This document shows, one piece after another, positions 1 through 64,000 of a stretch of 64,000 nt of DNA. Origin of the DNA: a virus. Its lineage: Duplodnaviria > Caudoviricetes. The translations under genes and the position numbers were made by a program. Numbering within the stretch: position 1 is the first letter of the stretch; each line of letters starts with the position of its first letter. Where the stretch lies: the IMG/VR virus record IMGVR_UViG_3300028048_000042. One strand, 5' to 3'. Below the pieces are notes generated by a model. The model had not been told where the DNA came from. It did no database searches and saw only the letters and a list, made by a program, of their open reading frames with translations.

Positions 1-3
1 GTT

Positions 4-1038
4 ATGGCATACAACGATTTGAGAAAGAAGATTTTTGGCTATATAAATAACATTGAGTATGTAAAACAAGGTACAATCAATTATTTTATCACATCGGACA
101 GCAATGATTATTCTACAATAGAAAGAGTTTTTGATAGTTGTGGGTATGATGATTACAATCTAAAATTCAGTGTGCAGGAATTAACATTTAAGTTGAGTGT
201 GCCAATTAAGGTGCAATTTAGAGAACCTGCAAGTAATGTAATTATTACATTCAGAACAGATATGAATATAGATTGCAAAAGTGATGTATTATTCTATGAT
301 GATAACTATGTTATTGGAAATCCTCGAATTAATTACAATATTGATTGTGATACATTGAAATATAGCTATACTGATAAAGGCTTAAATTTGATTGCGCAGA
401 CAGGTTATGAAAAGCTAAATGGAAAATGGTTTTTGAGATTTAGTAATGCAATGAAGAGCTACACCAAAGATGACTATGCAGATTTCAAACAATGTACATT
501 GTATTTAAATTCTTCTAGGATATACAACCTTAAACCTGAAGATGTATATGGAAAAGGAACAAAGAGAACCACATTTATGTATCGTGACCTTTGTAGAATG
601 AGAGCAATAAGGGTAGAATATAACCTTGTAGATTTAATGTTGTATAAAGACGGAGAACTGTTGATAACAAGAATTAATACAGAACTAAAACAACAGGTAT
701 CTCAAAAGACCGAGAAAACACATTTGTTTTATGAAAAGTATAATGCATATACAGCAGAACAGTTGATGACGTTTGAAACTTTGTTGATGCAAGCACATCA
801 GTACAAAAAAACAGAAAGGACAATGTATATCTATACAATTAGTGATAGAGATAGTGTAAGTGTAGGTGGCATTACGAGCAAATGGAGAGAAATGCAACCC
901 ATTACAAGTATTAGTAGTACCCCTGATAAAGTAAGGAATAGTTTCATGCTGAGTTATACGTATCAATATCCATTGAACATAAAAAATAGGCAGAATTATT
1001 TGAAAGATTTGTATATACGTGACCAAAGTGGGGAATAA
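4..1038 (+). CDS. Hypothetical protein (possibly virion-associated; may start upstream of the window)
   Basis: 344-aa ORF followed by a terminator; no recognised motif. Confidence 0.55.
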   Translation: MAYNDLRKKIFGYINNIEYVKQGTINYFITSDSNDYSTIERVFDSCGYDDYNLKFSVQELTFKLSVPIKVQFREPASNVIITFRTDMNIDCKSDVLFYDDNYVIGNPRINYNIDCDTLKYSYTDKGLNLIAQTGYEKLNGKWFLRFSNAMKSYTKDDYADFKQCTLYLNSSRIYNLKPEDVYGKGTKRTTFMYRDLCRMRAIRVEYNLVDLMLYKDGELLITRINTELKQQVSQKTEKTHLFYEKYNAYTAEQLMTFETLLMQAHQYKKTERTMYIYTISDRDSVSVGGITSKWREMQPITSISSTPDKVRNSFMLSYTYQYPLNIKNRQNYLKDLYIRDQSGE

Positions 1039-1041
1039 ACG

Positions 1042-1081
1042 AAAAAGAGGTATGTCATATTTTCAAGACACACCTCTTTTT
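1042..1081 (+). terminator. Rho-independent terminator
   Basis: AAAAAGAGGT-A-TGTC ... GACA-C-ACCTCTTTTT hairpin with T tail directly after the stop at 1038. Confidence 0.7.
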
Positions 1082-1091
1082 GTTAAAAGTG

Positions 1092-1120
1092 TTGACAGGA
1101 GAGAGGTTTTTTGGTATATT
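1092..1120 (+). promoter_or_regulatory. SigA/sigma70-type promoter
   Basis: TTGACA (1092-1097), 17-nt spacer, extended -10 TG-G-TATATT (1115-1120), about 30 nt upstream of ORF 1152. Confidence 0.75.
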
Positions 1121-1151
1121 ATATGTGAAGTAAAAAAAGAAAGGAATTGAA

Positions 1152-2699
1152 TTGAAAATGGAAAACAAACAATTTGGTCAGAGTAAATCATGTGTACTTT
1201 TTCTTTTTGATACTCCAATTCAGTTGTCGGCAGAAAAGGATGAAGCGACAAAAAGAGAAAAACTTCAGGAGTTAATTAATTTATCTCCAAAGCACATTAG
1301 TTTTAAATCTATTTCAGAATTAGCACGTTTTATGGCTACAATTGACAATGCTATACACGCAAATTCTGCATGGAATATTATCACAAGAAAATTCGATGAT
1401 GACATTAAATGTTACTTGGAATATGAAAATAGTGATTTTGCTGTAAAGAAATTTGTCAGCAGAAAGCATAACCGTGAAGACATACCGTATACAGTGGCAG
1501 GATATAACTACTATATTGTTGTGAGCGATTGTGAAGCTTTTTCTATTGAAGAAGAAAAAGGTGTTGTTGATGAAGCACATAAAATTGTAAGAACTAAATC
1601 TAAACATATTGCGGCAATTAAGAATGATTTGGATTATCACACTGTAGATGGGAAAGAAATCAATTATTATCAGGTAAGAAAAGTATTGAGAGAGGAATAT
1701 CCTGATTTGTTCCTTTGGAAGATTGGAATTCGTGCTTTAAAAAATATGAAGCGTGATATGCCAAAGCAGATTAGCGAAAGCGTTTTTGTACGTGATGAAA
1801 ATGCAAAAATCCTCAACAATATTAGATACTATGAAATGAACCATCGAGGGAAAAAATATAAATGGTATGATTTGGATGATTTCTTCGAAAGAATGAATAT
1901 TAAGCAACAGAAGAGAAAATCTTTTCTTCGAGTTATGGGATTGCATACAACACCTCACGGCGAAAATTATATATTTGTAGTTGGAAAAAATGCAAAAGCC
2001 GAAACTCTGTTGATTGAAGAAACCCAATTATATGCTGTCTGTGTTAATTGGAATGAAACTTTCCGCAATATGGTGTGCGGTAAAATTCTTCCTTCCATCA
2101 ATAAGACAGGAAAATTTGATGTACAGCAGTTGAAACAGGAACAAGAGACTACTGATGCAGTTCCTGTAGATGCTGTTACAGTACCTGTTGAAGTAAATTC
2201 AGCTAATACACTGCCTGATATTGCCAACAATACAATGATTTCTGCTGAAATTGTCAATAAGCAGGCTGCTAAAATCACATCAATTCTCAATCGCTATCAT
2301 GATTATCATGGCTGTTTGACTCCTGTTGATATGGATTATTTGAATGCAACCAAACCTGCATTGCACGATATAATTATTGACACTGTTGTTGTGGCAAAAG
2401 GGCTGAAACTACGTAAAAATGAAGATTGTGTCAATATTTATGAAAAATATCATGAGTTTGTTGAAGGAATGTTTGATTGTGATGATGATTACTTCAATCA
2501 CTTGGTAGATGTTATTATGACATATACTTGTCTTGGAGCACTAAACTTTGACAATCAAATGAGTCTGAATGAAAAGGTCAATTTGATTAACAAAAAATCG
2601 TCTTCTTTTTCTATTCAGAACAAAAAATGCATTTTGAGTAGACAGGCTATTTGGGATGATGTTTTAAAGAAATTTGAGAAAAATGTATTAGATGTATAA
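1152..2699 (+). CDS. Bro-N domain (antirepressor-like) DNA-binding protein
   Basis: LIEETQLYAV...FRNMVCGKILPSINKTGKF resembles the Bro-N C-terminal motif (ESGLY...FKRWVTSEVLPSIRKTGSY); TTG start with AAGGA RBS. Confidence 0.6.
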   Translation: MKMENKQFGQSKSCVLFLFDTPIQLSAEKDEATKREKLQELINLSPKHISFKSISELARFMATIDNAIHANSAWNIITRKFDDDIKCYLEYENSDFAVKKFVSRKHNREDIPYTVAGYNYYIVVSDCEAFSIEEEKGVVDEAHKIVRTKSKHIAAIKNDLDYHTVDGKEINYYQVRKVLREEYPDLFLWKIGIRALKNMKRDMPKQISESVFVRDENAKILNNIRYYEMNHRGKKYKWYDLDDFFERMNIKQQKRKSFLRVMGLHTTPHGENYIFVVGKNAKAETLLIEETQLYAVCVNWNETFRNMVCGKILPSINKTGKFDVQQLKQEQETTDAVPVDAVTVPVEVNSANTLPDIANNTMISAEIVNKQAAKITSILNRYHDYHGCLTPVDMDYLNATKPALHDIIIDTVVVAKGLKLRKNEDCVNIYEKYHEFVEGMFDCDDDYFNHLVDVIMTYTCLGALNFDNQMSLNEKVNLINKKSSSFSIQNKKCILSRQAIWDDVLKKFEKNVLDV

Positions 2700-2704
2700 A
2701 AAAG

Positions 2705-2735
2705 AAAAAGCGTCACGTTTCGTGACGCTTTTTTT
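2705..2735 (+). terminator. Rho-independent terminator
   Basis: AAAAAGCGTCACG-TTT-CGTGACGCTTTTTTT perfect hairpin. Confidence 0.85.
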
Positions 2736-2794
2736 GTATGAATGTTATATGGTTGAGTGGGAAAAAGTATATTTTTCTTAGAGGTGACAGGGAC

Positions 2795-3832
2795 TTGAAA
2801 CATACAATACAGGTACATATGACAAATTCATGCAATTTAAAGTGTGAGTATTGTTACATAAAACAAAATTCATTATCGTTAACGCAAGATGTTCTTGAAC
2901 AACAGTTGGCAAAGGTCAAGGAATTGTCATATATGCTGAGTGGTTGTGATTGCGAATATGATGTTACTTATTTTGGTGGAGAGCCTTTATTGAAAATTGA
3001 CAATGTGTTAAAGTTTGATGAATATATTTGTGATAATTTTGATGTATGTCACAAATTTATGCAAACGAATGGTATGTTGTTGACAAAAGCAATCAAAGAA
3101 AAATTGGACGATAGAAAAATAAATATAGGAATTAGTTGTGATGGTTGCAATGACCCAAATCATAAAGAGGTCGAAAGATTATATCGAGAAAAAATAATCC
3201 ATATGCATCCTAAAATGATGGTTGATGGTTATAACGTTGGTTCGTTGATGGAAAATATAAAATATTTTTTTGATATGGCGATAAGAACTCAGTGCAGAGA
3301 TTTTTATATAGATGCTTCATTTGTTAAGGATAAAGTTTGGAATAAAAAATCATTAGAAATTCTTAAAACCCAATTAGACGAGTTAAATGATTTTATATTG
3401 TGGGTATATAAAAATTATAATTATTACTTAAAAATTGGATTTTTAGACAGAGTATTGCAAAACATTATCAAAGGGAAACGTGATTTTATTTGCTTCGCAG
3501 GCAGTACAGGATTTAGTATTACGCCAACAGGAGTGATATATCCATGTTCTAGGTTTTACAGTGCAAATGAATACCCTTTATATGATAGTAATAGAAATGA
3601 ATTTTTTTATGACAACATAGATTTCATTAAAAAGAATAATATAACAAAGAATGAAAAGTGTAATGAATGTGCGATAAACAAATATTGTAATCAAGGTTGT
3701 TATTATTCACAAATAAAAAATGGTGGCATTATTGACGAATATTGTGAAGTGCAAAAGATAGCTTTCCATAAAGTGACAGAGTTATACAAAAAATTCAGAA
3801 AATTCTATAATATAGATATAACGAGGATGTAA
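2795..3832 (+). CDS. Radical SAM/SPASM domain protein (maturase-like) 1
   Basis: CNLKCEYC, YFGGEPLL, QTNG; C-terminal SPASM Cys pattern CFAG...PC...CNECAINKYCNQGC...YC. TTG start at 2795 with GAGGTG RBS preferred over track start 2738. Confidence 0.9.
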   Translation: MKHTIQVHMTNSCNLKCEYCYIKQNSLSLTQDVLEQQLAKVKELSYMLSGCDCEYDVTYFGGEPLLKIDNVLKFDEYICDNFDVCHKFMQTNGMLLTKAIKEKLDDRKINIGISCDGCNDPNHKEVERLYREKIIHMHPKMMVDGYNVGSLMENIKYFFDMAIRTQCRDFYIDASFVKDKVWNKKSLEILKTQLDELNDFILWVYKNYNYYLKIGFLDRVLQNIIKGKRDFICFAGSTGFSITPTGVIYPCSRFYSANEYPLYDSNRNEFFYDNIDFIKKNNITKNEKCNECAINKYCNQGCYYSQIKNGGIIDEYCEVQKIAFHKVTELYKKFRKFYNIDITRM

Positions 3833-3834
3833 AT

Positions 3835-4275
3835 ATGCAAATTTTTAAACAGAATTCATCAATGCGTTCGAAAAAATTTAGAATTGACGATAGAGTTGTG
3901 AGGATTTGCGAAGCGAAATGGCGATACGATATTATTATTAATAATATTATTGCCATAAGTGATAATCAAAAATTAAAAAAGTATTTGCCAAAACGTATAG
4001 TATGTAATAGCAACAAAATAGAATATGATTATGTAGAAGGTAGAGATTTGGTAAAAAATTTCAACATCAAAGATAATTTTTTGTATGCTAAAATGCTATA
4101 TAATTTGTATGCAGAAAAAGTTTTTATTGCAGATATGCGAAGGGAAAACGTTATTGTTAATGAAGATGGGATTTGCATAATAGATTTAGATAGGCAACCA
4201 ATCTCTCGAAAAGAATTTTTGTTGTTTCATATTTGGGAGTTTGTTACTTTTGGATTTTTGGAAAATTTTAAGTAG
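3835..4275 (+). CDS. Small protein-kinase-like (RIO/Kdo/APH-like fold) protein 1
   Basis: YDYVEG hinge, catalytic loop IADMRRENVI (DxxxxN), metal-binding IIDLD; paralog of 9674..10165. Confidence 0.65.
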   Translation: MQIFKQNSSMRSKKFRIDDRVVRICEAKWRYDIIINNIIAISDNQKLKKYLPKRIVCNSNKIEYDYVEGRDLVKNFNIKDNFLYAKMLYNLYAEKVFIADMRRENVIVNEDGICIIDLDRQPISRKEFLLFHIWEFVTFGFLENFK

Positions 4276-4286
4276 GTGAGATATTT

Positions 4287-5345
4287 TTGAGAACGCCAAT
4301 GAGTGTATCAATCAATATGGGTAGTGGCTGTAATTTCCGTTGCAAATATTGTTTTGAGGTGAAAAACGGCGCAGTTAATCATCCAAAATCATTAACTGCA
4401 AAAACAAAAGAAAGAACAATTGAGGTTTTGCATTTGTTGCAAGAACTCCACGATTTGCGAATTGAATTTTGGGGTGGAGAACCGTCTGTATATTTCAAAG
4501 ATATAAAAGAAATCATTGATGAATTTACACCTTATGAAAATGTATCATTCTTTATGTATACAAATGGCTCTTTGGTAAGTCAGTATGCGGATGAATTGCT
4601 GGAAATTCATAAGAATGTTGGTCATAGATTTGAAGTGCAGGTATCTTATGATTATCAGAATTTGAGTAACAATCAGAGATTGCAATTAAATAAAACTGTT
4701 GAAGAAACAGATGAAATGGTTCGAGATGCAATTAAATTCTTCGATAGAAATGGATTCAAGTTTGGAACAAAAACGACTTGTACAATGAAGGACTTGGAAG
4801 AAAACATTTATGATATGTATCTAAATTATGAACAGTTAAATTCTGAATTGAAACATAAAGTTCCATTTGTTTGTACTCCTGATACTTTAGGTTCAGGTAG
4901 TATTGATTATGAAAAAATGCACGAACAGTTTGTAAAACTGATTAGATATTTTTTGAAGAATAAGAAATTCAAGCAAACAGGATTTTTGTGGTTTGACCAA
5001 AATGGTAATAAAGATTGTATGGGTGGAGCAAATTCATTCCAAATTGATATAGATGGCAGAGTAACGTATTGTCATGGATGTTTGTATATGAATGATAAGA
5101 TGTTTTATACAAATATTTTTGAGGATAATTTTTTGCATAAAATTGACCATAATTACCTTGTTGCAAATTCAAAATTTACAAAACCTGAACAATGCTTAAA
5201 TTGCAATTCGCAATTTTGCTTCAGATGTAATGCAATTAATAGTAAGGGAAATCCTGATAATTGGGATAAACCAAATTCACCTGAGGTATGCAAGCTGTAT
5301 CGAAAAATTTCTGAATATATAGAAGCATATTTAAGAATGAAATGA
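4287..5345 (+). CDS. Radical SAM/SPASM domain protein (maturase-like) 2
   Basis: CNFRCKYC, FWGGEP, YTNG; C-terminal DC...YCHGC...CLNCNSQFCFRC...VC. Confidence 0.9.
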   Translation: MRTPMSVSINMGSGCNFRCKYCFEVKNGAVNHPKSLTAKTKERTIEVLHLLQELHDLRIEFWGGEPSVYFKDIKEIIDEFTPYENVSFFMYTNGSLVSQYADELLEIHKNVGHRFEVQVSYDYQNLSNNQRLQLNKTVEETDEMVRDAIKFFDRNGFKFGTKTTCTMKDLEENIYDMYLNYEQLNSELKHKVPFVCTPDTLGSGSIDYEKMHEQFVKLIRYFLKNKKFKQTGFLWFDQNGNKDCMGGANSFQIDIDGRVTYCHGCLYMNDKMFYTNIFEDNFLHKIDHNYLVANSKFTKPEQCLNCNSQFCFRCNAINSKGNPDNWDKPNSPEVCKLYRKISEYIEAYLRMK

Positions 5346-5448
5346 ATAATTTTTTAGCTGTAGCACTTTGTTATTTGTTTTTGTGTTTTTTGTATTAAAT
5401 GGATAGAGTGCAATAAAATAAAAAAATAATAATGGAAGTGATACAAAA

Positions 5449-6810
5449 ATGTCAATGACAGCAACTAAGTACATTTCAGCATTTTATCAAATCATAAAAG
5501 ACCCAACAGGCACTTTCCCTATTTGTAGACCATATGGTACAAGCGGAAACGATAAAGGGTATGATTTTGGTACTGCATTTTGGGATGGTACTTATTACAA
5601 AGCAAATGCAGATAATGCTAAAGGATTAGCAGGATTTAATAGACGAGATAAAATGTTGAGAGAGACATTTAGTACGGCTGAACCTATTACTAATGTGGAA
5701 TGGAATCAGTTGATTACGAAACTGAGACAGGAATTCGCAATTCGTTGCGAATTTAATGGTTCATATGTTCCATCTGTAAAAACTGTTGGTGTTACAGAAA
5801 CAGGTGATAGAACAAAATCAGGCTCTGACAATCATCAATTCTTTAGTCCAAAAGATGAAATCCTAAGAGAAGATTATAAGAATATCTATCGTGATATTAT
5901 GAGTTTGCTTGTATATGAAATTCCTGTTGAAGATGCCGTAAATAATCCTCGTCTTCCTATGGATAATTTCTCATTCAACCGCAAAAATACCGCAGGTGGA
6001 TATGGCGGTGATTCATCTAACTTGGATGTTAATCCTAACGCAGAAGCCATTAATGAAGGTACTCGTGTGGGGAATAACTGGTGGACAGGACAGAAAATGC
6101 GTGAATATATGTATAGACACGCAACAGGTGCTACTGCAAATAAGGTTATTACAAGTAATGCTAATAACGGTATTTTGTTGACTATGGGATTACCAAGTGA
6201 CATTTTAACTAATAAGGAATATGGTTATACTACATTTGGTAGCCGTAATGTTGCAGCATATATTCCTGGTTCTGATATGAATACAACAAAAACAGTAAGA
6301 AGTAGCAAAAGACCTTATGGTAATACAGACTATCTTGCAAAAACAGTTGATGAAAATGGCACAACTCATATTTTGAAAAATTCAAATGGATTTTATCAGG
6401 TTTCTCAGGAATTTAAGGATATGGTTGCAAAACGTAAACAGTTCTTGGGTGGTAATGTTAAGGTTAAGTGTACACGTACTGTTTTAACAGGTAAAGATGA
6501 ATATGGTATGCCAAAATATGTAACAGAAAAAGAAGAGCGTGAAATGCCACTTGTAACAGCGTTGACATCTGTTACTGTTTCAGGTAACTATACTGTAGAT
6601 ATTAGCGCAGATAGCGTAGGAAGATATTACATGGCTATGGTAAATCAGTTAGCAAGAACTTGTGTATGTAACTGTAATTATTGCTCTTGCTTTGGTCATG
6701 AAGCTAGTTGTATTTGTTATGTTGTAAAAGTTTCAGGTTGGTGCTATTCTTATCAGTATGATTTTGATGCAAACAGAGGTTGGATTTCACCTGAAACTGT
6801 TGCAAAATAA
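5449..6810 (+). CDS. Probable virion (tail fibre/collar-like) protein with Cys-rich C-terminus; putative rSAM substrate
   Basis: Gly/Thr/Asn-rich; structural-gene-like codon use (GGT, CGT); ITNVEWNQLITKLRQE helix; C-terminal CVCNCNYCSCFGHEASCICYVVKVSGWC. Confidence 0.6.
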   Translation: MSMTATKYISAFYQIIKDPTGTFPICRPYGTSGNDKGYDFGTAFWDGTYYKANADNAKGLAGFNRRDKMLRETFSTAEPITNVEWNQLITKLRQEFAIRCEFNGSYVPSVKTVGVTETGDRTKSGSDNHQFFSPKDEILREDYKNIYRDIMSLLVYEIPVEDAVNNPRLPMDNFSFNRKNTAGGYGGDSSNLDVNPNAEAINEGTRVGNNWWTGQKMREYMYRHATGATANKVITSNANNGILLTMGLPSDILTNKEYGYTTFGSRNVAAYIPGSDMNTTKTVRSSKRPYGNTDYLAKTVDENGTTHILKNSNGFYQVSQEFKDMVAKRKQFLGGNVKVKCTRTVLTGKDEYGMPKYVTEKEEREMPLVTALTSVTVSGNYTVDISADSVGRYYMAMVNQLARTCVCNCNYCSCFGHEASCICYVVKVSGWCYSYQYDFDANRGWISPETVAK

Positions 6811-6825
6811 GAAAGGATTATTTTC

Positions 6826-7098
6826 GTGGAAAAACAGATTACAGAAAAAGAAACAAAAGAATTGGAAACGCAGATTAGACTCTTGTGCGAGTATATGAGT
6901 ATGACAGAAGAGTTTATTAAGCCTATTGATGAAATTGCTTGCAAAGCAATTGATAATATCATTAGCATGACAATGATTAGCCTTGGACGAAAGCATGGGT
7001 TGGATTATACATCTAGTGATAAGTCAAAAATTGATGAAAAGAAAGAAAAATCAATTGATGACATTATGAAAGATATAAATGAAGGGACGAAAGATTAA
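6826..7098 (+). CDS. Small hypothetical protein
   Basis: GTG start with AAAGGA RBS; stop overlaps the next start (TAATG). Confidence 0.7.
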   Translation: MEKQITEKETKELETQIRLLCEYMSMTEEFIKPIDEIACKAIDNIISMTMISLGRKHGLDYTSSDKSKIDEKKEKSIDDIMKDINEGTKD

Positions 7099-7730
7099 TG
7101 GCACAGATGTTATTTTATTCAGGTATTATGAAACAGGGGGAGAAAAATTTCCTTGTTAATCCTTTTGAAAAAATTGTTGGTGAGCCTATTTGCTTGCAGA
7201 AAGATGAATATGTTAGTTTGACAGCAGAAGCATATGACAAATTGGTTAATGTTCTTGATTTAAAGTATCGTGAACCAATGTGCATTGTTTATGTTGAAGG
7301 TACAGTTGATGCTGATACGATGGTTAAACTTGAAGACTTGAAGTTCGTAGAGCAGAAACTTGATGCGACAGAGGAAGAAAAGTTGGATATGTACAAAGAA
7401 AAATCCATTCGCATTATGAATGAAATTATTTCAAGTCAGATGATGATTTCCAACTTTGAATTGTTCCATTTCTTTAAATTGAATCATTATCTTGAAGCAA
7501 AAGGCATTTTCATCATTGATGAAAATCGAGAGGAAGAATACATGAAGGTAATTGAAAGTGGCGATGCAGATACATTGCAGGTTCTTTCTGAATATCTTGA
7601 TGCGCTCGATGAATTTAATGTTATTGATGAAAAATATACAAAATATAAAGAGTATAAGGATAAGGTAAAAGCTGCTCAGACCGCAAAGGAAGTTGAGGAA
7701 GTATTTTATGAGTTTACAGCCAAACTATAA
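7098..7730 (+). CDS. Hypothetical helical protein, possibly a tail-fibre assembly chaperone
   Basis: Acidic helical protein ending KVKAAQTAKEVEEV, reminiscent of Tfa/DUF4376-like C-termini; translationally coupled. Confidence 0.45.
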   Translation: MAQMLFYSGIMKQGEKNFLVNPFEKIVGEPICLQKDEYVSLTAEAYDKLVNVLDLKYREPMCIVYVEGTVDADTMVKLEDLKFVEQKLDATEEEKLDMYKEKSIRIMNEIISSQMMISNFELFHFFKLNHYLEAKGIFIIDENREEEYMKVIESGDADTLQVLSEYLDALDEFNVIDEKYTKYKEYKDKVKAAQTAKEVEEVFYEFTAKL

Positions 7731-8532
7731 AAATATAGTTTATATGACTGATAAATCTTATCTTTTTCAAACTTACGTTTCAATGTTATCTTTGAAACAA
7801 AATAAACGCTGTAATGTGAGTTACAGCGTTTATTTATTATGTATTGAATTTGATGATTTGGGTAAGATTGAGTCATTAAACAGTGAAGATTTTCAAATCA
7901 AACCAATTTATATCAAAAAAAACATATTCAAAAGACCTGATAATGCAGGTGTTGTGTATTATAAGTTGTTATTGCATGAGTTGTTGGATTGCGATGTTGT
8001 TTTTCACATTGATTCTGATACGGTGGTCGTAGATGATGTATCGGATATTTTTGATATAGATATATCTGATTATTATTGTGGTGCAGTAAGAGACAAGATA
8101 AAAGGGTTTAGATATTTTAACGCAGGGAACGTGTTGTTTAATTTGAAAAAAATTAGAGAAGATGTTGTAAATGATACAGACACAATGTATGTTTATTATG
8201 ACAGGTTAAATAAACAGTTGCAAGATGAAAAATGTTTTCTTTGGGAACAAGATGTTTTAAATGAAGCATTTAAAGGGAAAATTAAATATATTCATTATGG
8301 ATATAACTTTTTAGTAAACACATATAGCAAATATGGATTTAATGAATTGGTGAGATTGTATGGAGAACCTGTAAAATCAGAAAATTTAAAAATTTTGCAT
8401 TATGCAAGTTTCCCAAAACCTTGGAAAAGACCCAATTTGTTTGGGCAAATTTGGAAGATGTATGCAGAAGAAACTGCAAATAAGGAAAAAGAAAAAATGA
8501 TATTGAAGGTGGCTTGTCGTGAATTTAAATGA
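7708..8532 (+). CDS. Glycosyltransferase family 8
   Basis: YYKLLLHELL..VFHIDSD (DxD), YFNAGNVLFNL, EQDVLN, ILHYASFPKPW; ATG 7708 with GAGGA RBS. Confidence 0.9.
   Translation: MSLQPNYKNIVYMTDKSYLFQTYVSMLSLKQNKRCNVSYSVYLLCIEFDDLGKIESLNSEDFQIKPIYIKKNIFKRPDNAGVVYYKLLLHELLDCDVVFHIDSDTVVVDDVSDIFDIDISDYYCGAVRDKIKGFRYFNAGNVLFNLKKIREDVVNDTDTMYVYYDRLNKQLQDEKCFLWEQDVLNEAFKGKIKYIHYGYNFLVNTYSKYGFNELVRLYGEPVKSENLKILHYASFPKPWKRPNLFGQIWKMYAEETANKEKEKMILKVACREFK
7800..7835 (+). terminator. Terminator-like hairpin embedded in the 5' part of the GT8 gene
   Basis: AAATAAACGCTGTAA-TGTGAG-TTACAGCGTTTATTT, 15-bp perfect stem. Confidence 0.55.
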
Positions 8533-8572
8533 TAATAATATGTTTTTGTATCAGTTTATCTTGGGGACTGAT

Positions 8573-9661
8573 ATGAAAGTAAAAACTCGAAACCAAGACA
8601 CTATTTTAGTTACTTGCAATATTGTATCAAGGGAAGACAAAAATTATTTGTGGGGAGCAGAGAAGTATTGCGTTAAAATTTGTAAAGCGTTGTCAAAAAA
8701 ATACAAAGTGCATTTGTTTCAACATGCAAAGGATTTTCTTGAATTGGATAATGTAGTTGTGCATTCTAATATAGATAATTTCTTTTCAAAGGAAAGAATG
8801 AAAGTAACTGCAAATAAAGTTAAGGCAGTTGCACCAAAATGTATTCTTTGTAATGCAGGCAGTGGACAGCAAGCATTGTATTGGACTATTATTGCAAAGA
8901 TGGTAAATGTACCAATTATAATGTTCTTTCATAATGAACCTGAATATATGTTAAAAACAATTAGCAATATATGGGGCATGAATTACATTAAGAACCAAAA
9001 AGTTGTAAAAAACTCGCAAAAACTGTATGATATGGTCTTGGAAAATTGCAACAAATTAGCATTTTTGTTACCTCAGTATATTGATAAACGATATGAGAAG
9101 AAATCATATGTTTTTTACAATTGTGTAGAATTACCTGAACACGTTGATGTTGAACAAGAAAGACAGAACATCTTGTATGTTGGTCGTATAAATTCGGATG
9201 TTAAACGTACAGATTTACTAATAGATGCAGTAAAAGATACGGAATATCCATGTTATATTTGTGGATATAATTATTATGGTCAAGGCTATATAGACATGAG
9301 TTGGTATGAAGATACAAATATCCATTATGAAGGGTATCAGGAAAATGTAGCTGATTATTATAAAAATGCTAAAGTTCTTGTAATCCCATCTTTATTGGAA
9401 GGTTTGCCAACAGTTGCTTTAGAAGCTATGTCATATGGTGTTCCTGTGCTTGGATTCAAAGAATGTAAATCAATAAATGATATAGTAAAAGATGGATATA
9501 ATGGTTGGGTAATTGAAAATGATTTGAAGGGGAAAATATCTGAAATTATGTCCATTGAAGATATGACAGAAATTAGAAAAAATTGTATAGAAGAATCAAA
9601 AAAATATAGCATAGAAAAAATCATGGTTGAAATTGAAAAAGCGATAAAATCATGTCGGTAA
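8573..9661 (+). CDS. Glycosyltransferase family 4 (GT-B)
   Basis: WGAEKY, ILYVGRI...K, VIPSLLEGLPTVALEAMSYGVPV, IVKDGYNGW; ATG 8573 preferred over 8519. Confidence 0.9.
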   Translation: MKVKTRNQDTILVTCNIVSREDKNYLWGAEKYCVKICKALSKKYKVHLFQHAKDFLELDNVVVHSNIDNFFSKERMKVTANKVKAVAPKCILCNAGSGQQALYWTIIAKMVNVPIIMFFHNEPEYMLKTISNIWGMNYIKNQKVVKNSQKLYDMVLENCNKLAFLLPQYIDKRYEKKSYVFYNCVELPEHVDVEQERQNILYVGRINSDVKRTDLLIDAVKDTEYPCYICGYNYYGQGYIDMSWYEDTNIHYEGYQENVADYYKNAKVLVIPSLLEGLPTVALEAMSYGVPVLGFKECKSINDIVKDGYNGWVIENDLKGKISEIMSIEDMTEIRKNCIEESKKYSIEKIMVEIEKAIKSCR

Positions 9662-9673
9662 AGGGATATTGAT

Positions 9674-10165
9674 ATGAAAATTTTAACAACTGATAAAAAT
9701 AAAAATTTATTAAGTAAAGACACTGACTTTAAATTTGTTAGTAATGGGTGTGTTTATAGGTTTGTCAGTGAAACAGTTAAACAAGATATATTGATAAATT
9801 ATCATAATATTGTTGATAAAAATTTACAAAAATATTTACCGAAAAATATTTGTATTAATCGCAATATGGTTACTTATCAATATGTGGAAGGTAGAGATTT
9901 GGAATATTGCTATTCAATAAGAATGAATTATTTATATGCAAAAATGTTGTTCGAGCTTTGGAAATCAAATTGTTATATTTTTGACCTTTCTCGAAGAAAC
10001 GTTATTTTTGATGGAGAAAAAATTGTCATTATAGATTTGGATTGTAAGCCAAAAGCAAATTGTACAAAATGGCAATATGCAAAAGAATGTTTGTATCGTT
10101 TTAGAGATACAATGGTAAATTGTGGGACTATGATAAAAAGATTGGAAAGATTTTTATGCGAGTGA
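9674..10165 (+). CDS. Small protein-kinase-like protein 2
   Basis: KYLPKNI, YQYVEGRDL, IFDLSRRNVI, IIDLD; paralog of 3835..4275. Confidence 0.65.
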   Translation: MKILTTDKNKNLLSKDTDFKFVSNGCVYRFVSETVKQDILINYHNIVDKNLQKYLPKNICINRNMVTYQYVEGRDLEYCYSIRMNYLYAKMLFELWKSNCYIFDLSRRNVIFDGEKIVIIDLDCKPKANCTKWQYAKECLYRFRDTMVNCGTMIKRLERFLCE

Positions 10166-11055
10166 ATTTAATTTATTTTTTGTATGAGTTAAATGGAGCT
10201 TATACTTCATTTGAAGACTTGTTCTACAATTTGAAGCGTTTTACAGATAATGATGTTCGATTTATTATTTTATATGAAGATAAGGATGTGCTTGTTCGAT
10301 TTAAAGAATATTTGGCTTTCGGAACAGGTATTTGCTATTTACAAATTGAAAAAGAAGGGTATCATAATATGAAATTTCCTATCAAATACGATATTAAGGG
10401 AGATATAAATGTTATTAGTACCGAAATTATTCAGTTGGAATGGCATGACAGATTTGTACAACATTCAAACAAAACATATTTGCTATATCCTGCCTTTGTA
10501 TATAAAGATGAAGGACTAGACCACAGCATTTTTGAGTATCAAATGAATTATATTAAAGAACATAATGTTTTGACAATTTGTAATGAATTTAATGCAAAGT
10601 ATGTGGATAATAGTTTTGTTTGGTATATGAAGTTTTCACCTGAACGAATTGAAAAAATAAAAAAGCTTGTTAGTTTTGAAAATGATACTTTGGTAGCAGA
10701 AGATTATTACAAGAATAAAATGGAAGGTAGAAATATAAAACCTTTTTCGTATAAAAAATATGAATATTATAGATATGACAAGAAAAATGATTTCAACAAC
10801 TATACTGATAATGGAGCAAGATATTATGAAAATATCGGTAAATTAATGTTTGAATTTGTTTTTCTTGGCAAAGAATCGACATATTCACCAAAGAATAAAA
10901 AGTTCTTTGATGGATTGAGTGAATTTATGAGATATATTGGATATGATGACGAAAAGGAATATACTTTTACTAAAGATGATATGCCATTGTTAAAAAAGAA
11001 ACTGTATATGGATAAAGATGATGAAATATTAAAACTCTTTAGAGAAGAAGGTTAA
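10156..11055 (+). CDS. Hypothetical protein, possibly a diverged GT-B-like transferase
   Basis: ORF coupled to its neighbours; N-terminal beta-strand then NGAYTSFEDL loosely resembles GT-B N-termini. Confidence 0.4.
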   Translation: MRVNLIYFLYELNGAYTSFEDLFYNLKRFTDNDVRFIILYEDKDVLVRFKEYLAFGTGICYLQIEKEGYHNMKFPIKYDIKGDINVISTEIIQLEWHDRFVQHSNKTYLLYPAFVYKDEGLDHSIFEYQMNYIKEHNVLTICNEFNAKYVDNSFVWYMKFSPERIEKIKKLVSFENDTLVAEDYYKNKMEGRNIKPFSYKKYEYYRYDKKNDFNNYTDNGARYYENIGKLMFEFVFLGKESTYSPKNKKFFDGLSEFMRYIGYDDEKEYTFTKDDMPLLKKKLYMDKDDEILKLFREEG

Positions 11056-11058
11056 AAA

Positions 11059-12651
11059 ATGAAAATTTTAGGTATTCAGTGTTATCAGGATTATAATGTT
11101 TGTTATTATGATACAGAAACAAAAGAGTTAAAATATATTGAGTTAGAGAAATTGTTGAAGAGAAAACATTTTTCTTTTCATAGTGAAAAACTCGATTATA
11201 TGCATGAAATTGATAGGATATATAATGACAACCTTAGAAATAATCTTTATAAGACGCAGAAAATTATTCACAAAGAATTGGGCGTTGATAGATTTGACCT
11301 AATTTGTTGGAATTATACACGATTTGAAGATGGATATTTGAAAAAAGAATCTTTTGATTTTATTAAAATGTTGGAAAAATGTGATATTCAAAAGTTCCAC
11401 CATCAAGAAAACCATGTATTACCTGCAATTGTGGAAAATCATTTACAAGAAGCATTGTGTGTCTCCGTTGATGGTAAAGGTGATGGAAACCATGCAATTT
11501 ATACTTGGAAAGATGGCAAATTGACAAAGTTGTTTCAGGAGCATAGATTTTCTTATGGTATGTTCTATGAAGTCCTTTCTGCATATTTCTTAACAGATGA
11601 CCATGTGTACTATCAAGGTGCAGAAGGTAAATTCATGGCGTATGCAGGGTTATCTAATAACTTTGTAAAAATTGTGGATATAGATTATTTTATGGATAAG
11701 ATTAAAAATACTGATTGGAATAATTGGGAAGAAAAAGTAAAAATTCAAAATTATATTTTTAATTTTTTAGATACACAATCTCAGTATTTTGATAAAAAAG
11801 ATTTAGCATATACCATGCAAAAATTGTGGTTGGATTCTTTGATTCGTGATATTGCAAAATATCGTCACGGACAAAGGAATTTAGTTATTTCAGGCGGTTG
11901 TGCTCTTAATTGTATGCTTAATTATTTGTTGATAAAAACAGGTTGGTTTGAAAATGTATACTTCACACCAATTGCTTCTGATGTTGGTCAGTCGTATGGA
12001 GCTGTATTGAATTACTTGCTGAGATATAAGCCTGAAGAAATCAAACATATTAATACGAGACAATATTCTGTTACCGAAATGTATAGAGATAAAGATTATT
12101 TTAAATCAATTGAATCTAATTTTGCAGATATTAATGTAAATAAAATTGTTGATGCTTTGGCTGATGGGAAAGTAATTGGTGTTTGTCGTGGCAACATTGA
12201 GATGGGGCCTCGTGCTTTGGGCAATCGTAGTATTTTAGCGGCACCATTTAAGGCAGAAATGAAAACGAAGCTAAATGAATTAAAAGGAAGAGAACAATAT
12301 CGACCTTATGGTATTCTTGTCCCTCGTGAAGAAATGGGCAAATATTTTGATATTGATGTAGATGCAACATATATGAATGTTTTAGCTTATTGCAATGATT
12401 CAAAATTATTACTTGGTGCGCAACATCATGATAAAACAGTTCGTGTGCAGACTGTGGATAAAAAGAATAATCCGTGGCTTTATAATTTATTAATGGCGTT
12501 TAAGAAAAGAACAGGTGTACCTATTCTTATCAATACTTCATTCAATGATAGTGGTTTGCCTATTTTTAATTATGTTGAAGATATGTATAGAATGTATCAA
12601 GAAAAATTAGATGGATTGGTTATTGATGAAAAAATGATTATGAAGGATTGA
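11059..12651 (+). CDS. O-carbamoyltransferase, NodU/CmcH/TobZ family
   Basis: HHQENH, VDGKGD, EGKFMAYAG, SGGCALN, SDVGQSYGA, EMGPRALGNRSILA, KGREQYRPY, HDKTVRVQTV, LINTSFN. Confidence 0.93.
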   Translation: MKILGIQCYQDYNVCYYDTETKELKYIELEKLLKRKHFSFHSEKLDYMHEIDRIYNDNLRNNLYKTQKIIHKELGVDRFDLICWNYTRFEDGYLKKESFDFIKMLEKCDIQKFHHQENHVLPAIVENHLQEALCVSVDGKGDGNHAIYTWKDGKLTKLFQEHRFSYGMFYEVLSAYFLTDDHVYYQGAEGKFMAYAGLSNNFVKIVDIDYFMDKIKNTDWNNWEEKVKIQNYIFNFLDTQSQYFDKKDLAYTMQKLWLDSLIRDIAKYRHGQRNLVISGGCALNCMLNYLLIKTGWFENVYFTPIASDVGQSYGAVLNYLLRYKPEEIKHINTRQYSVTEMYRDKDYFKSIESNFADINVNKIVDALADGKVIGVCRGNIEMGPRALGNRSILAAPFKAEMKTKLNELKGREQYRPYGILVPREEMGKYFDIDVDATYMNVLAYCNDSKLLLGAQHHDKTVRVQTVDKKNNPWLYNLLMAFKKRTGVPILINTSFNDSGLPIFNYVEDMYRMYQEKLDGLVIDEKMIMKD

Positions 12652-12657
12652 TATTAA

Positions 12658-13416
12658 TTGAAACATATACCTTTGATTGAATATCACCTAACAAACCATT
12701 GCAATTTAAACTGTAAGGGGTGTGCTCATTTTGCACCTCTTGCAGAGCCTTGGTTTGCAGATGTAAAGCAATTTGAAAAAGATTTAAACAAATTAACAGA
12801 TAAAGTAATTATTGATGAATTGATTATGTTTGGTGGAGAACCATTATTGCATCCAACAATATGTGATTTCTTTGAAATGGCAAGAAAAATTTTACCACAT
12901 GCAAAAATTTGTGTTTTAACGAATGGAGTTAATTTATTGAAAGAGTTGCCTAAATTAAAGGATTCTCTTGTTAAGAATGAAATTATTGTTGATATAACAA
13001 GTTATCCGATTAACGTTAATTATAAAATGACATTGAAAATGTTAAAAGCATTTGGAGTAAAATATAAAATTTATAATGATTTAGAACCAATAAAAACATT
13101 AAGAAAACATAAATTATCTCATGAAAAGAAAGAAAATACATGGGATTGCTTAATGATAAATTCTAAATCTGTGCAGTTGAAAGATGGGAAATTGTATATT
13201 TGTCCAATACAAGCGTATATTGATATTTTTAACAAATATTTTAATGAGAATTATGAGGTTGACGAATCGGATATTTTGACTCTTACAGATGATACAACAG
13301 ATGATGAAATCTTAAATATGTATTATCACAAAAATGAATTTTGCAAATTTTGTAGAGAACCAATTGTAGGAAATAAATATTCTACATCAAAAAGAGATAA
13401 GCAAGAATGGACGTAA
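12658..13416 (+). CDS. Radical SAM protein (short, twitch-like auxiliary Cys), paralog A
   Basis: CNLNCKGCAHFAP, FGGEPLLHP, LTNG, DC...ICP...FCKFC. Confidence 0.88.
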   Translation: MKHIPLIEYHLTNHCNLNCKGCAHFAPLAEPWFADVKQFEKDLNKLTDKVIIDELIMFGGEPLLHPTICDFFEMARKILPHAKICVLTNGVNLLKELPKLKDSLVKNEIIVDITSYPINVNYKMTLKMLKAFGVKYKIYNDLEPIKTLRKHKLSHEKKENTWDCLMINSKSVQLKDGKLYICPIQAYIDIFNKYFNENYEVDESDILTLTDDTTDDEILNMYYHKNEFCKFCREPIVGNKYSTSKRDKQEWT

Positions 13417-13431
13417 AATTAAAAAAGTGTT

Positions 13432-14271
13432 ATGATTAGAGAGAATTATGCAATGGATATAAAATATTGTTTTAAGACTCAAATCGTGGATGAATGTAAC
13501 TTGAATTGCTGTGGGTGCGACCATTTTGCACCCATAGCTGATTCTTGGCATCAACCGTTGGGAGATTTTATTAAAATGATGAAAACTCTTAAAAATACAG
13601 TTGGTGATAGCATAAAAGAAATTGAGTTATACGGTGGTGAACCATTATTACATAAGGATTTATATAGAATGCTTATGGCGTGTGAAATTATATTTCCTCA
13701 AACGGTAATATTATCAATAGAAAGTAATGGTTTATTGCTTGATAGTTTTTTACAAAAGAATAAATCTTTGCAAAAAGATACGAGAATTGAATATCAGATT
13801 ACAGAATATGCAACAACACAAGGAATTGTGGATAGATTAAAAAATAAATATCCTAATTTAGTGATTTTTAGGTCTAAGCATACACCTTTAGAATTAAACA
13901 CAAATAAAAGCTGTTGGAAAGATTGTATGTTTAATATAAATCTTCAGTATGAGGAAAATGAAGAAAGACAATGGGAAATATATAAGCATTGTTACTGTAA
14001 AAGCTTTGAAGAACATAGCGTTTGTTTGCGAAATTGGAAAATTTCTCCATGTCCTTTAGTTATGTGTATAGATATATTTGATGGTTACTTTGGCGAACAT
14101 TTTTATAATGAGGAAAATTATGTCAAAGTGACAGAATCATTAAATAAAGATGATTTGTATAAAATGGCGCATGTTCCTTGTGAACATTGTAAACGCTGTG
14201 GGAATGTAGTATATGGATTTCCTTATAAAATGTCAGAGAAGAAAAAATCTGAATGGGTGGTAGAAAAGTGA
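13432..14271 (+). CDS. Radical SAM protein, paralog B
   Basis: CNLNCCGCDHFAP, YGGEPLLH, ESNG, PCP...CEHCKRC. Confidence 0.88.
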   Translation: MIRENYAMDIKYCFKTQIVDECNLNCCGCDHFAPIADSWHQPLGDFIKMMKTLKNTVGDSIKEIELYGGEPLLHKDLYRMLMACEIIFPQTVILSIESNGLLLDSFLQKNKSLQKDTRIEYQITEYATTQGIVDRLKNKYPNLVIFRSKHTPLELNTNKSCWKDCMFNINLQYEENEERQWEIYKHCYCKSFEEHSVCLRNWKISPCPLVMCIDIFDGYFGEHFYNEENYVKVTESLNKDDLYKMAHVPCEHCKRCGNVVYGFPYKMSEKKKSEWVVEK

Positions 14272-15581
14272 TAAAGGATTTAATAACAAAACAAGGAATT
14301 ATGATTGATATAACCAATGCTTGTGTTAATCAGTGCGGTAATTGTATGCGATTTTGTGGTTATCATGATGACCCATTTTTTATGGAATTTGAATATTTTA
14401 AAAAAGTTGTTGATAGCTTGCACGATTTTGATGGGCAAATAGGTATAATTGGCGGTGAGCCAACATTACATCCTGATTTTGTTAAAATGGTTGAGTATAT
14501 AAGAGATACATATCCGCATAAAAAAGAAAAAGGATTTGTAAGACAACCAATCTCTGATGTTAATGGATATATTTTTAATAATAATGTGGATGATGTTGGC
14601 AAATTCAAGTTGTTTACTTGTGCAAAGACGCAACAATTTTATGATAATTTTGAGTTAATAGATGATGTATTCGAATCATTTAGATTTAATGACCACAGTC
14701 AAGGAACAAGACATTTTACAACCTTGGTTGATTATAAAGATTTGGGGTTGTCTGATGGCGAATTTAAAATGTTGGAAAATGATTGTTGGGTACAAAATTA
14801 TTGTTTTGCTACGGTAACGCCTAAAGGTGGTTTCTTCTGCGAAATGGCAGGAGCTTTAGATATGCTTTATGGTGGAGATGGCGGTTTCGAAATTAAAGAT
14901 GGTTGGTGGAAACGTTATCGTAAAGATTTCGAGTGTCAAGAACAATGGTGTGCACATTGTGGTGCAAGATTAGGTTTGCCAATGAGATTGGATTCAGAAA
15001 ATAAAGACTACGTTTCTAAAAGCGTTGTCGATAATTTAAAGCATACCAAACGCATACGTAATAATGATTATAAAATAATAACCAAAGAAGAATATCAAAA
15101 AAATTGGATGAAATGGCGAGAAGAAAAATCTAAAAAATTAGATTTAGTTGATGAAATTTGTGTTGATAATAATAATCCATTTTTTAGACCTCAACACATA
15201 TCATTTGTTAATAAGTATGATGATATATTGAAGCAAGATGATTGGGTTATATGTGGGGATTATGCAGGTAAAGAAAAATATGTTCTTGATTTTATGAATA
15301 ATCATTTTTTTAATATAGGGTGTTTGTACTATATGGAAGATGAACCGATATTTGCGGTTAATGTAAAATCTAATGCATTGAAGGATTTAACGAAGATTGA
15401 TATGAATCCTTGGGGATATTATGATTTACAAAAAATAGTGAAAATAAATAATTTTGAAGATGATGTATTAAAAGCAACAGATGAAGTTATGTCTGTTAGG
15501 GGAATTATGGATGTAAGTGTTGCAAAGCAAAAAGCAGAATTAATGAAAAAGATAAGGGATAAAATGAAATGTTCGACATAA
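14268..15581 (+). CDS. Radical SAM protein (different family) with C-terminal extension
   Basis: IDITNACVNQCGNCMRFC, IGGEPTLHP, CWVQ..C, FFCE, WCAHCG; GTG start overlapping the previous stop (GTGA). Confidence 0.85.
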   Translation: MIKDLITKQGIMIDITNACVNQCGNCMRFCGYHDDPFFMEFEYFKKVVDSLHDFDGQIGIIGGEPTLHPDFVKMVEYIRDTYPHKKEKGFVRQPISDVNGYIFNNNVDDVGKFKLFTCAKTQQFYDNFELIDDVFESFRFNDHSQGTRHFTTLVDYKDLGLSDGEFKMLENDCWVQNYCFATVTPKGGFFCEMAGALDMLYGGDGGFEIKDGWWKRYRKDFECQEQWCAHCGARLGLPMRLDSENKDYVSKSVVDNLKHTKRIRNNDYKIITKEEYQKNWMKWREEKSKKLDLVDEICVDNNNPFFRPQHISFVNKYDDILKQDDWVICGDYAGKEKYVLDFMNNHFFNIGCLYYMEDEPIFAVNVKSNALKDLTKIDMNPWGYYDLQKIVKINNFEDDVLKATDEVMSVRGIMDVSVAKQKAELMKKIRDKMKCST

Positions 15582-16378
15582 AAACCATTTTAAAAAGCAA
15601 AATTTGGATGAAAGAAAATCTTGGCGAAATAGATATTCCTGTTGTGAATCATTGTAATCTTAATTGTGCAAGCTGTGACCATTTTGCTCCATTAGCGGAA
15701 AAGCATTTTTATAAATTGGAAAACTATATTAAAAATCTTGATAGACTTAAAGCCTTGTTAAAAGATAAAAAAATATATAGAATTAATTTGATGGGTGGAG
15801 AGCCGTTGTTACATCCTCAATTAATTGATTTTTGTAGAGTAACAAGAGAAAAATTTTCAGATACAAATATATTCATTACAACCAATGGCATTTTATTGCC
15901 ACAGTGGGAGAAAGAAAATGGGCATATTTTAAAAAAGCTAAATATAAGAATTTTGGTTACAGAATACAACAAAGATAAAAATTTCTATAAAATGAATTTG
16001 CTGAAAGAAAAAAGCAGTCAAAAAAGTTATCAGTATTGCAATAATCGTAATATAAATGTACTTGAAATAATTGATAATGTCGATGAAGAGTTTCACGAGT
16101 TTTATTCCGATTTCCCATGTACGCAGTTAAATGAAAATGGAGATTATTTTTCATGTATTATTCCTGCAAATATTGAAATCTTTAATAAACATTTTAAAAC
16201 AAAATATGAACTGATAGAAGGTCAAGACTTTGTTAACATTTTTAACATTGATGATTTGTCAGAAATGATTAGGATTACGCAATGCAAAAAAATACCATTT
16301 TGTGATTATTGTGGGAAGAAAACTGTCGTGAAATGGAAAGGAAGTAAAAATGATGAACAAGAATGGGTTGAACAGTAA
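15569..16378 (+). CDS. Radical SAM protein, paralog C
   Basis: CNLNCASCDHFAP, MGGEPLLHP, TTNG, FCDYC. Confidence 0.88.
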   Translation: MFDIKTILKSKIWMKENLGEIDIPVVNHCNLNCASCDHFAPLAEKHFYKLENYIKNLDRLKALLKDKKIYRINLMGGEPLLHPQLIDFCRVTREKFSDTNIFITTNGILLPQWEKENGHILKKLNIRILVTEYNKDKNFYKMNLLKEKSSQKSYQYCNNRNINVLEIIDNVDEEFHEFYSDFPCTQLNENGDYFSCIIPANIEIFNKHFKTKYELIEGQDFVNIFNIDDLSEMIRITQCKKIPFCDYCGKKTVVKWKGSKNDEQEWVEQ

Positions 16379-18191
16379 TAATCCATTAAATTTGATGAAT
16401 AATATTTATAAATTTGTAAAAGGACGAAGAGCAGAATTGTTGTTGGTTGAGTTACCGACTGTCAATGAATTGTCAAGAAAAACAGAATTGCAAGTTATAA
16501 GTAGTATGATTTGTGGAGATATGGTATATAAAGATTTGTCCACGCATAATAATGAATGTGAAATGTTCTTTGATGAATATAACAAAAAGATGTTTAGAAA
16601 GGTTATTTATGATAATAAAGACCTATACGAAAAGTGTTTTGATGATTTTTCTTCAGATTATATTGATAAAATTTGTGCATGTGACCCTGATTTAATTCAA
16701 AATAATAATTATTTTTGTATGGAAGACTACGAATCTGATTTTATGAATATTAAGGATGGAGTTCGAAAAACAGCAAATCAAATTGATGATAATAATCATA
16801 ATATTTTTGTGTTTGGTAACTCAACAACTTTTGGTTATTATGTTGCTGACAATGAAACTATTGCAAGTTTTTTACAAAAATATGTTGCACCATATAAATA
16901 CAATGTTTACAATTATGCTACAATTAATGATACGTTGTTAAATATTTATAACCGTGTTATTAATACAGGTATTTGTGATAATGATATTGTGGTTATTGGT
17001 ATTCCAAAGGGATTTCTTGGGAAAGATGCGTTTTTGTTTCCTCATGTTGATACAACAGATGGATTTTATATTCATACTGAAAAAGAAAACTTGATTGACC
17101 GTGCACATTTGACAGCTTATTGTCATGATTGGATTGCTGAAATGATTTTCAACAATATTAAAAAAGATATAGATTGTTTCGATGTGAAAGATGAAACTGT
17201 AGAATCGCAGGTAAAAATGCTTATTTCAGATTTCAGAAGAGAATGTGAAATGTTTGATGATTCTTTGCAGGTGGGTGCTTCTGTAATGAGTTGTAACCCA
17301 TTTACATCAGGTCATAGGCATCTTGTGGAAATTGGCAGTAAAATGTTTGATTATTTTGTCGTGTTTTTGATGCAAGAAGGAATGAATCTTGTTTTCGATA
17401 AAGCAGAATGTGAAAATTTGGTTCGCGTAGGAGTAGAAGATTTAGACAATGTAATTGTTGTACCAATGTCCGATATGTTTACTTATCAAACATTTTGGCC
17501 TGAATACAATGATGTTGCACTTAGACATAGTAAAAATTATATAGGATTGAATACTTATAATCTTTTAAATGTTGTAGGTAAAGCATTCAAAAGGCTTAAT
17601 ATCAAACATTTTCTTTGCGGTATCGAAACAGATGATAACATCACAAGACAACATATTGTTCAAGCAAAAACGGTATTTCCACAAAATGACATTAATGTTA
17701 TTTGTATTCCTCGCAAACAAATGAAAAATAATAAATTGAGCATTAGTGGTACGGAATGTCGTAAGATGTTAGCACAAGGTGAATATGATAAATTAAACGG
17801 ATTTCTTCAACCACAAATTGTTGATTATATTCGAGAAAATAAATTGACTGTTCAGCAACCAAAATTTCCAACTAAGATGATTGTGGAGTTGCTTGAAAAA
17901 GAATCAAAGAGAATTTTAACAAAAAACAAAAAAGATTTGAATTTGCTTATTGTTGATAAAGAAGATTGCTTGAAGAATATTAAAGCTTTGAGAAAAATTG
18001 TAAAAGGTTGTTCGAAAGAGGAATTACTGTCAATTGTTCAATTACATATTCAAGCATCTGTTTGGGCAGGTTACTTATATTTAATAAATGTAGAAATGGA
18101 TGAAGACCTGTACAATATTATTATGAGTAAATTGAAAGATGATGAATATAAGCAGAAATTGAGGGATAAACATGATGGAGTTGCAAACTAA
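16350..18191 (+). CDS. SGNH/GDSL-like domain fused to a CitC (citrate lyase ligase)-like HIGH nucleotidyltransferase
   Basis: IFVFGNSTTFG (GDSL block I-like) and IDRAHLT (DxxH); GASVMSCNPFTSGHRHLVE and ISGTECRKML match CitC-type NPFTxGH and ISASxVR motifs. Confidence 0.7.
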   Translation: MMNKNGLNSNNPLNLMNNIYKFVKGRRAELLLVELPTVNELSRKTELQVISSMICGDMVYKDLSTHNNECEMFFDEYNKKMFRKVIYDNKDLYEKCFDDFSSDYIDKICACDPDLIQNNNYFCMEDYESDFMNIKDGVRKTANQIDDNNHNIFVFGNSTTFGYYVADNETIASFLQKYVAPYKYNVYNYATINDTLLNIYNRVINTGICDNDIVVIGIPKGFLGKDAFLFPHVDTTDGFYIHTEKENLIDRAHLTAYCHDWIAEMIFNNIKKDIDCFDVKDETVESQVKMLISDFRRECEMFDDSLQVGASVMSCNPFTSGHRHLVEIGSKMFDYFVVFLMQEGMNLVFDKAECENLVRVGVEDLDNVIVVPMSDMFTYQTFWPEYNDVALRHSKNYIGLNTYNLLNVVGKAFKRLNIKHFLCGIETDDNITRQHIVQAKTVFPQNDINVICIPRKQMKNNKLSISGTECRKMLAQGEYDKLNGFLQPQIVDYIRENKLTVQQPKFPTKMIVELLEKESKRILTKNKKDLNLLIVDKEDCLKNIKALRKIVKGCSKEELLSIVQLHIQASVWAGYLYLINVEMDEDLYNIIMSKLKDDEYKQKLRDKHDGVAN

Positions 18192-19083
18192 ATTTGCAAT
18201 AATTATACCAACATATAATCGCCCTGACAAAATTAAAAAAGCTATAAGGTCTGTCAAACAACAGACCTTTTTTAATTGGGAGATATATATAGTGGATGAT
18301 TGTTCAGATGTACAATATTCTTCTGAAATTTGGGAAGACATAAAAGATAAAGTTAAATATTATAGATTAGATAAAAACAGAGGGCATTGTTATGCAAGAA
18401 ATTTCGCATTACAACAAATTGAAGATGAAGTTTGGGTGAAATATCTTGACGATGATGACGAAATTTTACCAACATGTTTGGAAAATTTGAATAATTTCAT
18501 TGTTAGAAATCCAAACGTTAATGTAATATCGACAAATTATATTAAGCGGTTTGATACATATGAGAAGATTTGTGAGACAAATTATCATAAATACAGTGTG
18601 TTTTCAGGGAAGTTAGATACTTGTGCTATATGTCATAAGAAAGATTTGTATGAGCAAATTGGTGGTTGGGATGAAAGACTTTATCGTATGGCAGATGATG
18701 ATTTTTTCTTTAATTACATTTCAAATGGTAATTATGGCTATTGTAATGTTGTGACTTCAGTGTTTTATGATACGTCAGATGAAGATAGAGTAACCAATAT
18801 ATGTTCAAATTTAAAATATTGTAACATTATTGCCGAAAAATATGATTATTTTAAAAATAATCGTTGCTTGATTTTAACAAACAATGAGGGTAATATAATG
18901 GACGAGAATTATAATATAGAATCTTTCATGCCTTTTGATGTATCGAATACTATAAAGAAAGGATATAAATACATTATAAAGTATGATAAAAATGATTCTT
19001 TAAATGATATTTTTCAAAAAAAATATCATTTAGAAAAATTACCTATACGTGTTGGCAATAGCATTCTTATAAAAGGAGTTTGA
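18172..19083 (+). CDS. Glycosyltransferase family 2
   Basis: IIIPTYNR, IVDDCS, NRGHCYARN, YLDDDD, IGGWDE, ADDD. Confidence 0.92.
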   Translation: MMELQTKFAIIIPTYNRPDKIKKAIRSVKQQTFFNWEIYIVDDCSDVQYSSEIWEDIKDKVKYYRLDKNRGHCYARNFALQQIEDEVWVKYLDDDDEILPTCLENLNNFIVRNPNVNVISTNYIKRFDTYEKICETNYHKYSVFSGKLDTCAICHKKDLYEQIGGWDERLYRMADDDFFFNYISNGNYGYCNVVTSVFYDTSDEDRVTNICSNLKYCNIIAEKYDYFKNNRCLILTNNEGNIMDENYNIESFMPFDVSNTIKKGYKYIIKYDKNDSLNDIFQKKYHLEKLPIRVGNSILIKGV

Positions 19084-19086
19084 AGT

Positions 19087-20124
19087 ATGAATGTTTTTAT
19101 GCTTAATTATAAAAGCAAAGAAAGGTCAATAGCAATACATCATAATTATACTTTTCAATTAAAGGATATGAATGATGTTGAAGATATGAAGAAAAAAGCA
19201 AGTGAATATAAAGAATATTTGTTTTATTGCATTAAAAATAAAGATAAATGGTGGTATAGATTCTTCAAAAAGAAACGACCTGAATGGTTGGTAATCAAGA
19301 AAAAATATTGGAATACAGACATAAAATATTTTATTAAAGAAGTAATTTCGGCGTTGAGGATTTATGAAAAGAAAATTCCGTATATCAATTTGATGGCTAC
19401 TCAATATTGCAACTTGAATTGTAAAGGGTGTGGAGCGTTGATGCCTTTATACAATAAAAGTAAAGAACGTAAATTTTGGGAAGTAGAACAATTAGATAAA
19501 GTTCTAAAACGTTATAGTGAGATTTTTAATGGTGAGGATGAATATTTAAATACAATTGATATTGTAGGTGGAGAACCATTATTACATCCAAACATTTGTG
19601 AGTTTTGTTCGACTGTAAGAAAATATAATCCTAAATCTAAAATTGTTATTATAACAAACGGTTTGTTGCTAGATAAAATGCCAAAAGAATTTTATGAAAT
19701 GGTTTTAGAAAATGATATTAATATAGCATTATCTGTATATGGTGATGATATTTATTTTGAAAAATACAATATAGGGTATAATAAGGAAAACTGTGACGAA
19801 GTTCGTTGCGATAAATGTAGTGGACACTTGCCAATTGTTGATTATAAGAAGAGAACTGTTTCTTTTGGTGGTGTGCAATTATTACCTGATGGGAAATTAT
19901 GTTATTGTGCTTGCGCAGGTGTAGATAAGCTTAATGAATGTTTTGGTACTGATTTCAAAACTGTTGAAAATTCCGATTGGATTGATATTTTTACTCATAC
20001 AAAAGAAGATATATTGGAAATGTTTCAAAAACCGTATTGTGAATTTTCAAAATATTGTAATAAACGTGATTTGTTCCCTTGGGATATTTCTAAATGTAAA
20101 AGTGACGAATGGTTATTTTTGTAA
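19087..20124 (+). CDS. Radical SAM protein, paralog D, with N-terminal extension
   Basis: CNLNCKGC, VGGEPLLHP, ITNG, LCYC, YCEFSKYC. Confidence 0.88.
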   Translation: MNVFMLNYKSKERSIAIHHNYTFQLKDMNDVEDMKKKASEYKEYLFYCIKNKDKWWYRFFKKKRPEWLVIKKKYWNTDIKYFIKEVISALRIYEKKIPYINLMATQYCNLNCKGCGALMPLYNKSKERKFWEVEQLDKVLKRYSEIFNGEDEYLNTIDIVGGEPLLHPNICEFCSTVRKYNPKSKIVIITNGLLLDKMPKEFYEMVLENDINIALSVYGDDIYFEKYNIGYNKENCDEVRCDKCSGHLPIVDYKKRTVSFGGVQLLPDGKLCYCACAGVDKLNECFGTDFKTVENSDWIDIFTHTKEDILEMFQKPYCEFSKYCNKRDLFPWDISKCKSDEWLFL

Positions 20125-20172
20125 TATAATATTGATGTAAAAATTTTCAAGTTAAAAGAAAGAAGGATTAAC

Positions 20173-20400
20173 ATGGAAGAATTGAAAACTGACGAGCAGA
20201 ACATTGACCCAACTGTAAATGATGGTGTCATGACTAATCAGCAGTGGGAGACTTTTGCAAAGGGCGACCTTATTAATTTCCTTATTGGTCATAAGCTTCA
20301 GAAGGTAACTGTTGATGATGGTTGTGGCAAGAAAGCAACTGTAAAGATTAAGTCTAATGGTGAATATTCTGTTTCTTACACATCTAGCGAAGTAATGTAA
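20173..20400 (+). CDS. Small hypothetical phage protein
   Basis: AAGGA RBS, 75 aa, structural-gene-like codons. Confidence 0.7.
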   Translation: MEELKTDEQNIDPTVNDGVMTNQQWETFAKGDLINFLIGHKLQKVTVDDGCGKKATVKIKSNGEYSVSYTSSEVM

Positions 20401-20412
20401 GAAGGTTCTGCT

Positions 20413-20715
20413 ATGAACGATGACATTCGTTCTTCCTTCCAAGCTGTTTTGGAAGGAGAAATTAAAATTATGAGTTCTCTTGATGCGTTGACGATGAAAT
20501 TTGAACGGATTCAAAATCAATTGGCTAGGATTGAGCAACGGATGGCAAAAATCGAGCAAAAAACCGCTGATACAATGATTATTAGTAATAACGCTTTGAA
20601 TGAAACGGAAGAAATTAGAAGTGAATTGAATAGCGTTTCTGATAAAATTGATACAGTTGGTGCAAGCGTTGATAATATAAAAATTTATCGTAATGTGTCA
20701 AATTTTGAAGTGTGA
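20413..20715 (+). CDS. Coiled-coil hypothetical protein
   Basis: Heptad pattern FERIQNQLARIEQRMAKIEQ. Confidence 0.65.
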   Translation: MNDDIRSSFQAVLEGEIKIMSSLDALTMKFERIQNQLARIEQRMAKIEQKTADTMIISNNALNETEEIRSELNSVSDKIDTVGASVDNIKIYRNVSNFEV

Positions 20716-20718
20716 TGG

Positions 20719-20740
20719 TAGAGGGCTAATTAGCCCTCTA
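20719..20740. repeat. 22-bp perfect palindrome (possible terminator or operator)
   Basis: TAGAGGGCTAATTAGCCCTCTA. Confidence 0.7.
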
Positions 20741-20763
20741 TTGTTGTGTTTAGGAGAAAAATT

Positions 20764-21225
20764 ATGGAAAAAGAAATTAATATTGGATTTGTTGGATATT
20801 CTGATGTACCTAACAGTGCAGTAGAAAAAGAAATGCGTGATGAAATTTCAAGAATTTTCTCAATTATTGAAAGAAAATATTGCAATGAACAACATCAAGA
20901 CGTTGAAATTAATATTATTACAGGTGCAACAAATTGTGGAATTTCAAAATATGTTTATGAAACCGCAACAAAATTTAACAATGAATATGGGCAATGGTTT
21001 ACTCTTGTTGGAGTTATGGCAAAAGAAGGGTATAAATATGAACTTTATCCTTGCGATGTAATTTATGCATTGGGTGAAAAATTCGGTGATGAAAGTGAAT
21101 TTTTCATTAAAATTGTTGATGAATTATATAAGATTGGTGGAGGGAATCAGTCTCAAAGAGAATTTGCAATGGCACAAGAAAAAGGTATTCCTTGCTATGA
21201 ATATTCTGTAAAAAGCGTCAAATAA
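20764..21225 (+). CDS. SLOG (SMF/DprA/LOG) superfamily nucleotide-binding protein
   Basis: IGFVGYS, IITGATNCGI, GEKFGDES, KIGGGNQSQRE; AGGAG RBS before ATG 20764. Confidence 0.6.
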   Translation: MEKEINIGFVGYSDVPNSAVEKEMRDEISRIFSIIERKYCNEQHQDVEINIITGATNCGISKYVYETATKFNNEYGQWFTLVGVMAKEGYKYELYPCDVIYALGEKFGDESEFFIKIVDELYKIGGGNQSQREFAMAQEKGIPCYEYSVKSVK

Positions 21226-21450
21226 TTTTCAAAAAATGGTTATAAAAAAATGTTTGGTGTATATTTTTTTAACAGAAGAAAGAAAATTACAATTGTTTTG
21301 ATAGGCAAATATTAAGAAAGGATTGGAGTCACCAAATGTTGATTTTTGGCTTGTCGCCGTATAAATTAAGCTAAAATTGACGAATAGAATTTGTTTTTCG
21401 TGATATATTTTTTTTAGATTCACAAAACAATGGTTTGGTGACTGATAAAT

Positions 21451-21945
21451 ATGGTTAAAGTTACATTAAAAGGGAACTATAATGTTCCAATTGATGATTT
21501 GGGATTGCAGTTTGGCCCTGAAAAAAATGAGGTAGTCATTTCAAAAGCAGATTATGAATCATCTGCCGATTTCAAATATTTTGCTAAGTTCTTTGATGTT
21601 AAATCTGCAAGCAAAAAAACGGTGGTAGATTCTGAGAAGAAGGAAACACAAAAACCTGATGTTAAGGAAGTTCCACCTGCTAAGAAAATTGATGAACCTG
21701 AAATTGTAGATGCGACAGATGCTTCGCTTTCTGAAGGTGCAAAAGCAACTAAAGAACGAGTTGAAGCAAAACAGGATAAAGATGTTGTCGATGCTACAGG
21801 TGCTTCACAAAACACCAAATCAGAAAAAGAAACAAAAGTTGTTGAAAAGAAATCTGAGCCTGTTGAAGATAAAACAACAGCAAAGAAATCTGAAACAAAA
21901 ACAACTGAGAAGAAAAAAGCAGGTAGACCTAAAAAGGTTAAATAA
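21451..21945 (+). CDS. Hypothetical head-region protein with low-complexity K/E/T tail and AT-hook-like end
   Basis: Ends KKKAGRPKKVK; internal VDAT repeat. Confidence 0.65.
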   Translation: MVKVTLKGNYNVPIDDLGLQFGPEKNEVVISKADYESSADFKYFAKFFDVKSASKKTVVDSEKKETQKPDVKEVPPAKKIDEPEIVDATDASLSEGAKATKERVEAKQDKDVVDATGASQNTKSEKETKVVEKKSEPVEDKTTAKKSETKTTEKKKAGRPKKVK

Positions 21946-21974
21946 TAAAGAATAAGGATAGGTGTAAATATAAA

Positions 21975-22721
21975 ATGAATAAAATGAGTTGGTTAAAAGA
22001 ATTCGCTGAAAGCCGTAAAGCAAGCAAGCAGGCTCAGAAAAAGGCTGTAGCTTCTAAGAAAGCCATTGAGCTTAATGAGGAAGAATTTGAAGATGGCATG
22101 ATGATGATTGTCAATAACGCTAAGTTGTCTACTGCCGCTGTTGGTAGTAAGATTCGTTATAAAGGTAATATTTGGTCTTTGGTTAAGGTTGATTATTCTG
22201 ATGCAAAAGGTCACGGCTTTGTATTGAAACGTGTTGCTGCTATTGATACTAAACCTGTAACTGCTCCTGCTGAACGTGCTTGCACAGACCCAGGTAATGT
22301 TTATGATTATGATGTTCGCGCAACCGAGCAGGCTAAGTTTGAGGGTGAAGCTAACGAAACTGCACAGGAAATTGCTCGTGAGGATGCTGTTGACCATTCC
22401 ACAACTCCTGCAGCTCGTACAGTTGAGTCTCCAATGGCAGGTGCTTCTGAGACTGTTGAGGCTGTTGAAACTACTGAACCTGCTGAACCTGTTGTTGAGG
22501 ATGAAGTTGCTCCTGTTGAGGATGAAGCTCCTGCTGAAGAAGAGGTTGCAACAGAGGATGATGAATTTAATTTTGATGATGTAGATGCTGAACCTGTTGA
22601 GACAGAGGAAGAAGAAGCTCCTGCTGAAGATGAAAAAGACGATGATGAAAAAGAGGAAGATAAGAAAGCAACTGCTTCCATTCATAAAAATCGCATCATT
22701 GCCGCTATGTTAAAGAAGTAA
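21975..22721 (+). CDS. Acidic low-complexity protein (scaffold/internal head protein-like)
   Basis: Very E/D/A/P-rich C-terminal half; highly expressed-type codons. Confidence 0.55.
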   Translation: MNKMSWLKEFAESRKASKQAQKKAVASKKAIELNEEEFEDGMMMIVNNAKLSTAAVGSKIRYKGNIWSLVKVDYSDAKGHGFVLKRVAAIDTKPVTAPAERACTDPGNVYDYDVRATEQAKFEGEANETAQEIAREDAVDHSTTPAARTVESPMAGASETVEAVETTEPAEPVVEDEVAPVEDEAPAEEEVATEDDEFNFDDVDAEPVETEEEEAPAEDEKDDDEKEEDKKATASIHKNRIIAAMLKK

Positions 22722-22747
22722 TTTTTTTTGAAGGAGTTTTGTGAATT

Positions 22748-23227
22748 ATGGATGCAAAAATGAAGAAAGTTATCGCTAGTGAAACTAATGTTTATAGCAA
22801 ACGTTTCGCTGCTAAGTTAGATGCTCGTATGGAGCGTATTCTTGAAGATGCTGAGAATCTTGTAAAATCTTATTTCCCTGCAAAACAGGTATCTGCTTCT
22901 CTTACTAAGTTGCAGGCTGCACTTGTAGCAGAAGGTATCAATTGTGTTTTTGATAAGACTGTTACAAAAGAAGCTATTGCAAGCACTGCTGATAGCGATA
23001 TTAGCGAGAAAGAATGCAATGAAGCCGTTCGTTATATTGCGAATGCTGTAGTTGATGAAACAGAAGATACTCTTGAAGCATGTGATAAAGCTATTAAGGC
23101 TCTTGCTAAAAAGCATTATCCAAAGAATCGTATCTCCACTGCTAAGAAAATGCGTAAATCTGTTGCTGAGATTATGAATAAGCAGGGATTGCATTTTGAT
23201 TTTGACGGTTCTGAAAAAAAAAATTAA
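22748..23227 (+). CDS. Ala/Lys-rich helical head-associated protein ending in an A10 slippery run
   Basis: AAGGAG RBS; ends GAA AAA AAA AAT TAA. Confidence 0.7.
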   Translation: MDAKMKKVIASETNVYSKRFAAKLDARMERILEDAENLVKSYFPAKQVSASLTKLQAALVAEGINCVFDKTVTKEAIASTADSDISEKECNEAVRYIANAVVDETEDTLEACDKAIKALAKKHYPKNRISTAKKMRKSVAEIMNKQGLHFDFDGSEKKN

Positions 23228-23418
23228 GTTACGAAGAAGCTAAAGAGTTTGCGTTACAGCACTATAATGAAGGTGGGGACGTTTTCTATGAATGTGTTGA
23301 AAAAAAGGAATACGTTCCACAAACAAAAGAAGAACTTCTTGAAGATTTTAAATTTCAGAAAGACTTGGATGGCGAGGAATCTGCTGCTTACGAGTGGATG
23401 ACAGGTTATTCTAAATAA
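23221..23418 (+). CDS. -1 frame extension (65 aa) of ORF 22748, reached by frameshift or slippage
   Basis: The -1 frame opens after TGA at 23212-14, reads KLSYEEAKEFALQHYNEGGDVFYECVEKKEY...EWMTGYSK*, has no start codon or RBS of its own, and stops just before the terminator. Confidence 0.6.
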   Translation, partial: KLSYEEAKEFALQHYNEGGDVFYECVEKKEYVPQTKEELLEDFKFQKDLDGEESAAYEWMTGYSK

Positions 23419-23420
23419 TA

Positions 23421-23457
23421 AAAAACCTCTAACTTTATTACGGTTAGAGGTTTTTTT
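23421..23457 (+). terminator. Rho-independent terminator
   Basis: AAAAACCTCTAAC-9nt-GTTAGAGGTTTTTTT. Confidence 0.85.
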
Positions 23458-23499
23458 ATATCATAAAATAAAAGTAAAATCATATTTTTTAATTGTAAG

Positions 23500-24621
23500 G
23501 TGGTGACTGAATTGAACCTGTATCAAGGTGATAAAAAGATTTTGTATTGTGATTTTAAGGTCGATGGAAAAATTGTTCAAGTTGAAAACCCACAGGTTAG
23601 AATTCTACATGAATTTGAGGATAACGTTTATGAAGATTTGCCTTGGCAAACAATGACACCTATGGATGAAGGTTATGTTTATAATTTTGATACAAATGTA
23701 TGCCAAACAGATGGTAAATATGTTATTGTTTATAAAGCACAATATCAAGGTGAAACTTTAAATCAGCTAGAAGAATTCAATATCATTCCGAATAATCTTG
23801 AAGGGAACAATACAATTTATATTTATGGGTTTGTTAATGATATAAATAACAATCATTTGATTAAAAATGTAAAAATTAAAGTTGTAGATTGTGAAAACGG
23901 TTCAACAATTTATCAAACCACTACTGACGAAGACGGTAAATGGGAAGTATATATTCCTCCTAGTGACTATGAGTTTAAATTTGAATTAGATGGTTACAAT
24001 GAGCGTTCTGTACGTGTTCAAATTGGTGATGAAAACAAAGAAATACAGTTCAACAATATAAGCTTAGAAAAACAATCTGATTGTGCTCTTGGTAACGGAC
24101 TGTATAAGATAGAAGAAGAGTTTACAACTAAGAATGATATGGGTATTCCAAATGTTGAAATTGAAATATTTTCTAGTGAAAATGTAAATGAATGCTTAGT
24201 TTCAACTAGGACAGATGATAAAGGAAAGTGGAAAGCTTTCTTGGATGATGGCAGTTATTTGTTGAAAATACAGTTACCTAGTGGTGTAAAAAAGAAGTTT
24301 CAATTGACTGTTTATAATGATGGTTCGAAAGCGATAGATGAAATTGTTTCAAGAGAATCTACAATTATTCATAAACAGGTTGATAATGGACACGGTGATT
24401 GTCCCCTTACAGATTATGTTTTGGATGCTCATGGGAATGGTATAGAAAATGTTTTAGTACGAGCTTTCGCATATAATATAGATACAGATTCTTATGAGTT
24501 GGAATGCCAAACAACAACCACTTCAGAAGGACAATTTGAATTGAATTTAAATCATGGCAAATATAAATTGGTTGTCCAAGGAGAAGGTTTTAAAAGAGTT
24601 GAACAGACTATCAATGTGTAA
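23500..24621 (+). CDS. Virion decoration protein with repeated carboxypeptidase-regulatory-like (Ig/transthyretin-like) domains
   Basis: Three repeats of I.NV.I....TTD..G.W/F...L..G.Y.L. Confidence 0.7.
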   Translation: MVTELNLYQGDKKILYCDFKVDGKIVQVENPQVRILHEFEDNVYEDLPWQTMTPMDEGYVYNFDTNVCQTDGKYVIVYKAQYQGETLNQLEEFNIIPNNLEGNNTIYIYGFVNDINNNHLIKNVKIKVVDCENGSTIYQTTTDEDGKWEVYIPPSDYEFKFELDGYNERSVRVQIGDENKEIQFNNISLEKQSDCALGNGLYKIEEEFTTKNDMGIPNVEIEIFSSENVNECLVSTRTDDKGKWKAFLDDGSYLLKIQLPSGVKKKFQLTVYNDGSKAIDEIVSRESTIIHKQVDNGHGDCPLTDYVLDAHGNGIENVLVRAFAYNIDTDSYELECQTTTTSEGQFELNLNHGKYKLVVQGEGFKRVEQTINV

Positions 24622-24637
24622 AAGGAAGGTATATAAA

Positions 24638-25033
24638 GTGAAGAAAAGATTGATTAAAGCAGATACTACAAGCGATGCAAAAATGAGATGGTTGGCAGAA
24701 GAGTTAAAACAAGAAGACGTTGATAAGGTTTTAGATACAGCAAGAGAAATGGGATGTCAGTGGGCGCATGATATTTATGAGTTCACTGAAGATAATCTCA
24801 ATGAAGTTCTGAAAACTCTGTGCTCGGATTTTAAAGATGCTTTTGCAAAGGGTTGGGCTTCAGAAGTAAATTATAGCGATAAATATTTTGCAGTAGAAAC
24901 AGACGAAAACATTTCAAGCTTTAATGATTTATCTAGTGCGATTGATTATCTTGATACTGCGGCAAAATTACTTGAACAGCCTGAAATGGCAATTAATATT
25001 TCACAACATATTGATGAAGCTGTTAAAGAGTAA
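24638..25033 (+). CDS. Acidic hypothetical protein with MKKRLIKA N-terminus
   Basis: GTG 24638 with AAGGAAGG RBS preferred over track start 24554. Confidence 0.65.
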   Translation: MKKRLIKADTTSDAKMRWLAEELKQEDVDKVLDTAREMGCQWAHDIYEFTEDNLNEVLKTLCSDFKDAFAKGWASEVNYSDKYFAVETDENISSFNDLSSAIDYLDTAAKLLEQPEMAINISQHIDEAVKE

Positions 25034-25044
25034 GGATTGATATA

Positions 25045-25281
25045 ATGAAACGTTTGGTCGCAATCACAAATGGTGATTTAAAATATATGGATTTAGATGT
25101 TGATGTAACTAAAGCTGAAGACATGATGTTGCTAAAAACTCTTGATTCGACAAATGTTAAAACAGGCACTTGCCCACAATGTAATTATTCTCCTTTGGAA
25201 AAAAAAGATGGGTATAAGATTTGTAAAAATTGTGGTGCTGTATATAAGATTTTTGATAATGAAGTTTATTTGGTAAAATAA
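25045..25281 (+). CDS. Zn-ribbon protein with MKRLVA N-terminus
   Basis: CPQC...CKNC. Confidence 0.7.
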   Translation: MKRLVAITNGDLKYMDLDVDVTKAEDMMLLKTLDSTNVKTGTCPQCNYSPLEKKDGYKICKNCGAVYKIFDNEVYLVK

Positions 25282-25297
25282 GAAAGGTGTGCTTCTT

Positions 25298-26110
25298 TTG
25301 AAAAGATTGATTAAACGTGTGGCTGATAGATATAAAACTTATATGGATTGGCTGAATTCTGCTGATGAAAACGAACTTGGCGGTTATTATTCAGACCGTT
25401 ATAAAGATGAATTTGGTTGTCGCCCTAGCGGTAAAGAAGCGAAATTTGATTCTGCGGATGATTTAAAAAATGCTATTTTGAATCTTGACCAAGATTTTAT
25501 CGAAGAGTGTAAAAAAAGAAATGAACTGCTTGAACAATTGAACACCCTTTATACTGCTGTACATGGAGAAAGCTTGCCTTGGGATGAAAAAAAATGTGAT
25601 TATTGTTCTTTTGATGAAATTTATAAAGAAATGGAAAAGCTTGATAAAGAAGTCGCGGAAGATGAAAAAAACAGATATGCAAGCAAAGCTGTTGGCAAAC
25701 GTTTGAAAAAAGTAGCAAAAAGTCTTGAAGAACTTACAGATGAAGAGTATGAAGATTTGAAAAAAAATCCTCCTGTGTCTGCGGAAGAATTTAAATCTGT
25801 AATGCAGAAAAATGTAGAAGAAAATATTAGTCATCTTCAGGAAGAGTTTGAGAAGAAAATTAAAGAAGCAATTGCAAACGTTGTTGATAGTAATTGTGAT
25901 AAAATTTATGATGATGCATATTTTGATGCAATTGAACAGTTTGCTCCAAAAACAGATTTTTCTGAACAGGATTTGAATGAAATTATGCAAGGTACTCAGG
26001 TTTACAAAGATTGGAAAAATTGGACACCTGAGAAAATTATGGCTATGAAATCTACAATTGAAAGTGCAACGAAGGTTGCTTTGGAAGATTATTTTAGCGA
26101 ACAGAAATAA
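25298..26110 (+). CDS. Two-domain acidic protein with MKRLIKRVA N-terminus
   Basis: TTG 25298 with AAAGGTG RBS; internal KRLKKVA linker. Confidence 0.65.
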   Translation: MKRLIKRVADRYKTYMDWLNSADENELGGYYSDRYKDEFGCRPSGKEAKFDSADDLKNAILNLDQDFIEECKKRNELLEQLNTLYTAVHGESLPWDEKKCDYCSFDEIYKEMEKLDKEVAEDEKNRYASKAVGKRLKKVAKSLEELTDEEYEDLKKNPPVSAEEFKSVMQKNVEENISHLQEEFEKKIKEAIANVVDSNCDKIYDDAYFDAIEQFAPKTDFSEQDLNEIMQGTQVYKDWKNWTPEKIMAMKSTIESATKVALEDYFSEQK

Positions 26111-26131
26111 AAATTAGAAAGGTGAGTCAAA

Positions 26132-26635
26132 ATGGCATATCCACGCATGACTTACTACTCTAGGTTACTCAGTAATGAAGATGGTAGACAGTTGCTTAAT
26201 TATGCTAGTACAGTGCATAATAAGCAATTGTATTATGGTAGAGTTAATGGACTAAAGGGTGGCGAATCCGACTATATCGTTGAATTCGACATTTGGAATA
26301 ATGAACCTGCATGGGATGGCGGTACGCCACAAGTTATTGCTCAAAATGCCATGAATTGTAGGTTGAGAATTAATATTCCTCCTGAAAGTCGAGATATTAA
26401 TCCATTTTTCTATGCACGTTGTACAACCTATGATGTAGAAAGTGAATTCGAAGAAGTTAGCATGAAACGTAGAGAGTTTAAGAACATTCAGGGTTCTGCT
26501 AGTGACCGATACGGTACAATTCTCGGAGTGTCTGACCATGCTACAATTGAAACAAAAATTAAGTTACGCCCCAATTCAATGATTAAACACCCTCAATATA
26601 ATTTTACGTTGGATTTTTTGTATAATTATGAATAA
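26132..26635 (+). CDS. Hypothetical virion protein (beta-rich)
   Basis: AAAGGTGA RBS; ends with beta-strand YNFTLDFLYNYE. Confidence 0.6.
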   Translation: MAYPRMTYYSRLLSNEDGRQLLNYASTVHNKQLYYGRVNGLKGGESDYIVEFDIWNNEPAWDGGTPQVIAQNAMNCRLRINIPPESRDINPFFYARCTTYDVESEFEEVSMKRREFKNIQGSASDRYGTILGVSDHATIETKIKLRPNSMIKHPQYNFTLDFLYNYE

Positions 26636-27032
26636 CTTAATTTGGAACATTGAAACAAAGAGTGGTATTTTAATTTCTGAGGGACAGGGCGTTCTGAGAA
26701 ATATAGCTCCTTCAGAAATTAAATGTATTTATTATGAAAATGAAAAATGTTGTTATGGAGTTAAAGATAATTTGCATTTCTTCATCAATAACCAAGAATT
26801 TGATTTTAAGTTGAATCAAAAAATACTTAATTATTTTCAATATAAAACAGCGACACATAATTTGATGTTGGACACTGATGGTATTGAATATAATATTGGT
26901 ATTGAAACAGAAGATGGCAATTACAAATACAAATATACAATGGTTATAAAATCTCCAAAGAATGTTGTATTTACTGCTCAAAAATTTGAGGGTGAAAAAG
27001 AAATAGCGCACAGGAATGTGAGGTTGAGATAA
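26628..27032 (+). CDS. Hypothetical protein
   Basis: Overlaps neighbours at both ends (coupled operon). Confidence 0.6.
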   Translation: MNNLIWNIETKSGILISEGQGVLRNIAPSEIKCIYYENEKCCYGVKDNLHFFINNQEFDFKLNQKILNYFQYKTATHNLMLDTDGIEYNIGIETEDGNYKYKYTMVIKSPKNVVFTAQKFEGEKEIAHRNVRLR

Positions 27033-27805
27033 TGGCACAAAAGATTCTAAAAATACAAGGTTATTTTGATGTTATTGGTCGTGTGTCTACTCATACTCAC
27101 CATTGTTATTTTGGTGTTACAGACGAAGAAAAAAATGAAATTATTTTATATACAAATAATAAAGAATATCGTCATGCAACAGAAATAGATATGGTTCGTT
27201 ATAGACCGAAACCTGTAGTTGGTACTTTAAAAAATAAAGACAAAACGTATATTAATACCAAATTGGAATTTGTTAAAACAAATGAAAAAACATCAACCTT
27301 TGGAGATGTTGTTCAGGAAGTTTGTTATACAGATAAAGGTGGCAAATATACGGCTTATATTGAAAGTGGTACTTACAATATAGATATTTATATTAATAAC
27401 AAACGACAAACTAAGCGTAATGTTGAAATTAATAAAGGTTTAAAATGTCAATATTACAAAAAAGTTCGTGGGTTAATTGCAAAAAAATATAAAGATGTGG
27501 TTGAGTATCATGGTACAGACTACAAGATGGTTTTTGGACAATTGATTGATAACAAATCTACGCCAATTGAACAAGCAGAAATAATTATTCTTGATTCGGA
27601 TGGTGTGTTAGATACTTATATAAAAACTGATGAAGATGGTAAATATAATTTTGCTATCAAAAATGGAGATTATACGGTAAAAATTAGAGCAAAGAATTCT
27701 CCAATGAAAAGCACAAAAATTACAATTGATGATGTTCACGGCTTCGCAGAACAATTAACTTCACAGGAAATTTTGTGGAATAAGCAACAAATGCTAAAAA
27801 TGTAA
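27032..27805 (+). CDS. Virion protein with carboxypeptidase-regulatory-like domains
   Basis: GQLIDNKSTPIEQAEIII...KTDEDGKYNFAIKNGDYTV; YTDKGGKYTAYIESGTYNI. Confidence 0.65.
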   Translation: MAQKILKIQGYFDVIGRVSTHTHHCYFGVTDEEKNEIILYTNNKEYRHATEIDMVRYRPKPVVGTLKNKDKTYINTKLEFVKTNEKTSTFGDVVQEVCYTDKGGKYTAYIESGTYNIDIYINNKRQTKRNVEINKGLKCQYYKKVRGLIAKKYKDVVEYHGTDYKMVFGQLIDNKSTPIEQAEIIILDSDGVLDTYIKTDEDGKYNFAIKNGDYTVKIRAKNSPMKSTKITIDDVHGFAEQLTSQEILWNKQQMLKM

Positions 27806-27809
27806 AAGA

Positions 27810-27836
27810 GTCTGCCTATATTGGCAGACCTTTTTT
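27810..27836 (+). terminator. Rho-independent terminator
   Basis: GTCTGCC-TATATT-GGCAGAC-CTTTTTT. Confidence 0.7.
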
Positions 27837-27861
27837 GTATTATTTTTTTGAGGTGATTTTG

Positions 27862-28692
27862 GTGAACATAGAGTTAAAAAAATCTTTAATGCCACCAACA
27901 CATATTGACATTTCTTACCCAAGAGATAATAGTCATATTGTTGTTACATGGAATGAAGTAAAAAAACCTAAAGGCGTTTCTAAAAACGATAATTCTGCAA
28001 TAAAATATAATGTGTATAAGGGTTTAACACAGAATGGTATTTTTTATAAGATAAATGGAAAACCTTTAAATTCAAATAGATTTGAAGATTATGATTTATC
28101 AAGAAATCCAAATGTTCAAAATTGGTATAAGGTATCTACAGTATATGAAAATGAGGGAGAATTGATTGAAGGTGCATTGTCACAACCACGTTGCTTCCAA
28201 GTTCGAAATACCGATAGATGGTTTATGAAAATGAATGAGCGAAATTTGTGGATTCTAAAAAATACAGGTATGTTGTTTGACTTATATACGAGAAAATATG
28301 ATGGGGAACGTTGTCCTCGTTGTTTTGATGAAATTCGTGGTCGTGCAGGAACTCCTGATTGTGCTATTTGCTATGGTACAGGATATGTGGGCGGTTATGA
28401 CCCTGCATATCAATTGTACGTGCGTTTAAAACCCTTCCAAACATCTATGGATGTAACTCCTAACCAAATGATGATTCAAAATGCTCCTACAGGTGCATGG
28501 ACGATTTCAGATACAAAGATTATGAATAGAGATATTTTGATTTCACCAACAGGTACAATGTATCAAGTAATTAATTCTATGATTAATCAAGCAGGAGGTT
28601 ATTTATTCCATCAAGAACTAAATTTGAAGCCTTTTGACCCTAATGACCCAATTTATATGATGAAAAGGACAACTTTATATCCGAGATTATGA
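27862..28692 (+). CDS. Neck/head-closure-like protein with N-terminal Fn3-like domain and Zn finger
   Basis: VTWNE...YNVYK...F.KIN...FED...YKV (Fn3-like); RCPRC...DCAICYGTGYVGGY; GAGGTGA RBS. Confidence 0.6.
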   Translation: MNIELKKSLMPPTHIDISYPRDNSHIVVTWNEVKKPKGVSKNDNSAIKYNVYKGLTQNGIFYKINGKPLNSNRFEDYDLSRNPNVQNWYKVSTVYENEGELIEGALSQPRCFQVRNTDRWFMKMNERNLWILKNTGMLFDLYTRKYDGERCPRCFDEIRGRAGTPDCAICYGTGYVGGYDPAYQLYVRLKPFQTSMDVTPNQMMIQNAPTGAWTISDTKIMNRDILISPTGTMYQVINSMINQAGGYLFHQELNLKPFDPNDPIYMMKRTTLYPRL

Positions 28693-28746
28693 TAATAATG
28701 AATAAAAAATTTATATTTTTTATATAAAATGAAAGGAAGTTGACAC

Positions 28747-29874
28747 ATGAAATATTTAATTAAACGTGTTGCTGAAGAAATTGAAAAGTCTGAATCTGAA
28801 TTACAAGACGCTGTTGATAAAGAACTTCATGATTATGTAGAAAATCCGAATTCTACAAATAGCGAAGAATTAAAAGAAGCTGTACAGGAATATGATTCTG
28901 CTGATACTTCTTTAAATCAAATTCCTGCGTTGTTTAAAAAATTATTGGAGCAGGGTAAGTTCTGTGGAGATAATTTTGATAATGGCGGTGGTAAATATGA
29001 TAAAGCTACTGAATGGTTGAAAGAAAATGGCTATGGTAACTTTGTTTATGATAAATACAATCGAAGTGAAGAACATAACAAGGCGGTAGAAGATAAAAAC
29101 GACTATAAAACATCTACTATCTCCAACGTTTTGAATGTTATTAAAGAAGATGATGTTATTCTTGACGTTCTTCGTAAATCAAAACAAAAAGCTCCTATTA
29201 CATATATCTCTGTGTATGAAGGAGATAAAAGCGGTAAAGGTCGTATGACAAAGGATAAAAATGGCAAGAAATGTTGGCAAAGAAATCAGCGTTTGAAAGA
29301 TTATGTTCCTTTGGTAGAACAGGTCTTTGACCACGTAGAATGTAAAAATGGCATTATTACTGCTTATGATGATGAAGATTTGAAAAAGGAAGGAAAAGCA
29401 AGTATGAAAAGATTGGCTAGTATGTATGGTGAAACACGTACAGAAGAAGATTTAAATTATTATTTCCCTAAGAAATTTGAAGATGTTGGGATTGAAGGTG
29501 TAAAGTGCGAATATGATGGTGGCGTGAGAGTTGATTTTTCAGGTAAGCCAATGACAGATAAATTGTTAAAAGCACTTACTGCAAAAGATGGCGACCCATA
29601 TGAAGAAATTTTGAGCACTCATTTTGCAGGCAGTAAAGAAGAATATCAGAATTTCAAACAGCAGTTTATTGATGGAACTACTTTTGGTTTTCATGGTGAT
29701 TTTGTTGGTGATGTTGAAGTTGCTATCAATTACAATACAAATTTCGATTGGATTGAAGACTTGAAAGATGAAATTGCTGATGGTTTAAGTTATCTGATTT
29801 CCGATATGCTTGAAGATATGAATAGTGAATTTGAAAAAGATTTCTACGAAGAACAGAAATCAGAAGAAGAATAA
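28747..29874 (+). CDS. MKYLIKRVA-led protein carrying a class I SAM-methyltransferase-like domain plus a second acidic domain
   Basis: NFDNGGGKYD (motif I-like), VYDKYNR, ISNVLNVI, YISVYEGDKSG; internal KASMKRLAS linker. Confidence 0.55.
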   Translation: MKYLIKRVAEEIEKSESELQDAVDKELHDYVENPNSTNSEELKEAVQEYDSADTSLNQIPALFKKLLEQGKFCGDNFDNGGGKYDKATEWLKENGYGNFVYDKYNRSEEHNKAVEDKNDYKTSTISNVLNVIKEDDVILDVLRKSKQKAPITYISVYEGDKSGKGRMTKDKNGKKCWQRNQRLKDYVPLVEQVFDHVECKNGIITAYDDEDLKKEGKASMKRLASMYGETRTEEDLNYYFPKKFEDVGIEGVKCEYDGGVRVDFSGKPMTDKLLKALTAKDGDPYEEILSTHFAGSKEEYQNFKQQFIDGTTFGFHGDFVGDVEVAINYNTNFDWIEDLKDEIADGLSYLISDMLEDMNSEFEKDFYEEQKSEEE

Positions 29875-29878
29875 ATAC

Positions 29879-29909
29879 AAAAAACACTAGGAAAAACCTA
29901 GTGTTTTTT
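29879..29909 (+). terminator. Rho-independent terminator
   Basis: AAAAAACACTAGG-AAAAA-CCTAGTGTTTTTT. Confidence 0.85.
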
Positions 29910-30042
29910 ATTTGTCAAAATTTAAAATGTATTGATATTCAACGGACACTAAAGAATTGTTATGGTAGTGAACAAAAAAATAAAGTAAATAAACATAAAT
30001 ATTTAATTTCTAGGAAGAACATCAATAGCAAAGGGTGATTTT

Positions 30043-30705
30043 ATGCTGATGGAAAATGCACTCAAACACACAAAAGATGTTTTCATCCAATTTTTGAGAT
30101 TGTATTTAAACAATCCTAAAAATTATCAGAAGAAACTACCTCAACAGATTAGTGATAATCATTTCACTGAATGTGATGTATATGATTCTCAACCTGAAGA
30201 ATTGAGAAGATTTCCCACAATCATTATTACGGCAGGTTCAGGAAACATGATTACTAGCGGTTTGGGGGATATGTGTTCTGAGGTGTTAGACCCACGTACA
30301 GGGTCGGTTATAGCTTATCGTTATCAGGGTATTTATGAATTCTCTATAACGGTAGATATAGGTTGCAAAAATCCTCTTGATAGTGAAGTTCTTACTGATA
30401 TTGTAGCAAAGGCTTTACGTTTTTCTCTAAGGAGAGCAATTCAAAATCAAGGGATTATAGTAAAAGATGCTTCGTATGTTGGGCAATCAACATTGGAGTA
30501 TAATTCAGATTTGATTTATGTCACGCAATTAAAATTTAATACATGGTCTACATGGATTGAAGACGTTGACTTGCTTGACCCAGATGAATTTAATTTGGAT
30601 TTGTCTATGAGTACGAGATTGTCTAGTGGCGAAAAGTCTGAACCTATAAGAGTTAAACCAAATAAAAATAACAAAGGTAATGGAGAAGAAAGTTCTGATG
30701 AATGA
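30043..30705 (+). CDS. Tail terminator/tail completion-like protein
   Basis: Directly upstream of the sheath; RFPTIIIT...YEFSITVDIGCKNPLDSEVLTDIV pattern typical of tail-terminator folds. Confidence 0.55.
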   Translation: MLMENALKHTKDVFIQFLRLYLNNPKNYQKKLPQQISDNHFTECDVYDSQPEELRRFPTIIITAGSGNMITSGLGDMCSEVLDPRTGSVIAYRYQGIYEFSITVDIGCKNPLDSEVLTDIVAKALRFSLRRAIQNQGIIVKDASYVGQSTLEYNSDLIYVTQLKFNTWSTWIEDVDLLDPDEFNLDLSMSTRLSSGEKSEPIRVKPNKNNKGNGEESSDE

Positions 30706-30734
30706 CCATTATCTTGGAAATGGAGGTATTAAGT

Positions 30735-32900
30735 ATGCCATACAGAGTTCCTGGGGCGTATGCTCGATTTGTAAAAACTGCTAGTCAGGTCAATAATGTC
30801 GGTGCGACACGAGTTTTGGGTTTGATTGGTACAGGCGCAAATTACTTTGAAGTTTATAATGAAGCTGTTAAAAAGAGCGATAGTCAGTCCTATGATAAAT
30901 TGAAGTACAATAACGTATTTGAAATTATTTCAGTTACTGATAAGGCTTTGAAAGATGGTGCTATCGTAAGAGGTTCTGCTGTTTATACCGAAGGTGAAAC
31001 AGAAGCATTTACATTGAAAGATGGAAATAAAATTGCTTGGAATACTATTACAGATGGTGAATATAAAATTCATGCTTTGGCAAATGAACGTAGTTTACAG
31101 CTTCGCGACCAAATCACTGTTATTGTAAACGACAATAAAGAATATGAAATTGTTGATGGTTCATATACTTTGGAAATTACTTATTTGGAAGATGCATTTG
31201 ACCATGCAGATACAGCTCATGTTAATTGCGGTTGCTATCGTGTAACAGATAATTCTTCTAAGAAAATCCTCGGTGAATGGGGCGTAAGTGAAGAGTTTAA
31301 TACTGAAGCAATTCCTGGTCTTAAAATTAAAATTACAGACTTGTTTGTACCTGATGTAAATGGTGATTCAATTACTCATGTCGGTGATAGTGTAACAATT
31401 ACAACTAAAGCACCAAAAACTGAAATTGAAGCACAGATTGCTTGGGATGATTCAATTGTTCAGTATTCACAGAAACTTCGTGAATCTTTAATGCCATTGA
31501 ATGCTACAGAAACAGATGATGAATCTAAATATGAATATTTCATGTTCACAGATTCTTCTAAAGTAATTGATGGTAAATTCGTTATTCAGGTAACTGACCC
31601 ACTTACAAAAGAAATTAAAATTTATCAGGAAGATGAACTTGGCGGTGAAATTACACCTGCTCTTTATGAAGGCCCAATCGGTAAGATTGATGAATTCCTT
31701 GATGTAATTCCTGGTTATACTTTCATCTTGAAAGATTTTGATTCTTCCGCTATTACTACAGGCGATTGTGTACGTCTTGTAACAAAAGCTAGTGTATATG
31801 GTAAAGCAATTCCTGAAGATAAAGTATACTATGTTTCTTATAAATATAAGAAAGATGAAAAGGATTATGAACCAAAAATCTTCTATGATTATGAAGACGT
31901 TATTAATGAATACGGTAACTATGATGTAACTGCTTCTTCAATCGTAACAAATTCCTTGACACTTGGTGCGGAATTAGCCTTTAAAGCAGGCGTTGCTCCT
32001 ATTGTTTGTGTTCAGGCTAAGAATGATTCAGATTACGAAATGAAAGCGGCAATTGATAAGCTTACAAAAGATGTTGCAGGTGCGGAAAATGTCAACGCCA
32101 TTGTTCCTCTTACAACTTCTCCAAGCGTAGGTGCATATTGTCAGACTCACGTTAATAGTATGTCTGCTGAAAGTGGTCGTCATGAACGTATGGTTTATCT
32201 TTCTGCTTATGCAGGTCAGCCAATTAATAAAAATGCTACCGCTGCTGATAAGTCTCTTGGTATGAAACAGCAGGCAGAAGCATATTCTGATGAACGTGTT
32301 GTTTATGTAGCTCCTGGTCGAGTTAAATATGATGTTAAGAATATTCAGACAGGTCGTATTAATACTCGTACACTTCCTGGTTGCTACTTGGCACTTGGTG
32401 TTGCAACAGTAGCATTTACTCATGATGTAGCTGAACCACTTACTCGTAAGAAAATTGGTTGCGGTTTCACAGGTTTGGTTGATAGTTATCGTGAAATTGA
32501 AAAGAATGCTTTGGCTGAATCAGGTTGCTGTGTAATTGAAGAAAAATCAAGCGGTTTGCGTGTTCGTCACGGTATTACTACTAAGGATGATGAAATTAAT
32601 ACAACAGAAATTACACTCATTCAGATTAAGGACTATGTTATTGCGCAGGTTCGTAAAACTTGTGATGAAATGTATGTTGGTATTAAAAATCTTCCTTCTG
32701 CGAAATCCAATATCAAATATACTATTAATAGTATTTTGAGTCAGTTCGTATCACAGGAAATTATTCTTGGTTACTCAGGCCCAACTGTTAAGGATAGTCC
32801 TGATGACCCACGAGAAGTTCTTGTTAATTTCGAAATCGAAGCTGTTTACCCACTCAATTATATTACTATTAGCTTTGGCTTTAGTTCAACAGGTGCGTAA
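30735..32900 (+). CDS. Contractile tail sheath protein
   Basis: MPYRVPGAY N-terminus; EPLTRKKI, RVRHGITT, EITLIQIKDYV, YPLNYITISF C-terminus; GGAGGT RBS before ATG 30735. Confidence 0.88.
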   Translation: MPYRVPGAYARFVKTASQVNNVGATRVLGLIGTGANYFEVYNEAVKKSDSQSYDKLKYNNVFEIISVTDKALKDGAIVRGSAVYTEGETEAFTLKDGNKIAWNTITDGEYKIHALANERSLQLRDQITVIVNDNKEYEIVDGSYTLEITYLEDAFDHADTAHVNCGCYRVTDNSSKKILGEWGVSEEFNTEAIPGLKIKITDLFVPDVNGDSITHVGDSVTITTKAPKTEIEAQIAWDDSIVQYSQKLRESLMPLNATETDDESKYEYFMFTDSSKVIDGKFVIQVTDPLTKEIKIYQEDELGGEITPALYEGPIGKIDEFLDVIPGYTFILKDFDSSAITTGDCVRLVTKASVYGKAIPEDKVYYVSYKYKKDEKDYEPKIFYDYEDVINEYGNYDVTASSIVTNSLTLGAELAFKAGVAPIVCVQAKNDSDYEMKAAIDKLTKDVAGAENVNAIVPLTTSPSVGAYCQTHVNSMSAESGRHERMVYLSAYAGQPINKNATAADKSLGMKQQAEAYSDERVVYVAPGRVKYDVKNIQTGRINTRTLPGCYLALGVATVAFTHDVAEPLTRKKIGCGFTGLVDSYREIEKNALAESGCCVIEEKSSGLRVRHGITTKDDEINTTEITLIQIKDYVIAQVRKTCDEMYVGIKNLPSAKSNIKYTINSILSQFVSQEIILGYSGPTVKDSPDDPREVLVNFEIEAVYPLNYITISFGFSSTGA

Positions 32901-32932
32901 TAGTTAGTTAATTTTTTGAAAATATATTGTTG

Positions 32933-32962
32933 TGGCAATTAGGTAAATTTACCTAATTGCCA
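32933..32962. repeat. 30-bp perfect palindrome between the sheath and tube genes
   Basis: TGGCAATTAGGTAAATTTACCTAATTGCCA; no T-tail. Confidence 0.85.
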
Positions 32963-32990
32963 TGATGATAATAACAGGTAGGTGAATTCA

Positions 32991-33623
32991 ATGGCAATTG
33001 TAACAGGTACAAGCGCCGCTTATACTTCTGACACAAATAAATTTTTGCATACTCAACGTGCCACAGGTATGCCTGAAATTACCGATAATAGTTCTACGTT
33101 GCCTATTACAAGTACGAACATTGAGGTTTATTCTAATGGTATGAGACTTGGCTTTGTACAGTCATTCACTCCATCAGAACAGAGAACTATCAAGAAGGTA
33201 CAGGAATTAGGTACTGAAGGTGTAGTTCAGTCAGTTCCAGGTAATACTAATGGTGGTCAGATTGCTATTTCTCGTTTTGCAATCTTTAATGGCAACTTGT
33301 ATAATGCTTTAGGTTTGACCCCAACAGGTAAATTCGCTAAAACAGAAGACCAAGTTAATAATGATGCTACAACATATAGTGCAACAACTAATACACTTGG
33401 TAATCCTTTCAAAACATTGAAAGAACAGCGTGTACCACTTGAATTACAGGTAAAAATGCGTATGCCTGATATGGGTGCTAGTGCGTATTACATTGAAACA
33501 TATATTGATTGTTGGTTGTCACAGTACAGTAAATCAATCGTTACAAATGATATTACTGTTACTGAATCAGCAACAATTCAGTACAGTGATGTATATTCTT
33601 CATATACAAATGTAGAAGAATAA
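32991..33623 (+). CDS. Tail tube protein 1
   Basis: Follows the sheath; GFVQSFTPSEQR..VQELG.EGVVQSVP, YIDCWLSQYSKS. Confidence 0.8.
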   Translation: MAIVTGTSAAYTSDTNKFLHTQRATGMPEITDNSSTLPITSTNIEVYSNGMRLGFVQSFTPSEQRTIKKVQELGTEGVVQSVPGNTNGGQIAISRFAIFNGNLYNALGLTPTGKFAKTEDQVNNDATTYSATTNTLGNPFKTLKEQRVPLELQVKMRMPDMGASAYYIETYIDCWLSQYSKSIVTNDITVTESATIQYSDVYSSYTNVEE

Positions 33624-33642
33624 GGAGAGGTGAATTAGACTT

Positions 33643-34317
33643 ATGGCTTATGATGCAACTAAACATTTTAATAACTTTGGTCAGAACACCTCTACAAATA
33701 CTCACCGTGCTACTCGAAATGATATTCGTGTAGCCAACAATACAATGAAACCAAATGACCCATACGATAACGTTGCGGCAACTACTTCCACAAACATTTT
33801 CGTAATGGCAAATGGTTGTACTGTTGGTATGATTCAGAGCTTTACTGTAAATGAATCTCGTCAGGTTCAAAAATTACAGGCTATTGGTTGGGAAGGTGTT
33901 GTTCAGGCTGTTCCTGCAAATACTGATGGCGGTACATTGAATATTACTCGTATTGCTCTTTATGAATCAAGTATTTGGAATGCTTTAGGTTTGACCACAA
34001 GTGGTGTTCCATTTAATGAATTGGGAACAAAAGTATATGATAATCCTGATGGTACAGATTCAGCAAATTGGGATAAAGCAACCCATGTAAATATGCCTGA
34101 TGGACATAAAACAAATACACGCTTGGTATTTAAAACTTTGAAAGACCAAAGAGTTCCTTTGGAAATTCAGGTTAAGACACGCCGTGAAGGTAGTAAAGAA
34201 GAATACTATATGGAAACTTACATTGATTGTTGGATTCAGAGTTATTCACGCTCGTATAGCGTTGGGAGTATAACTGTATCTGACCAGGTCACTGTATCTT
34301 ACGCGGATGTGTACTAA
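33643..34317 (+). CDS. Tail tube protein 2 (paralog of tube 1)
   Basis: GMIQSFTVNESR..LQAIG.EGVVQAVP, FKTLKDQRVPLEIQVK, YIDCWIQSYSRS. Confidence 0.8.
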   Translation: MAYDATKHFNNFGQNTSTNTHRATRNDIRVANNTMKPNDPYDNVAATTSTNIFVMANGCTVGMIQSFTVNESRQVQKLQAIGWEGVVQAVPANTDGGTLNITRIALYESSIWNALGLTTSGVPFNELGTKVYDNPDGTDSANWDKATHVNMPDGHKTNTRLVFKTLKDQRVPLEIQVKTRREGSKEEYYMETYIDCWIQSYSRSYSVGSITVSDQVTVSYADVY

Positions 34318-34336
34318 ACAAAATAAAAATTATTTT

Positions 34337-34366
34337 AAGAACCCTTATAAAATAAGGGTTCTTTTT
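34337..34366 (+). terminator. Rho-independent terminator
   Basis: AAGAACCCTTAT-AAA-ATAAGGGTTCTTTTT. Confidence 0.85.
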
Positions 34367-34394
34367 CTATAATATAAATAGAAATAAGTTTAAA

Positions 34395-34450
34395 AAAGTT
34401 TAATGTAGTTATGTAAATTTTTTTGTGAAAGTTTGCTGTAGTTATGTGAA
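34395..34450 (+). repeat. Imperfect 23-bp direct repeat upstream of the HNH gene
   Basis: AAAGTTTAATGTAGTTATGTAAA (34395) and AAAGTTTGCTGTAGTTATGTGAA (34428). Confidence 0.65.
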
Positions 34451-34468
34451 AAAGAAAGGAAAATAATA

Positions 34469-35653
34469 ATGGCTAAATTTGAAGACAAAACAGGAAAAAG
34501 ATATGGAAAATTGACAGTGATTAGTCGCGCAGAAAATGACAAATATGGACGAGCAAGGTGGCGTTGTAAATGTGACTGTGGAAATGAAATCGTTGTGGAT
34601 GCAGGACATTTAAATCAGGGAAATACAAAATCTTGTGGCTGTCAGAATAAATTTTATACAAATAATCCACAAAGAACACATGGAATGACGCATACACCTG
34701 AATATACTGCTTGGTGCGACATGAAAACTCGTTGTTATAACCCTAATAGTAATCGCTATGAGCAATATGGTGGACGAGGAATTAAAGTTTGTGACCGATG
34801 GAAGAATTCGTTTGAAAACTTCTTTGAAGATATGGGTGCAAGACCATCAAATAAATATTCTCTTGATAGAATTGATGTAGATGGAAATTATGAACCGAAT
34901 AATTGTCGTTGGGCTACTGAACAACAACAAGCAAATAATAAAACAACAAATCGTTTTTTGACATATAATAATGAAAAACATACTATTTCTGAATGGGCAA
35001 GAATTATTGGTATTAGTCCCAATTTAATGCAAGAAAGAATTTCAAGTGGTTGGACAGTAGAAAAATGTATCACTTATGGCAAGTCCAAGAATAACGTTTT
35101 AAAAGCAAGAAAATCAAGAAGAAAAACTGAATTAGTAATCCATACTTATGATGATTTTAAGGATGAAATTATTGATATATCTGAATTAAATAGTCGTAGT
35201 AAAAATCTTATTGGAGAACGATTTGGTAAATTGACTGTAGTTGCATTAACTAAACCAATTTTTTCAGGAAAACAGAAGAAATTGTGTTGGCTGTGTAAAT
35301 GTGATTGTGGAAATTATCATATTGCTCGTGGCGATAGTTTAAAAAACGGACACAATACGTCTTGTGGATGCGGTAGTGGTCGAGCAGAAAAATATAAAAC
35401 ACATGGATTTTCTCAAAGACCTGAATATAGAGTATGGACAAATATAAAACAATGGTGTAACAATCCAAATCACAAAAGGTATTATCAATATGGCGGCGCA
35501 GGTGTTAAGGTTTGTGAAGAGTGGGAAAATTCATTTGAACAATTCTTGAAAGACGTTGGCGAAAAACCATTGCCATATAGTGAATATAAGTTAAGCAGAC
35601 ATGATTTGGATGGAGATTTTAACAAAGATAATTGTTATTGGACAAGAAGGTAA
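34469..35653 (+). CDS. Homing-endonuclease-like protein with two tandem HNH-type units
   Basis: Two copies of G.RF/YGKLTV...W.CKCDCGN...SCGC...HG...EY..W...C.NPN...YGG.G.KVC..W..SFE.F; first copy SLDRIDVDGNYEPNNCRW. Confidence 0.85.
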   Translation: MAKFEDKTGKRYGKLTVISRAENDKYGRARWRCKCDCGNEIVVDAGHLNQGNTKSCGCQNKFYTNNPQRTHGMTHTPEYTAWCDMKTRCYNPNSNRYEQYGGRGIKVCDRWKNSFENFFEDMGARPSNKYSLDRIDVDGNYEPNNCRWATEQQQANNKTTNRFLTYNNEKHTISEWARIIGISPNLMQERISSGWTVEKCITYGKSKNNVLKARKSRRKTELVIHTYDDFKDEIIDISELNSRSKNLIGERFGKLTVVALTKPIFSGKQKKLCWLCKCDCGNYHIARGDSLKNGHNTSCGCGSGRAEKYKTHGFSQRPEYRVWTNIKQWCNNPNHKRYYQYGGAGVKVCEEWENSFEQFLKDVGEKPLPYSEYKLSRHDLDGDFNKDNCYWTRR

Positions 35654-35665
35654 AGGAAGGTATAA

Positions 35666-36769
35666 ATGAAATCAGTTTTAAGACAATATATTAACAATAA
35701 GGAAATTAATATTCCTGCAAAAGATTGGGCAGATATAAAAGAGGATTATAGTAAAGAAGATATTGTAAATGCTTTGGCTAATCTAATTGCTAATGAAGAA
35801 ATTCAAATGCCTATGGCAAAAATCACATTAGAAGAAGCAATTGAAGCAGAAAAAGAATTGGCAGAATTAGAAACGTCAATTAAATACGGTACGTTTTATA
35901 CTAGATATGAAGATTCTAAAATTCTTTCACAGAGTTATTTTGATGAATCAAGTAAATATAATGCAGCTTCGAATTTCTTTCATCAATATAATCGTTTTTT
36001 GTGTGATAGTGTCAATTCACCTTCTCCATATAGAGTTTTTCATAATGAAAAATTTGCTAAATCTATGTGCAATGCATTATTTTCTTTAAAATGTAAAACT
36101 GTGGATATGCAGACTTTGTATTCTTGTCTTGCTTTAAGAAAATATGTGGCAAATCAATTCAAACCATCTATAGCAAAGGCAGTTTATGATTATTTTAATG
36201 CTGAGAATGTCGTAGATTTGTGTGCAGGTTGGGGAGATAGATTGGCAGGCTTTTATGCAGGCAAAACAACCAAGACATACTTTGGTATAGATGCTAATCA
36301 GAATTTGCAAGAAGGGTATTCGCAACAGATTAAACATTACTCTCAATTATTTCCTAGTAAGAAAGCTCAAATTATTTATGGGGCAACAGAAGATGAAGAT
36401 ATTGTGTTGCCAAAATGCGATTTCATTTTTACATCACCCCCTTATTTTGGAATTGAAAAATATTCTAAAGATGAAACACAAAGCTATTTGAGATATAGAA
36501 AATTTAATGCATGGCTTGAAAATTTTTTATTTGTATTGATTGAAAAATCGAAAGATGCTTTGACGGATGGTGGACATTTGGTGTTGAATGCATCAGATGT
36601 GTATATGAATCATCAGATAAATGAAATTTGTCATCCTATGATGGAATTTGCACAAAAGATTGGTTTGCATTTAGTAGATGTTTTTGGAATGAGAATGGCA
36701 AAAAGAGTGAATAGCAAATCTAGTAGAAATGGTGTATTTTGCGAACCGCTATATGTATTTGAAAAATAA
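35666..36769 (+). CDS. DNA amino-methyltransferase (m6A/m4C)
   Basis: VDLCAGWGDRL (motif I), GID, FTSPPYF (motif IV). Confidence 0.85.
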   Translation: MKSVLRQYINNKEINIPAKDWADIKEDYSKEDIVNALANLIANEEIQMPMAKITLEEAIEAEKELAELETSIKYGTFYTRYEDSKILSQSYFDESSKYNAASNFFHQYNRFLCDSVNSPSPYRVFHNEKFAKSMCNALFSLKCKTVDMQTLYSCLALRKYVANQFKPSIAKAVYDYFNAENVVDLCAGWGDRLAGFYAGKTTKTYFGIDANQNLQEGYSQQIKHYSQLFPSKKAQIIYGATEDEDIVLPKCDFIFTSPPYFGIEKYSKDETQSYLRYRKFNAWLENFLFVLIEKSKDALTDGGHLVLNASDVYMNHQINEICHPMMEFAQKIGLHLVDVFGMRMAKRVNSKSSRNGVFCEPLYVFEK

Positions 36770-36771
36770 TA

Positions 36772-36800
36772 AAAAGGAGCACAACGAATGTGCTCCTTTT
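36772..36800. terminator. Bidirectional Rho-independent terminator
   Basis: AAAAGGAGCACA-ACGAA-TGTGCTCCTTTT between converging genes. Confidence 0.8.
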
Positions 36801-36886
36801 ATATTGCAAAAAAATAAAAATTTTGATAAATTTTGGCAAATTTTTAGAAATTTTATATAAAATTTGTGATTTTTTTTGAAAAATTT

Positions 36887-37177
36887 TTAAATTACTTGAA
36901 AATATCCATTGTCTGTAATTTCGAATGGCTTACTCCAATCACACGGTGGCATGGCATTTTCATCAATAATTTCCCAACGCAAACGATATGCAGGTGCAAA
37001 TCCATCTTCATCTAATTCGTCACCTAATTTAACTGCAATGCCTTGATAATATTCTTTCATATTGTGACCTTTATAAATAGAATCATAATATGGAATGCTA
37101 TTGACAAGAATATATTCTCCATCAGGAAGTTTGATACTACCATAGTCTTCTTTAAGCATATTGTATTCTAAAATCAT
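36887..37177 (-). CDS. Small hypothetical protein; the only credible minus-strand gene
   Basis: Strong GGAGGTG RBS on the minus strand; fills an intergenic gap; AYRLRWEI...CDWSKP. Confidence 0.75.
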   Translation of the reverse strand: MILEYNMLKEDYGSIKLPDGEYILVNSIPYYDSIYKGHNMKEYYQGIAVKLGDELDEDGFAPAYRLRWEIIDENAMPPCDWSKPFEITDNGYFQVI

Positions 37178-37280
37178 TTAATTTCCACCTCCCTAAGAAA
37201 ATAATAATCAGAAAGTGATTGAATTATGCGAAAATCGTATTAGTTTTTTGAGACTAACTTTAAAGAAATGAGGTACAAAT

Positions 37281-38246
37281 ATGGCTGAGAAGAAAGATGC
37301 TAATGAAAAAAAGAATGACGAGTCTGTAAGAAAAATTATTAAGGACTTGATTTTTGAAGGGCAAAGTGTCCAAACAATTGAATATAAAAATAAAAAATGG
37401 ACATTTAAGACTTTGACCCCAAAAGAAATGAATAAAACATTGGCAATTTCTAATATCAATAAAGATTATGAAGCATATTCACTTACATATAAATTGGAAA
37501 TTCTTAAATCAGCTATCGTTGCCATAAATGATATAGAAGTTAGTAACGAAGCAAAGGAAATGTTTGATAATTTGCCAATAAAAATTATTGATGAATTATA
37601 TGATGAATATTTAAAAATAAGTAGAGTTCTTGTATGCACACAGGATGACTTTGAGGTTATTCGCGATATTTCTAAAAATGATGATACAGCAATTTTGAAA
37701 TTTACTGTTATGAAGGAATTCGGTGCTTTGCCGACAGAACAGCGTGTTAAGGATTTAAATGAACATCAATGGGTTTGGTTATATAACAGTATTATTCATG
37801 AAAGAAATGAACGTGCAAAAGACCGTATAGATGAACTTGATTATTTGGCGTTCTTTGTTAATCCTGAGTTACATAACAAAGTTAAAGAAGCAAAGAAAAA
37901 CAAAGGCGAGAAAAAAGGCTTATTTAGCAAAAGTGGTGTGGAAATGGTAGAAGAACATGATGAAGAAAATCCATACAACCCAAATGTTGTAACTCATTAT
38001 GGCAATACTACTGTTGATGATGATTTCGAAGCTAAATTGAAATTGTTTGTTAATGAAAACGAAGCTACAACTGAACTTGATTCTGATACTCAGAAGGGTG
38101 ATTCTAGCGAATCTCAGGAAGACTTTATCACAAGAGCATTGCGAATGCAGAAAGTTGTTGAACAAGAGAATTTGAAAAAGTTGGAAAAAGATGCTGAAGA
38201 AGCAGGCGTAAATCCTGAGGATTTGGATGGATTTGAAATTAATTAA
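37281..38246 (+). CDS. Tail assembly chaperone (G+T-like long form)
   Basis: Lies between the tube and tape measure genes; N-terminal KKWTFKTLT...LEILKSAIVAIN...IIDELYDEY aligns with 50276 ORF, followed by a T-like LPTEQRVKDLNEHQWVWLY segment. Confidence 0.6.
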   Translation: MAEKKDANEKKNDESVRKIIKDLIFEGQSVQTIEYKNKKWTFKTLTPKEMNKTLAISNINKDYEAYSLTYKLEILKSAIVAINDIEVSNEAKEMFDNLPIKIIDELYDEYLKISRVLVCTQDDFEVIRDISKNDDTAILKFTVMKEFGALPTEQRVKDLNEHQWVWLYNSIIHERNERAKDRIDELDYLAFFVNPELHNKVKEAKKNKGEKKGLFSKSGVEMVEEHDEENPYNPNVVTHYGNTTVDDDFEAKLKLFVNENEATTELDSDTQKGDSSESQEDFITRALRMQKVVEQENLKKLEKDAEEAGVNPEDLDGFEIN

Positions 38247-38264
38247 GGAAGGAGGTTCTTTGTT

Positions 38265-41200
38265 TTGGATAGTGTATTTGATATATACAGTGATAAAAAT
38301 AAAAAAGCTAGTGGCGATGGTAATACATCTGTGGGTAAAATTGAAAATGAAACAGCAACAAAATTAATTGCTACCCAAATTGATAAAATGTCAGAAACTT
38401 TAGAGAATGCAAACAATCAATTTGGACAATTAAAAACTGTGTTTAACGATAACCAATTGCTACCTGCAATGAATCATGTTCAGTCAATGGTTAAAGACTT
38501 GAATGAAGTTAAAACGTTGTTGTCTAATAATTCTGCTACAAGTAATGACCTAAGTCAATATTTTAGTAATGCTTCACAAGATTGTGTTAAAATGGAGCAG
38601 ATGTTTACTAACTTGTCTAAAAGTTCTGAAAACATTTCAAAAATGGCGAATGATAAGTTGGCAGCTTCCGTTTCAACTACTTCTCAAGATGTGGCTCGAC
38701 AAGCACAGGAATTAAAGAATAATCTGAGTCAGATAATGCAAATTCTTGGGCAGGTTCAGAATGCTGTAACAGAAACAACACAAGCAACACAAGGTGCTAC
38801 ACAGGATTTAAATACAGTAAATTCGCAAATTGGACAAACCTTAGAACAGCAAAAAAATAGTGCTACGATAAATCAGACAATAGCACAAAACTTAGGCAAA
38901 ATTTCTGAAAATACTCGTCAGCAATTTGATAGTGTAATGAAAGATTTGTCTGAACGTGCAGGCAACTATGAAAAACTAAATCTTGCTTTTGGAAATATGA
39001 TTTCTGATGCAAATCAAATTGCCAATGCTGAATTAGTAACTGAGCTGGAAAATTTACAACAGCAATTATCGAATGATGATAAAGACGGTTCTCAGCAATC
39101 CATTGCAAATGTTTCAAGAATTGTGGAACAAGGCAATCAGAGGATGGAACAGGTCGCAAAATATCATGAAGAAACGAAAGCGAATAGCGTTGCAAATTAT
39201 AGAAAGTTAATAGAAAACATTAAAGCAACAGAACAAAGTATAACCTCTATATTGCAGCAAAAGGAAGATGTTCTTGGTGTTAAAAACGCAGATGGATTTA
39301 AATCTGAAATTGAGTCGTTAAGAAATTTGAGAGAAGAAGTTTCAAATCAAGCAAAAACTCAAATTAACACAATTATGGAACAACAGAAAAAAGCAATTTC
39401 TGAAGCCATCAATATACAACATCAAAATCAAAATGGTGCTGTGGATAAAAATAGTTCTACATATGATTTGGTTACTTCTCAAATTATGAACGGTCAAATT
39501 CAAGGAATCAATTATGATAGATTGGTTCATGGCGTTGACGATGCTTTAATGGGATTGGAACAAAGTCGTGGTAAAAATTCTCCTTGGTATCAGTACGTAA
39601 CTACAGGTAATTTGCTTGGTAATAAAACTGAGTTAGCAAGTAATTTGCGAAATGTTCAGAGATATGGATATGCAGCACAGCAATCACAAGATGGTCTGCT
39701 AAAAGCTTTAACAGATGACCATTTGACAAATGCTCAAAAAGCACAATCTATTGGACAATTACAAGGTGCTTATAGTCCATTAATAGAGAGTATTAAGAAA
39801 ACTGCTAATGGAATGAATTTCTCCACAGGCGGTGGAAAAGGATTAACTGAACAAGATAAAAAAGTCCTCGATGGTTTTAAGGTACAAGTTGAATCTGCGT
39901 TAGATAATCTTACAAAATCTATAAATGCGATTGAAGCACATGACCCTAATGATGCTACATTGAAACAATTGCGTGAAGAACAAAAAGTTTTGCAAGATAT
40001 TAAAGATAAAGCAGATAAAGCTTCGGAATCTTCAAGTGCATTATCGAATATTTTTAGTACCATGTGGAGTGGATTGAAAAAATTCAAAAATATTCTTGCA
40101 AGTGGTTTGTCATTGCTTGGTCTTGGAGGATTGCTAAATCCTCTCACTCAACTTAAAGCAGGTATTGAACAGGAAGAAGCACAAGGAAAACGCCGTTATC
40201 GTGCAGCAAAATTAGACTTCTATATGGGTACAGGATTAAATGGTGCTCGTATGATTGATTCTGCTGATACGCAAGCTAATTATTATTGGCGTATTACAAA
40301 CGGTATGATTTCTGAGGATGAATTCTTAGATTATAATAGTGCTTTGGCACATGGTGTTGGCGGTCATTATGGTGAAAGTCAGGAAAAGGCTGCAAGCGAT
40401 ATGCACAATATCGCAAAACAGACAATGGCTTTTATTAAGACCAAAGATATTTCTACAAATTCCGCTGCAGATTTTTATAAAAATTTCTATAAAGATGCAG
40501 GTATGTCTGCGGAAGCAGCAAGTGCAGCTTTGGTAAGTGTTGCTCAAACAGCCACCACAGCAAATGTTCCTGTTGAAAAATATGTAAATATGGTTTCTCA
40601 AATGGCAGCATCGTTACGTAACCAAGGTATTAGTGCAGAACAGGTTCAAGGTTCAATGAATGCATTAGTACGTAAAGGATTACGCCCTGAAGATGCACAA
40701 AGTATGGTTGGTAGTTTTGCAAATGCCAATCAAAATATGGCAAAAGATATGAACGCTAGTGCTTTTTGGGGAATGATGGCAGGACAAGGTGGCGACCCAT
40801 TTTCATTAATTGCGGCTGGTTATAAGAGTCATAATGCTGATGGTTCTGTAAATAAACAATGGGCGAACATGATGGGGCAACGTGTGTTTGCTGAAATGGG
40901 ATTCATGGCAACTATCGGTGGAATGGACAACCCATTGGGTCAAAGTATGGCTATTGACGTTTTGACTAATAGAGGATATGGTCGTAAAGATGCAAGTATG
41001 ATTGTTGACGCATTAGAAAAAGGTGATAATGACCTTGTTGCTGATTTGTTCCAAAAAGCAGAAGACCACAAAGACGGTGGTAAAGCTATGCTTGCTGAAG
41101 CTGCTGATGAAGCTGTTGCACAATTAAAACAAGCAGGAAACCAAGTATCTGTGTTCCAAAAAATATCAACTGATATGGTTGAAATGCAGAAACAAATTGG

Positions 41201-44200
41201 TAATGCTATAAGAGATTATTTATCAGAGCCTTTGAAAAAATTTAGAGAAGGTTTTGGTGAAGTCCTTAAAACAATTGTTGATTGGTCTAAAAAATTAATT
41301 GATGCAGTAACAGGTTTGCTAGATGGTAATAGTACAGCAGGTCAAGCGTTATCATGGATGGGTGATAATCCTGGCAAAACCTTTTTAGGTGCTGTAGGAA
41401 CAGGTGCTGTATTATTTGCAGGAGCTAGGGGTCTTAAATCTTTAGGCTCAAAAGCTGTTAATAAAATTGCAGGTGGTGCTACAGGTTCAGTTATATCAAA
41501 AGCAGGTAAACTTGCTCGTGGCGGTTCTATGGGACTCGGTATGCTTGGGGCAGGTCTTGCATTAGGTGTAGGCGGTGTTGCATTAACACAACTTGTTAAG
41601 ATGTTCAGCGATGGAACAGCTACGGTTACTGCTAAAGAACAAGGTACAGCCGCGAAAAATGCAATGGATAACATAATTACAACTTATAATGCTGATAGTG
41701 TTCCTGAATATTCAAGTCCTGATTTACCAAATGATATTGTTAATGATGGTTTTGAATCACCAAATCATTTTATGGATGTTATTAATGGAGACTTTAGAGA
41801 TAAGGGTCTACAAGATGAAATTAATGACTATCAAGAAAAAGACCCATATGAATGGAGTGAGGGAACAAAAACATTAGCTGACAATGCTTTGGATATAGGT
41901 ATGGGCGTTGCCGCGGCGGCAGGATATGCAGGAAGTGCTATGTTTACACGCAATGGTAAAGCAAAATGGTTGCGTAATAAACGAACAATAAATCAAAATC
42001 TTAAAAATTTAAAAGAAGGTGTAAGAGATTTAAGATATGATGGTATTTCATTAGGCACAAGACTTTTCGCAGGTAGTTCTTATGGTAAATCACTTTGGGG
42101 CAATATGGCAAAATCCATGAAGGGATTAAAAGGCACAGGTGCTTTAGGTGCGGCTCTTACTGTTGGTGGTGATGTTTTCAGTGAATATCAGGATGCAAAA
42201 GATAATCCTGATAGATTTACCAATGGACAACGAGCAGGCCGTGTAGCATTTAAATCAGGTGGCGCACTTGTTGGAGGTGCAGTTGGTGGATTTTTAGGCT
42301 CTGCATTAGGGCCTTTAGGCACGATGGGTGGTGCTTGGGCAGGCTCAATGGTTGGCGGTTGGGCAGGCGAAAAATTAATGAATTCCCAAGTTGGTGCCGC
42401 ATTTGGTCTTGCTGATTGGCAAGGTAATGCTCGTCAAAATGAGAAAAAAGTCAAAGATTATGAAAATTCTGTTCGTCAATCAGAAGAATTATATGGTGAT
42501 GCTTCTAAGAGTATCTTGAATTCTAATAATGAAAACCATAAAGCTGTTGGAAAAGCATTAGGCGACCACGGTATAAAGGTTGAAGATGTTACTCGTGAAG
42601 AAGAACAATATATGAATGATTTGTTTAATGAATTAAAATCTAAAGGCTTTAATGAACAGTTGGCAGCATATTTAGCAGCATCGCAAATAACTGTTTATAA
42701 AGAGCAAGCAGAATTTGCGAATAAAAATGATGTTAGTTCTTTAGCTGATAGCTTGAAAAAAATTGGTCGAAATGCTTTGGATGGTGTGTCAGGAGAATCA
42801 GAAGAACAAAAACTTGCAGAACATGAATTAATGGCAAGTGCGCTATTATCAGGTACATTTTATGGCGATAGTGATATTGATACAAAAGCAGATGCTGCTG
42901 ATGCCTTTTTAAGTGCTATTAAAAATCATATTGTTCCTAACGATGAATACTTAAAAAATTGGGTAGCTGTTTATGACGAAGCAGGTATTGAGAATAGTTG
43001 GTCAAAGTATACAGAAGATGGAGAAGAGGCAGAAAAAATAAAAAAATTATACAGAGAATACGCTAAAAAATTTAGAGGTGATGATTGGTTTGATAATGAG
43101 GATAAATTAAAGATGGCAAAATGGGCTGCAATGACGGATTATGCAAGAGACAATCAAGAGTCAGGTGTAGCAAAAGATATAGCTAATGATTGGGCATATT
43201 TTGCTTCACAAAAGTATAAAAAAGAAGTTAATGACCAAACCGCAGCAATCCTTCGAGAGAAGGATGGTACACCAAAGGAAAAGGCAAATCAAATTTATAA
43301 AAATCCATATACTTTAGCTCCAAAAATCAATCCTGCAAGAACAGGTTTGCGAGAAAAATTCAGAAAAACTGTTCGTGAACAATTAGGAAAAACATATGTT
43401 GAGGGGAAAAATGGCCCTGAAGAATTTGACGATAGTGGGTTGATGGAATATGGTGGCAAACAAGCAGGTTTGACATATTTTGGTAGGCAAGCCAACAATC
43501 AATACGATTTTTTCAAAGGAAAGAATGCTTTAAAAAAATCTATAAATGAATTGACCGCAGGCGATTTGATGTTCTTCAAAGGAGATAACGGCGAAATTAA
43601 CCATGTTGGTATGTATGATGGGAATGGTAAAATCGTTCAAGCTTCACAAGGAGAAGGAAAAGTTGTTGAGGGTAATATAAATGATATTTGGTTTCGTGAC
43701 CACTTTGCAGCTGGTGGTGACTTGTCTGCTGTAGGTGCTGAAGCAGGTGCTCCTGAAAGTGGTGACGGCAGTGGTGGTGAACAAAAAACCGTTGCTGAAG
43801 TTTTGGGTGCAAGAGAAAGTCTTTATGACGCACAAATGAAACAAATTGGTGAATTTGCAGGTATGAAAGACAAAGAATTGCTAAATGATAAGATTGCGAC
43901 AGGTCAATACATTTTGGATGGCGTTAGTGCTTTATCTGCAAATGGCAATTATATGTCTATTAGAGGTGTTCGAGATTCTTTCCGTTTAAATTCAGGTGTG
44001 AAAGATAAAGACTTGTTTGGTGTTGGTCTAAAAGGTGCTTTCTCAGGTGATGGCAAAATGCTTTCTGATGCAGGCGTTCTTGAAATGGACGAGAGATTAT
44101 CAAAACAGGCAGGTGAAAAAGACAAGCACACTTATCATTTGAAAGGATATGAAGAAGCAGAAAAGTATTCTTCTGAAATGGATAAGATTGCAGAAGAAAT

Positions 44201-44435
44201 GCATGAAGCTAACAAAGAACAAAGAGAAGTTTATGCAAAAGAAAAAGAAGAAAAAGAAAAAGCCATTGAAAAAATGGATAAGTCTAAACAGACTGCAAAA
44301 ATTTCCATTACGGTTATTGGTAGTGATGGTAAAGAAAAGAAAATAATGGCTACTGAGGATGAATTGAGAGCTTTAATTGCGCAACAGAAAGAAATGATTG
44401 CTCAGTTGCATGAAGAGTTAAAACAAAGAGGATAA
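38265..44435 (+). CDS. Tape-measure-like protein 1 with C-terminal NlpC/P60 domain (catalytic Cys replaced by Asp)
   Basis: Long coiled coil, Gly/Ala-rich TM-like segments; QLGKTYVEG..GPEEFDDSGL...GDLMFF...HVGMYDGNG. Confidence 0.82.
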   Translation: MDSVFDIYSDKNKKASGDGNTSVGKIENETATKLIATQIDKMSETLENANNQFGQLKTVFNDNQLLPAMNHVQSMVKDLNEVKTLLSNNSATSNDLSQYFSNASQDCVKMEQMFTNLSKSSENISKMANDKLAASVSTTSQDVARQAQELKNNLSQIMQILGQVQNAVTETTQATQGATQDLNTVNSQIGQTLEQQKNSATINQTIAQNLGKISENTRQQFDSVMKDLSERAGNYEKLNLAFGNMISDANQIANAELVTELENLQQQLSNDDKDGSQQSIANVSRIVEQGNQRMEQVAKYHEETKANSVANYRKLIENIKATEQSITSILQQKEDVLGVKNADGFKSEIESLRNLREEVSNQAKTQINTIMEQQKKAISEAINIQHQNQNGAVDKNSSTYDLVTSQIMNGQIQGINYDRLVHGVDDALMGLEQSRGKNSPWYQYVTTGNLLGNKTELASNLRNVQRYGYAAQQSQDGLLKALTDDHLTNAQKAQSIGQLQGAYSPLIESIKKTANGMNFSTGGGKGLTEQDKKVLDGFKVQVESALDNLTKSINAIEAHDPNDATLKQLREEQKVLQDIKDKADKASESSSALSNIFSTMWSGLKKFKNILASGLSLLGLGGLLNPLTQLKAGIEQEEAQGKRRYRAAKLDFYMGTGLNGARMIDSADTQANYYWRITNGMISEDEFLDYNSALAHGVGGHYGESQEKAASDMHNIAKQTMAFIKTKDISTNSAADFYKNFYKDAGMSAEAASAALVSVAQTATTANVPVEKYVNMVSQMAASLRNQGISAEQVQGSMNALVRKGLRPEDAQSMVGSFANANQNMAKDMNASAFWGMMAGQGGDPFSLIAAGYKSHNADGSVNKQWANMMGQRVFAEMGFMATIGGMDNPLGQSMAIDVLTNRGYGRKDASMIVDALEKGDNDLVADLFQKAEDHKDGGKAMLAEAADEAVAQLKQAGNQVSVFQKISTDMVEMQKQIGNAIRDYLSEPLKKFREGFGEVLKTIVDWSKKLIDAVTGLLDGNSTAGQALSWMGDNPGKTFLGAVGTGAVLFAGARGLKSLGSKAVNKIAGGATGSVISKAGKLARGGSMGLGMLGAGLALGVGGVALTQLVKMFSDGTATVTAKEQGTAAKNAMDNIITTYNADSVPEYSSPDLPNDIVNDGFESPNHFMDVINGDFRDKGLQDEINDYQEKDPYEWSEGTKTLADNALDIGMGVAAAAGYAGSAMFTRNGKAKWLRNKRTINQNLKNLKEGVRDLRYDGISLGTRLFAGSSYGKSLWGNMAKSMKGLKGTGALGAALTVGGDVFSEYQDAKDNPDRFTNGQRAGRVAFKSGGALVGGAVGGFLGSALGPLGTMGGAWAGSMVGGWAGEKLMNSQVGAAFGLADWQGNARQNEKKVKDYENSVRQSEELYGDASKSILNSNNENHKAVGKALGDHGIKVEDVTREEEQYMNDLFNELKSKGFNEQLAAYLAASQITVYKEQAEFANKNDVSSLADSLKKIGRNALDGVSGESEEQKLAEHELMASALLSGTFYGDSDIDTKADAADAFLSAIKNHIVPNDEYLKNWVAVYDEAGIENSWSKYTEDGEEAEKIKKLYREYAKKFRGDDWFDNEDKLKMAKWAAMTDYARDNQESGVAKDIANDWAYFASQKYKKEVNDQTAAILREKDGTPKEKANQIYKNPYTLAPKINPARTGLREKFRKTVREQLGKTYVEGKNGPEEFDDSGLMEYGGKQAGLTYFGRQANNQYDFFKGKNALKKSINELTAGDLMFFKGDNGEINHVGMYDGNGKIVQASQGEGKVVEGNINDIWFRDHFAAGGDLSAVGAEAGAPESGDGSGGEQKTVAEVLGARESLYDAQMKQIGEFAGMKDKELLNDKIATGQYILDGVSALSANGNYMSIRGVRDSFRLNSGVKDKDLFGVGLKGAFSGDGKMLSDAGVLEMDERLSKQAGEKDKHTYHLKGYEEAEKYSSEMDKIAEEMHEANKEQREVYAKEKEEKEKAIEKMDKSKQTAKISITVIGSDGKEKKIMATEDELRALIAQQKEMIAQLHEELKQRG

Positions 44436-44451
44436 ATGGAAGGATATTGAA

Positions 44452-47400
44452 ATGGCAACTTTACAAACAGCGTTCCAAAAATACGCTACGAATACAGTTA
44501 ACAAACAAATAAAGTCTTCTATTTCTGATGTAAAATCGGCAATAAAGAAGTTGGAAAAAGTTCGTAAAACTTCTATAAAAGATAAACAAGAGTTGTTGAC
44601 TGAAGTTGAAAAATATATAGCGAATCTGCGTACTTGCCTTACAGAATTGAAAAAGTTAGACGAGGTTGATTTTTCAAATGCAAAAATAAAACACCAAGTT
44701 GCACAAAAGGACGCTTTGGAACAGTTGAGAAACTATGAAAATGCGATTTCAAAATATAATATTTCTGTTTTGACTTTGGCAGATTCTCTTAATATTGATA
44801 AAACAAGTATGCAGGCTTTACATGAAGCCTGCATAGCCCCTATGGGGGTTTCAATGTGGCAAGAACTGCTTGCAAGTGTTTCTTTAGCAACAACAAAGAA
44901 TTTCAGTCAAGGGCAATTAGCTTATGAGGAAAATTATCGAAAAACTTTATCTGCATCTATTGGTGATATTGCTTATGATATGTATTTACCGACAGCGCAA
45001 TATAATCCTATAGGTGGAATAACGACACAAGCTGATATTGAAGAAACAGTAAAAAAAGCATTAGACCCTTTTATTGAAGCACAGAATAGGATTATAGAAA
45101 ATGCAAAAGATTTTGAAAATCAAAAGCAAGGAAAAGAACAATTAGCCACAAAGCAAAGATTAGCGTTTTTAACTGAATTGAGTCAAACGATTCAACAGCA
45201 ATATCAAACAGGTACAATTACTACGGATTCTCGTCAAAAAGCAAATAAGCTTTTGCAGATGATGGAAGATTTTAATAATAATCTTGATAAAGCTATTATG
45301 GTAGATATTACACTTTCGGAAGGACAAATGTCTGAATTAAACAGAGAATTTATTAACTGTACCGAAAAACAAAAACAATTAAAAGATTATATTGAAAAAT
45401 TTGATAAACAGATTTTAAAAAATTCAACGGAAAAGATTCAATCGTTAGATAGTATTAATAAAGCTATTATAGATACAATTGAAAGCTTAACTACATCTTA
45501 TTTGGTTTTGATGGATAACAATATTGGAGATATAACAGATTTGTCTCCTGTCTTAAATAGTTATGCTAAATATTTTTCTCAAATCGGACAAGGTGGAGAA
45601 GTAACACAAGGTATTGAAAATGCAATGCGTAATACGTATTATAATACCAAACTTGGAAATGCTTTTTCTTCAGGGAATTTGCAAAAAGCGTACTTGGGGT
45701 TAAATACTATTGACCGAACAGGTTACGAAAATAGATTTTCCACTTATAACAATGAAACGTTGAGAAATAAAATACAACAAGGTATTTACTTAAATGAACA
45801 ATTTAGAAATGATTATAAGGATTTTGGGGAGGTTGGATATAATGGTATAACTGTACAACATGCTCAAAGCACATTAGTTCCTATTGCTTCTCAAAGTGCA
45901 GATGTACATATAGATTTGTTAAAAAATAGTCAACAAAATATTTTATTGACTCAAAAAGATAAAGAAACTCGTCAGTATATTGTGAATTCTGCAAAAAAAA
46001 TAGTTGAAGATATTGACAAATTGCTTTATAGTTTTGATTCATTGGAAGAAAAACCAAAAGCATATGAAGGATTAAAAAAACAAAAAATTGAACTCGAAGA
46101 AGAAATTGAAAAAATTGAAAATATGGGCAGTTCGTTTGACAAATTAAAAAAATTCTTGCAAACGCTTAATTCAATGAAAAATAAAATGATTGGTGGTTTG
46201 GGTGCAATTTTTGGAGCAATGGGTATAGGACAATTATTCCACCCGTTACAGATGTTAGGCGAAATAATCAACCAAATGAATGAAATGGGACGATTGAGAT
46301 ACCAAACGTCTATGGCTGATTTTAGTGCAGGACATAGTATGAATGTGGGGCTAAATGAGTACATGAGTTATACGCTTCCTAAATACTATTATGATTTGTC
46401 TTATGGACAAATTGATAGGACAAAACCTTTGGCAATGTATAAAGGTTTAATTAAAAATGTTGGTGGACATTATGGCGCAAATACAACAAATGACTTATCA
46501 TGGATGGCTTCTCAAATTGTTGCTGATTCAGAATTGTTTGATTTGGGTGATGGAGAAATTTTTGCATTTTTAAAAACCTTCTATAAAGATATGGGAGATA
46601 GTGCTACTGAAGCAATGCAAAAATTGCGTAGCTTGGAAACCTTTGCACAATTATATAACATTCCAATGGAAAAAATGCTGTCGTTAATTAATGGAATGAC
46701 AGAAGGAATGCGTTCTTTGGGTGTATCTTCTCGTGTGGTTCTTAATTCTGTAACAGGATTAGTTCGTATGAATAAAATGCGAATTGAAGATGCCGCTGAT
46801 TTAGTTCAATCTACTGCGACAAATGCAGATAAAATGTCAAAAGATTGGTCACGTAGTATTTTTTGGGGAATGATGAGTCAAATTAATAAGGGCGAACATA
46901 TGGATGACCTTTTTGACCTTGTTTTGGATGGATATAAGTCTCATTTTGCAGATGGGTCTGTAAATGAAAAATATTATGATTCTATGGTGGATAGATTATT
47001 TGCAGAAAGTGAATATTTTGGCACTCGTTGGGGTAGTGACCAAGATATGAATGATACAGATATGGGTTCTCACCTCTTAGACCAAGGTTATAATTTAAAA
47101 CAAACAGCAGAAATTATTCAACTGAAAAAAGAAGGTAAATTAGATGAATTAAAGAAAAAACTTAAAGCTTATGATGAATACAAAGACCCTCTTGCTCCTG
47201 CTGAAAAAACAAAAGAGTTTGCAGGACAGATTAAGACAATTGCAGAACAATTGGCAGAGACAACGAAACTCCAAGCAACTCTTAATAGCAAATTAAATGA
47301 AATTGCACATATTATTGATGAAAAGTTAGGCCCCACTCTTGAAAAAGGCAGAGGATTTATTCATGCAATGTTGAAAAAATATGGAAATGCAATGGCAGGT

Positions 47401-50214
47401 TTAATTGCAGGTGTAGGAGGACTTTTAAATTCACCAATAGGTAAGTTTGTTGGAGATTCATTCGCGAAGCATCCTTTTTTGACTATGGCTAGTGTTATGG
47501 GCGTATACAAATTAGGCAAATACGGTCTTGGTCAAGTGGGAAAAACTGCCAAAGCAGGTAAAATGAGTTTGCCGATGTTTTTGGCGTTAGGCACAACAGG
47601 TTTAATGTCTGCTTTAGTGACAAATGATTATTTGACAGAAAATTTAAAAGCTGAACAAGATGTTACGGATTCAGGTTACGAAGACCCTGCAACTGTATTA
47701 GTACGTATGTTCAATAATGGTACAGCAACAGCTAATATTATTTTTGACAAAGATACAAAAGATGCACAAGAAAATCTTATATGGAGAGCCACAATGGGGT
47801 TGCTTCTAGCAGGTGCTCCATATTTGGCTTATAGATTTGCTTCTCGATTTATGAGGTCAAATCCAAAAAGTGCAAGAAAATTCGATGTATCACAATTAAA
47901 AGAACGTCTAAAGTCTAGGTTAAAACAACTTACTCCCCAACAAAAAAAAGAACTTCAACAATACAAAGAACAAATGATAAGGTGGAGAAATAAGCAAAAT
48001 AGACGAGCACAAGAAATTTATAATACAATGCTAGAAGCACACAGAAAACGTGTTGCAGAAATTATTGCAATTAATGAATATAATGCAAAGGTTAGAGCAA
48101 AAAATAAGGAAATTATCGAAACAAGAATTAGAAGATTAAAAAGATTAAGGCAGTTAAGAAGAAAATCAGGAAAATATTTTAAATTAAGGAATAGAATGCG
48201 TTCTCTTCGAGGTGGATTAAAAGATTTCGGACTTAATTTGCTCGTTTCTTATGGTATTGATTTACTTACAGGTGAAAACCCTGAATCTGTCACTGATGAA
48301 ATTGGCGATTTGGCGTTAGATGCAGGGGCAATGACTGTGCTTTCAAGGAAATTTGGATTAAAAGGTGCGATTGCAGCTCCTTTTGTAACAGCAGGTGTAA
48401 AATCATTCTTGGGAGGTAAAAAAGCAGAAGCATCTCCATTACATAATGATTATTGGCCTTCAAAACCTGAAACACAAGGTACACATAATCCTGCCGAAAG
48501 TCAACGAGAAGAGGAAATGTTAAATTATCAGCAGGAAATGGCAAGGCAAATGAGTATTAATGGCTCATTTTATCGTCAATCTGATGATTGGGATGATATT
48601 TCAGAGAAAATTGGTAAAAGCAATGATGAATTAAAACAAGAAGTAAGAGAATCTTTAGGTAGACATGGTGTTAAATGGGATGAATTATCTGATTATGAAA
48701 AAAGAATATGGACTGACTCATTTAATAAATATCAAGAAATAATGGGCGATTATTTAAAAGCTATTGAACAAGCTACTAAATTAGTTTTGGCTATAAAATC
48801 TTCAAGTTTTAATTCTCAAAGCTATGACCCTGCTGGTTCAGGTAATAATGTATTTAATGCAAAGGTTGTTTATGAAAGATTGAAAGCGGCAGGTTATAGT
48901 GAAGAAGCAACTATTGGTATTATGGCTCGTTTAATGGGCGAACATCACTTCCAAACATCTGATGTTCCTCTCTATGAACCAGGTGGCGGTCTTGGTACTT
49001 GCGGTGGTTTGGGTATTATGCAATGGCAGGGTGAACGTAGAGAAAGATTGATGAAAAATCCCAATTACTTAGATATTGGTGTTCAAGTTGACTTTATGAT
49101 TGATGAAATGAAACAAAAAGGATATGGGCCTGATAAAATGAATCAATATAATGCTAGTGAAGCAGCATATTGGTTTACTAAAGATGTTGAAATCGGTAAT
49201 TTTACAACTGAACAAGAAAATATTGCATCAATCAGAGCATTAAGAGCAAGTAATTTTTCAGGCGCACAACAAACAAAGAAACCCCCTTCAAGTTTTTTAG
49301 GCGGTGGGGGAGGAATAAGATGGCAATCACAGTTTGAAAATGGTGGTAGTGATAGATGGTGTACATCTGCTGCTTTTGGTATGTTATACAATTCATTGCA
49401 TGGTACAACTTATGATGTTAATTATATTCATGCTAATATTTGGAATGGTAATTCACATAGTGTAGATAATATATTGTCAGAGCTTGGATTGCAAGGAAGT
49501 GTTTTGTATGGTAAAGCAGGCTTAGATGCTGCTTTACAAAAAGGAACACCGACATATATGTATTTTCAGGATGATGCTTATAATGCAAAAGTAAATTCAG
49601 GTACTGGAACACACGCAGTAATTATTCAAGCTAATGGTCAAGGAGGATTTACATATTATAACCCTGCAAGGACAAGTGAAAGTGAAGGTATAGGAACAAT
49701 TTCTTACGAAGAATTGGCAAATACAATTAGTGGTAGAACTGAATTCCTTGTACCTGATTCCTTTAATAGTAAATATAGTGGTAAGTTTAATGTTAAGTTG
49801 CCACAGCTCAAACCATACAAGCCAAAAACAATAAAAGAAAATTTCGAAGATAGCATTAAAGCGTATCAAAAAGCAATTGGGTTTGATGGTAAAAAAACTA
49901 TTAAGGGAAGAATTATTAATGGTATGTATGTTGACCCTAATCAAAAATTTGTTTCAATTGAAGATGAAATTAAGAAATTGAAAAAAGATTATGGAGTTTC
50001 ATCAAGCGATGTTACTGCTGCTGAAAGTGAAAAAGCTGTAAAAGATGCTACGAAAGCTAGTTTAGAACAAGCAAAAAAAGTTGCTGATAAAAATTGGGCA
50101 GATGTACAGGCTGCAAGAGAAGCCCAAGGCATTCGAATTAATTCCCTTATCCAAAAGGTCAAAGCCTTGTTAAAAAAATATTTTGATAATGTTGAAATAA
50201 GAAGTGATATTTGA
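44452..50214 (+). CDS. Tape-measure-like protein 2 with phage tail lysozyme and C39-like peptidase domains
   Basis: NAKVVYERLKAAGYSEEATIGIMARLMGE...GLGIMQW.G.RR..L...QVDFMIDE (Phage_lysozyme2-like); WQSQ...WCTSAA...THAV...YYNPA. Confidence 0.8.
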   Translation: MATLQTAFQKYATNTVNKQIKSSISDVKSAIKKLEKVRKTSIKDKQELLTEVEKYIANLRTCLTELKKLDEVDFSNAKIKHQVAQKDALEQLRNYENAISKYNISVLTLADSLNIDKTSMQALHEACIAPMGVSMWQELLASVSLATTKNFSQGQLAYEENYRKTLSASIGDIAYDMYLPTAQYNPIGGITTQADIEETVKKALDPFIEAQNRIIENAKDFENQKQGKEQLATKQRLAFLTELSQTIQQQYQTGTITTDSRQKANKLLQMMEDFNNNLDKAIMVDITLSEGQMSELNREFINCTEKQKQLKDYIEKFDKQILKNSTEKIQSLDSINKAIIDTIESLTTSYLVLMDNNIGDITDLSPVLNSYAKYFSQIGQGGEVTQGIENAMRNTYYNTKLGNAFSSGNLQKAYLGLNTIDRTGYENRFSTYNNETLRNKIQQGIYLNEQFRNDYKDFGEVGYNGITVQHAQSTLVPIASQSADVHIDLLKNSQQNILLTQKDKETRQYIVNSAKKIVEDIDKLLYSFDSLEEKPKAYEGLKKQKIELEEEIEKIENMGSSFDKLKKFLQTLNSMKNKMIGGLGAIFGAMGIGQLFHPLQMLGEIINQMNEMGRLRYQTSMADFSAGHSMNVGLNEYMSYTLPKYYYDLSYGQIDRTKPLAMYKGLIKNVGGHYGANTTNDLSWMASQIVADSELFDLGDGEIFAFLKTFYKDMGDSATEAMQKLRSLETFAQLYNIPMEKMLSLINGMTEGMRSLGVSSRVVLNSVTGLVRMNKMRIEDAADLVQSTATNADKMSKDWSRSIFWGMMSQINKGEHMDDLFDLVLDGYKSHFADGSVNEKYYDSMVDRLFAESEYFGTRWGSDQDMNDTDMGSHLLDQGYNLKQTAEIIQLKKEGKLDELKKKLKAYDEYKDPLAPAEKTKEFAGQIKTIAEQLAETTKLQATLNSKLNEIAHIIDEKLGPTLEKGRGFIHAMLKKYGNAMAGLIAGVGGLLNSPIGKFVGDSFAKHPFLTMASVMGVYKLGKYGLGQVGKTAKAGKMSLPMFLALGTTGLMSALVTNDYLTENLKAEQDVTDSGYEDPATVLVRMFNNGTATANIIFDKDTKDAQENLIWRATMGLLLAGAPYLAYRFASRFMRSNPKSARKFDVSQLKERLKSRLKQLTPQQKKELQQYKEQMIRWRNKQNRRAQEIYNTMLEAHRKRVAEIIAINEYNAKVRAKNKEIIETRIRRLKRLRQLRRKSGKYFKLRNRMRSLRGGLKDFGLNLLVSYGIDLLTGENPESVTDEIGDLALDAGAMTVLSRKFGLKGAIAAPFVTAGVKSFLGGKKAEASPLHNDYWPSKPETQGTHNPAESQREEEMLNYQQEMARQMSINGSFYRQSDDWDDISEKIGKSNDELKQEVRESLGRHGVKWDELSDYEKRIWTDSFNKYQEIMGDYLKAIEQATKLVLAIKSSSFNSQSYDPAGSGNNVFNAKVVYERLKAAGYSEEATIGIMARLMGEHHFQTSDVPLYEPGGGLGTCGGLGIMQWQGERRERLMKNPNYLDIGVQVDFMIDEMKQKGYGPDKMNQYNASEAAYWFTKDVEIGNFTTEQENIASIRALRASNFSGAQQTKKPPSSFLGGGGGIRWQSQFENGGSDRWCTSAAFGMLYNSLHGTTYDVNYIHANIWNGNSHSVDNILSELGLQGSVLYGKAGLDAALQKGTPTYMYFQDDAYNAKVNSGTGTHAVIIQANGQGGFTYYNPARTSESEGIGTISYEELANTISGRTEFLVPDSFNSKYSGKFNVKLPQLKPYKPKTIKENFEDSIKAYQKAIGFDGKKTIKGRIINGMYVDPNQKFVSIEDEIKKLKKDYGVSSSDVTAAESEKAVKDATKASLEQAKKVADKNWADVQAAREAQGIRINSLIQKVKALLKKYFDNVEIRSDI

Positions 50215-50275
50215 CTGTAATTAAATTATTGTTAGAGTAGAAGATTAAAAATTATACCGAAAGGAAGATTATATA

Positions 50276-50713
50276 ATGGCAAAGAAAAAGTCTGATAAAC
50301 TTGTTGCTGATTTACTTGCGGATTTGATTGAAAGTCCACAGGATATTGATTATGTAGAATTGTTTGATAAGAAGTGGGGTTTTCGTCAGATTACAACAAA
50401 AGACCATTTGGGAGTTTTGAAGAAAACACAGGCTCTTAATAAAGATGAAGCTGCTCGTGTTTTTGGTATTACTCTTGAATATTTACGCAATGCACTTGTC
50501 AGTGTCGAAGGTATTATCCTTACTGATGAACAGAAATCTCAGTTGCTTGAAAATATTTCTCCTGCAATGCTGAACGCTTTGTTCTTTGAATTTGAAAAAG
50601 TTTCAAGACGAAAAGCTGATGAACGAATTGAATCCGAAAAGGCAGAAGAAACAGAATCTGATGAAGATGAAGCTGATGAAAAAACAACTAGCAACAATGT
50701 AATTGATGCCTAA
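50276..50713 (+). CDS. Tail assembly chaperone (short G-like paralog)
   Basis: KKWGFRQIT...LEYLRNALVSVEG...MLNALFFEF aligns with the N-terminus of 37281 ORF. Confidence 0.6.
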   Translation: MAKKKSDKLVADLLADLIESPQDIDYVELFDKKWGFRQITTKDHLGVLKKTQALNKDEAARVFGITLEYLRNALVSVEGIILTDEQKSQLLENISPAMLNALFFEFEKVSRRKADERIESEKAEETESDEDEADEKTTSNNVIDA

Positions 50714-50721
50714 AAAAAATG

Positions 50722-50750
50722 AAAGCAAGTGGTTAAACCACTTGCTTTTT
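50722..50750 (+). terminator. Rho-independent terminator
   Basis: AAAGCAAGTGG-TTAAA-CCACTTGCTTTTT. Confidence 0.8.
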
Positions 50751-50796
50751 CTATTGTTTAGTTGTAGAGATTTTTTGTGTTTAGGATGGTGAAATA

Positions 50797-53700
50797 ATGT
50801 CAACAATTGATGAAATTCAATCAAACATTCAAGAAGAAGACCAAGAATTGTTTGATACACTGCAAAGTGTTTTTACTTTAAAAAGTGATATAACAAAAAT
50901 TATTGAAAATAAAAATAATCAATTTTTGCAATTAAAAGAAATGTTGGAATCAATTGCTGATTATGTTAAACAGGAGCAACATTTACGTCAAGTTATTGCA
51001 GAAAAAAAAGTTAATGATTTAGATGAAATTCAACGGATATTTAATGCTCAAAATGAAGCTATGTCCGAATTATATCATGGTTATTATAAGGCTAAAGAAG
51101 AAAGCGACCAAAAATTAGAAGGTTTTATAAGCGATTTAGCGGAGGTTATTGGAGGTCTTACTTCAGCCCATAATCAATTGATAGATGTTGTGAAAAGAGA
51201 TTATCCAAATTTTGGAAATCAAATTAAATTCGTTTCAGCACAACATAAAAAAATAATTGATGCAATTAAAAAAGTATATAATCAAGAAAGACAAAGAACA
51301 ACTGAACAAACACAAAAAATAGATGAATTCATACAGCAGACTCAGCAAGTAAAAGAAAGTGAATCTCTCTCTAATATTAACCGTTCTGTTACGCAGCGAT
51401 TAAATGCTTTGATTAATAAGATTGTTTCAGATAACGAAATATTATTAACCAAAGGCACTTTTGTTAAAAATAATAATCGTGAATATTATCGTGTAAAGGA
51501 TGCAATGGAAGAAATTACACGAAAGCTTAAATATTCTCGTGAGTTGGGGGACGAAGAAAATTATTCAGATAGTTTATCTAAATTGTTAATAAACACGAAA
51601 CAAATTGTTACTATAATGTCGGAAGATTTTAATAATTGGAAAGATTTAAAATATGAGGACATTGCAGGATTTAACAAAAAGATAGATAAATATGATGGAC
51701 TGTCTGCATTAAATCAAGAGATTTTAAATGAATTGAATCCTGATAAATTTAAAGATGAATTTGCAGGGTTTAATGAAGTGATGCGAAATGCACAAAAAAT
51801 CTCAAATGAAAAATTAAAACAATTCATAAGTGATGGAATTAATTCGTATAGACAAAATCCTTTAGGCAAATTTGATTATATTAATGGTAATAGAGGTCTT
51901 ATAGATAGGACAAAAAAAGTTGCCAATCATGTAGATTATCAATCTTTGCATGACCCTGCACATATGAATTTTGCAAGAGCAAGAGCAGGGTATACGAATG
52001 TACTAAATTCAATCCATGAAGAACATTTAGAGGTTGCACAAAGAAGAGCACAATATGCAGGCACTGATAAAAATAGGGATGCTATTATTAATCAGGAAAT
52101 GCAAAAGTTGACTAGGGAAGATTTTAAAAACGGTAGATATACACAACCACTTATAGATTATAATGATAATTTGTTAAAATCTGCCAAGTTAGAAAAAAAA
52201 TCTTCAAAAGAAACCTCTAAAAATTTAGAAGAAGCAATCAAAACTACATATAGTCAAATTTATGCAATTTCGCATTTTGACCCTCAGAGTAAACTACTTG
52301 ATAAACTACGCTCTCAATGCAAAATGTTAGAAGATACAAAGAGAGATGTGGACGCAACACTAAAAGATAAAAAGACAATTCAGCTAAAAGATTTTCTAAA
52401 AAATCCATTGAAAGCAGCAGGATTAGGTACGCTTTTAACGTTGTTAGGTGCAGGAGGATTATTTTCTTTCAATAAATGGAAGAATATGATTAAGAGTCAG
52501 GCTGACAAGTCAGGGCAATTAATGTACAACAACTATCTGATAAATGCTAGTGCAGGTCTACCAATGGGTTATGGAGCATTAGACAGGGTATATAATCAAG
52601 GACGTACATTATATGCTATATCTAATGGCATGGTAGGATTTGAAGCTCCAACAAAAATGTATCATTCGCTAATCAAAAGAGTTGGTGGTGGTATGTATGG
52701 TGGAGCAAAAGACCCACAAGGCTTGTCAGCTATGGCAAAATACATGACATTACCTGCGCAATTATATGATATAAACGAAAACACTTTGGCTGATTTTGCG
52801 AATAGTATGTATAAAACCAACAAAATGAGTTCCCAAGATACATTAGATACACTCAATAGAGTAATGAATGATGCAAAAAGAGCAAATGTACCAATGGAGA
52901 AATATATTAAATTAATTTCTTCGATGGCAACTCAAATGAGACATTTGGGATATAATGGTAGACACGCTGTTGGTATTATGACGCATATGATTAATAGAGG
53001 TATGCGTGTAGAAGATGCTCATGCGATGCAAACATCCATTTTAGGTGTACAGACGAACTATTCTAAGAATAAAAGTAATGCTGTATATGCAGTTATGACA
53101 GGTCAAGCAGGCAACATGTGGGCAGGTATACTAATGAATTTGAAAACGCATGATGCTAATGGCGACCCAATAGGGAATCGCCAAAAAATGATTGGTCAGC
53201 AGATGAAAGCCGAATTAGGATTTTATCAATTTGGGTTTAGTGAAAATCCTGAAATGCAAAGATTTTTGATGGCACAAAAACTGCAAATGATGGGTTTTGA
53301 TAGACAGCGTATTGCACAATTAACAGACACTGCAATTTCAGGTAGTGATGAAGATTTAGGCAAATTACTTGAAGGTTTTGAAGAAGAAGACATAGCCAAG
53401 ACAGAAAAAGCAGCAGACGGATTAAAACGAATGGCAGCAGAATTAAAAACTGTTGGAGCACAAGTAAGCCATTGGCAAAAGATGAAAACCGATATGACTG
53501 TTGCAGCAAATAAAATAGCAGAGAGTTTGGGAAGTCATCATGCCGCAATGCAAGAATTGTCTGAAATGATTCACAATCAAATTAAAAATTTAACACCTGA
53601 GTACACAGAATTTATCAAAAAAATCGGTGAATTACCTGATAAGATAAAGAAATTTAAGGAAGAACATGGTGAATTAACAAGCTTTATATTAGCCCATCCT

Positions 53701-56700
53701 GTGCTTGCACTTGCAGGAGTATTAGGCGGTACATATTTAGGGTATCGTGGACTAAAAGCTTTGGGCAAGAAAGCATTTAGCCATTGGAATGACCCTAAAA
53801 CAGGTAATTCTTCTTCAAATAATGCTAAAAGTAATAAGAAATCATCTTCAAAAGGCGGTGGAAAAAACTCTTGGTGGAATAAAGCTAAGAATGGTGCAAA
53901 AAAAGCGAAGGGTTTGTTTGGCAAAGGTAAACTAGGATTTCTTGGTGGCTTGGCAACAACCTTATTATTAGGTAATGATATTGCTAATGCTAGTGCTCTT
54001 GATAATTATGAAGAGGAAGATTTAGAAGATAAAACTGAGGATGAACTCTCAGTAAAATTCCTTCAGATGTTTGCTACAGGTGAAGCAAAAGCAAGGTTAA
54101 GGAAATCAGATGGTTCACCGATGGAAATTTATGGTGAAACAGCAATGCAAACTTGGTTGCGAAATGAAATTGGTATGTCTGCGCAAGGGTTGATTAGTGG
54201 AGGAATATTTAGTGCTATATTGTTGAAGAAATTGTATGATTTGATAAAACGAAAATATTCCAAACTAAAAAAATTTCCAAAATTACCCCCATTACCCCCA
54301 TTACCTATGAAGGAAAAACTTTTGAGTGGAGTAGAGTCTGTCAAAGATAAATTATCAATGGGAGAATTAGGCTCTATTTTAAAGAATGAAGTAAAAAGTA
54401 GTTCACCGAGTATAGGTATTGATGGAGGAAAAGGTAAATTTGGTTCTACGTTAAAGAATACTGCAAAATGGTCAGGTGCATTTAATTTAATATCTGAATT
54501 TATGGACACTGATTCTCCATATACCACAAGTCAAAAAATTGCAAGAGCAGGTATTGATACAGCAATTGATACACCGATTTATGCGGTAGCTTCAAAAATC
54601 AGTCCGTGGCTTGCTTTAGGATTACCTATAGCTAGTTGGGGAATTGGTAAAATAACAGGCACAGACCCATTAGCGTGGATGCATGAAAAAGCGAAATCAT
54701 ATTTTGGATTATCTAGCGAATTGGATAAATATAACGCTCAATTCTTAGAAACATTGTTTAATGATACAGAAATGGATGCGGATAGTTTCCTAGAATTATG
54801 TGAAAAAAAAGATGAACAAGGGAAGTTAATCAAAGAATACATGAAAAAAAATGGTGTAGACTTTGATAGCATGACCGAAGTAGAAAAGAAAATTTTTGCT
54901 GAAGAAATTAAGAGTTTAGGAAATGCTACAGCTACGTTGGCACAAATTATGGCATTAGCAATAATAGCAGCAAAAGAAGCACAAAAAAGGCGCAAAAACC
55001 CAAATCATAACGGTAAAAAATTAAAACCTTGGGTTGAAAAAACCATAGAAGATTGGGCAAATAGTGCTTTTGATGATAATGATAACATTAAATGGGGCGA
55101 AGCATTAGTAGGTATTGAATGGTTGATTAAAAAGAATTATGAAATAGTTCAAAACCCTGATGCAAGTGATGAAGAAAAACAAAAAGCACAAGACCTTTTA
55201 GGTACATTGTTTAATATGCGTGCAGTTGCCAAATATAAAATTGGTGGAGAAGACCATGATGAAGTTGTAAACGAAATGGTAACAGGTGCGAATGAATCTT
55301 ATGCAGATTGGATAGCAAGCGGTCAGGCAACTAAAAAATTACCTGCTAATATGCAAATTGTATTAAATGATGGATATAAGGCAAGTATTCAAAAAACAGT
55401 AGATAGTTTAGATTGGGGCTTTGTAAAAAAAACAATGGAAGGTTCTGAATTTAGTTTTGAAGACTATTTTGATGAATATATTGCTGATTATATGGGGCAA
55501 TGGAGTGGAGATTTTTTCAATAATAAAGACTTGGTTAAACAAGCATATATCGAAGCAAAATCTCAAAAAATACTTGAAGAAGCTAATCCTGACCAAGTAG
55601 AAGATGTAGGTGCGGACTCCCCATTACCTGAAATAACAAATCCTATTGATTCAGAGGGTAACGAAGGAACTATTAATGGTATGACTGTATATCGACAGTT
55701 TGACCCTCGTTGGGCTGACAATGTTATTGCAGGTAGCAGCACAATGCGCGAAGCAGGGTGTGGCCCTACATCATTTGCTATGGTTGCTTCTGCACATGGC
55801 TCACATTATAGCCCTTGGCAAATTGCACAAATATTTGCACAAAGAGGAATTTATATTCCTGATGTAGGTAGTGATGCAAGTAAATATCCTGAGTTAGCAA
55901 GAGAAATGGGTTTTGAGCTTATACCGACAAAAGACAAAGATTATGTAAAACAGATGTTAGCATCAGGACACCGTGTAGTTGCAGCGCATGGCAGAGGTAA
56001 GTTTACAAAAAGAGGACACCACATGGTATATGCAGGATTAAATCAAAATGGTAAATTGTTAATTGCAAATCCAGGTCGTGATGAATCTGTATATACAGAA
56101 TATGATGTAGACGAAGTATTAAATGATGCAGGTGGTGATATAGATTGGTATGTAGATACAGGTGAAGGTACAGTTATAGATGGAGCTTTGGGTAATTTAA
56201 ATTTGGGTAATTTAAATTTAAGCGGTTTAGCTTCATACAAACCACTTACGATTAAAGAAGCACACGAACAAAGTGTTGCGGCATACCAAAAAGCAATAGG
56301 ATTTAGTGATAAAAATGCAGTACAAGGTCGAATAATCAATGGTATGTATGTAGACCCAAATCAGTCATTTGTTTCTATTGAGGAATTAAAAAAACGAATA
56401 ATTGCAGAAAGAAATGGCGAAATCTACCAATCAAAAGAATTGGAAAAACCACCTTCTGAAAAAGAAATTAAAGATAGTGGAGAAGATGCTGCAAATAAAT
56501 CTGTTCAAAGAGAATCAGAAAAAAAAGCAAAAGAAGCTGAAGAAAAACGTAGAGTTTTACAATTAGCTATTCAAAAGCAGAAACAACAAGAAGAGCAAGA
56601 AAAGGCAAAAGAAGCTGATGTAGCACATCTAAATGTATATGGTGAATTAAAAAAAGGTATGAGTATGGCTGATTTTCATCGAGAATTGGAAGAAATATTA

Positions 56701-56748
56701 TCATCAATGAATTTTGACCCTGATACTGCAATTGTAGATTTTGATTGA
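50797..56748 (+). CDS. Tape-measure-like protein 3 with C39-like (Peptidase_C39_2) domain
   Basis: YRQFDPRW...AGCGPTSFAMV...GKFTKRGHHMV...IANPG; shares its core with proteins 1 and 2. Confidence 0.8.
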   Translation: MSTIDEIQSNIQEEDQELFDTLQSVFTLKSDITKIIENKNNQFLQLKEMLESIADYVKQEQHLRQVIAEKKVNDLDEIQRIFNAQNEAMSELYHGYYKAKEESDQKLEGFISDLAEVIGGLTSAHNQLIDVVKRDYPNFGNQIKFVSAQHKKIIDAIKKVYNQERQRTTEQTQKIDEFIQQTQQVKESESLSNINRSVTQRLNALINKIVSDNEILLTKGTFVKNNNREYYRVKDAMEEITRKLKYSRELGDEENYSDSLSKLLINTKQIVTIMSEDFNNWKDLKYEDIAGFNKKIDKYDGLSALNQEILNELNPDKFKDEFAGFNEVMRNAQKISNEKLKQFISDGINSYRQNPLGKFDYINGNRGLIDRTKKVANHVDYQSLHDPAHMNFARARAGYTNVLNSIHEEHLEVAQRRAQYAGTDKNRDAIINQEMQKLTREDFKNGRYTQPLIDYNDNLLKSAKLEKKSSKETSKNLEEAIKTTYSQIYAISHFDPQSKLLDKLRSQCKMLEDTKRDVDATLKDKKTIQLKDFLKNPLKAAGLGTLLTLLGAGGLFSFNKWKNMIKSQADKSGQLMYNNYLINASAGLPMGYGALDRVYNQGRTLYAISNGMVGFEAPTKMYHSLIKRVGGGMYGGAKDPQGLSAMAKYMTLPAQLYDINENTLADFANSMYKTNKMSSQDTLDTLNRVMNDAKRANVPMEKYIKLISSMATQMRHLGYNGRHAVGIMTHMINRGMRVEDAHAMQTSILGVQTNYSKNKSNAVYAVMTGQAGNMWAGILMNLKTHDANGDPIGNRQKMIGQQMKAELGFYQFGFSENPEMQRFLMAQKLQMMGFDRQRIAQLTDTAISGSDEDLGKLLEGFEEEDIAKTEKAADGLKRMAAELKTVGAQVSHWQKMKTDMTVAANKIAESLGSHHAAMQELSEMIHNQIKNLTPEYTEFIKKIGELPDKIKKFKEEHGELTSFILAHPVLALAGVLGGTYLGYRGLKALGKKAFSHWNDPKTGNSSSNNAKSNKKSSSKGGGKNSWWNKAKNGAKKAKGLFGKGKLGFLGGLATTLLLGNDIANASALDNYEEEDLEDKTEDELSVKFLQMFATGEAKARLRKSDGSPMEIYGETAMQTWLRNEIGMSAQGLISGGIFSAILLKKLYDLIKRKYSKLKKFPKLPPLPPLPMKEKLLSGVESVKDKLSMGELGSILKNEVKSSSPSIGIDGGKGKFGSTLKNTAKWSGAFNLISEFMDTDSPYTTSQKIARAGIDTAIDTPIYAVASKISPWLALGLPIASWGIGKITGTDPLAWMHEKAKSYFGLSSELDKYNAQFLETLFNDTEMDADSFLELCEKKDEQGKLIKEYMKKNGVDFDSMTEVEKKIFAEEIKSLGNATATLAQIMALAIIAAKEAQKRRKNPNHNGKKLKPWVEKTIEDWANSAFDDNDNIKWGEALVGIEWLIKKNYEIVQNPDASDEEKQKAQDLLGTLFNMRAVAKYKIGGEDHDEVVNEMVTGANESYADWIASGQATKKLPANMQIVLNDGYKASIQKTVDSLDWGFVKKTMEGSEFSFEDYFDEYIADYMGQWSGDFFNNKDLVKQAYIEAKSQKILEEANPDQVEDVGADSPLPEITNPIDSEGNEGTINGMTVYRQFDPRWADNVIAGSSTMREAGCGPTSFAMVASAHGSHYSPWQIAQIFAQRGIYIPDVGSDASKYPELAREMGFELIPTKDKDYVKQMLASGHRVVAAHGRGKFTKRGHHMVYAGLNQNGKLLIANPGRDESVYTEYDVDEVLNDAGGDIDWYVDTGEGTVIDGALGNLNLGNLNLSGLASYKPLTIKEAHEQSVAAYQKAIGFSDKNAVQGRIINGMYVDPNQSFVSIEELKKRIIAERNGEIYQSKELEKPPSEKEIKDSGEDAANKSVQRESEKKAKEAEEKRRVLQLAIQKQKQQEEQEKAKEADVAHLNVYGELKKGMSMADFHRELEEILSSMNFDPDTAIVDFD

Positions 56749-56752
56749 TGTG

Positions 56753-56784
56753 AAAACACTCCTTAATTTAAAAGGAGTGTTTTT
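56753..56784 (+). terminator. Rho-independent terminator
   Basis: AAAACACTCCTT-AATTTAA-AAGGAGTGTTTTT. Confidence 0.8.
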
Positions 56785-56822
56785 AATTTTCTTAGTATAG
56801 AGTTTGTTTATATAGTTTATAG

Positions 56823-56871
56823 AAAAATAAAGCAAAATATAGAAATATTTTCTATATTTTGCTTTATTTTT
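56823..56871. repeat. 23-bp perfect inverted repeat at the IS left end
   Basis: AAAAATAAAGCAAAATATAGAAA-TAT-TTTCTATATTTTGCTTTATTTTT. Confidence 0.85.
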
Positions 56872-56893
56872 ATTTTTGAAGGAGTGATTTGTA

Positions 56894-57454
56894 TTGAAAC
56901 TTAGCGAATATGCAAAAAAGAATAATGTTACTTATCGTACTGCATGGAATCATTTTAAAAATGGTAAAATTTCCAATGCACAACAGTTACCTTCAGGTAC
57001 TATTGTAATTTCAGAAGAACTATCAAAAAAACCTGAATATACAGTTATTTATGCTAGAGTGTCTTCTTCGGAGAATAAAGGCAATCTTGATTCTCAAGTA
57101 GAAAGATTACAAAATTTCTGTATTGCAAATGGTTGGATAGTAAATGAAGTAGTAAAAGAATGCGCTAGTGGATTAAATGACGAGCGTCCAAAATTGACAA
57201 AAATTTTTAAAGAAAGGAAAGCTACTAGATTAGTTGTTGAACATAAAGATAGATTAACTAGATTTGGATTTAATTATATTAAAGAACTTTTTAATGATTG
57301 TGAAATCATTGTTGTTAATGAATGTGAGGATAAACAGGATTTGTTTGAAGATTTTGTTTCGCTAGTAACAAGTTTTTGTGCAAGAATATATGGTAGACGA
57401 AGAACAAAGAGAAAAACGGAACAAATTATAAAACAATTGAAAGAAGAAAATTAA
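56894..57454 (+). CDS. tnpA: IS607 transposase (MerR-like HTH + serine recombinase)
   Basis: MKLSEYAKK..VTYRTAW, IYARVSS, SGLN..R, VEHKDRLTRFG, FCARIYG.R. Confidence 0.92.
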   Translation: MKLSEYAKKNNVTYRTAWNHFKNGKISNAQQLPSGTIVISEELSKKPEYTVIYARVSSSENKGNLDSQVERLQNFCIANGWIVNEVVKECASGLNDERPKLTKIFKERKATRLVVEHKDRLTRFGFNYIKELFNDCEIIVVNECEDKQDLFEDFVSLVTSFCARIYGRRRTKRKTEQIIKQLKEEN

Positions 57455-57490
57455 GATGTAAAAATTTTTAATTAAAGGAGGTGAATTAAA

Positions 57491-58711
57491 ATGATATTAG
57501 CAGAAAGGCATATTTATAAACCAACACATAGATATTATGCTGAATTGGATAAACTTTGTTTTCTCAGTAAAAATCTTTACAATGCAACGTTATATGACAT
57601 TAGACAATATTTTTTTTATACAGGAGAATATAAAAATTACAATAAGGTTAACAAAGAATTTGCACATAATAATCAAATTGATTATAGAATGTTACCCTCA
57701 AAAGTTTCTCAGCAAATACAGAAATTGGCAGATAAAAATTTTAAATCCTTCTTTGCCTTACTGAGAAAGAAAAACCAAGGTAATTATAGCAAACGAATTT
57801 CAATTCCTAAATATCTTGACAAAGCAAATGGTAAAGAAATAGTTCCATATACAAAACAAGCAATTTCTTATAGTAATAACATTATAACTTTAAGCGGAAC
57901 AGATATAAAAATTAAAACAAAAATCTCCAAAGAAAATATTCAAGCTGTAAGAGTAGTTCCTTGTAATGGTCATATTAAAATTGAGGTTTTATACAATATA
58001 CAAGAATGTAATCTTAAACGAAAAGACAATAACATTGCAAGTATTGATTTGGGTTTAAATAATCTTATGACTATAACATTTACAAATAACAAACCGTTAA
58101 TTATAAATGGTAAACCAATTAAATCCATAAACCAATATTACAACAAGAAAAAGTCTTTTTATCAATCTTTGTTAGAAAAATGCAATAGCAAAAAGACAAG
58201 TAAACGATTACAAAGATTATCTTTAAAGAGATTTAATAAAATTGATGATTATTTACATAAATCGGTTTCTTATTTGATGAATCAATTAGTTTCTAATAAC
58301 ATCTCAACTTTAGTTGTAGGATATAATCAAAATTGGAAACAAGACATTAATATAGGAAAAATAAATAATCAAAATTTTACAAATATATCTCATTTAAAGT
58401 TGGTCAAAATGTTAGAGTATAAATGTCAGTTATATGGAATAAATTTTATTTTGCAAGAAGAAAGTTATACTTCCAAATCTTCTTTTGTTGATAGAGATAT
58501 TTTGCCTATCTATAAACCCAATGAAAATAAAAAACATTCTTTCTTGGGAAAAAGAGTAAAACGAGGATTATATCAAACAAAAGAAGGAAAGTTTCTTAAT
58601 GCGGACGTAAATGGTTCATATAACATTATGAGAAAAGTAGTTGGAAATGCTATATATGATATAGTTAATCCAATAGAGGTGTGTAGTACGCCACAAAAAT
58701 ATATTGTTTAA
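57491..58711 (+). CDS. tnpB: RNA-guided endonuclease TnpB
   Basis: SKNLYNA, SIDLGLNNL (RuvC I), QEESYTSK, NADVNGSYNI (RuvC III). Confidence 0.92.
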   Translation: MILAERHIYKPTHRYYAELDKLCFLSKNLYNATLYDIRQYFFYTGEYKNYNKVNKEFAHNNQIDYRMLPSKVSQQIQKLADKNFKSFFALLRKKNQGNYSKRISIPKYLDKANGKEIVPYTKQAISYSNNIITLSGTDIKIKTKISKENIQAVRVVPCNGHIKIEVLYNIQECNLKRKDNNIASIDLGLNNLMTITFTNNKPLIINGKPIKSINQYYNKKKSFYQSLLEKCNSKKTSKRLQRLSLKRFNKIDDYLHKSVSYLMNQLVSNNISTLVVGYNQNWKQDINIGKINNQNFTNISHLKLVKMLEYKCQLYGINFILQEESYTSKSSFVDRDILPIYKPNENKKHSFLGKRVKRGLYQTKEGKFLNADVNGSYNIMRKVVGNAIYDIVNPIEVCSTPQKYIV

Positions 58712-58803
58712 TATATTTTGAAAAATAATTATATGGCAATATATTTCTATATAATTATTAACTATTTGTATTTGTATTGTAGAATACGAGGTGGTGAATC
58801 TAA

Positions 58804-60687
58804 ATGAAACAGAATACAACATTAGTTCCTATTCCTCCAGCGTCAGACCCCAATAACCCTGCGAACAAAAACAGGTCGCTTAATGTTGAAGACCCAAACC
58901 GTTGGGATAACGAACGAAATACAAATGATGCGGATTTAGCAAAACAGACACATTCTCGCGATACAGGAGATTACGCAGGACAAGATAAAGGTCATACGGA
59001 AGAAGAATTAGTTAAACCACAAGAAGGTTCAACTGAAAATGGTAAAAGTGATAAAAATAAAAAAAGTGGTAAAACTACCGCAGGTGGAGATACTTTAGTT
59101 GCTACTTTGGGGCAGGCTGTTGTTGGTGCCGCTTTAGGTAAAGTTTTTGACAAATGGCTTGGCACAGGAAAAAAAAAGAAAACTGTGGGCAATAACGCTC
59201 AAATAAATGCAATGCCTTTATGTGGAACATTAGGCAGTGTTGAAAATACAAAAGAATATATGCAGACCACTGCAAGGTACAATAATTATTTGACTTGTAA
59301 TTTAGGCTTGGCACAAATGGCTTCAGACAGATATATGTCTTTGAAAGAGAGAATACCAATGTGTATTGAATATTATGCTACACCTGAGGAACGCAAGTCA
59401 ATTACAATGTATGTAAATCCTGAAAATATGTCAATTAGTACCGCAAAAGTAAAACAAAAGGTTTTTACTCGTGGTGGTATTTATTTCCATCATTATGGTG
59501 ATGATGTATGGACGTTAAAGATAAATGGTACAACAGGTTATTCGCAAATGAAAGGTATTGAAGCTCTTGAAGAAGTTTATTTCCATTCAGGAACTTTGTT
59601 AAAATATCAAAATGTATCTGTAACGACGGTACATACAAATCAAATGACTTTATATAAACCAACAGATATGCAAGATGCATTGGATAAATTAAAAAGTGCA
59701 GGTGGCGTAAGTGGTTGGCTTGGTAAAGTAATTAGTACAGCTACTGATGCATTGGGGTATACAGGCGATGGCTCTAAGTCATTGGGAACAAAAATTTTTG
59801 GTGCAAAAACGGCTTCAGGAAAAAGCAATGCTAATTTGTTTGATGCACTGAATAATTCGTGTATCGGATTGAGCAATCATATGATTGATGTTATTAACGG
59901 TGGTTCAGGAAATGGTTCAGGAAATGGTAGTGTGCTTAATTTAATGCAGGCCGCTTCTCTTGTAACAGGTAATCCTACTGCAATTAAAGAATATTTTAAT
60001 CAGACTGTTGGTAGTTTAAAACAAGGTTTTGGTGGGTTTACCGCCCAAGCTTTGTTGGGTGCATTCGCAGCAGACAGTTGTGCTACGATTAGTGGTAAAC
60101 AAGGACATAATATGGAAAATATGTTTAAACAAATGAATGGTGCAACAAAAAATGCTTTCGGTAGTGTTTTGAATATGCTGACAGGTAATTTTACAGGAGC
60201 AGCAACTTATGCATTGCCAATGACAGGTACAAGCGGTAATTTCTATACTTTGGGTAGAATGACGGCTAATGAATTAAATAATGTAGTTGGTTCAGTGCAA
60301 TCATTTAATAAAGAACATATGATAGATAAAGATAAAGCTAGAGAAAATTGGGCAGATATGGAAGACCAATTGACTGATTTGTATAGACCAAGACAGATTA
60401 TTATTTATTTTGATGATAGAGTTTATATTGGTCATTTTGATTCGTTTAATTATAATCGAAAAGCAGCCACACCATTAATTTATTATGATATGACATTTAC
60501 TGTCACGCGACAGATAAAAATAGATAAACAACCGCAAGATAGCGCAGGTTCTGCTAGTTTGGGTAGTCTGCTTGGTATGGCAGCCGCAGGTTCAATTGTT
60601 CGTGGTATTTCAAATTCGATAAAAAAAGGTAAAGGTGGAGGACTTGACCCTAGAGGAAATGAAAATACAAATGACCCTAGAGTATAA
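58804..60687 (+). CDS. Baseplate tube-initiator/hub-like protein with a large Gly/Ala-rich insertion
   Basis: ITMYVNPENMSI...TRGG.YFHHYGDD..TLKINGTTG and YIGHFDSFNY......YYDMTFTV tube-fold-like halves. Confidence 0.55.
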   Translation: MKQNTTLVPIPPASDPNNPANKNRSLNVEDPNRWDNERNTNDADLAKQTHSRDTGDYAGQDKGHTEEELVKPQEGSTENGKSDKNKKSGKTTAGGDTLVATLGQAVVGAALGKVFDKWLGTGKKKKTVGNNAQINAMPLCGTLGSVENTKEYMQTTARYNNYLTCNLGLAQMASDRYMSLKERIPMCIEYYATPEERKSITMYVNPENMSISTAKVKQKVFTRGGIYFHHYGDDVWTLKINGTTGYSQMKGIEALEEVYFHSGTLLKYQNVSVTTVHTNQMTLYKPTDMQDALDKLKSAGGVSGWLGKVISTATDALGYTGDGSKSLGTKIFGAKTASGKSNANLFDALNNSCIGLSNHMIDVINGGSGNGSGNGSVLNLMQAASLVTGNPTAIKEYFNQTVGSLKQGFGGFTAQALLGAFAADSCATISGKQGHNMENMFKQMNGATKNAFGSVLNMLTGNFTGAATYALPMTGTSGNFYTLGRMTANELNNVVGSVQSFNKEHMIDKDKARENWADMEDQLTDLYRPRQIIIYFDDRVYIGHFDSFNYNRKAATPLIYYDMTFTVTRQIKIDKQPQDSAGSASLGSLLGMAAAGSIVRGISNSIKKGKGGGLDPRGNENTNDPRV

Positions 60688-60706
60688 ATAAAGGAAGGAT
60701 AATTTC

Positions 60707-63700
60707 ATGGCTGAAGAAAAAGATGAAAAGAAGGAAAAAGAGGAACAAAAAAACCAAGAGATTAGTAAAAATCAGGCAGATGCAAAAGCTAAGACTAAAA
60801 ACGCAAAAGGGCTTTTACCTGAAGGTGTGGATGATGGTTCAAATCCTTTTGCTACAGGTGAAATAAACACAAGTGGCACTTATGGTATGAATGTTGGTCG
60901 TGACATTCTTAAAGGAGCTACTTTCAGGAAATATGAATTTCCTGAAAAACTCGAAGGTGTACAATTACAGTATGCTAATACAGAAAAACAGTTAAAAGTA
61001 GTTAACTTTAAACAGGATTATGTTGTTTTGATTCGTAAAAAATTGTTTTATGCGGCAAATTCACAAGGGCAGATTGGTAATGATGCTGCAACAATTGATG
61101 ATGGTAATTATATTCGCAGTTATAAATTAGATACTTTTACTTCTATTAGAACAAATATTTCTATTGCAGGTACAGCAGGAAATTGTCAGATTGAATTACA
61201 AGGCGCAGAAAGAGCTTATTGTTTTGAAGAAAGTAAAAAAACACCTCATGGTGCTCCTTTATTAAAAGGTATGATTAGTGACCAATGGCCTGACAATTAT
61301 GCTCAAATTGTTTATGACTCAAACAACTCTATGGGAGTGAGAGATTCAACTGATGAAAAGGATGACAAAAAAACAGATTCAATTTATGACAATCAAGATT
61401 TTGAAAGTAAGGGTAGAGGTACTGTTTGGAATCGTGATGATGCACAATCTGTGGAATATAATGGAAGAAAGGCAGAAATTCACACACGTTATCAAAAATA
61501 TGCTACAGAAGATGGATATTCTTATGGTGTAGTTGGTAAAGTACGTATTTATCAGAATAATATTGATGATAAATATGTTGAACAATTGAAAGTGGATGCT
61601 AAAAATCCTGATGAAAAAATATCTAAGCCTGCTAAACAAAAATTAGAATTGTTACACAGTGATGAAAACGGCAAGTGGTATTACGAGGGAACTTTGCCTG
61701 CTCGTTCTTCGGAAGAAAGTCAAGAAGAACCTGAACGTATTAGCGGTTGGAAAATTGTAGAAAAATGCGATTTTGAACCAATGGACGAGGTTTGGGTTTT
61801 TGGCAAATCTAATTTCGAACGTGATGAAACAGGCGATTTTGCCATGAAACAAATTTTCTTCGGTTATATTGATACAATCACAAAACAACATAGTGCAGGT
61901 AAAACCGCAGGTTGTACAGTAACAATTTCTGCAAGTGACCAATTAAAACTTTTGGATTTATCATATGTAACTATGAATCCGTCAATGACACCAGGTATTA
62001 GTATGGGTAATGGCGGTATTGATTTAAGATTTTCAGCGCAAGATAAAGCGCATTTTGGTACATTCGAAGTATTTAACCCATATGCTGTTGCACAAATGAT
62101 TGGAGCAAAGGGAACAGTTGAAGATGCTTCAGATGCGCAAAAGGAAGTAATTCGCAGTGCGTGGAGATATTTGTCTTTAAGCAATTGTTTCGCAGGTAAG
62201 CCTGTCTGTGAAATCATTAAGACCCTTTGCATTGATGCAGGTATACCAACATGGTATCTAAAAGATAGGATTGAACCAATCCGATTCCCTCCTTTTGTGT
62301 ATATGCTGAAACAAGCAAATTCAGGGACATTGTTTAACGCTGTGATGCAGAAACGTTTACAAATGTGTGCAACTGCGGCAAATAAATTGATGCTTGAATT
62401 CTTTGCAGATGAAGAGGGTAATATTGTTTTAAAAGTTCCAAACTATATTTTGGGTGCAAATACTTTAACTAAAAACAATATGGGTTTTTCACAATTGGAC
62501 GGTGGCGTTTTAAATTCAATAAATATTGATGATATAAAACCGTTCTATTCAGCAATTGGTATTGACCAAGCAAGAGAACAAGACAAAGAAAGAATTTCAA
62601 AAGATACAGATGAGTCTTCACAAGAAGCATTATCTCATGCAGGTGATGATTTAACGCCTGAAGCAAAGCAATATTATTATCAGCAAATGGCAGAACGAGT
62701 GGCGTTATTTAATGAAGGTAACTATACTATGGCGGCAAATATGCTGAATGGTGTGGTTGAAACAAATGAAGCCGCTCAATATATTTCTGATTTCCGAACT
62801 TTCAATCCGCAGTTAAATCCAACCTCGCAAGCGAGTGTAGATTATGAAATAAAATCGCCTGATACGTTTTGGACAATTGCTCAAAAATATTTAAATACAG
62901 GTGAAAGATATAATGAAATTTTGCTTGATGTTAGAGAACAAGTCCCTGGCATGGAAAATCTTGGAGCAAATGAATGCGAAAGGGTTTATGGAAAAACAAT
63001 AACAATTAATCTTAATCGAAGTTTTAATGAATTGGATAAAAACGGAAAAAGTGTTGTTCGTGAATCTTCACAAGCTATGTATGAAAAATTTCAAAATGGT
63101 ACATATAATATTTGGCAAAAAGGAGTAAGAAGAAAACCAAAAACTCAGCAAGATTACGAAAGAAATGTGCTAAACCGATACGACCAAAGTTTATCAGAAA
63201 TGACAGATGCATTGATTCCTGAAATTCCACAAGAATATGTGATTTCTTTTAACCTTACAGATTCTGATAAACAATTGTACAATATGTATGAAGTGAATAT
63301 TGAGGGCGATTTCGGTATTTTTGATAAAGGTGGTCTAATTAATAAAATTGCTCGTGTATTCCCTGATTTTAGTAGTATGCTACGTTTTGGTTGCAGACCT
63401 GCACCGCAAACTATTAGTTTCCCTTATATGGGTAATAGAGAAAATGCACATCTGTTGGGTTTTATGCTTACAGCTCAATCAGTAGCAAAACGTCATTCTG
63501 CTACATTAAGTATGATTGAAGATTCTTCAATTAAGGTTGGAAATCCAATTCGTATATTTACTTATGATGAACATCCTGATTTACCATTATATCCACAAGG
63601 AAATCATACAGTTGGTAATACTGCATATACTGCAACAGGTGCTAATGGTAATACTGCTACATTGGAACAAAATCAAATGGCACAAATTTATCAACAGCAA

Positions 63701-64000
63701 GCAGCTTATATTAAGCGAAATGGTATAGGAAAAACTTTAACAGGAAGAGGAAACAAGTTAACAACTGATGAATCTGATAAAACAAATGGTACAGCAAAAC
63801 CAAAAGATACAAAAAAATCTAAATATGTAAAAATTCCTTCGAATGGTACAGTTCTTGATGCTACAGCAGGTGTTCCAACGCCATCTAAATATGATGGCCC
63901 TAGTGCGGCAGTAATTGCGAGTCAGACAGATTCACAAAGTGTTTATTATGTAGAGCAAATTTCTCGTAGCATTGGTGCAGCAAAAGAAAGCACTATGACA
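60707..64000 (+). CDS. Large baseplate hub-like protein with an internal LysM-like domain (3' truncated; absent from the ORF track)
   Basis: ATG 60707 with AAGGAAGG RBS, MAEEKDEKKEKEEQ...; QIFFGYIDTI...VTISASDQLKLL; YEIKSPDTFWTIAQKYLNTGERYNEI at ~62843; no stop seen to the window end. Confidence 0.75.
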   Translation, partial: MAEEKDEKKEKEEQKNQEISKNQADAKAKTKNAKGLLPEGVDDGSNPFATGEINTSGTYGMNVGRDILKGATFRKYEFPEKLEGVQLQYANTEKQLKVVNFKQDYVVLIRKKLFYAANSQGQIGNDAATIDDGNYIRSYKLDTFTSIRTNISIAGTAGNCQIELQGAERAYCFEESKKTPHGAPLLKGMISDQWPDNYAQIVYDSNNSMGVRDSTDEKDDKKTDSIYDNQDFESKGRGTVWNRDDAQSVEYNGRKAEIHTRYQKYATEDGYSYGVVGKVRIYQNNIDDKYVEQLKVDAKNPDEKISKPAKQKLELLHSDENGKWYYEGTLPARSSEESQEEPERISGWKIVEKCDFEPMDEVWVFGKSNFERDETGDFAMKQIFFGYIDTITKQHSAGKTAGCTVTISASDQLKLLDLSYVTMNPSMTPGISMGNGGIDLRFSAQDKAHFGTFEVFNPYAVAQMIGAKGTVEDASDAQKEVIRSAWRYLSLSNCFAGKPVCEIIKTLCIDAGIPTWYLKDRIEPIRFPPFVYMLKQANSGTLFNAVMQKRLQMCATAANKLMLEFFADEEGNIVLKVPNYILGANTLTKNNMGFSQLDGGVLNSINIDDIKPFYSAIGIDQAREQDKERISKDTDESSQEALSHAGDDLTPEAKQYYYQQMAERVALFNEGNYTMAANMLNGVVETNEAAQYISDFRTFNPQLNPTSQASVDYEIKSPDTFWTIAQKYLNTGERYNEILLDVREQVPGMENLGANECERVYGKTITINLNRSFNELDKNGKSVVRESSQAMYEKFQNGTYNIWQKGVRRKPKTQQDYERNVLNRYDQSLSEMTDALIPEIPQEYVISFNLTDSDKQLYNMYEVNIEGDFGIFDKGGLINKIARVFPDFSSMLRFGCRPAPQTISFPYMGNRENAHLLGFMLTAQSVAKRHSATLSMIEDSSIKVGNPIRIFTYDEHPDLPLYPQGNHTVGNTAYTATGANGNTATLEQNQMAQIYQQQAAYIKRNGIGKTLTGRGNKLTTDESDKTNGTAKPKDTKKSKYVKIPSNGTVLDATAGVPTPSKYDGPSAAVIASQTDSQSVYYVEQISRSIGAAKESTMT

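What the first reader, a model, noticed from the sequence alone, without database searches (positions are those of the whole stretch)
2795..20124. Phage-encoded ~17 kb radical SAM / glycosyl / carbamoyl / kinase modification locus beside the virion genes
Seen: 17 consecutive + strand genes, many translationally coupled. They comprise 7 radical SAM enzymes, 2 kinase-fold proteins, GT8, GT4, GT2, a NodU/CmcH carbamoyltransferase, an SGNH-CitC-like fusion, one unknown and three structural-looking ORFs (5449-7730), directly upstream of head/neck/tail genes. Known: SPASM rSAMs modify peptides or proteins; NodU/TobZ enzymes O-carbamoylate sugars; short rSAMs such as BtrN act on sugars; some phages glycosylate their virions with their own GTs. 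Inference: the phage cross-links a virion protein and decorates it with an unusual carbamoylated/acylated/phosphorylated glycan, a natural-product-style cluster applied to the particle. DNA hypermodification is the alternative, but no nucleotide hydroxymethylase or thymidylate-synthase-like gene is in the window.
Basis: partly seen in the sequence, partly recalled or inferred. Interest (0 to 1): 0.92.

Follow-up and report, generated by a model that had tools for sequence, protein, structure and literature searches.

The report
Phage fibre crosslinking and glycosylation locus
A giant gut-type phage related to Bacillus phage G carries 18 intact, conserved genes that probably crosslink the cysteine-rich end of a tail-fibre-type protein and build an unusual carbamoylated sugar chain, most likely for its own particle; no such chemistry has been shown on a virus, and the sugar's target is not proven.

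Summary
Observation confirmed, with corrections: 18 genes (not 17); the 'unknown' is a fourth, GT-B-fold glycosyltransferase; the two kinases occur only in this window; no capsid gene follows. The locus is two modules. (1) A SPASM radical SAM pair, a protein ending in helix + CxCNCNYC, and two small partners. This set recurs in unrelated phages (34 of 50 motif loci have the SPASM pair, control 0 of 13). 22 relatives run into a Peptidase_S74 fibre-chaperone start, and the Campylobacter phage IBB_35 relative was detected in virions. (2) GT8, GT4, GT-B, carbamoyltransferase and GT2 as core, with exchangeable BtrN-like short radical SAMs and an SGNH-CitC fusion. The cassette is syntenic and under purifying selection in 11 related contigs and cleanly absent from a 504-kb relative, so it is old, accessory and not a decaying host fragment. 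DNA as target is disfavoured: this clade strongly avoids restriction sites. It is not excluded, because one distant carrier lineage has a dCMP-type thymidylate synthase homologue. No enzyme activity or target is shown. The scan has already reported this system on other genomes.

The parts
2795..3832 (+). Radical SAM/SPASM enzyme A (345 aa), core of fibre module
   Evidence: Pfam Radical_SAM + weak SPASM; best NCBIfam PapB E 9e-31, far under cut-off; orthologue in all carriers that cover the site
3835..4275 (+). Mini kinase-fold protein A (146 aa), accessory
   Evidence: WaaY E 0.001, under cut-off; 44% identical to kinase B; absent from other carriers, where a DNA methyltransferase or nothing occupies this part of the locus
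4287..5345 (+). Radical SAM/SPASM enzyme B (352 aa), core of fibre module
   Evidence: 61-68% identity in clade; full-length homologue in Campylobacter phages CP220/IBB_35
5449..6810 (+). Fibre-type protein with C-terminal helix + CxCNCNYC tail (453 aa); inferred SPASM substrate and candidate glycan acceptor
   Evidence: 9 invariant tail Cys in 11 homologues of 35-50% identity; hhalign 93%, E 3e-7 to the S74-linked short family; relative in IBB_35 virions
6826..7098 (+). 90-aa helical partner, function unknown
   Evidence: conserved position in all carriers; no family hit
7098..7730 (+). 210-aa partner of the fibre module (possible assembly factor)
   Evidence: homologue in 34 of 50 motif loci; CP220 gp015 next to baseplate hub; IBB_35 homologue not in the virion list
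7693..8532 (+). GT8 glycosyltransferase, core
   Evidence: PF01501 E 1.5e-23; DxD present
8519..9661 (+). GT4 glycosyltransferase, core
   Evidence: PF00534 E 7e-24; EX7E present
9674..10165 (+). Mini kinase-fold protein B (163 aa), accessory
   Evidence: RIO1 E 0.026; absent at this place in other carriers
10156..11055 (+).
   Evidence: AlphaFold pLDDT 85.5, pTM 0.88; VIA top rows all GT-B, Z 13.6-12; paralogues in relatives
11059..12651 (+). NodU/TobZ-family O-carbamoyltransferase, core
   Evidence: PF02543 + PF16861; PDB relatives NovN, GdmN, TobZ; own clade of 36-81% identity, then a drop to 33% or less
12658..13416 (+). Short Twitch-type radical SAM C (252 aa), near-core
   Evidence: auxiliary Cys 164, 182, 229, 232; absent only in L052
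13432..14271 (+). Short radical SAM D (279 aa), exchangeable
14253..15581 (+). Radical SAM E (442 aa), exchangeable
   Evidence: present in G001, G005, L026, absent in G003, L027, L028
15569..16378 (+). Short radical SAM F (269 aa), exchangeable
16350..18191 (+). SGNH-like + CitC-ligase-like fusion (613 aa); inferred acyl activation and O-acyl transfer; exchangeable
   Evidence: PF08218 E 6e-24; weak SGNH hit; GNS, DxxH, TxGH and SxTxxR motifs present
18172..19083 (+). GT2 glycosyltransferase, core
   Evidence: PF00535 E 7e-29
19087..20124 (+). Radical SAM G (345 aa; short-type core with about 90-aa N-terminal extension), accessory
   Evidence: no orthologue at this place in other carriers
2705..2733 (.). 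Bidirectional-looking terminator hairpin just before the locus
   Evidence: consensus match only
4..1038 (+). 3' part of the conserved 830-910-aa ORF that is the left border of the cassette
   Evidence: in G002 it is followed directly by a 126-aa ORF and the orthologue of the 21451 ORF
20173..21225 (+). Right border: 75-aa ORF, 100-aa coiled-coil ORF and SLOG-like ORF, conserved in carriers

Best explanation
An accessory, vertically kept virion-maturation cassette with two linked modules. Module 1: the SPASM pair uses SAM radicals to modify, most likely by Cys-to-carbon thioether links as in ranthipeptides, the CxCNCNYC tail of a trimeric fibre-type particle protein (5449-6810), helped by the 90- and 210-aa partners. 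Module 2: four soluble glycosyltransferases use host nucleotide sugars to build a short glycan; the carbamoyltransferase adds an O-carbamoyl group, and a variable set of Twitch radical SAMs (oxidation or epimerisation of sugar carbons), an acyl ligase/SGNH fusion and here two mini-kinases tailor it. The most likely acceptor is a phage structural protein, possibly the same fibre. Shown: gene content, folds, synteny, family links, selection. Inferred: every reaction, the substrate of module 1 (about 0.7) and the virion as glycan target (about 0.55).
For: Synteny of the core in 11 other contigs at 30-70% identity, similar to neighbouring virion genes, with pN 0.17-0.30 against pS 0.58-0.78. Motif scan: 50 in-frame loci, 34 with SPASM A/B, 34 with the 210-aa partner (11 clusters at 60%); reversed-motif control 0 of 13. 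22 motif proteins continue into the SDxRLK start of a Peptidase_S74 chaperone, Pfam over cut-off in the three tested. IBB_35 gene 3-9 (60,317 Da computed, 60,318 listed) carries the repeat and was found in virions by MS, at 2.6% coverage (PMC3322345 Table S2). Glycan genes are coupled directly behind the fibre module in every carrier, and GT-B or GT2 genes flank the module in a few unrelated lineages too (L125, L128, L134; GT2 in a 10-locus lineage). A related carbamoyltransferase lies with GT-B and short radical SAM genes beside tail-fibre genes in L054. No enzyme has a membrane segment. Short radical SAMs match 7WZV best (E 5e-17) and BtrN over their full length. Precedents: CrpC crosslinks a Cys-rich protein (PMC13692751); mycobacteriophage capsids are glycosylated by phage GTs (Freeman 2023, cited in PMC11256854).
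Against: No direct evidence of any modification. The window's own Cys-rich protein has no S74 domain, a single motif copy and no structural match; its link to fibres runs through relatives. The virion detection of the IBB_35 relative rests on 2.6% coverage. Most motif loci show no detectable glycan genes in the short stretch fetched (7 of 50 with the narrow profiles), so the two modules are separable and may have different targets. No late promoter could be identified. A 504-kb relative builds virions without the cassette.
Confidence: 0.5

Rival explanations
1. Module 1 matures the fibre, but module 2 edits a host surface glycan (capsule, S-layer, flagellin or wall polymer) to block superinfection.
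For: Jumbo-phage GT clusters have been read this way (PMC7824862); GT4 and GT2 score best against envelope and protein-glycan GT models, all far under cut-off; exchangeable tailoring genes fit serotype-like variation.
Against: No flippase, polymerase, priming transferase, membrane protein or nucleotide-sugar gene in the cassette; genes are coupled to the fibre module in all carriers; no close bacterial relative of the carbamoyltransferase.
Confidence: 0.17
2. Module 2 hypermodifies phage DNA: carbamoylation or glycosylation of hydroxymethylcytosine.
For: A phage carbamoyltransferase does this (PMC8670742). Phage-G-like phages encode a thymidylate synthase homologue with Asp at the dCMP-specifying position, and one copy maps to the 500,645-bp carrier contig. 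The 311-aa GT-B also matches T4 alpha-glucosyltransferase at Z 12.2.
Against: The window's clade is strongly depleted in C-containing 6-bp palindromes (O/E 0.57-0.79; GATC absent) although it carries the whole cassette, whereas cassette-less G002 and phage G, which have the dCMP-type enzyme, are at 0.92-0.93. In MetaGPA the DNA-acting enzymes lie next to the synthase, and those flanked by GT1-group genes were on unmodified contigs. The dCMP-type enzyme exists without the cassette (G002, phage G) and has replication genes, not the cassette, as neighbours. No TET/JBP hit (no positive control).
Confidence: 0.12
3. Module 2 makes a free small molecule (aminoglycoside- or pseudo-oligosaccharide-like) or modifies a host metabolite or RNA.
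For: The enzyme set (TobZ-like, BtrN-like, GT4, kinase) mirrors aminoglycoside pathways.
Against: No scaffold synthase, aminotransferase, exporter or resistance gene in the cassette; fixed position between fibre module and virion genes.
Confidence: 0.1
4. The Cys tail binds metal or iron-sulfur clusters or is modified in another way (epimerisation, C-C link), and the SPASM pair does not make thioethers on it.
For: Both enzymes are far below the cut-off of every peptide-maturase model and no separate RRE domain was found; CP220 has the partners scattered.
Against: Near-obligate linkage of motif and SPASM pair across lineages; PapB is the best model for both enzymes.
Confidence: 0.09
5. A recently captured, decaying host capsule or glycosylation fragment.
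For: Slightly lower GC than tail genes (0.25-0.31 vs 0.31-0.36).
Against: All frames intact; GC3 like virion genes; syntenic in 11 contigs; purifying selection; phage-restricted clade.
Confidence: 0.02

Closest known systems
Mycobacteriophage virion glycosylation (Che8; Freeman et al. 2023, cited in PMC11256854)
   Same: Several soluble phage-encoded GTs, no sugar-synthesis or export genes; proposed target is the particle.
   Different: Here a carbamoyltransferase, up to five extra radical SAMs and an acyl ligase fusion tailor the glycan; genes are coupled to a fibre module; nothing is shown experimentally.
Ranthipeptide maturases PapB/CteB, and CrpC/CrpA of Methanococcus voltae (PMC13692751)
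   Same: SPASM radical SAM next to a Cys-rich product; PapB is the best-scoring model; CrpA shows that a whole protein can be the substrate.
   Different: Scores 107 and 69 bits against a cut-off of 340; two different SPASM enzymes; no recognisable RRE; substrate is a 453-aa phage fibre-type protein with a CxCNCNYC tail.
Radical SAM clusters of Campylobacter Firehammervirus phages CP220, CPt10, IBB_35 (PMC2853527, PMC3322345)
   Same: Homologues of enzyme B, the 210-aa partner and the Cys-repeat protein are all present.
   Different: The papers assign no substrate (metabolic advantage proposed); genes are dispersed; this glycan cassette was not seen there.
Twitch radical SAM sugar enzymes BtrN and PDB 7WZV (SpeY of spectinomycin synthesis, by my recollection) with TobZ/NovN carbamoyltransferases
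   Same: Same folds, size and four-Cys auxiliary pattern; act on sugar hydroxyls or carbons.
   Different: Those act on free antibiotics; no aminocyclitol pathway genes here.
5-hydroxymethylcytosine carbamoyltransferase of phages (PMC8670742)
   Same: Same Pfam pair in a phage.
   Different: That enzyme neighbours a dCMP hydroxymethylase; this one neighbours GTs, in a clade with restriction-site avoidance.

Membership tests
Ranthipeptide/sactipeptide maturase (PapB, CteB) | Radical SAM core plus SPASM cysteines | tested here: met
   CxxxCxxC and 7 or more C-terminal Cys in A and B; weak SPASM hits
Ranthipeptide/sactipeptide maturase (PapB, CteB) | Score over the family cut-off | tested here: not met
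   NF047865 107.3 and 68.8 bits vs 340; TIGR03974 78 vs 425; TIGR04115 47 vs 350
Ranthipeptide/sactipeptide maturase (PapB, CteB) | Adjacent Cys-rich substrate gene | tested here: met
   5449-6810; linkage in 34 of 50 motif loci; but a protein, not a short peptide
Ranthipeptide/sactipeptide maturase (PapB, CteB) | Thioether formation | not testable with these tools
   needs in vitro assay or virion MS
CXXX-repeat radical SAM target (TIGR04114, PF27846) | Profile match of the Cys-rich protein | tested here: not met
   no NCBIfam hit for window, L052, L053 or CP220 proteins; Atlas lead only, score 0.87, 25% of cluster
Trimeric phage fibre/spike with S74 intramolecular chaperone | Peptidase_S74 domain after the body | tested here: not met
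   absent in the window protein; met in relatives L103, L146 and as a separate gene in L128
Trimeric phage fibre/spike with S74 intramolecular chaperone | Presence in the virion | tested here: inconclusive
   shown only for the IBB_35 relative, 2.6% coverage
Trimeric phage fibre/spike with S74 intramolecular chaperone | Fibre fold | tested here: inconclusive
   monomer model pLDDT 55, no significant match
NodU/TobZ O-carbamoyltransferase | Kae1-like plus YrdC-like domains with metal-binding His/Asp residues | tested here: met
   both Pfam domains; HxxxH, Asp and GPRALGNRS motifs align with NovN/GdmN
5hmC carbamoyltransferase DNA-modification system | Neighbouring dCMP hydroxymethylase | tested here: not met
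   none within the cassette or 10 kb in any carrier
5hmC carbamoyltransferase DNA-modification system | Hydroxymethylase anywhere in the genome | tested here: inconclusive
   none in G001, G003, G005, but these lack the replication region; present in the L052 lineage
Twitch radical SAM sugar dehydrogenase/epimerase (BtrN type) | About 250-aa partial barrel with a four-Cys auxiliary cluster | tested here: met
   enzyme C Cys 164, 182, 229, 232; full-length profile match to BtrN E 2e-8, best hit 7WZV
Twitch radical SAM sugar dehydrogenase/epimerase (BtrN type) | Sugar substrate | not testable with these tools
   inferred from family and GT context
Phage O-antigen/serotype conversion (GtrABC, Oac) | Membrane flippase, transferase or acyltransferase | tested here: not met
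   no membrane segment in any of the 18 proteins (max 19-residue hydropathy 1.65)
Phage virion glycosylation | Glycan on structural proteins | not testable with these tools
   needs virion glycoproteomics

The most novel reading that the evidence does not exclude
Phages mature their particles with natural-product chemistry: a SPASM pair staples a fibre tip with thioethers, and a coupled pathway puts on a virion protein an O-carbamoylated, radical-edited, variably acylated or phosphorylated glycan whose tailoring genes are swapped between strains like a serotype locus.
Probability: 0.4. Interest if true: 0.9.

Novelty: new variant of a known kind. Interest (0 to 1): 0.72.

Why it matters
Only simple virion glycans (mycobacteriophages) and no radical SAM modification of a phage structural protein were found in the papers searched. 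If right, a widespread class of phage fibres is enzymatically crosslinked, and jumbo gut phages wear a strain-variable tailored glycan that could affect stability, host range or immune recognition. It also offers a substrate for the long-unexplained radical SAM genes of Campylobacter phages, which are in culture, so module 1 can be tested now.

Tried and rejected
No whole genome held. Direct viral scan with the Cys-rich protein found nothing. Fold searches of its monomer model gave no significant match in BFVD, PDB, VIA-wide or Atlas. Complex prediction of the Cys-rich protein with the 210-aa partner gave no verdict. Promoter scan at chance level, 139 vs 127; no shared late motif visible upstream of the Cys-rich gene. 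Bacterial-genome scan with enzyme C found nothing, low sensitivity. The MetaGPA diagnostic residues could not be applied because the text does not give the state in modified contigs. CheckV completeness of G001 (98%) rejected: it lacks baseplate and polymerase genes, so absence of a thymidylate synthase homologue there proves little. An Atlas hint of GT6 (GT-A) for the 311-aa ORF was overruled by the fold. Literature searches for jumbo phage + radical SAM + glycosyltransferase + virion, and phage + radical SAM + cysteine-rich + tail fiber, returned no paper. Freeman 2023 and the SpeY paper were not held.
Full report
1. Observation. The stretch 2795-20124 holds 18 intact + strand ORFs, tightly packed. 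Family searches confirm seven radical SAM proteins, GT8, GT4, GT2, a two-domain carbamoyltransferase and a CitC-like fusion. The two kinase-like ORFs are short paralogues with catalytic-loop motifs but only sub-threshold hits. The unknown ORF folds confidently and matches GT-B enzymes throughout the top of the list, so there are four glycosyltransferases.

2. Source. The sheath at 30.7 kb is 41% identical to gp178 of Bacillus phage G, and the genes at 26-31 kb match phage G gp173-177. The window is part of a phage-G-like jumbo myovirus. Close relatives have 75-83% sheath identity.

3. Conservation. The cassette lies at the same place, between an 830-910-aa ORF and a group of small ORFs, in G001, G003, G005, L026, L027, L028, L045, L047, L052, L053 and L055; several of these are near kin. 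The fixed order is SPASM A, SPASM B, Cys-rich protein, 90-aa, 210-aa, GT8, GT4, GT-B, carbamoyltransferase, then GT2 (seen wherever the fetched stretch reaches it). Short radical SAM C is missing only in L052; D, E, F, G, the SGNH-CitC fusion and a second GT-B come and go; the kinases are private to this window. Identities (49-70% for most enzymes, 35-51% for GT2) are close to those of neighbouring virion genes, and pN is about a third of pS. The 504-kb relative G002 has the two border genes side by side and no carbamoyltransferase, GT8 or Cys-rich gene; G004 and phage G show no carbamoyltransferase either. The enzyme forms its own clade with a sharp drop to bacterial sequences. The cassette is therefore old, selected and accessory, which refutes the decaying-capture reading.

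4. Module 1. The 453-aa protein varies in its body but keeps a helix followed by nine invariant cysteines. At the same position L052 and L053 have 206-230-aa proteins with long CNCNYC repeats. A motif scan of IMG/VR gave 64 loci, 50 in frame; 34 have a SPASM A/B homologue and 34 the 210-aa partner within 1-15 kb, against none of 13 control loci. In 22 of these proteins the repeat runs into the SDxRLK start of a Peptidase_S74 intramolecular chaperone, the folding aid of trimeric phage fibres and spikes (established knowledge); Pfam confirms it in the three cases tested. The window protein aligns with this family over helix and motif but has no S74 domain itself. Campylobacter phages CP220 and IBB_35 have the repeat protein about 2 kb from the enzyme B homologue, and the IBB_35 protein is listed among virion proteins. 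PapB is the best model for both enzymes, far under cut-off. CrpC shows thioether crosslinking of a whole Cys-rich protein by such an enzyme (PMC13692751). Inference: A and B crosslink the fibre tail.

5. Module 2. The core is three or four soluble GTs and an intact carbamoyltransferase. The short radical SAMs have BtrN size and cysteine spacing and match 7WZV and BtrN best, which supports sugar editing by inference. There are no membrane, export or nucleotide-sugar genes, so the acceptor is cytoplasmic and donors come from the host or from elsewhere in the genome. GT-B and GT2 genes also flank module 1 in a few unrelated lineages, and a related carbamoyltransferase sits with such genes beside tail-fibre genes in L054. 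This recurrence is the main reason to favour a virion acceptor. Most motif loci show no glycan genes, so the modules are separable.

6. DNA as target. Phage carbamoyltransferases can modify 5hmC, but those lie beside a dCMP hydroxymethylase, and the GT-flanked ones were on unmodified contigs (PMC8670742). None is near this cassette. Searches of G001, G003 and G005 were empty, but these contigs are incomplete. A dCMP-type synthase homologue exists in G002 and phage G without the cassette, and on the 500-kb carrier contig with it, next to replication genes. The independent test is restriction-site avoidance: C-containing 6-bp palindromes are at 0.57-0.79 of expectation in the window's clade, stable across 64-kb tiles, against 0.92-0.93 in G002 and phage G and about 1.0 in L052 and L053. 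Carrying the cassette has not freed the window's clade from restriction pressure, and these phages also carry DNA methyltransferases. Partial or site-specific DNA modification is not excluded.

7. Verdict. Real, intact and conserved. It works most likely as a virion-maturation cassette: crosslinking of a fibre-type protein (about 0.7) and a tailored glycan on a particle protein (about 0.55). It fails membership in named ranthipeptide, CXXX-repeat, serotype-conversion and 5hmC-carbamoylation families on tested features. I found no paper describing it. Earlier notes of this scan describe the same system on other genomes; these are not independent evidence. New variant of known kinds; interest 0.72.

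Noticed in passing
L030:1210-2196 (G002), P0155 (Bacillus phage G), P0146: Phage G and relatives encode a second thymidylate-synthase homologue with Asp at the dCMP-specifying position and show little restriction-site avoidance; phage G DNA may carry modified cytosine, which would bear on its anomalous gel mobility (PMC12484599).
   Followed up: partly
L016:1959-11497 (G003); L019:10788-19976 (G001); L021:9323-14315 (G005): A second cluster about 12-15 kb upstream of the cassette in relatives: a paralogue of the GT-B enzyme, one or two more radical SAMs and a nucleoside deoxyribosyltransferase-like/NUDIX fusion.
   Followed up: no
window 38265-56748: Three consecutive very large (1920-2056 aa) tape-measure-like ORFs, with two chaperone-like genes, where phage G has a single tape measure; also two tube paralogues at 32991-34317.
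   Followed up: no
window 1152-2699: 515-aa anti-repressor-like ORF with its own sigma-70-like promoter and terminators, inserted between the left border gene and the cassette; absent from all relatives.
   Followed up: partly
window 56894-58711: IS607-type element: serine resolvase plus TnpB/Cas12f-like ORF; a similar pair is in L026:1892-3816.
   Followed up: no
window 34469-36769: HNH-like endonuclease ORF and a DNA methyltransferase inserted behind the tube genes.
   Followed up: no
L020:14240-15442; L026:8122-8859; L055:3708-4910: N6/N4 DNA methyltransferase genes inserted inside the SPASM module, next to enzyme B; the window has a kinase gene in the slot used in L026.
   Followed up: no
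L022:7686-17645 (G002): A different cluster of six radical SAM genes near the capsid gene of the cassette-less relative.
   Followed up: no
L110:4721-7285; L119: Three or four tandem paralogues of the Cys-repeat fibre gene behind three SPASM genes.
   Followed up: partly
whole window: GATC and CCGG are entirely absent and CCCG, CCAG nearly so.
   Followed up: partly
G005:150238-151029: 263-aa ORF ending in a CDC/CNC repeat, a second Cys-repeat type, near the end of the contig.
   Followed up: no

Follow-up and report, generated by a model that had tools for sequence, protein, structure and literature searches.

A candidate two-enzyme radical SAM module for Cys-tailed, fiber-type proteins of large phages

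Introduction

Thioether cross-linking of whole proteins by radical SAM enzymes has been described in very few cases (QhpC and, in 2026, CrpA), and in the literature that we searched none of these concerned a virus particle. In the archaeon Methanococcus voltae, a Cys-rich protein of 28.8 kDa with C-X-X-Q/D motifs receives its ranthionines from the SPASM enzyme CrpC, according to a report that makes no mention of phages (PMC13692751, 2026). Campylobacter phages have been described as carrying 11 to 12 radical SAM genes, a number called highly unusual, and a 21-bp repeat; each was noted without being connected to the other, and Cys content went unmentioned (PMC2853527). Our own literature searches for the Cys motif discussed below, and for radical SAM modification of virion proteins by phages, returned nothing relevant.

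A sequence-only reading of a viral DNA segment (IMG/VR record IMGVR_UViG_3300028048_000042) had proposed that two SPASM radical SAM enzymes act on a neighboring Cys-dense protein, so that the C-terminal tip of a tail fiber or collar protein is thioether-cross-linked or loaded with an Fe-S or metal cluster and could serve as a rigid receptor-binding tip. Here we report a computational analysis of that proposal. Its core holds up as a strong genomic prediction, favored by genomic linkage and by kinship of the enzymes with CteB, while the receptor-binding role does not.

Results

The window (the whole stretch of DNA that was analyzed, 64,000 nucleotides) is a one-strand phage segment of 31% GC, with sheath and tube genes at 30.7 to 34.3 kb. 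The top cultured-phage match of its sheath is Bacillus phage G (41% identity), and to judge by sequence the source is a giant phage, kin of Bacillus phage G; relatives sit on contigs of up to 405 kb. The predicted module comprises two radical SAM/SPASM enzymes, the Cys-tailed protein and a 210-aa helper, arranged with their neighbors as follows.

2705 to 2733, strand not assigned: terminator-like hairpin immediately ahead of the module; its 13-pair stem is flanked on either side by A/T runs (consensus match only)
2738 to 3832, plus strand: rSAM-A, radical SAM/SPASM enzyme without an RRE (CX3CX2C, seven invariant SPASM Cys)
3835 to 4275, plus strand: small kinase-like ORF, an insert and not core (weak WaaY/RfaY matches)
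4287 to 5345, plus strand: rSAM-B, radical SAM/SPASM enzyme without an RRE, phrog_1802, CX2CX4CX2C variant
5449 to 6810, plus strand: Cys-tailed protein of 453 aa, presumed substrate and fiber-type virion protein (alignment of 11 homologs)
5686 to 5745, plus strand: its helix 1, residues 80-99, with invariant E95/R99 and weak homology (hhalign) to the E-x3-R helix in heptad-repeat proteins
5866 to 5919, plus strand: its helix 2, residues 140-157 (AlphaFold2 secondary structure, pLDDT 73-81)
6607 to 6657, plus strand: its helix 3, residues 387-403, which runs into the Cys tail (alignment, AlphaFold2)
6661 to 6759, plus strand: its eight-Cys tail, residues 405-437, with invariant N408, N410, Y411, E418 and W431
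6826 to 7098, plus strand: 90-aa ORF, clade-restricted (12/12 clade loci, no match outside)
7098 to 7730, plus strand: 210-aa helper, phrog_25260, a small beta domain and a helical bundle; presumed to chaperone assembly or to present the substrate
7800 to 7835, plus strand: terminator-like hairpin after the helper gene and within the start of the GT8 gene, 16-pair stem (consensus match only)

The 453-aa ORF had been described as following two radical SAM enzymes and a kinase; these are indeed its neighbors, in the actual order radical SAM, kinase-like, radical SAM. The likely true start of rSAM-A is a TTG at 2795 behind AGAGGTG, as suggested by the homolog alignment and the ribosome-binding site. 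A block of GT8, GT4, carbamoyltransferase and short radical SAM genes lies 3' of the helper. The two hairpins bracket the four-gene unit, and a promoter scan stayed at chance level (40 vs 32.6).

The 453-aa protein has three Cys in residues 1-404 (positions 26, 100 and 341) and then eight within 28 residues (405, 407, 409, 412, 414, 421, 423 and 432), a stretch that is exactly 6661-6744 and that confirms, letter for letter, what had been read from the sequence. At the window Cys frequency of 1.5%, eight Cys in 28 residues have a probability of ~7e-9 per position and 1.5e-4 window-wide, and every other main-frame protein of the window has at most five Cys per 28 residues. All eight tail Cys are invariant in the 11-row alignment along with the five residues listed above, and the invariant aromatic positions of the tail are Y411, Y424, W431 and Y433. 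Across the 11 homologs, 70% of tail columns are invariant vs 10% of body columns. One CX3E of the tail (C414-E418) is also invariant. Members of the subfamily range from 255 to 525 aa, and an exhaustive profile search beyond the 11 homologs added only a 256-aa short form and fragments. Pfam, PHROG and NCBIfam scans of the 453-aa protein gave no match, and tblastn of the protein or its tail against cultured phages gave nothing usable.

The AlphaFold2 model of the 453-aa protein (pLDDT 54.9) shows three helices with confidence and a beta insertion at 336-367, and it leaves the tail unfolded, with pLDDT below 50 there when modeled without ligand. Foldseek and VIA searches with this model found no significant fold match; the top Foldseek row, the endoNF chaperone, was dismissed as noise (E 0.42, TM 0.07). 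Its codons had been said to resemble those of the sheath and tube genes rather than those of the enzymes. The direction of that claim is borne out (log-odds +0.03 vs -0.46 and -0.16 for the two radical SAM genes), its size is modest, and because the same sheath/tube-versus-enzyme measure puts the large tail genes in the range of the enzymes (-0.17 to -0.26), we take the codon use of this gene to reflect expression level and not virion location.

Both upstream enzymes bear out their earlier description as full SPASM radical SAM proteins. PF04055 scores above cut-off in each, the CX3CX2C SAM-cluster motif and GGEP are present and invariant in the alignments, and each has seven invariant auxiliary-cluster Cys (C252, C270, C308, C311, C317, C321 and C336 in rSAM-A; C244, C262, C303, C306, C311, C314 and C335 in rSAM-B). 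The two are only 23% identical. Their Pfam SPASM scores of 19.1 and 16.8 bits lie below the 21.5 cut-off, and rSAM-A passes TIGR04085 (40 vs 27). Ranthipeptide maturase models head the NCBIfam list for both enzymes, far below cut-off; the top model for rSAM-A is PapB, at 107 bits with a cut-off of 340. No curated maturase cut-off (PapB, ScfB/CteB, QhpD) is reached, rSAM-A scoring 107/340, 78/425 and 77/453 and rSAM-B lower. Nor is there an RRE on either enzyme, as nearly all members start 5-15 residues ahead of the first cluster Cys. The closest PDB relative of both enzyme families is CteB: family A matches 5WGG with an E value of 1e-34 and 123 bits, followed by anSME at 73 bits. SPASM relatives also catalyze other chemistry, anSME being the next PDB match.

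Within the clade of the window, all loci with enough flank share the order rSAM-A, optional insert, rSAM-B, Cys-tailed protein, 90-aa ORF, 210-aa helper, GT8, GT4. This synteny alone proves little, because the clade phages are kin and their loci are not independent. The kinase-like ORF occurs in 3/12 clade loci and none outside, being elsewhere absent or replaced by a DNA methyltransferase; we therefore rejected it as a core member of the module, and a role for the kinase is not supported.

Evidence from outside the clade came from a DNA motif scan of viral contigs, which recovered many proteins of 150-530 aa ending in (C-T-C-N-C-N-Y)n. Their body has three short helices, the first with an invariant E-x3-R. 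The 453-aa protein shares with them a CxCNCN[YF] unit directly behind an amphipathic helix near the C-terminus, and its helix 3 matches in position the I-x-A-x3-N helix ahead of the repeats in these relatives. With the Cys parts removed, hhalign aligned the repeat-family helix to residues 76-101, with E95/R99 in register, in a match that is weak for the 453-aa protein (score 22.6, P 7e-4; maximum 15.1 in 30 column shuffles). Body homology to the repeat family reached E 2e-7 for the 256-aa short form (P0014), 1e-4 for P0002 and 0.08 for the 453-aa protein.

Full-length enzymes next to unrelated Cys-repeat genes scored 144-176 bits with the clade-only HMM for A and 96-150 bits with that for B, vs at most 51 bits for other radical SAM proteins at Cys-repeat loci. 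The GT8, GT4, carbamoyltransferase, kinase and 90-aa genes had no matches beside repeat-family genes, and the downstream glycosyltransferase block was accordingly discarded as a conserved partner. Loci fetched by enzyme at 110 bits or more, with retrieval alignments that included motif-adjacent enzymes, comprised 24 distinct cases, and 19 of these had a Cys-tailed gene nearby (17 with the strict motif, 2 with a variant tail); among 167 loci with enzymes below 90 bits, none had the strict motif. These counts tie the Cys tail to these two SPASM enzymes across unrelated phages, which supports the earlier proposal. The remaining five loci were two with the motif elsewhere in the genome, one probable assembly collapse and two short fragments. 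Fetching by helper gave 39 distinct loci, with a Cys-dense gene in 29, A in 28 and B in 29, and helper homologs lie immediately 3' of Cys-repeat genes at ~20 unrelated loci. In a quick, midpoint-rooted tree of the best 130 of 177 rows, A and B formed separate clades (SH-aLRT 97 and 100) that were nearly all viral and had matching sub-groups.

The module also persists where its genes are dispersed. Both enzymes are present in 15/15 Firehammervirus records. In CP220 and CPt10 some 140 kb separates them, A lying close to the helper and B to the repeat gene; in another genome (G009), A and the helper lie 39 kb from B and the substrate gene. Retention of the module though unlinked is, we think, the strongest sign of a functional tie. 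No near-complete genome examined had the motif without a radical SAM enzyme, and all that had the motif had enzyme A. A repeat gene without such an enzyme was seen in L056, a 22.7-kb fragment; L056 and L064, where no enzyme was found, are 13% and 9% complete. In L182 the repeat block is missing, with a frameshift, and the body and S74 end are kept, which is probably a collapsed repeat in the assembly. L218, L231, L013 and L085 are cut by contig ends. The split enzyme B of CP21 suggests sequence errors, because the neighboring RNA ligase is split too.

The 210-aa helper is modeled confidently (pLDDT 89.5), and all 25 members match phrog_25260, while a Pfam scan of the same 25 gave no match. It had been called Tfa-like, for which there is a weak lead only: phrog_1348 in 3/25 members (E 1e-4) and weak DUF4376/HI1402-like leads, with DUF4376-like Atlas clusters at 0.83-0.88. 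Fold searches returned nothing beyond three-helix bundles of a generic kind (Z up to 8.8). The helper may be a functional stand-in for the RRE despite the lack of a PqqD-like match among the top rows listed for its model.

We then considered whether the Cys-tailed protein is part of the virion. Tailspikes carry Peptidase_S74 as a self-cleaving trimerization chaperone, whose Ser/Lys dyad has a five-residue spacing (PMC8326128). Of 37 repeat proteins, 21 run on into S-D-x-x-L-K, the start of Peptidase_S74, as a full domain or as its first 13 residues, with the same Ser/Lys spacing as the endoNF dyad. After self-cleavage by S74, the mature form of S74-bearing relatives would thus end in the Cys block. 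Gene 3-9 of Campylobacter phage IBB_35, a distant relative, carries Cys repeats, and its product was among 38 proteins found in purified virions by mass spectrometry (2.6% coverage), a list on which the helper homolog 2-36 and both radical SAM enzymes do not appear (PMC3322345). Several loci have fiber-, baseplate- or portal-gene neighbors, and no peptidase or transporter was recognized among the neighboring genes scanned. The candidate substrate of the repeat family is thus probably a virion fiber. The earlier proposal of a tail fiber or collar protein gains support from these relatives, through S74 and the virion list, and is an inference for the 453-aa protein itself, which lacks an S74 domain (absent from 15/15 tail variants of its subfamily) and a fold match. 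Overall, we consider a virion location of the Cys-tailed protein likely.

Host-range tips are usually variable, the reverse of an invariant tail, and we reject a tip that sets receptor specificity because the eight-Cys tail is the most constant part of the protein. The anaerobic habitat that had been offered as a rationale for the tail is unsupported; the module is also present in phages of microaerophilic Campylobacter.

Three tail types accompany the enzyme pair: heptad repeats, the eight-Cys form of the 453-aa protein, and an eight-Cys form whose four CxC pairs lead into the S74 start. The residue after CxC is N/D/Q in 98% and N/D in 97% of cases in the heptads, N/Y/F/H in 100% of 60 in the 453-aa subfamily and N/H in 100% of 26 in the third type, so that across all three it is almost solely Asn, Asp, Gln, His, Tyr or Phe; heptad position 7 is Tyr/Phe in 91%. 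Known ranthisynthases attack the activated beta or gamma C-H of Asp, Asn and Glu. The post-CxC residues have such an activated beta (or gamma) C-H and therefore fit links from Cys i to residue i+3, and packing or metal ligation could be part of the explanation for this rule.

Discussion

These findings make it very probable that the Cys-tailed protein is the substrate of the enzyme pair. On the genomic evidence, we lean modestly toward the view that the pair installs Cys thioethers in a fiber-type virion protein, in the manner of CteB, QhpD and CrpC but without an RRE. The four-gene module would mature a late, fiber-type virion protein made up of a three-helix core, clade-specific insertions and the eight-Cys tail at its end. 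The two dedicated SPASM enzymes would abstract hydrogen from tail residues and join them to Cys sulfurs as ranthionine-type thioethers; in the simplest scheme the leading Cys of every CxC would be linked to the residue at +3 (Asn, Asp, Gln, His, Tyr or Phe), with a possible further link from C414 to the invariant E418. The helper would act as an assembly chaperone or would fill in for the missing RRE by presenting the substrate. The outcome would be a rigid knot at the C-terminus of the mature protein that withstands reduction and that serves in structure or docking, not in host-range choice. A bolder version, plausible though we would not yet bet on it, is that many unrelated large phages use such a dedicated enzyme pair and helper to lace the C-terminus of a virion fiber with multiple thioethers, some of them inter-chain in a trimer, as an enzyme-built covalent scaffold of which the eight-Cys tail is the non-repetitive, S74-free form.

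It is unlikely, yet worth keeping in mind, that the pair acts on the tail in some other way: by cross-linking Cys to aromatic residues or carbon to carbon at the conserved Tyr/Phe/Trp, by forming S-to-alpha-carbon bonds, by oxidizing Cys to formylglycine as anSME does, or by a different reaction for each enzyme. Two enzymes are kept despite their low identity, aromatic residues recur both at heptad position 7 and as the invariant Y411, Y424, W431 and Y433, and anSME comes second among the PDB matches to family A. That match, however, lies far below CteB, the NCBIfam models that rank first for either enzyme are ranthipeptide maturases, and Cys beside Asn/Asp dominates the tail, all of which point back to thioethers.

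The remaining alternatives dispense with cross-linking of a virion protein. Pairs of the CxC type are reminiscent of metallothioneins, and phage tail components can hold Fe or Fe-S; the tail, unfolded when modeled without ligand, might be an unmodified metal-thiolate element holding Zn or Fe-S by its CxC pairs, perhaps on a three-fold axis, with the enzymes building or loading the cluster or acting elsewhere, for example on products of the adjoining glycosyl-tailoring block of GT8, GT4, carbamoyltransferase and short radical SAM genes. We find this improbable, since variable repeat number and a strict Asn/Asp rule are needless for mere thiol ligands, and since A, B and the helper have matches beside the repeat family whereas GT8, GT4 and carbamoyltransferase do not. 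It is more doubtful still that the protein stays out of the virion, as a RiPP-like precursor or as a protein that handles metal inside the cell, with a modified tail that is cleaved away or does its work in the infected cell. The lack of a structural match for the 453-aa model, the position of the gene among enzyme genes ~24 kb from the sheath gene, and the non-viral precedent of CrpA, which may bind metal, would fit this; the S74 fusion in relatives, the relative on the virion list, the fiber, baseplate or portal neighbors, and the want of a recognized peptidase or transporter among the genes scanned argue against it.

If thioether cross-linking by the enzyme pair is correct, two of the 11 to 12 radical SAM genes of Campylobacter phages would have a function, and modification of Cys tails would account for the poor peptide coverage of such proteins in virion proteomics. 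Two RRE-less enzymes for long protein substrates would also be useful protein-stapling tools. As the module-bearing Campylobacter phages are cultured, the claim is testable on virions. In these phages, CPt10_1891 and IBB_35 gene 3-9 (phrog_26958), with a phrog_1802 enzyme, represent the same module in dispersed form.

Among known systems, S74-chaperoned tailspikes and fibers of the endoNF type resemble the relatives that end in S74, or its first 13 residues, behind Cys repeats, and differ from the S74-free 453-aa subfamily; we know of no S74 client with a Cys repeat or a maturase. The CXXX-repeat system (TIGR04114/PF27846 with maturase TIGR04115) likewise sets a Cys-repeat target beside a SPASM enzyme and gave a weak Atlas lead (0.76), but the phage spacing is CxC/CxCxC and not Cxxx, the maturase score is 47 vs 350, and TIGR04114 matched neither the 453-aa protein nor 21 relatives. 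CteB/SCIFF (5WGG) and PapB/PapA, the closest solved and HMM relatives, share the seven-Cys SPASM, the adjacent Cys-rich substrate and CX3E, yet they use an RRE and short leader-bearing precursor peptides, whereas the phage candidate substrate has 255-525 aa. QhpD offers a case in which radical SAM thioethers, Cys-Asp and Cys-Glu, stiffen one subunit of a protein complex, QhpC, the quinohemoprotein amine dehydrogenase gamma subunit; that subunit belongs to a bacterial enzyme and its maturation is RRE-dependent (score 77 vs a cut-off of 453). CrpC/CrpA (TIGR04463) also pairs a SPASM radical SAM enzyme with an adjoining full-size protein with a Cys-rich C-terminus, but is archaeal and cellular, with one RRE-bearing enzyme and 17-residue repeats; the phage module has two RRE-less enzymes, a CxC-based tail and a conserved helper, and rSAM-B scores 34 bits vs a cut-off of 525. 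Taken together, these comparisons suggest a phage module that would work like CrpC/CrpA or QhpD/QhpC while lying outside every curated RiPP family.

Genes around the module

The module comprises a pair of radical SAM/SPASM enzymes (rSAM-A and rSAM-B), the 453-aa Cys-tailed protein and a 210-aa helper. Other features of the window are as follows.

1-1038, C-terminal part of a ~900-aa protein
1152-2699, 515-aa ORF with weak anti-repressor matches
7708-20124, tailoring block: GT8, GT4, a second kinase-like ORF (9674-10165), a carbamoyltransferase, four short rSAMs, a CitC-like nucleotidyltransferase fusion, GT2 and one more rSAM
56894-58711, resolvase-like and transposase-like pair, with IS607-type likeness from the sequence start only

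The gene for the ~900-aa protein, for which we looked for a family match and found none, invariably lies 5' of rSAM-A in the clade (kin loci encoding the 453-aa subfamily). The 515-aa ORF is found in few relatives and is probably an insert. Conservation of the tailoring block holds within the clade and does not extend to the wider Cys-tail module. Different short-rSAM blocks often lie 3' of the module in the unrelated loci whose repeat proteins end in (CxCNCNY)n. Two short module-carrying contigs, L287 and L288, were binned as Thermoplasmata and Sulfurovum genomes and may be mis-binned viral DNA.

Variants of the Cys-tailed proteins

L048:4721-7285 and L068:7386-9443, tandem repeat-protein paralogs
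L118:6353-7120, L119:7386-8153 and L122:3453-4223, 255-aa short form of the 453-aa protein
L374:6980-7768, L377:5988-6815, L378, L381, L386, L393 and L412, third tail type
L246:7555-14856, L238-L240, L247, L263 and L278, distant SPASM enzymes next to other Cys-rich proteins

Three or four repeat-protein paralogs follow a single enzyme pair in tandem. Among proteins with the S74 start (S-D-x-x-L-K, the beginning of the Peptidase_S74 self-cleaving tailspike chaperone), 16 of 21, from L021 and other repeat proteins, end 13-16 residues past the last repeat, retaining just the chaperone's Ser...Lys stub. The third tail type has eight Cys as four CxC pairs, then the S74 start, and is accompanied by the same enzyme pair and helper as in the module. 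The 255-aa short form, identical in tail type to the 453-aa protein, is the best candidate for expression and folding.

The Cys-rich proteins adjoining the more distant phage enzymes have as many as 78 Cys, in a Cxx, Cxxx or alternating arrangement; these loci are separate systems built on the same logic as the module.

Follow-up and report, generated by a model that had tools for sequence, protein, structure and literature searches.

Phages normally carry a single tape-measure gene, whose product forms a homo-oligomer and sets the length of the tail. Why, then, does one tail module carry three tape-measure genes? We addressed this question in a 64,000-nucleotide stretch of viral DNA (IMGVR_UViG_3300028048_000042; hereafter the window), which is the tail module of an uncultured relative of Bacillus phage G from livestock gut. 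The window holds homologues of gp173–175, gp177, gp178, gp179, gp180 and gp181, then the three paralogues T1, T2 and T3, then homologues of gp184 and gp185. The features that bear on the question are as follows.

30702–32900, + strand: tail sheath, gp178 homologue (PHROG sheath E = 3e-39; 48% to gp178)
32982–34317, + strand: two tail-tube paralogues, gp179 and gp180 homologues (55% and 39% to gp179 and gp180; 45% to each other)
37281–38246, + strand: GT chaperone of 321 aa in one frame (its first 110 aa match both gp181 and the chaperone profile)
38265–44435, + strand: T1, tape-measure paralogue, 2056 aa (core ~aa 625–1068)
44452–50214, + strand: T2, tape-measure paralogue, 1920 aa (core ~aa 597–1034)
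50276–50713, + strand: free-standing G-type chaperone, 145 aa (32% to 37281–38246, E = 1e-12)
50721–50749, + strand: terminator-like hairpin after free G (by folding)
50797–56748, + strand: T3, tape-measure paralogue, 1983 aa (core ~aa 557–993)
58804–60687, + strand: single gp184 homologue, putative tail-tube initiator (PF23980, E = 5e-7)
60707–64000, running past the window end, + strand: single gp185 homologue, putative baseplate hub (role by position)

The T1, T2 and T3 ORFs are all intact on the + strand, and a ribosome-binding site precedes each. Pairwise BLASTP showed 30% identity between T1 and T2 over 589 aa (E = 2e-49), 23% between T1 and T3 over 1073 aa (E = 2e-41), and 27% between T2 and T3 over 444 aa (E = 2e-30), with a common core of ~440 aa at 23–30% identity. 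The initial annotation had proposed a collinear core from short motifs; every quoted motif was found in the same order, and the homology of the core is significant, with E values from 2e-30 to 2e-49. The further stretch that it had seen in T2 and T3 was recovered as a second BLASTP match near the C-terminus (53% over 81 aa, E = 4e-19). An assembly artefact was ruled out by one contig from the run that is probably the source (bovine gut), which covered 37001–57000 with zero differences, and by a pig-gut strain from a separate study that had the same gene order on a single 76.8-kb contig. Pseudogene decay was likewise ruled out: comparison with one close strain revealed purifying selection on all three genes, with 20–26 amino acid changes per 1400–1490 aa versus 109–130 base changes per 5.1–5.7 kb. 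Exact short contigs within T1, T2 and T3 were present in a rumen RNA run (one study, contigs only, DNA carry-over possible).

By slot and homology, T1–T3 are predicted tape-measure proteins of the phage G gp183 type. They lie between the tail chaperone and the baseplate genes, and gp183 was the only match to the core among 50,697 phage records; T1, T2 and T3 each matched gp183 residues 1034–1538 (E = 1e-27 to 7e-10). The gp183 protein is a 2893-aa virion tape measure in a 450-nm tail and has glucosaminidase and M23 domains (PMC8570332). Across gp173–gp185, phage G (Donellivirus gee, NC_023719) resembles the window in gene order (sheath, two tubes, chaperone, tape measure, gp184, gp185), in the homologous core (24–27% identity) and in the C-terminal wall hydrolases. 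In contrast, the tape measure of phage G is a single protein of 2893 aa and its G/GT is frameshifted, whereas the window has three paralogues of ~2000 aa, with GT in frame and G as a gene of its own. At phage G’s 1.56 Å per residue, 2000 aa would correspond to ~310 nm. Six family members of 3650–4400 aa (P0063, P0084, P0085, P0089, P0082, P0080) would have tails of 570–690 nm at the same ratio.

PhageMin_Tail (PF10145) matched 7 of 17 cores weakly (best E = 8.5e-7), below the curated cut-off in the case of the T1 core (19.9 bits vs 33.2). The predicted core model was all-helical and matched gp183 and many annotated tape measures (structure match E = 1e-8); the PDB held no match to the core by sequence or by fold. 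Membrane-like segments and a basic patch had been claimed for each protein. The segments are present but moderate (Kyte-Doolittle peaks 1.5–1.8 in T1–T3, like gp183), and only T2 has a strong patch (+15 per 30 aa, versus +8 in T1 and +10 in T3).

We then asked whether the triplet is peculiar to this virus. A profile search returned relatives in 108 clusters at E < 1e-30, and layouts were read from the loci fetched. Two layouts were seen. In the single-copy layout (phage G, L005, L006, L014, L027, L028), G is followed by a slippery A-run, T and one tape measure. In the multi-copy layout, an in-frame GT of 304–330 aa is followed by T1, T2, a free G of 122–174 aa and T3; it was read in L002/L004, L003/L013, L007/L010/L011, L009, L018, L022, L025 (the longest contig, 500 kb), a 274-kb NCBI record and the pig-gut strain. 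That is, the order GT-T1-T2-free G-T3 is kept in about ten lineages, and the triplication that a survey of relatives was suggested to look for is conserved. One 172-kb contig carried only two copies, although its chaperone genes are arranged alike. This two-copy relative, L024 (9058–22111), has GT, Ta (1997 aa), G and Tb (1855 aa), with Ta and Tb cores 50% alike and ends of T2 type and T3 type; it may be either an intermediate or a reduced and homogenised triplet.

The tree placed every multi-copy protein in one clade (UFBoot 100), with T1, T2 and T3 clades at UFBoot 81, 75 and 97 and the two-copy pair together at 91; its branching gave no firm order of duplication. No relative was found in GTDB genomes, which therefore gave no clue to the host.

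The chaperone genes changed along with the copy number. In all multi-copy loci GT is a single ORF in which G is fused in frame to T. The slippery A-run that precedes the stop in single-copy outgroups is absent from the GT junction of the window and of most relatives, where one frame is open throughout. The free G gene, which is paralogous to the N-terminal portion of GT, occupies the same place in every multi-copy locus, and a hairpin with a T run follows it in 11 of the 11 loci folded. In the rumen RNA run a 472-nt contig crossed the free G gene and ended at the hairpin (contigs only, silent on level and ends). In these gene arrangements the G/GT frameshift is replaced by two genes, an in-frame GT and a separately terminated G. 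Neither the 145-aa gene between T2 and T3 nor the loss of the frameshift was in the initial annotation.

Phage lambda, which requires ~30 G per GT (PMC5009743), likewise makes a short chaperone and a longer form with a common N-terminal domain (gpG/gpGT; PMC5009743); unlike in lambda, the two forms here come from two genes 13 kb apart, and their ratio is presumably set by transcription. By analogy, the excess of G could come from the separately terminated G gene. T4 is a named exception to the G/GT frameshift (PMC5009743), and the present clade is a natural case of a G/GT ratio set without one. A T-rich stretch followed by TAGA, ~25–40 bases upstream of the G and T3 starts (50215–50275 and 50750–50796) and found in most relatives, is a possible late promoter; a promoter scan showed no excess over shuffles. 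The L003 lineage alone has an additional terminator-like hairpin between T1 and T2 (L003:16747–16812).

The C-terminal regions of T1–T3 carry the following cargo domains and segments.

43386–43691, + strand: T1 NlpC/P60 cassette (Pfam E = 9e-13)
48856–49194, + strand: T2 slot A, Phage_lysozyme2 glycosidase (E = 2e-13)
49312–49761, + strand: T2 slot B, C39-like cysteine peptidase (sub-threshold in Pfam)
49810–49986, + strand: T2 segment of ~55 aa after the cargo, where the swapped cassette has its right edge; co-evolves with the T3 copy
55687–56073, + strand: T3 cargo, C39-like peptidase (Peptidase_C39_2, E = 2e-7, above the Pfam cut-off)
56230–56406, + strand: T3 copy of the co-evolving ~55-aa segment

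The claim that the three proteins differ in cargo was borne out in that all the listed domains are present, but T2 and T3 both have C39-type domains. For T2 slot B, which has no Pfam call, Cys and His align with those of C39 domains (HHalign P = 6e-4, Atlas features 0.91). In T1 the catalytic Cys is replaced by Asp at aa 1723 (codon GAT, 43431–43433), a change common to one close strain; P0002 and P0004 retain the Cys. Judging by this residue, the T1 NlpC/P60 domain of the window is probably inactive.

Across relatives T1 has one slot that is NlpC/P60, M23, M15-like or empty, T2 usually has two (an SLT or GH73-like glycosidase in slot A, then an M15-like or NlpC peptidase in slot B), and T3 has one or two, with GH73-like or SLT glycosidases as counterparts of the T3 cargo (M15-like and GH73-like domains were assigned from purpose-built profiles and weak Pfam matches). 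The cargo is the fastest-changing part of these proteins and is exchanged between strains that are 95–100% identical. In T2 of four close strains, two glycosidases and two peptidases occurred in each of the four possible pairings, and cassettes were replaced in frame by others of near size (993 by 942, 358 by 379 and 531 by 528 bases) between flanks ~98% alike.

These data speak against complementary glycosidase and peptidase activities as the purpose of the triplet, as had been suggested. T2 alone has both classes in 12 of the 14 sequences scored, as do single-copy relatives such as gp183, and T1 is retained with a probably dead cargo in this window and with none detectable in four relatives. 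Because T1 is kept without working cargo, and because T2 and the single copies combine both classes, the cassettes are therefore not the reason for three genes.

Chain lengths and chain ends gave more direct evidence on how the three proteins relate. Within one genome the longest-to-shortest ratio was 1.04–1.19, and the median within-genome pair ratio was 1.05 versus 1.28 for other family members at equal core identity, whose lengths run from 1404 to 4393 aa. A permutation test on length, which ignores kinship, gave p = 0.0002 (p = 0.014 without L003). In L003 all three genes are longer, via changes at different places. With independent contrasts, T2 and T3 lengths covaried (r = 0.84, p = 0.001, with a contribution from one short branch), and T1 length covaried significantly with neither T2 (r = 0.51, p = 0.11) nor T3 (r = 0.15). 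The similarity in length noted at the outset holds, then, to within 4–19% per genome, but covariation corrected for kinship holds for T2 and T3 only.

The ~55-aa segments of T2 and T3 were 0.52 identical within genomes versus 0.35 when shuffled (p = 5e-5, with 2 of 13 pairings inferred across contigs), whereas the cores behaved oppositely. Because synonymous sites are saturated, the segments appear to be held alike by selection, as would be expected if both docked on equivalent sites of one partner; the likeness within genomes counts in favour of co-assembly. Recent gene conversion was rejected as its source (136 of 233 codons identical vs 129 expected, with an excess in L011 alone), and older conversion is possible. 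Short T2/T3 joints in the contig comparison were dismissed, having sides under 40 letters that reflect the common segment. A T1 homologue of the segment was apparent by eye only (HHalign probability 1%), and a length test anchored there was set aside.

The conserved ends differ: a strand and long helix in T1, helix-strand in T2, strand-helix-strand in T3, and strand-helix-strand-helix in the single copies, which weakly suggests that an ancestral terminal module may have been partitioned among the three copies (profile probability 1–22%). At the C-terminus of T1 lie a conserved block of 90 aa and a last, coiled-coil-like helix, neither of which T2 or T3 has; the model of the T1 C-terminal region was of low confidence (pLDDT 55). 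A complex prediction of the three C-terminal regions scored 0.08 and was weighed neither way.

We consider it probable that T1, T2 and T3 form one mixed tape-measure bundle inside a single tail of ~300 nm. This reading fits best because the module has one sheath, one initiator and one hub gene (in this window and the relatives’ flanks, with a second module elsewhere possible), together with three full-length, matched chains that have distinct ends. The initial annotation’s hetero-oligomeric tape measure is thereby kept as the best reading, with the triplication conserved, but not enzyme complementarity as its purpose. That known tape measures are trimers or hexamers also counts for the mixed bundle: cryo-EM showed a trimer for diffocin CD1366 (PMC11329794) and six chains with three C-termini for phiTE (PMC11972413), and in both the C-termini sit in the hub (PMC11329794, PMC11972413). 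The present proteins share with these a mostly helical chain, a globular helical domain predicted ahead of membrane helices, and presumably a hub-anchored C-terminus; they differ in that one gene supplies all chains of CD1366 and phiTE, whereas here three genes would supply them. A likeness of design, not of sequence, is found in the jumbo phage phiKZ, where gp131 paralogues fill symmetric positions in hetero-hexameric fibres (PMC13250141), although those fibres lie outside the baseplate and are not a ruler in the tube.

For T1–T3 we infer location in the virion, co-assembly, stoichiometry, channel role and enzyme activity, and a mixed bundle could work as follows. The three would have diverged from one tape measure of the phage G type and would lie side by side in the same tail tube at 1:1:1 or 2:2:2, each running from an N-terminus at the neck to a C-terminus at the hub of a ~300-nm tail. 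Free G, made from its own terminated unit, would coat the chains, and the in-frame GT would connect these with the tube protein; what the G/GT frameshift did would have passed to gene duplication. On contraction the chains would be ejected, the cargo cassettes would refold and cut peptidoglycan, and the common core with the hydrophobic helices could form the DNA channel. The copies would have been retained owing to their specialised ends, with the cassettes as swappable extras. A stricter version, an obligate hetero-trimer (or 2:2:2) with each of three ancient paralogues, their ends complementary, in a defined position, exchangeable cassettes and the frameshift dissolved in the same duplication, we put forward tentatively, as a serious possibility.

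Several observations count against the mixed bundle. T1 length does not covary significantly with the others, the spread reaches 15–19% in two genomes, profile comparison gives little backing to a partition of the terminal module, and one relative with two copies indicates that three are not obligatory for the clade. Some weight goes to a single ruler (T1, or the T2/T3 pair), with the remaining proteins ejected or associated with the tip to serve as channel and enzymes: T1 length is uncoupled from that of T3, T1 has terminal elements of its own, and the two-copy genome holds T2-type and T3-type ends only. We nevertheless judge this unlikely, since all three proteins are at full ruler length, including a poorly conserved N-terminal helical part of 550–750 aa that a protein other than a ruler would not obviously need, and since the lengthening in L003 affected all three.

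The initial annotation had also raised particles with alternative tape measures as a way to broaden host range; each particle would carry one type (or a random mix), and the population could enter a wider range of cell walls. The rapid exchange of cargo between near-identical strains would fit such host-driven selection, and T3, lying behind a terminator, may be expressed separately. Frequent loss and re-ordering would then be expected, yet order and number are stable over 25–45% orthologue identity; T1 persists with a dead or missing cargo, the conserved ends differ between the copies although a single hub gene is seen, and no switch is evident, the IS element after T3 being missing there in relatives. 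We regard this as less likely than the mixed bundle, and indeed quite improbable. Joining of the three end to end (5959 aa, a tail of ~900 nm) seems very unlikely. Members of 3400–4400 aa do imply very long tails in the family, and the distinct ends could serve as linkers, but each copy repeats the whole layout (helical N-terminal part, core, hydrophobic helices, cargo, tip segment), and both the matched lengths and the co-evolution of the T2 and T3 tip segments would be left without a reason. We know of no contractile tail of ~900 nm.

How many chains a tape measure has (three or six), and what becomes of them after ejection, is hard to settle because identical chains are indistinguishable. 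If the mixed bundle is correct, three distinguishable chains would allow peptide counts and cryo-EM to settle the stoichiometry and to show which of them determines length, plugs the hub or makes the channel. In the literature, with subscription journals outside coverage, we found no description of several or mixed tape measures in one module. Relative to the initial annotation, the new points are the in-frame GT with a separate G, the T1 NlpC/P60 domain that lacks its catalytic cysteine and the in-frame cargo swaps; the parts are all of known kinds. The cassettes amount to a pool of wall hydrolases turning over between strains of jumbo phages common in cattle and pig gut.

Other features of the window were also recorded. 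An IS607-type element (serine resolvase and TnpB) lies between T3 and the gp184 homologue (56894–58711) and is missing there in L004 and L025. An HNH endonuclease and an N6/N4 DNA methylase lie between the tube genes and GT (34469–36769), a site that in relatives holds other inserts (TnpB, RNA ligase) or none. The region 2738–20124 is probably a cluster for DNA or virion modification: it contains at least four radical-SAM genes (BLAST finds six related ORFs), together with glycosyltransferases of the GT8, GT4 and GT2 families, a carbamoyltransferase and a domain resembling citrate lyase ligase. Upstream of the sheath gene are two proteins with Ig-like (CarboxypepD_reg) repeats (23500–24621 and 27032–27805), the second of which is a gp174 homologue.
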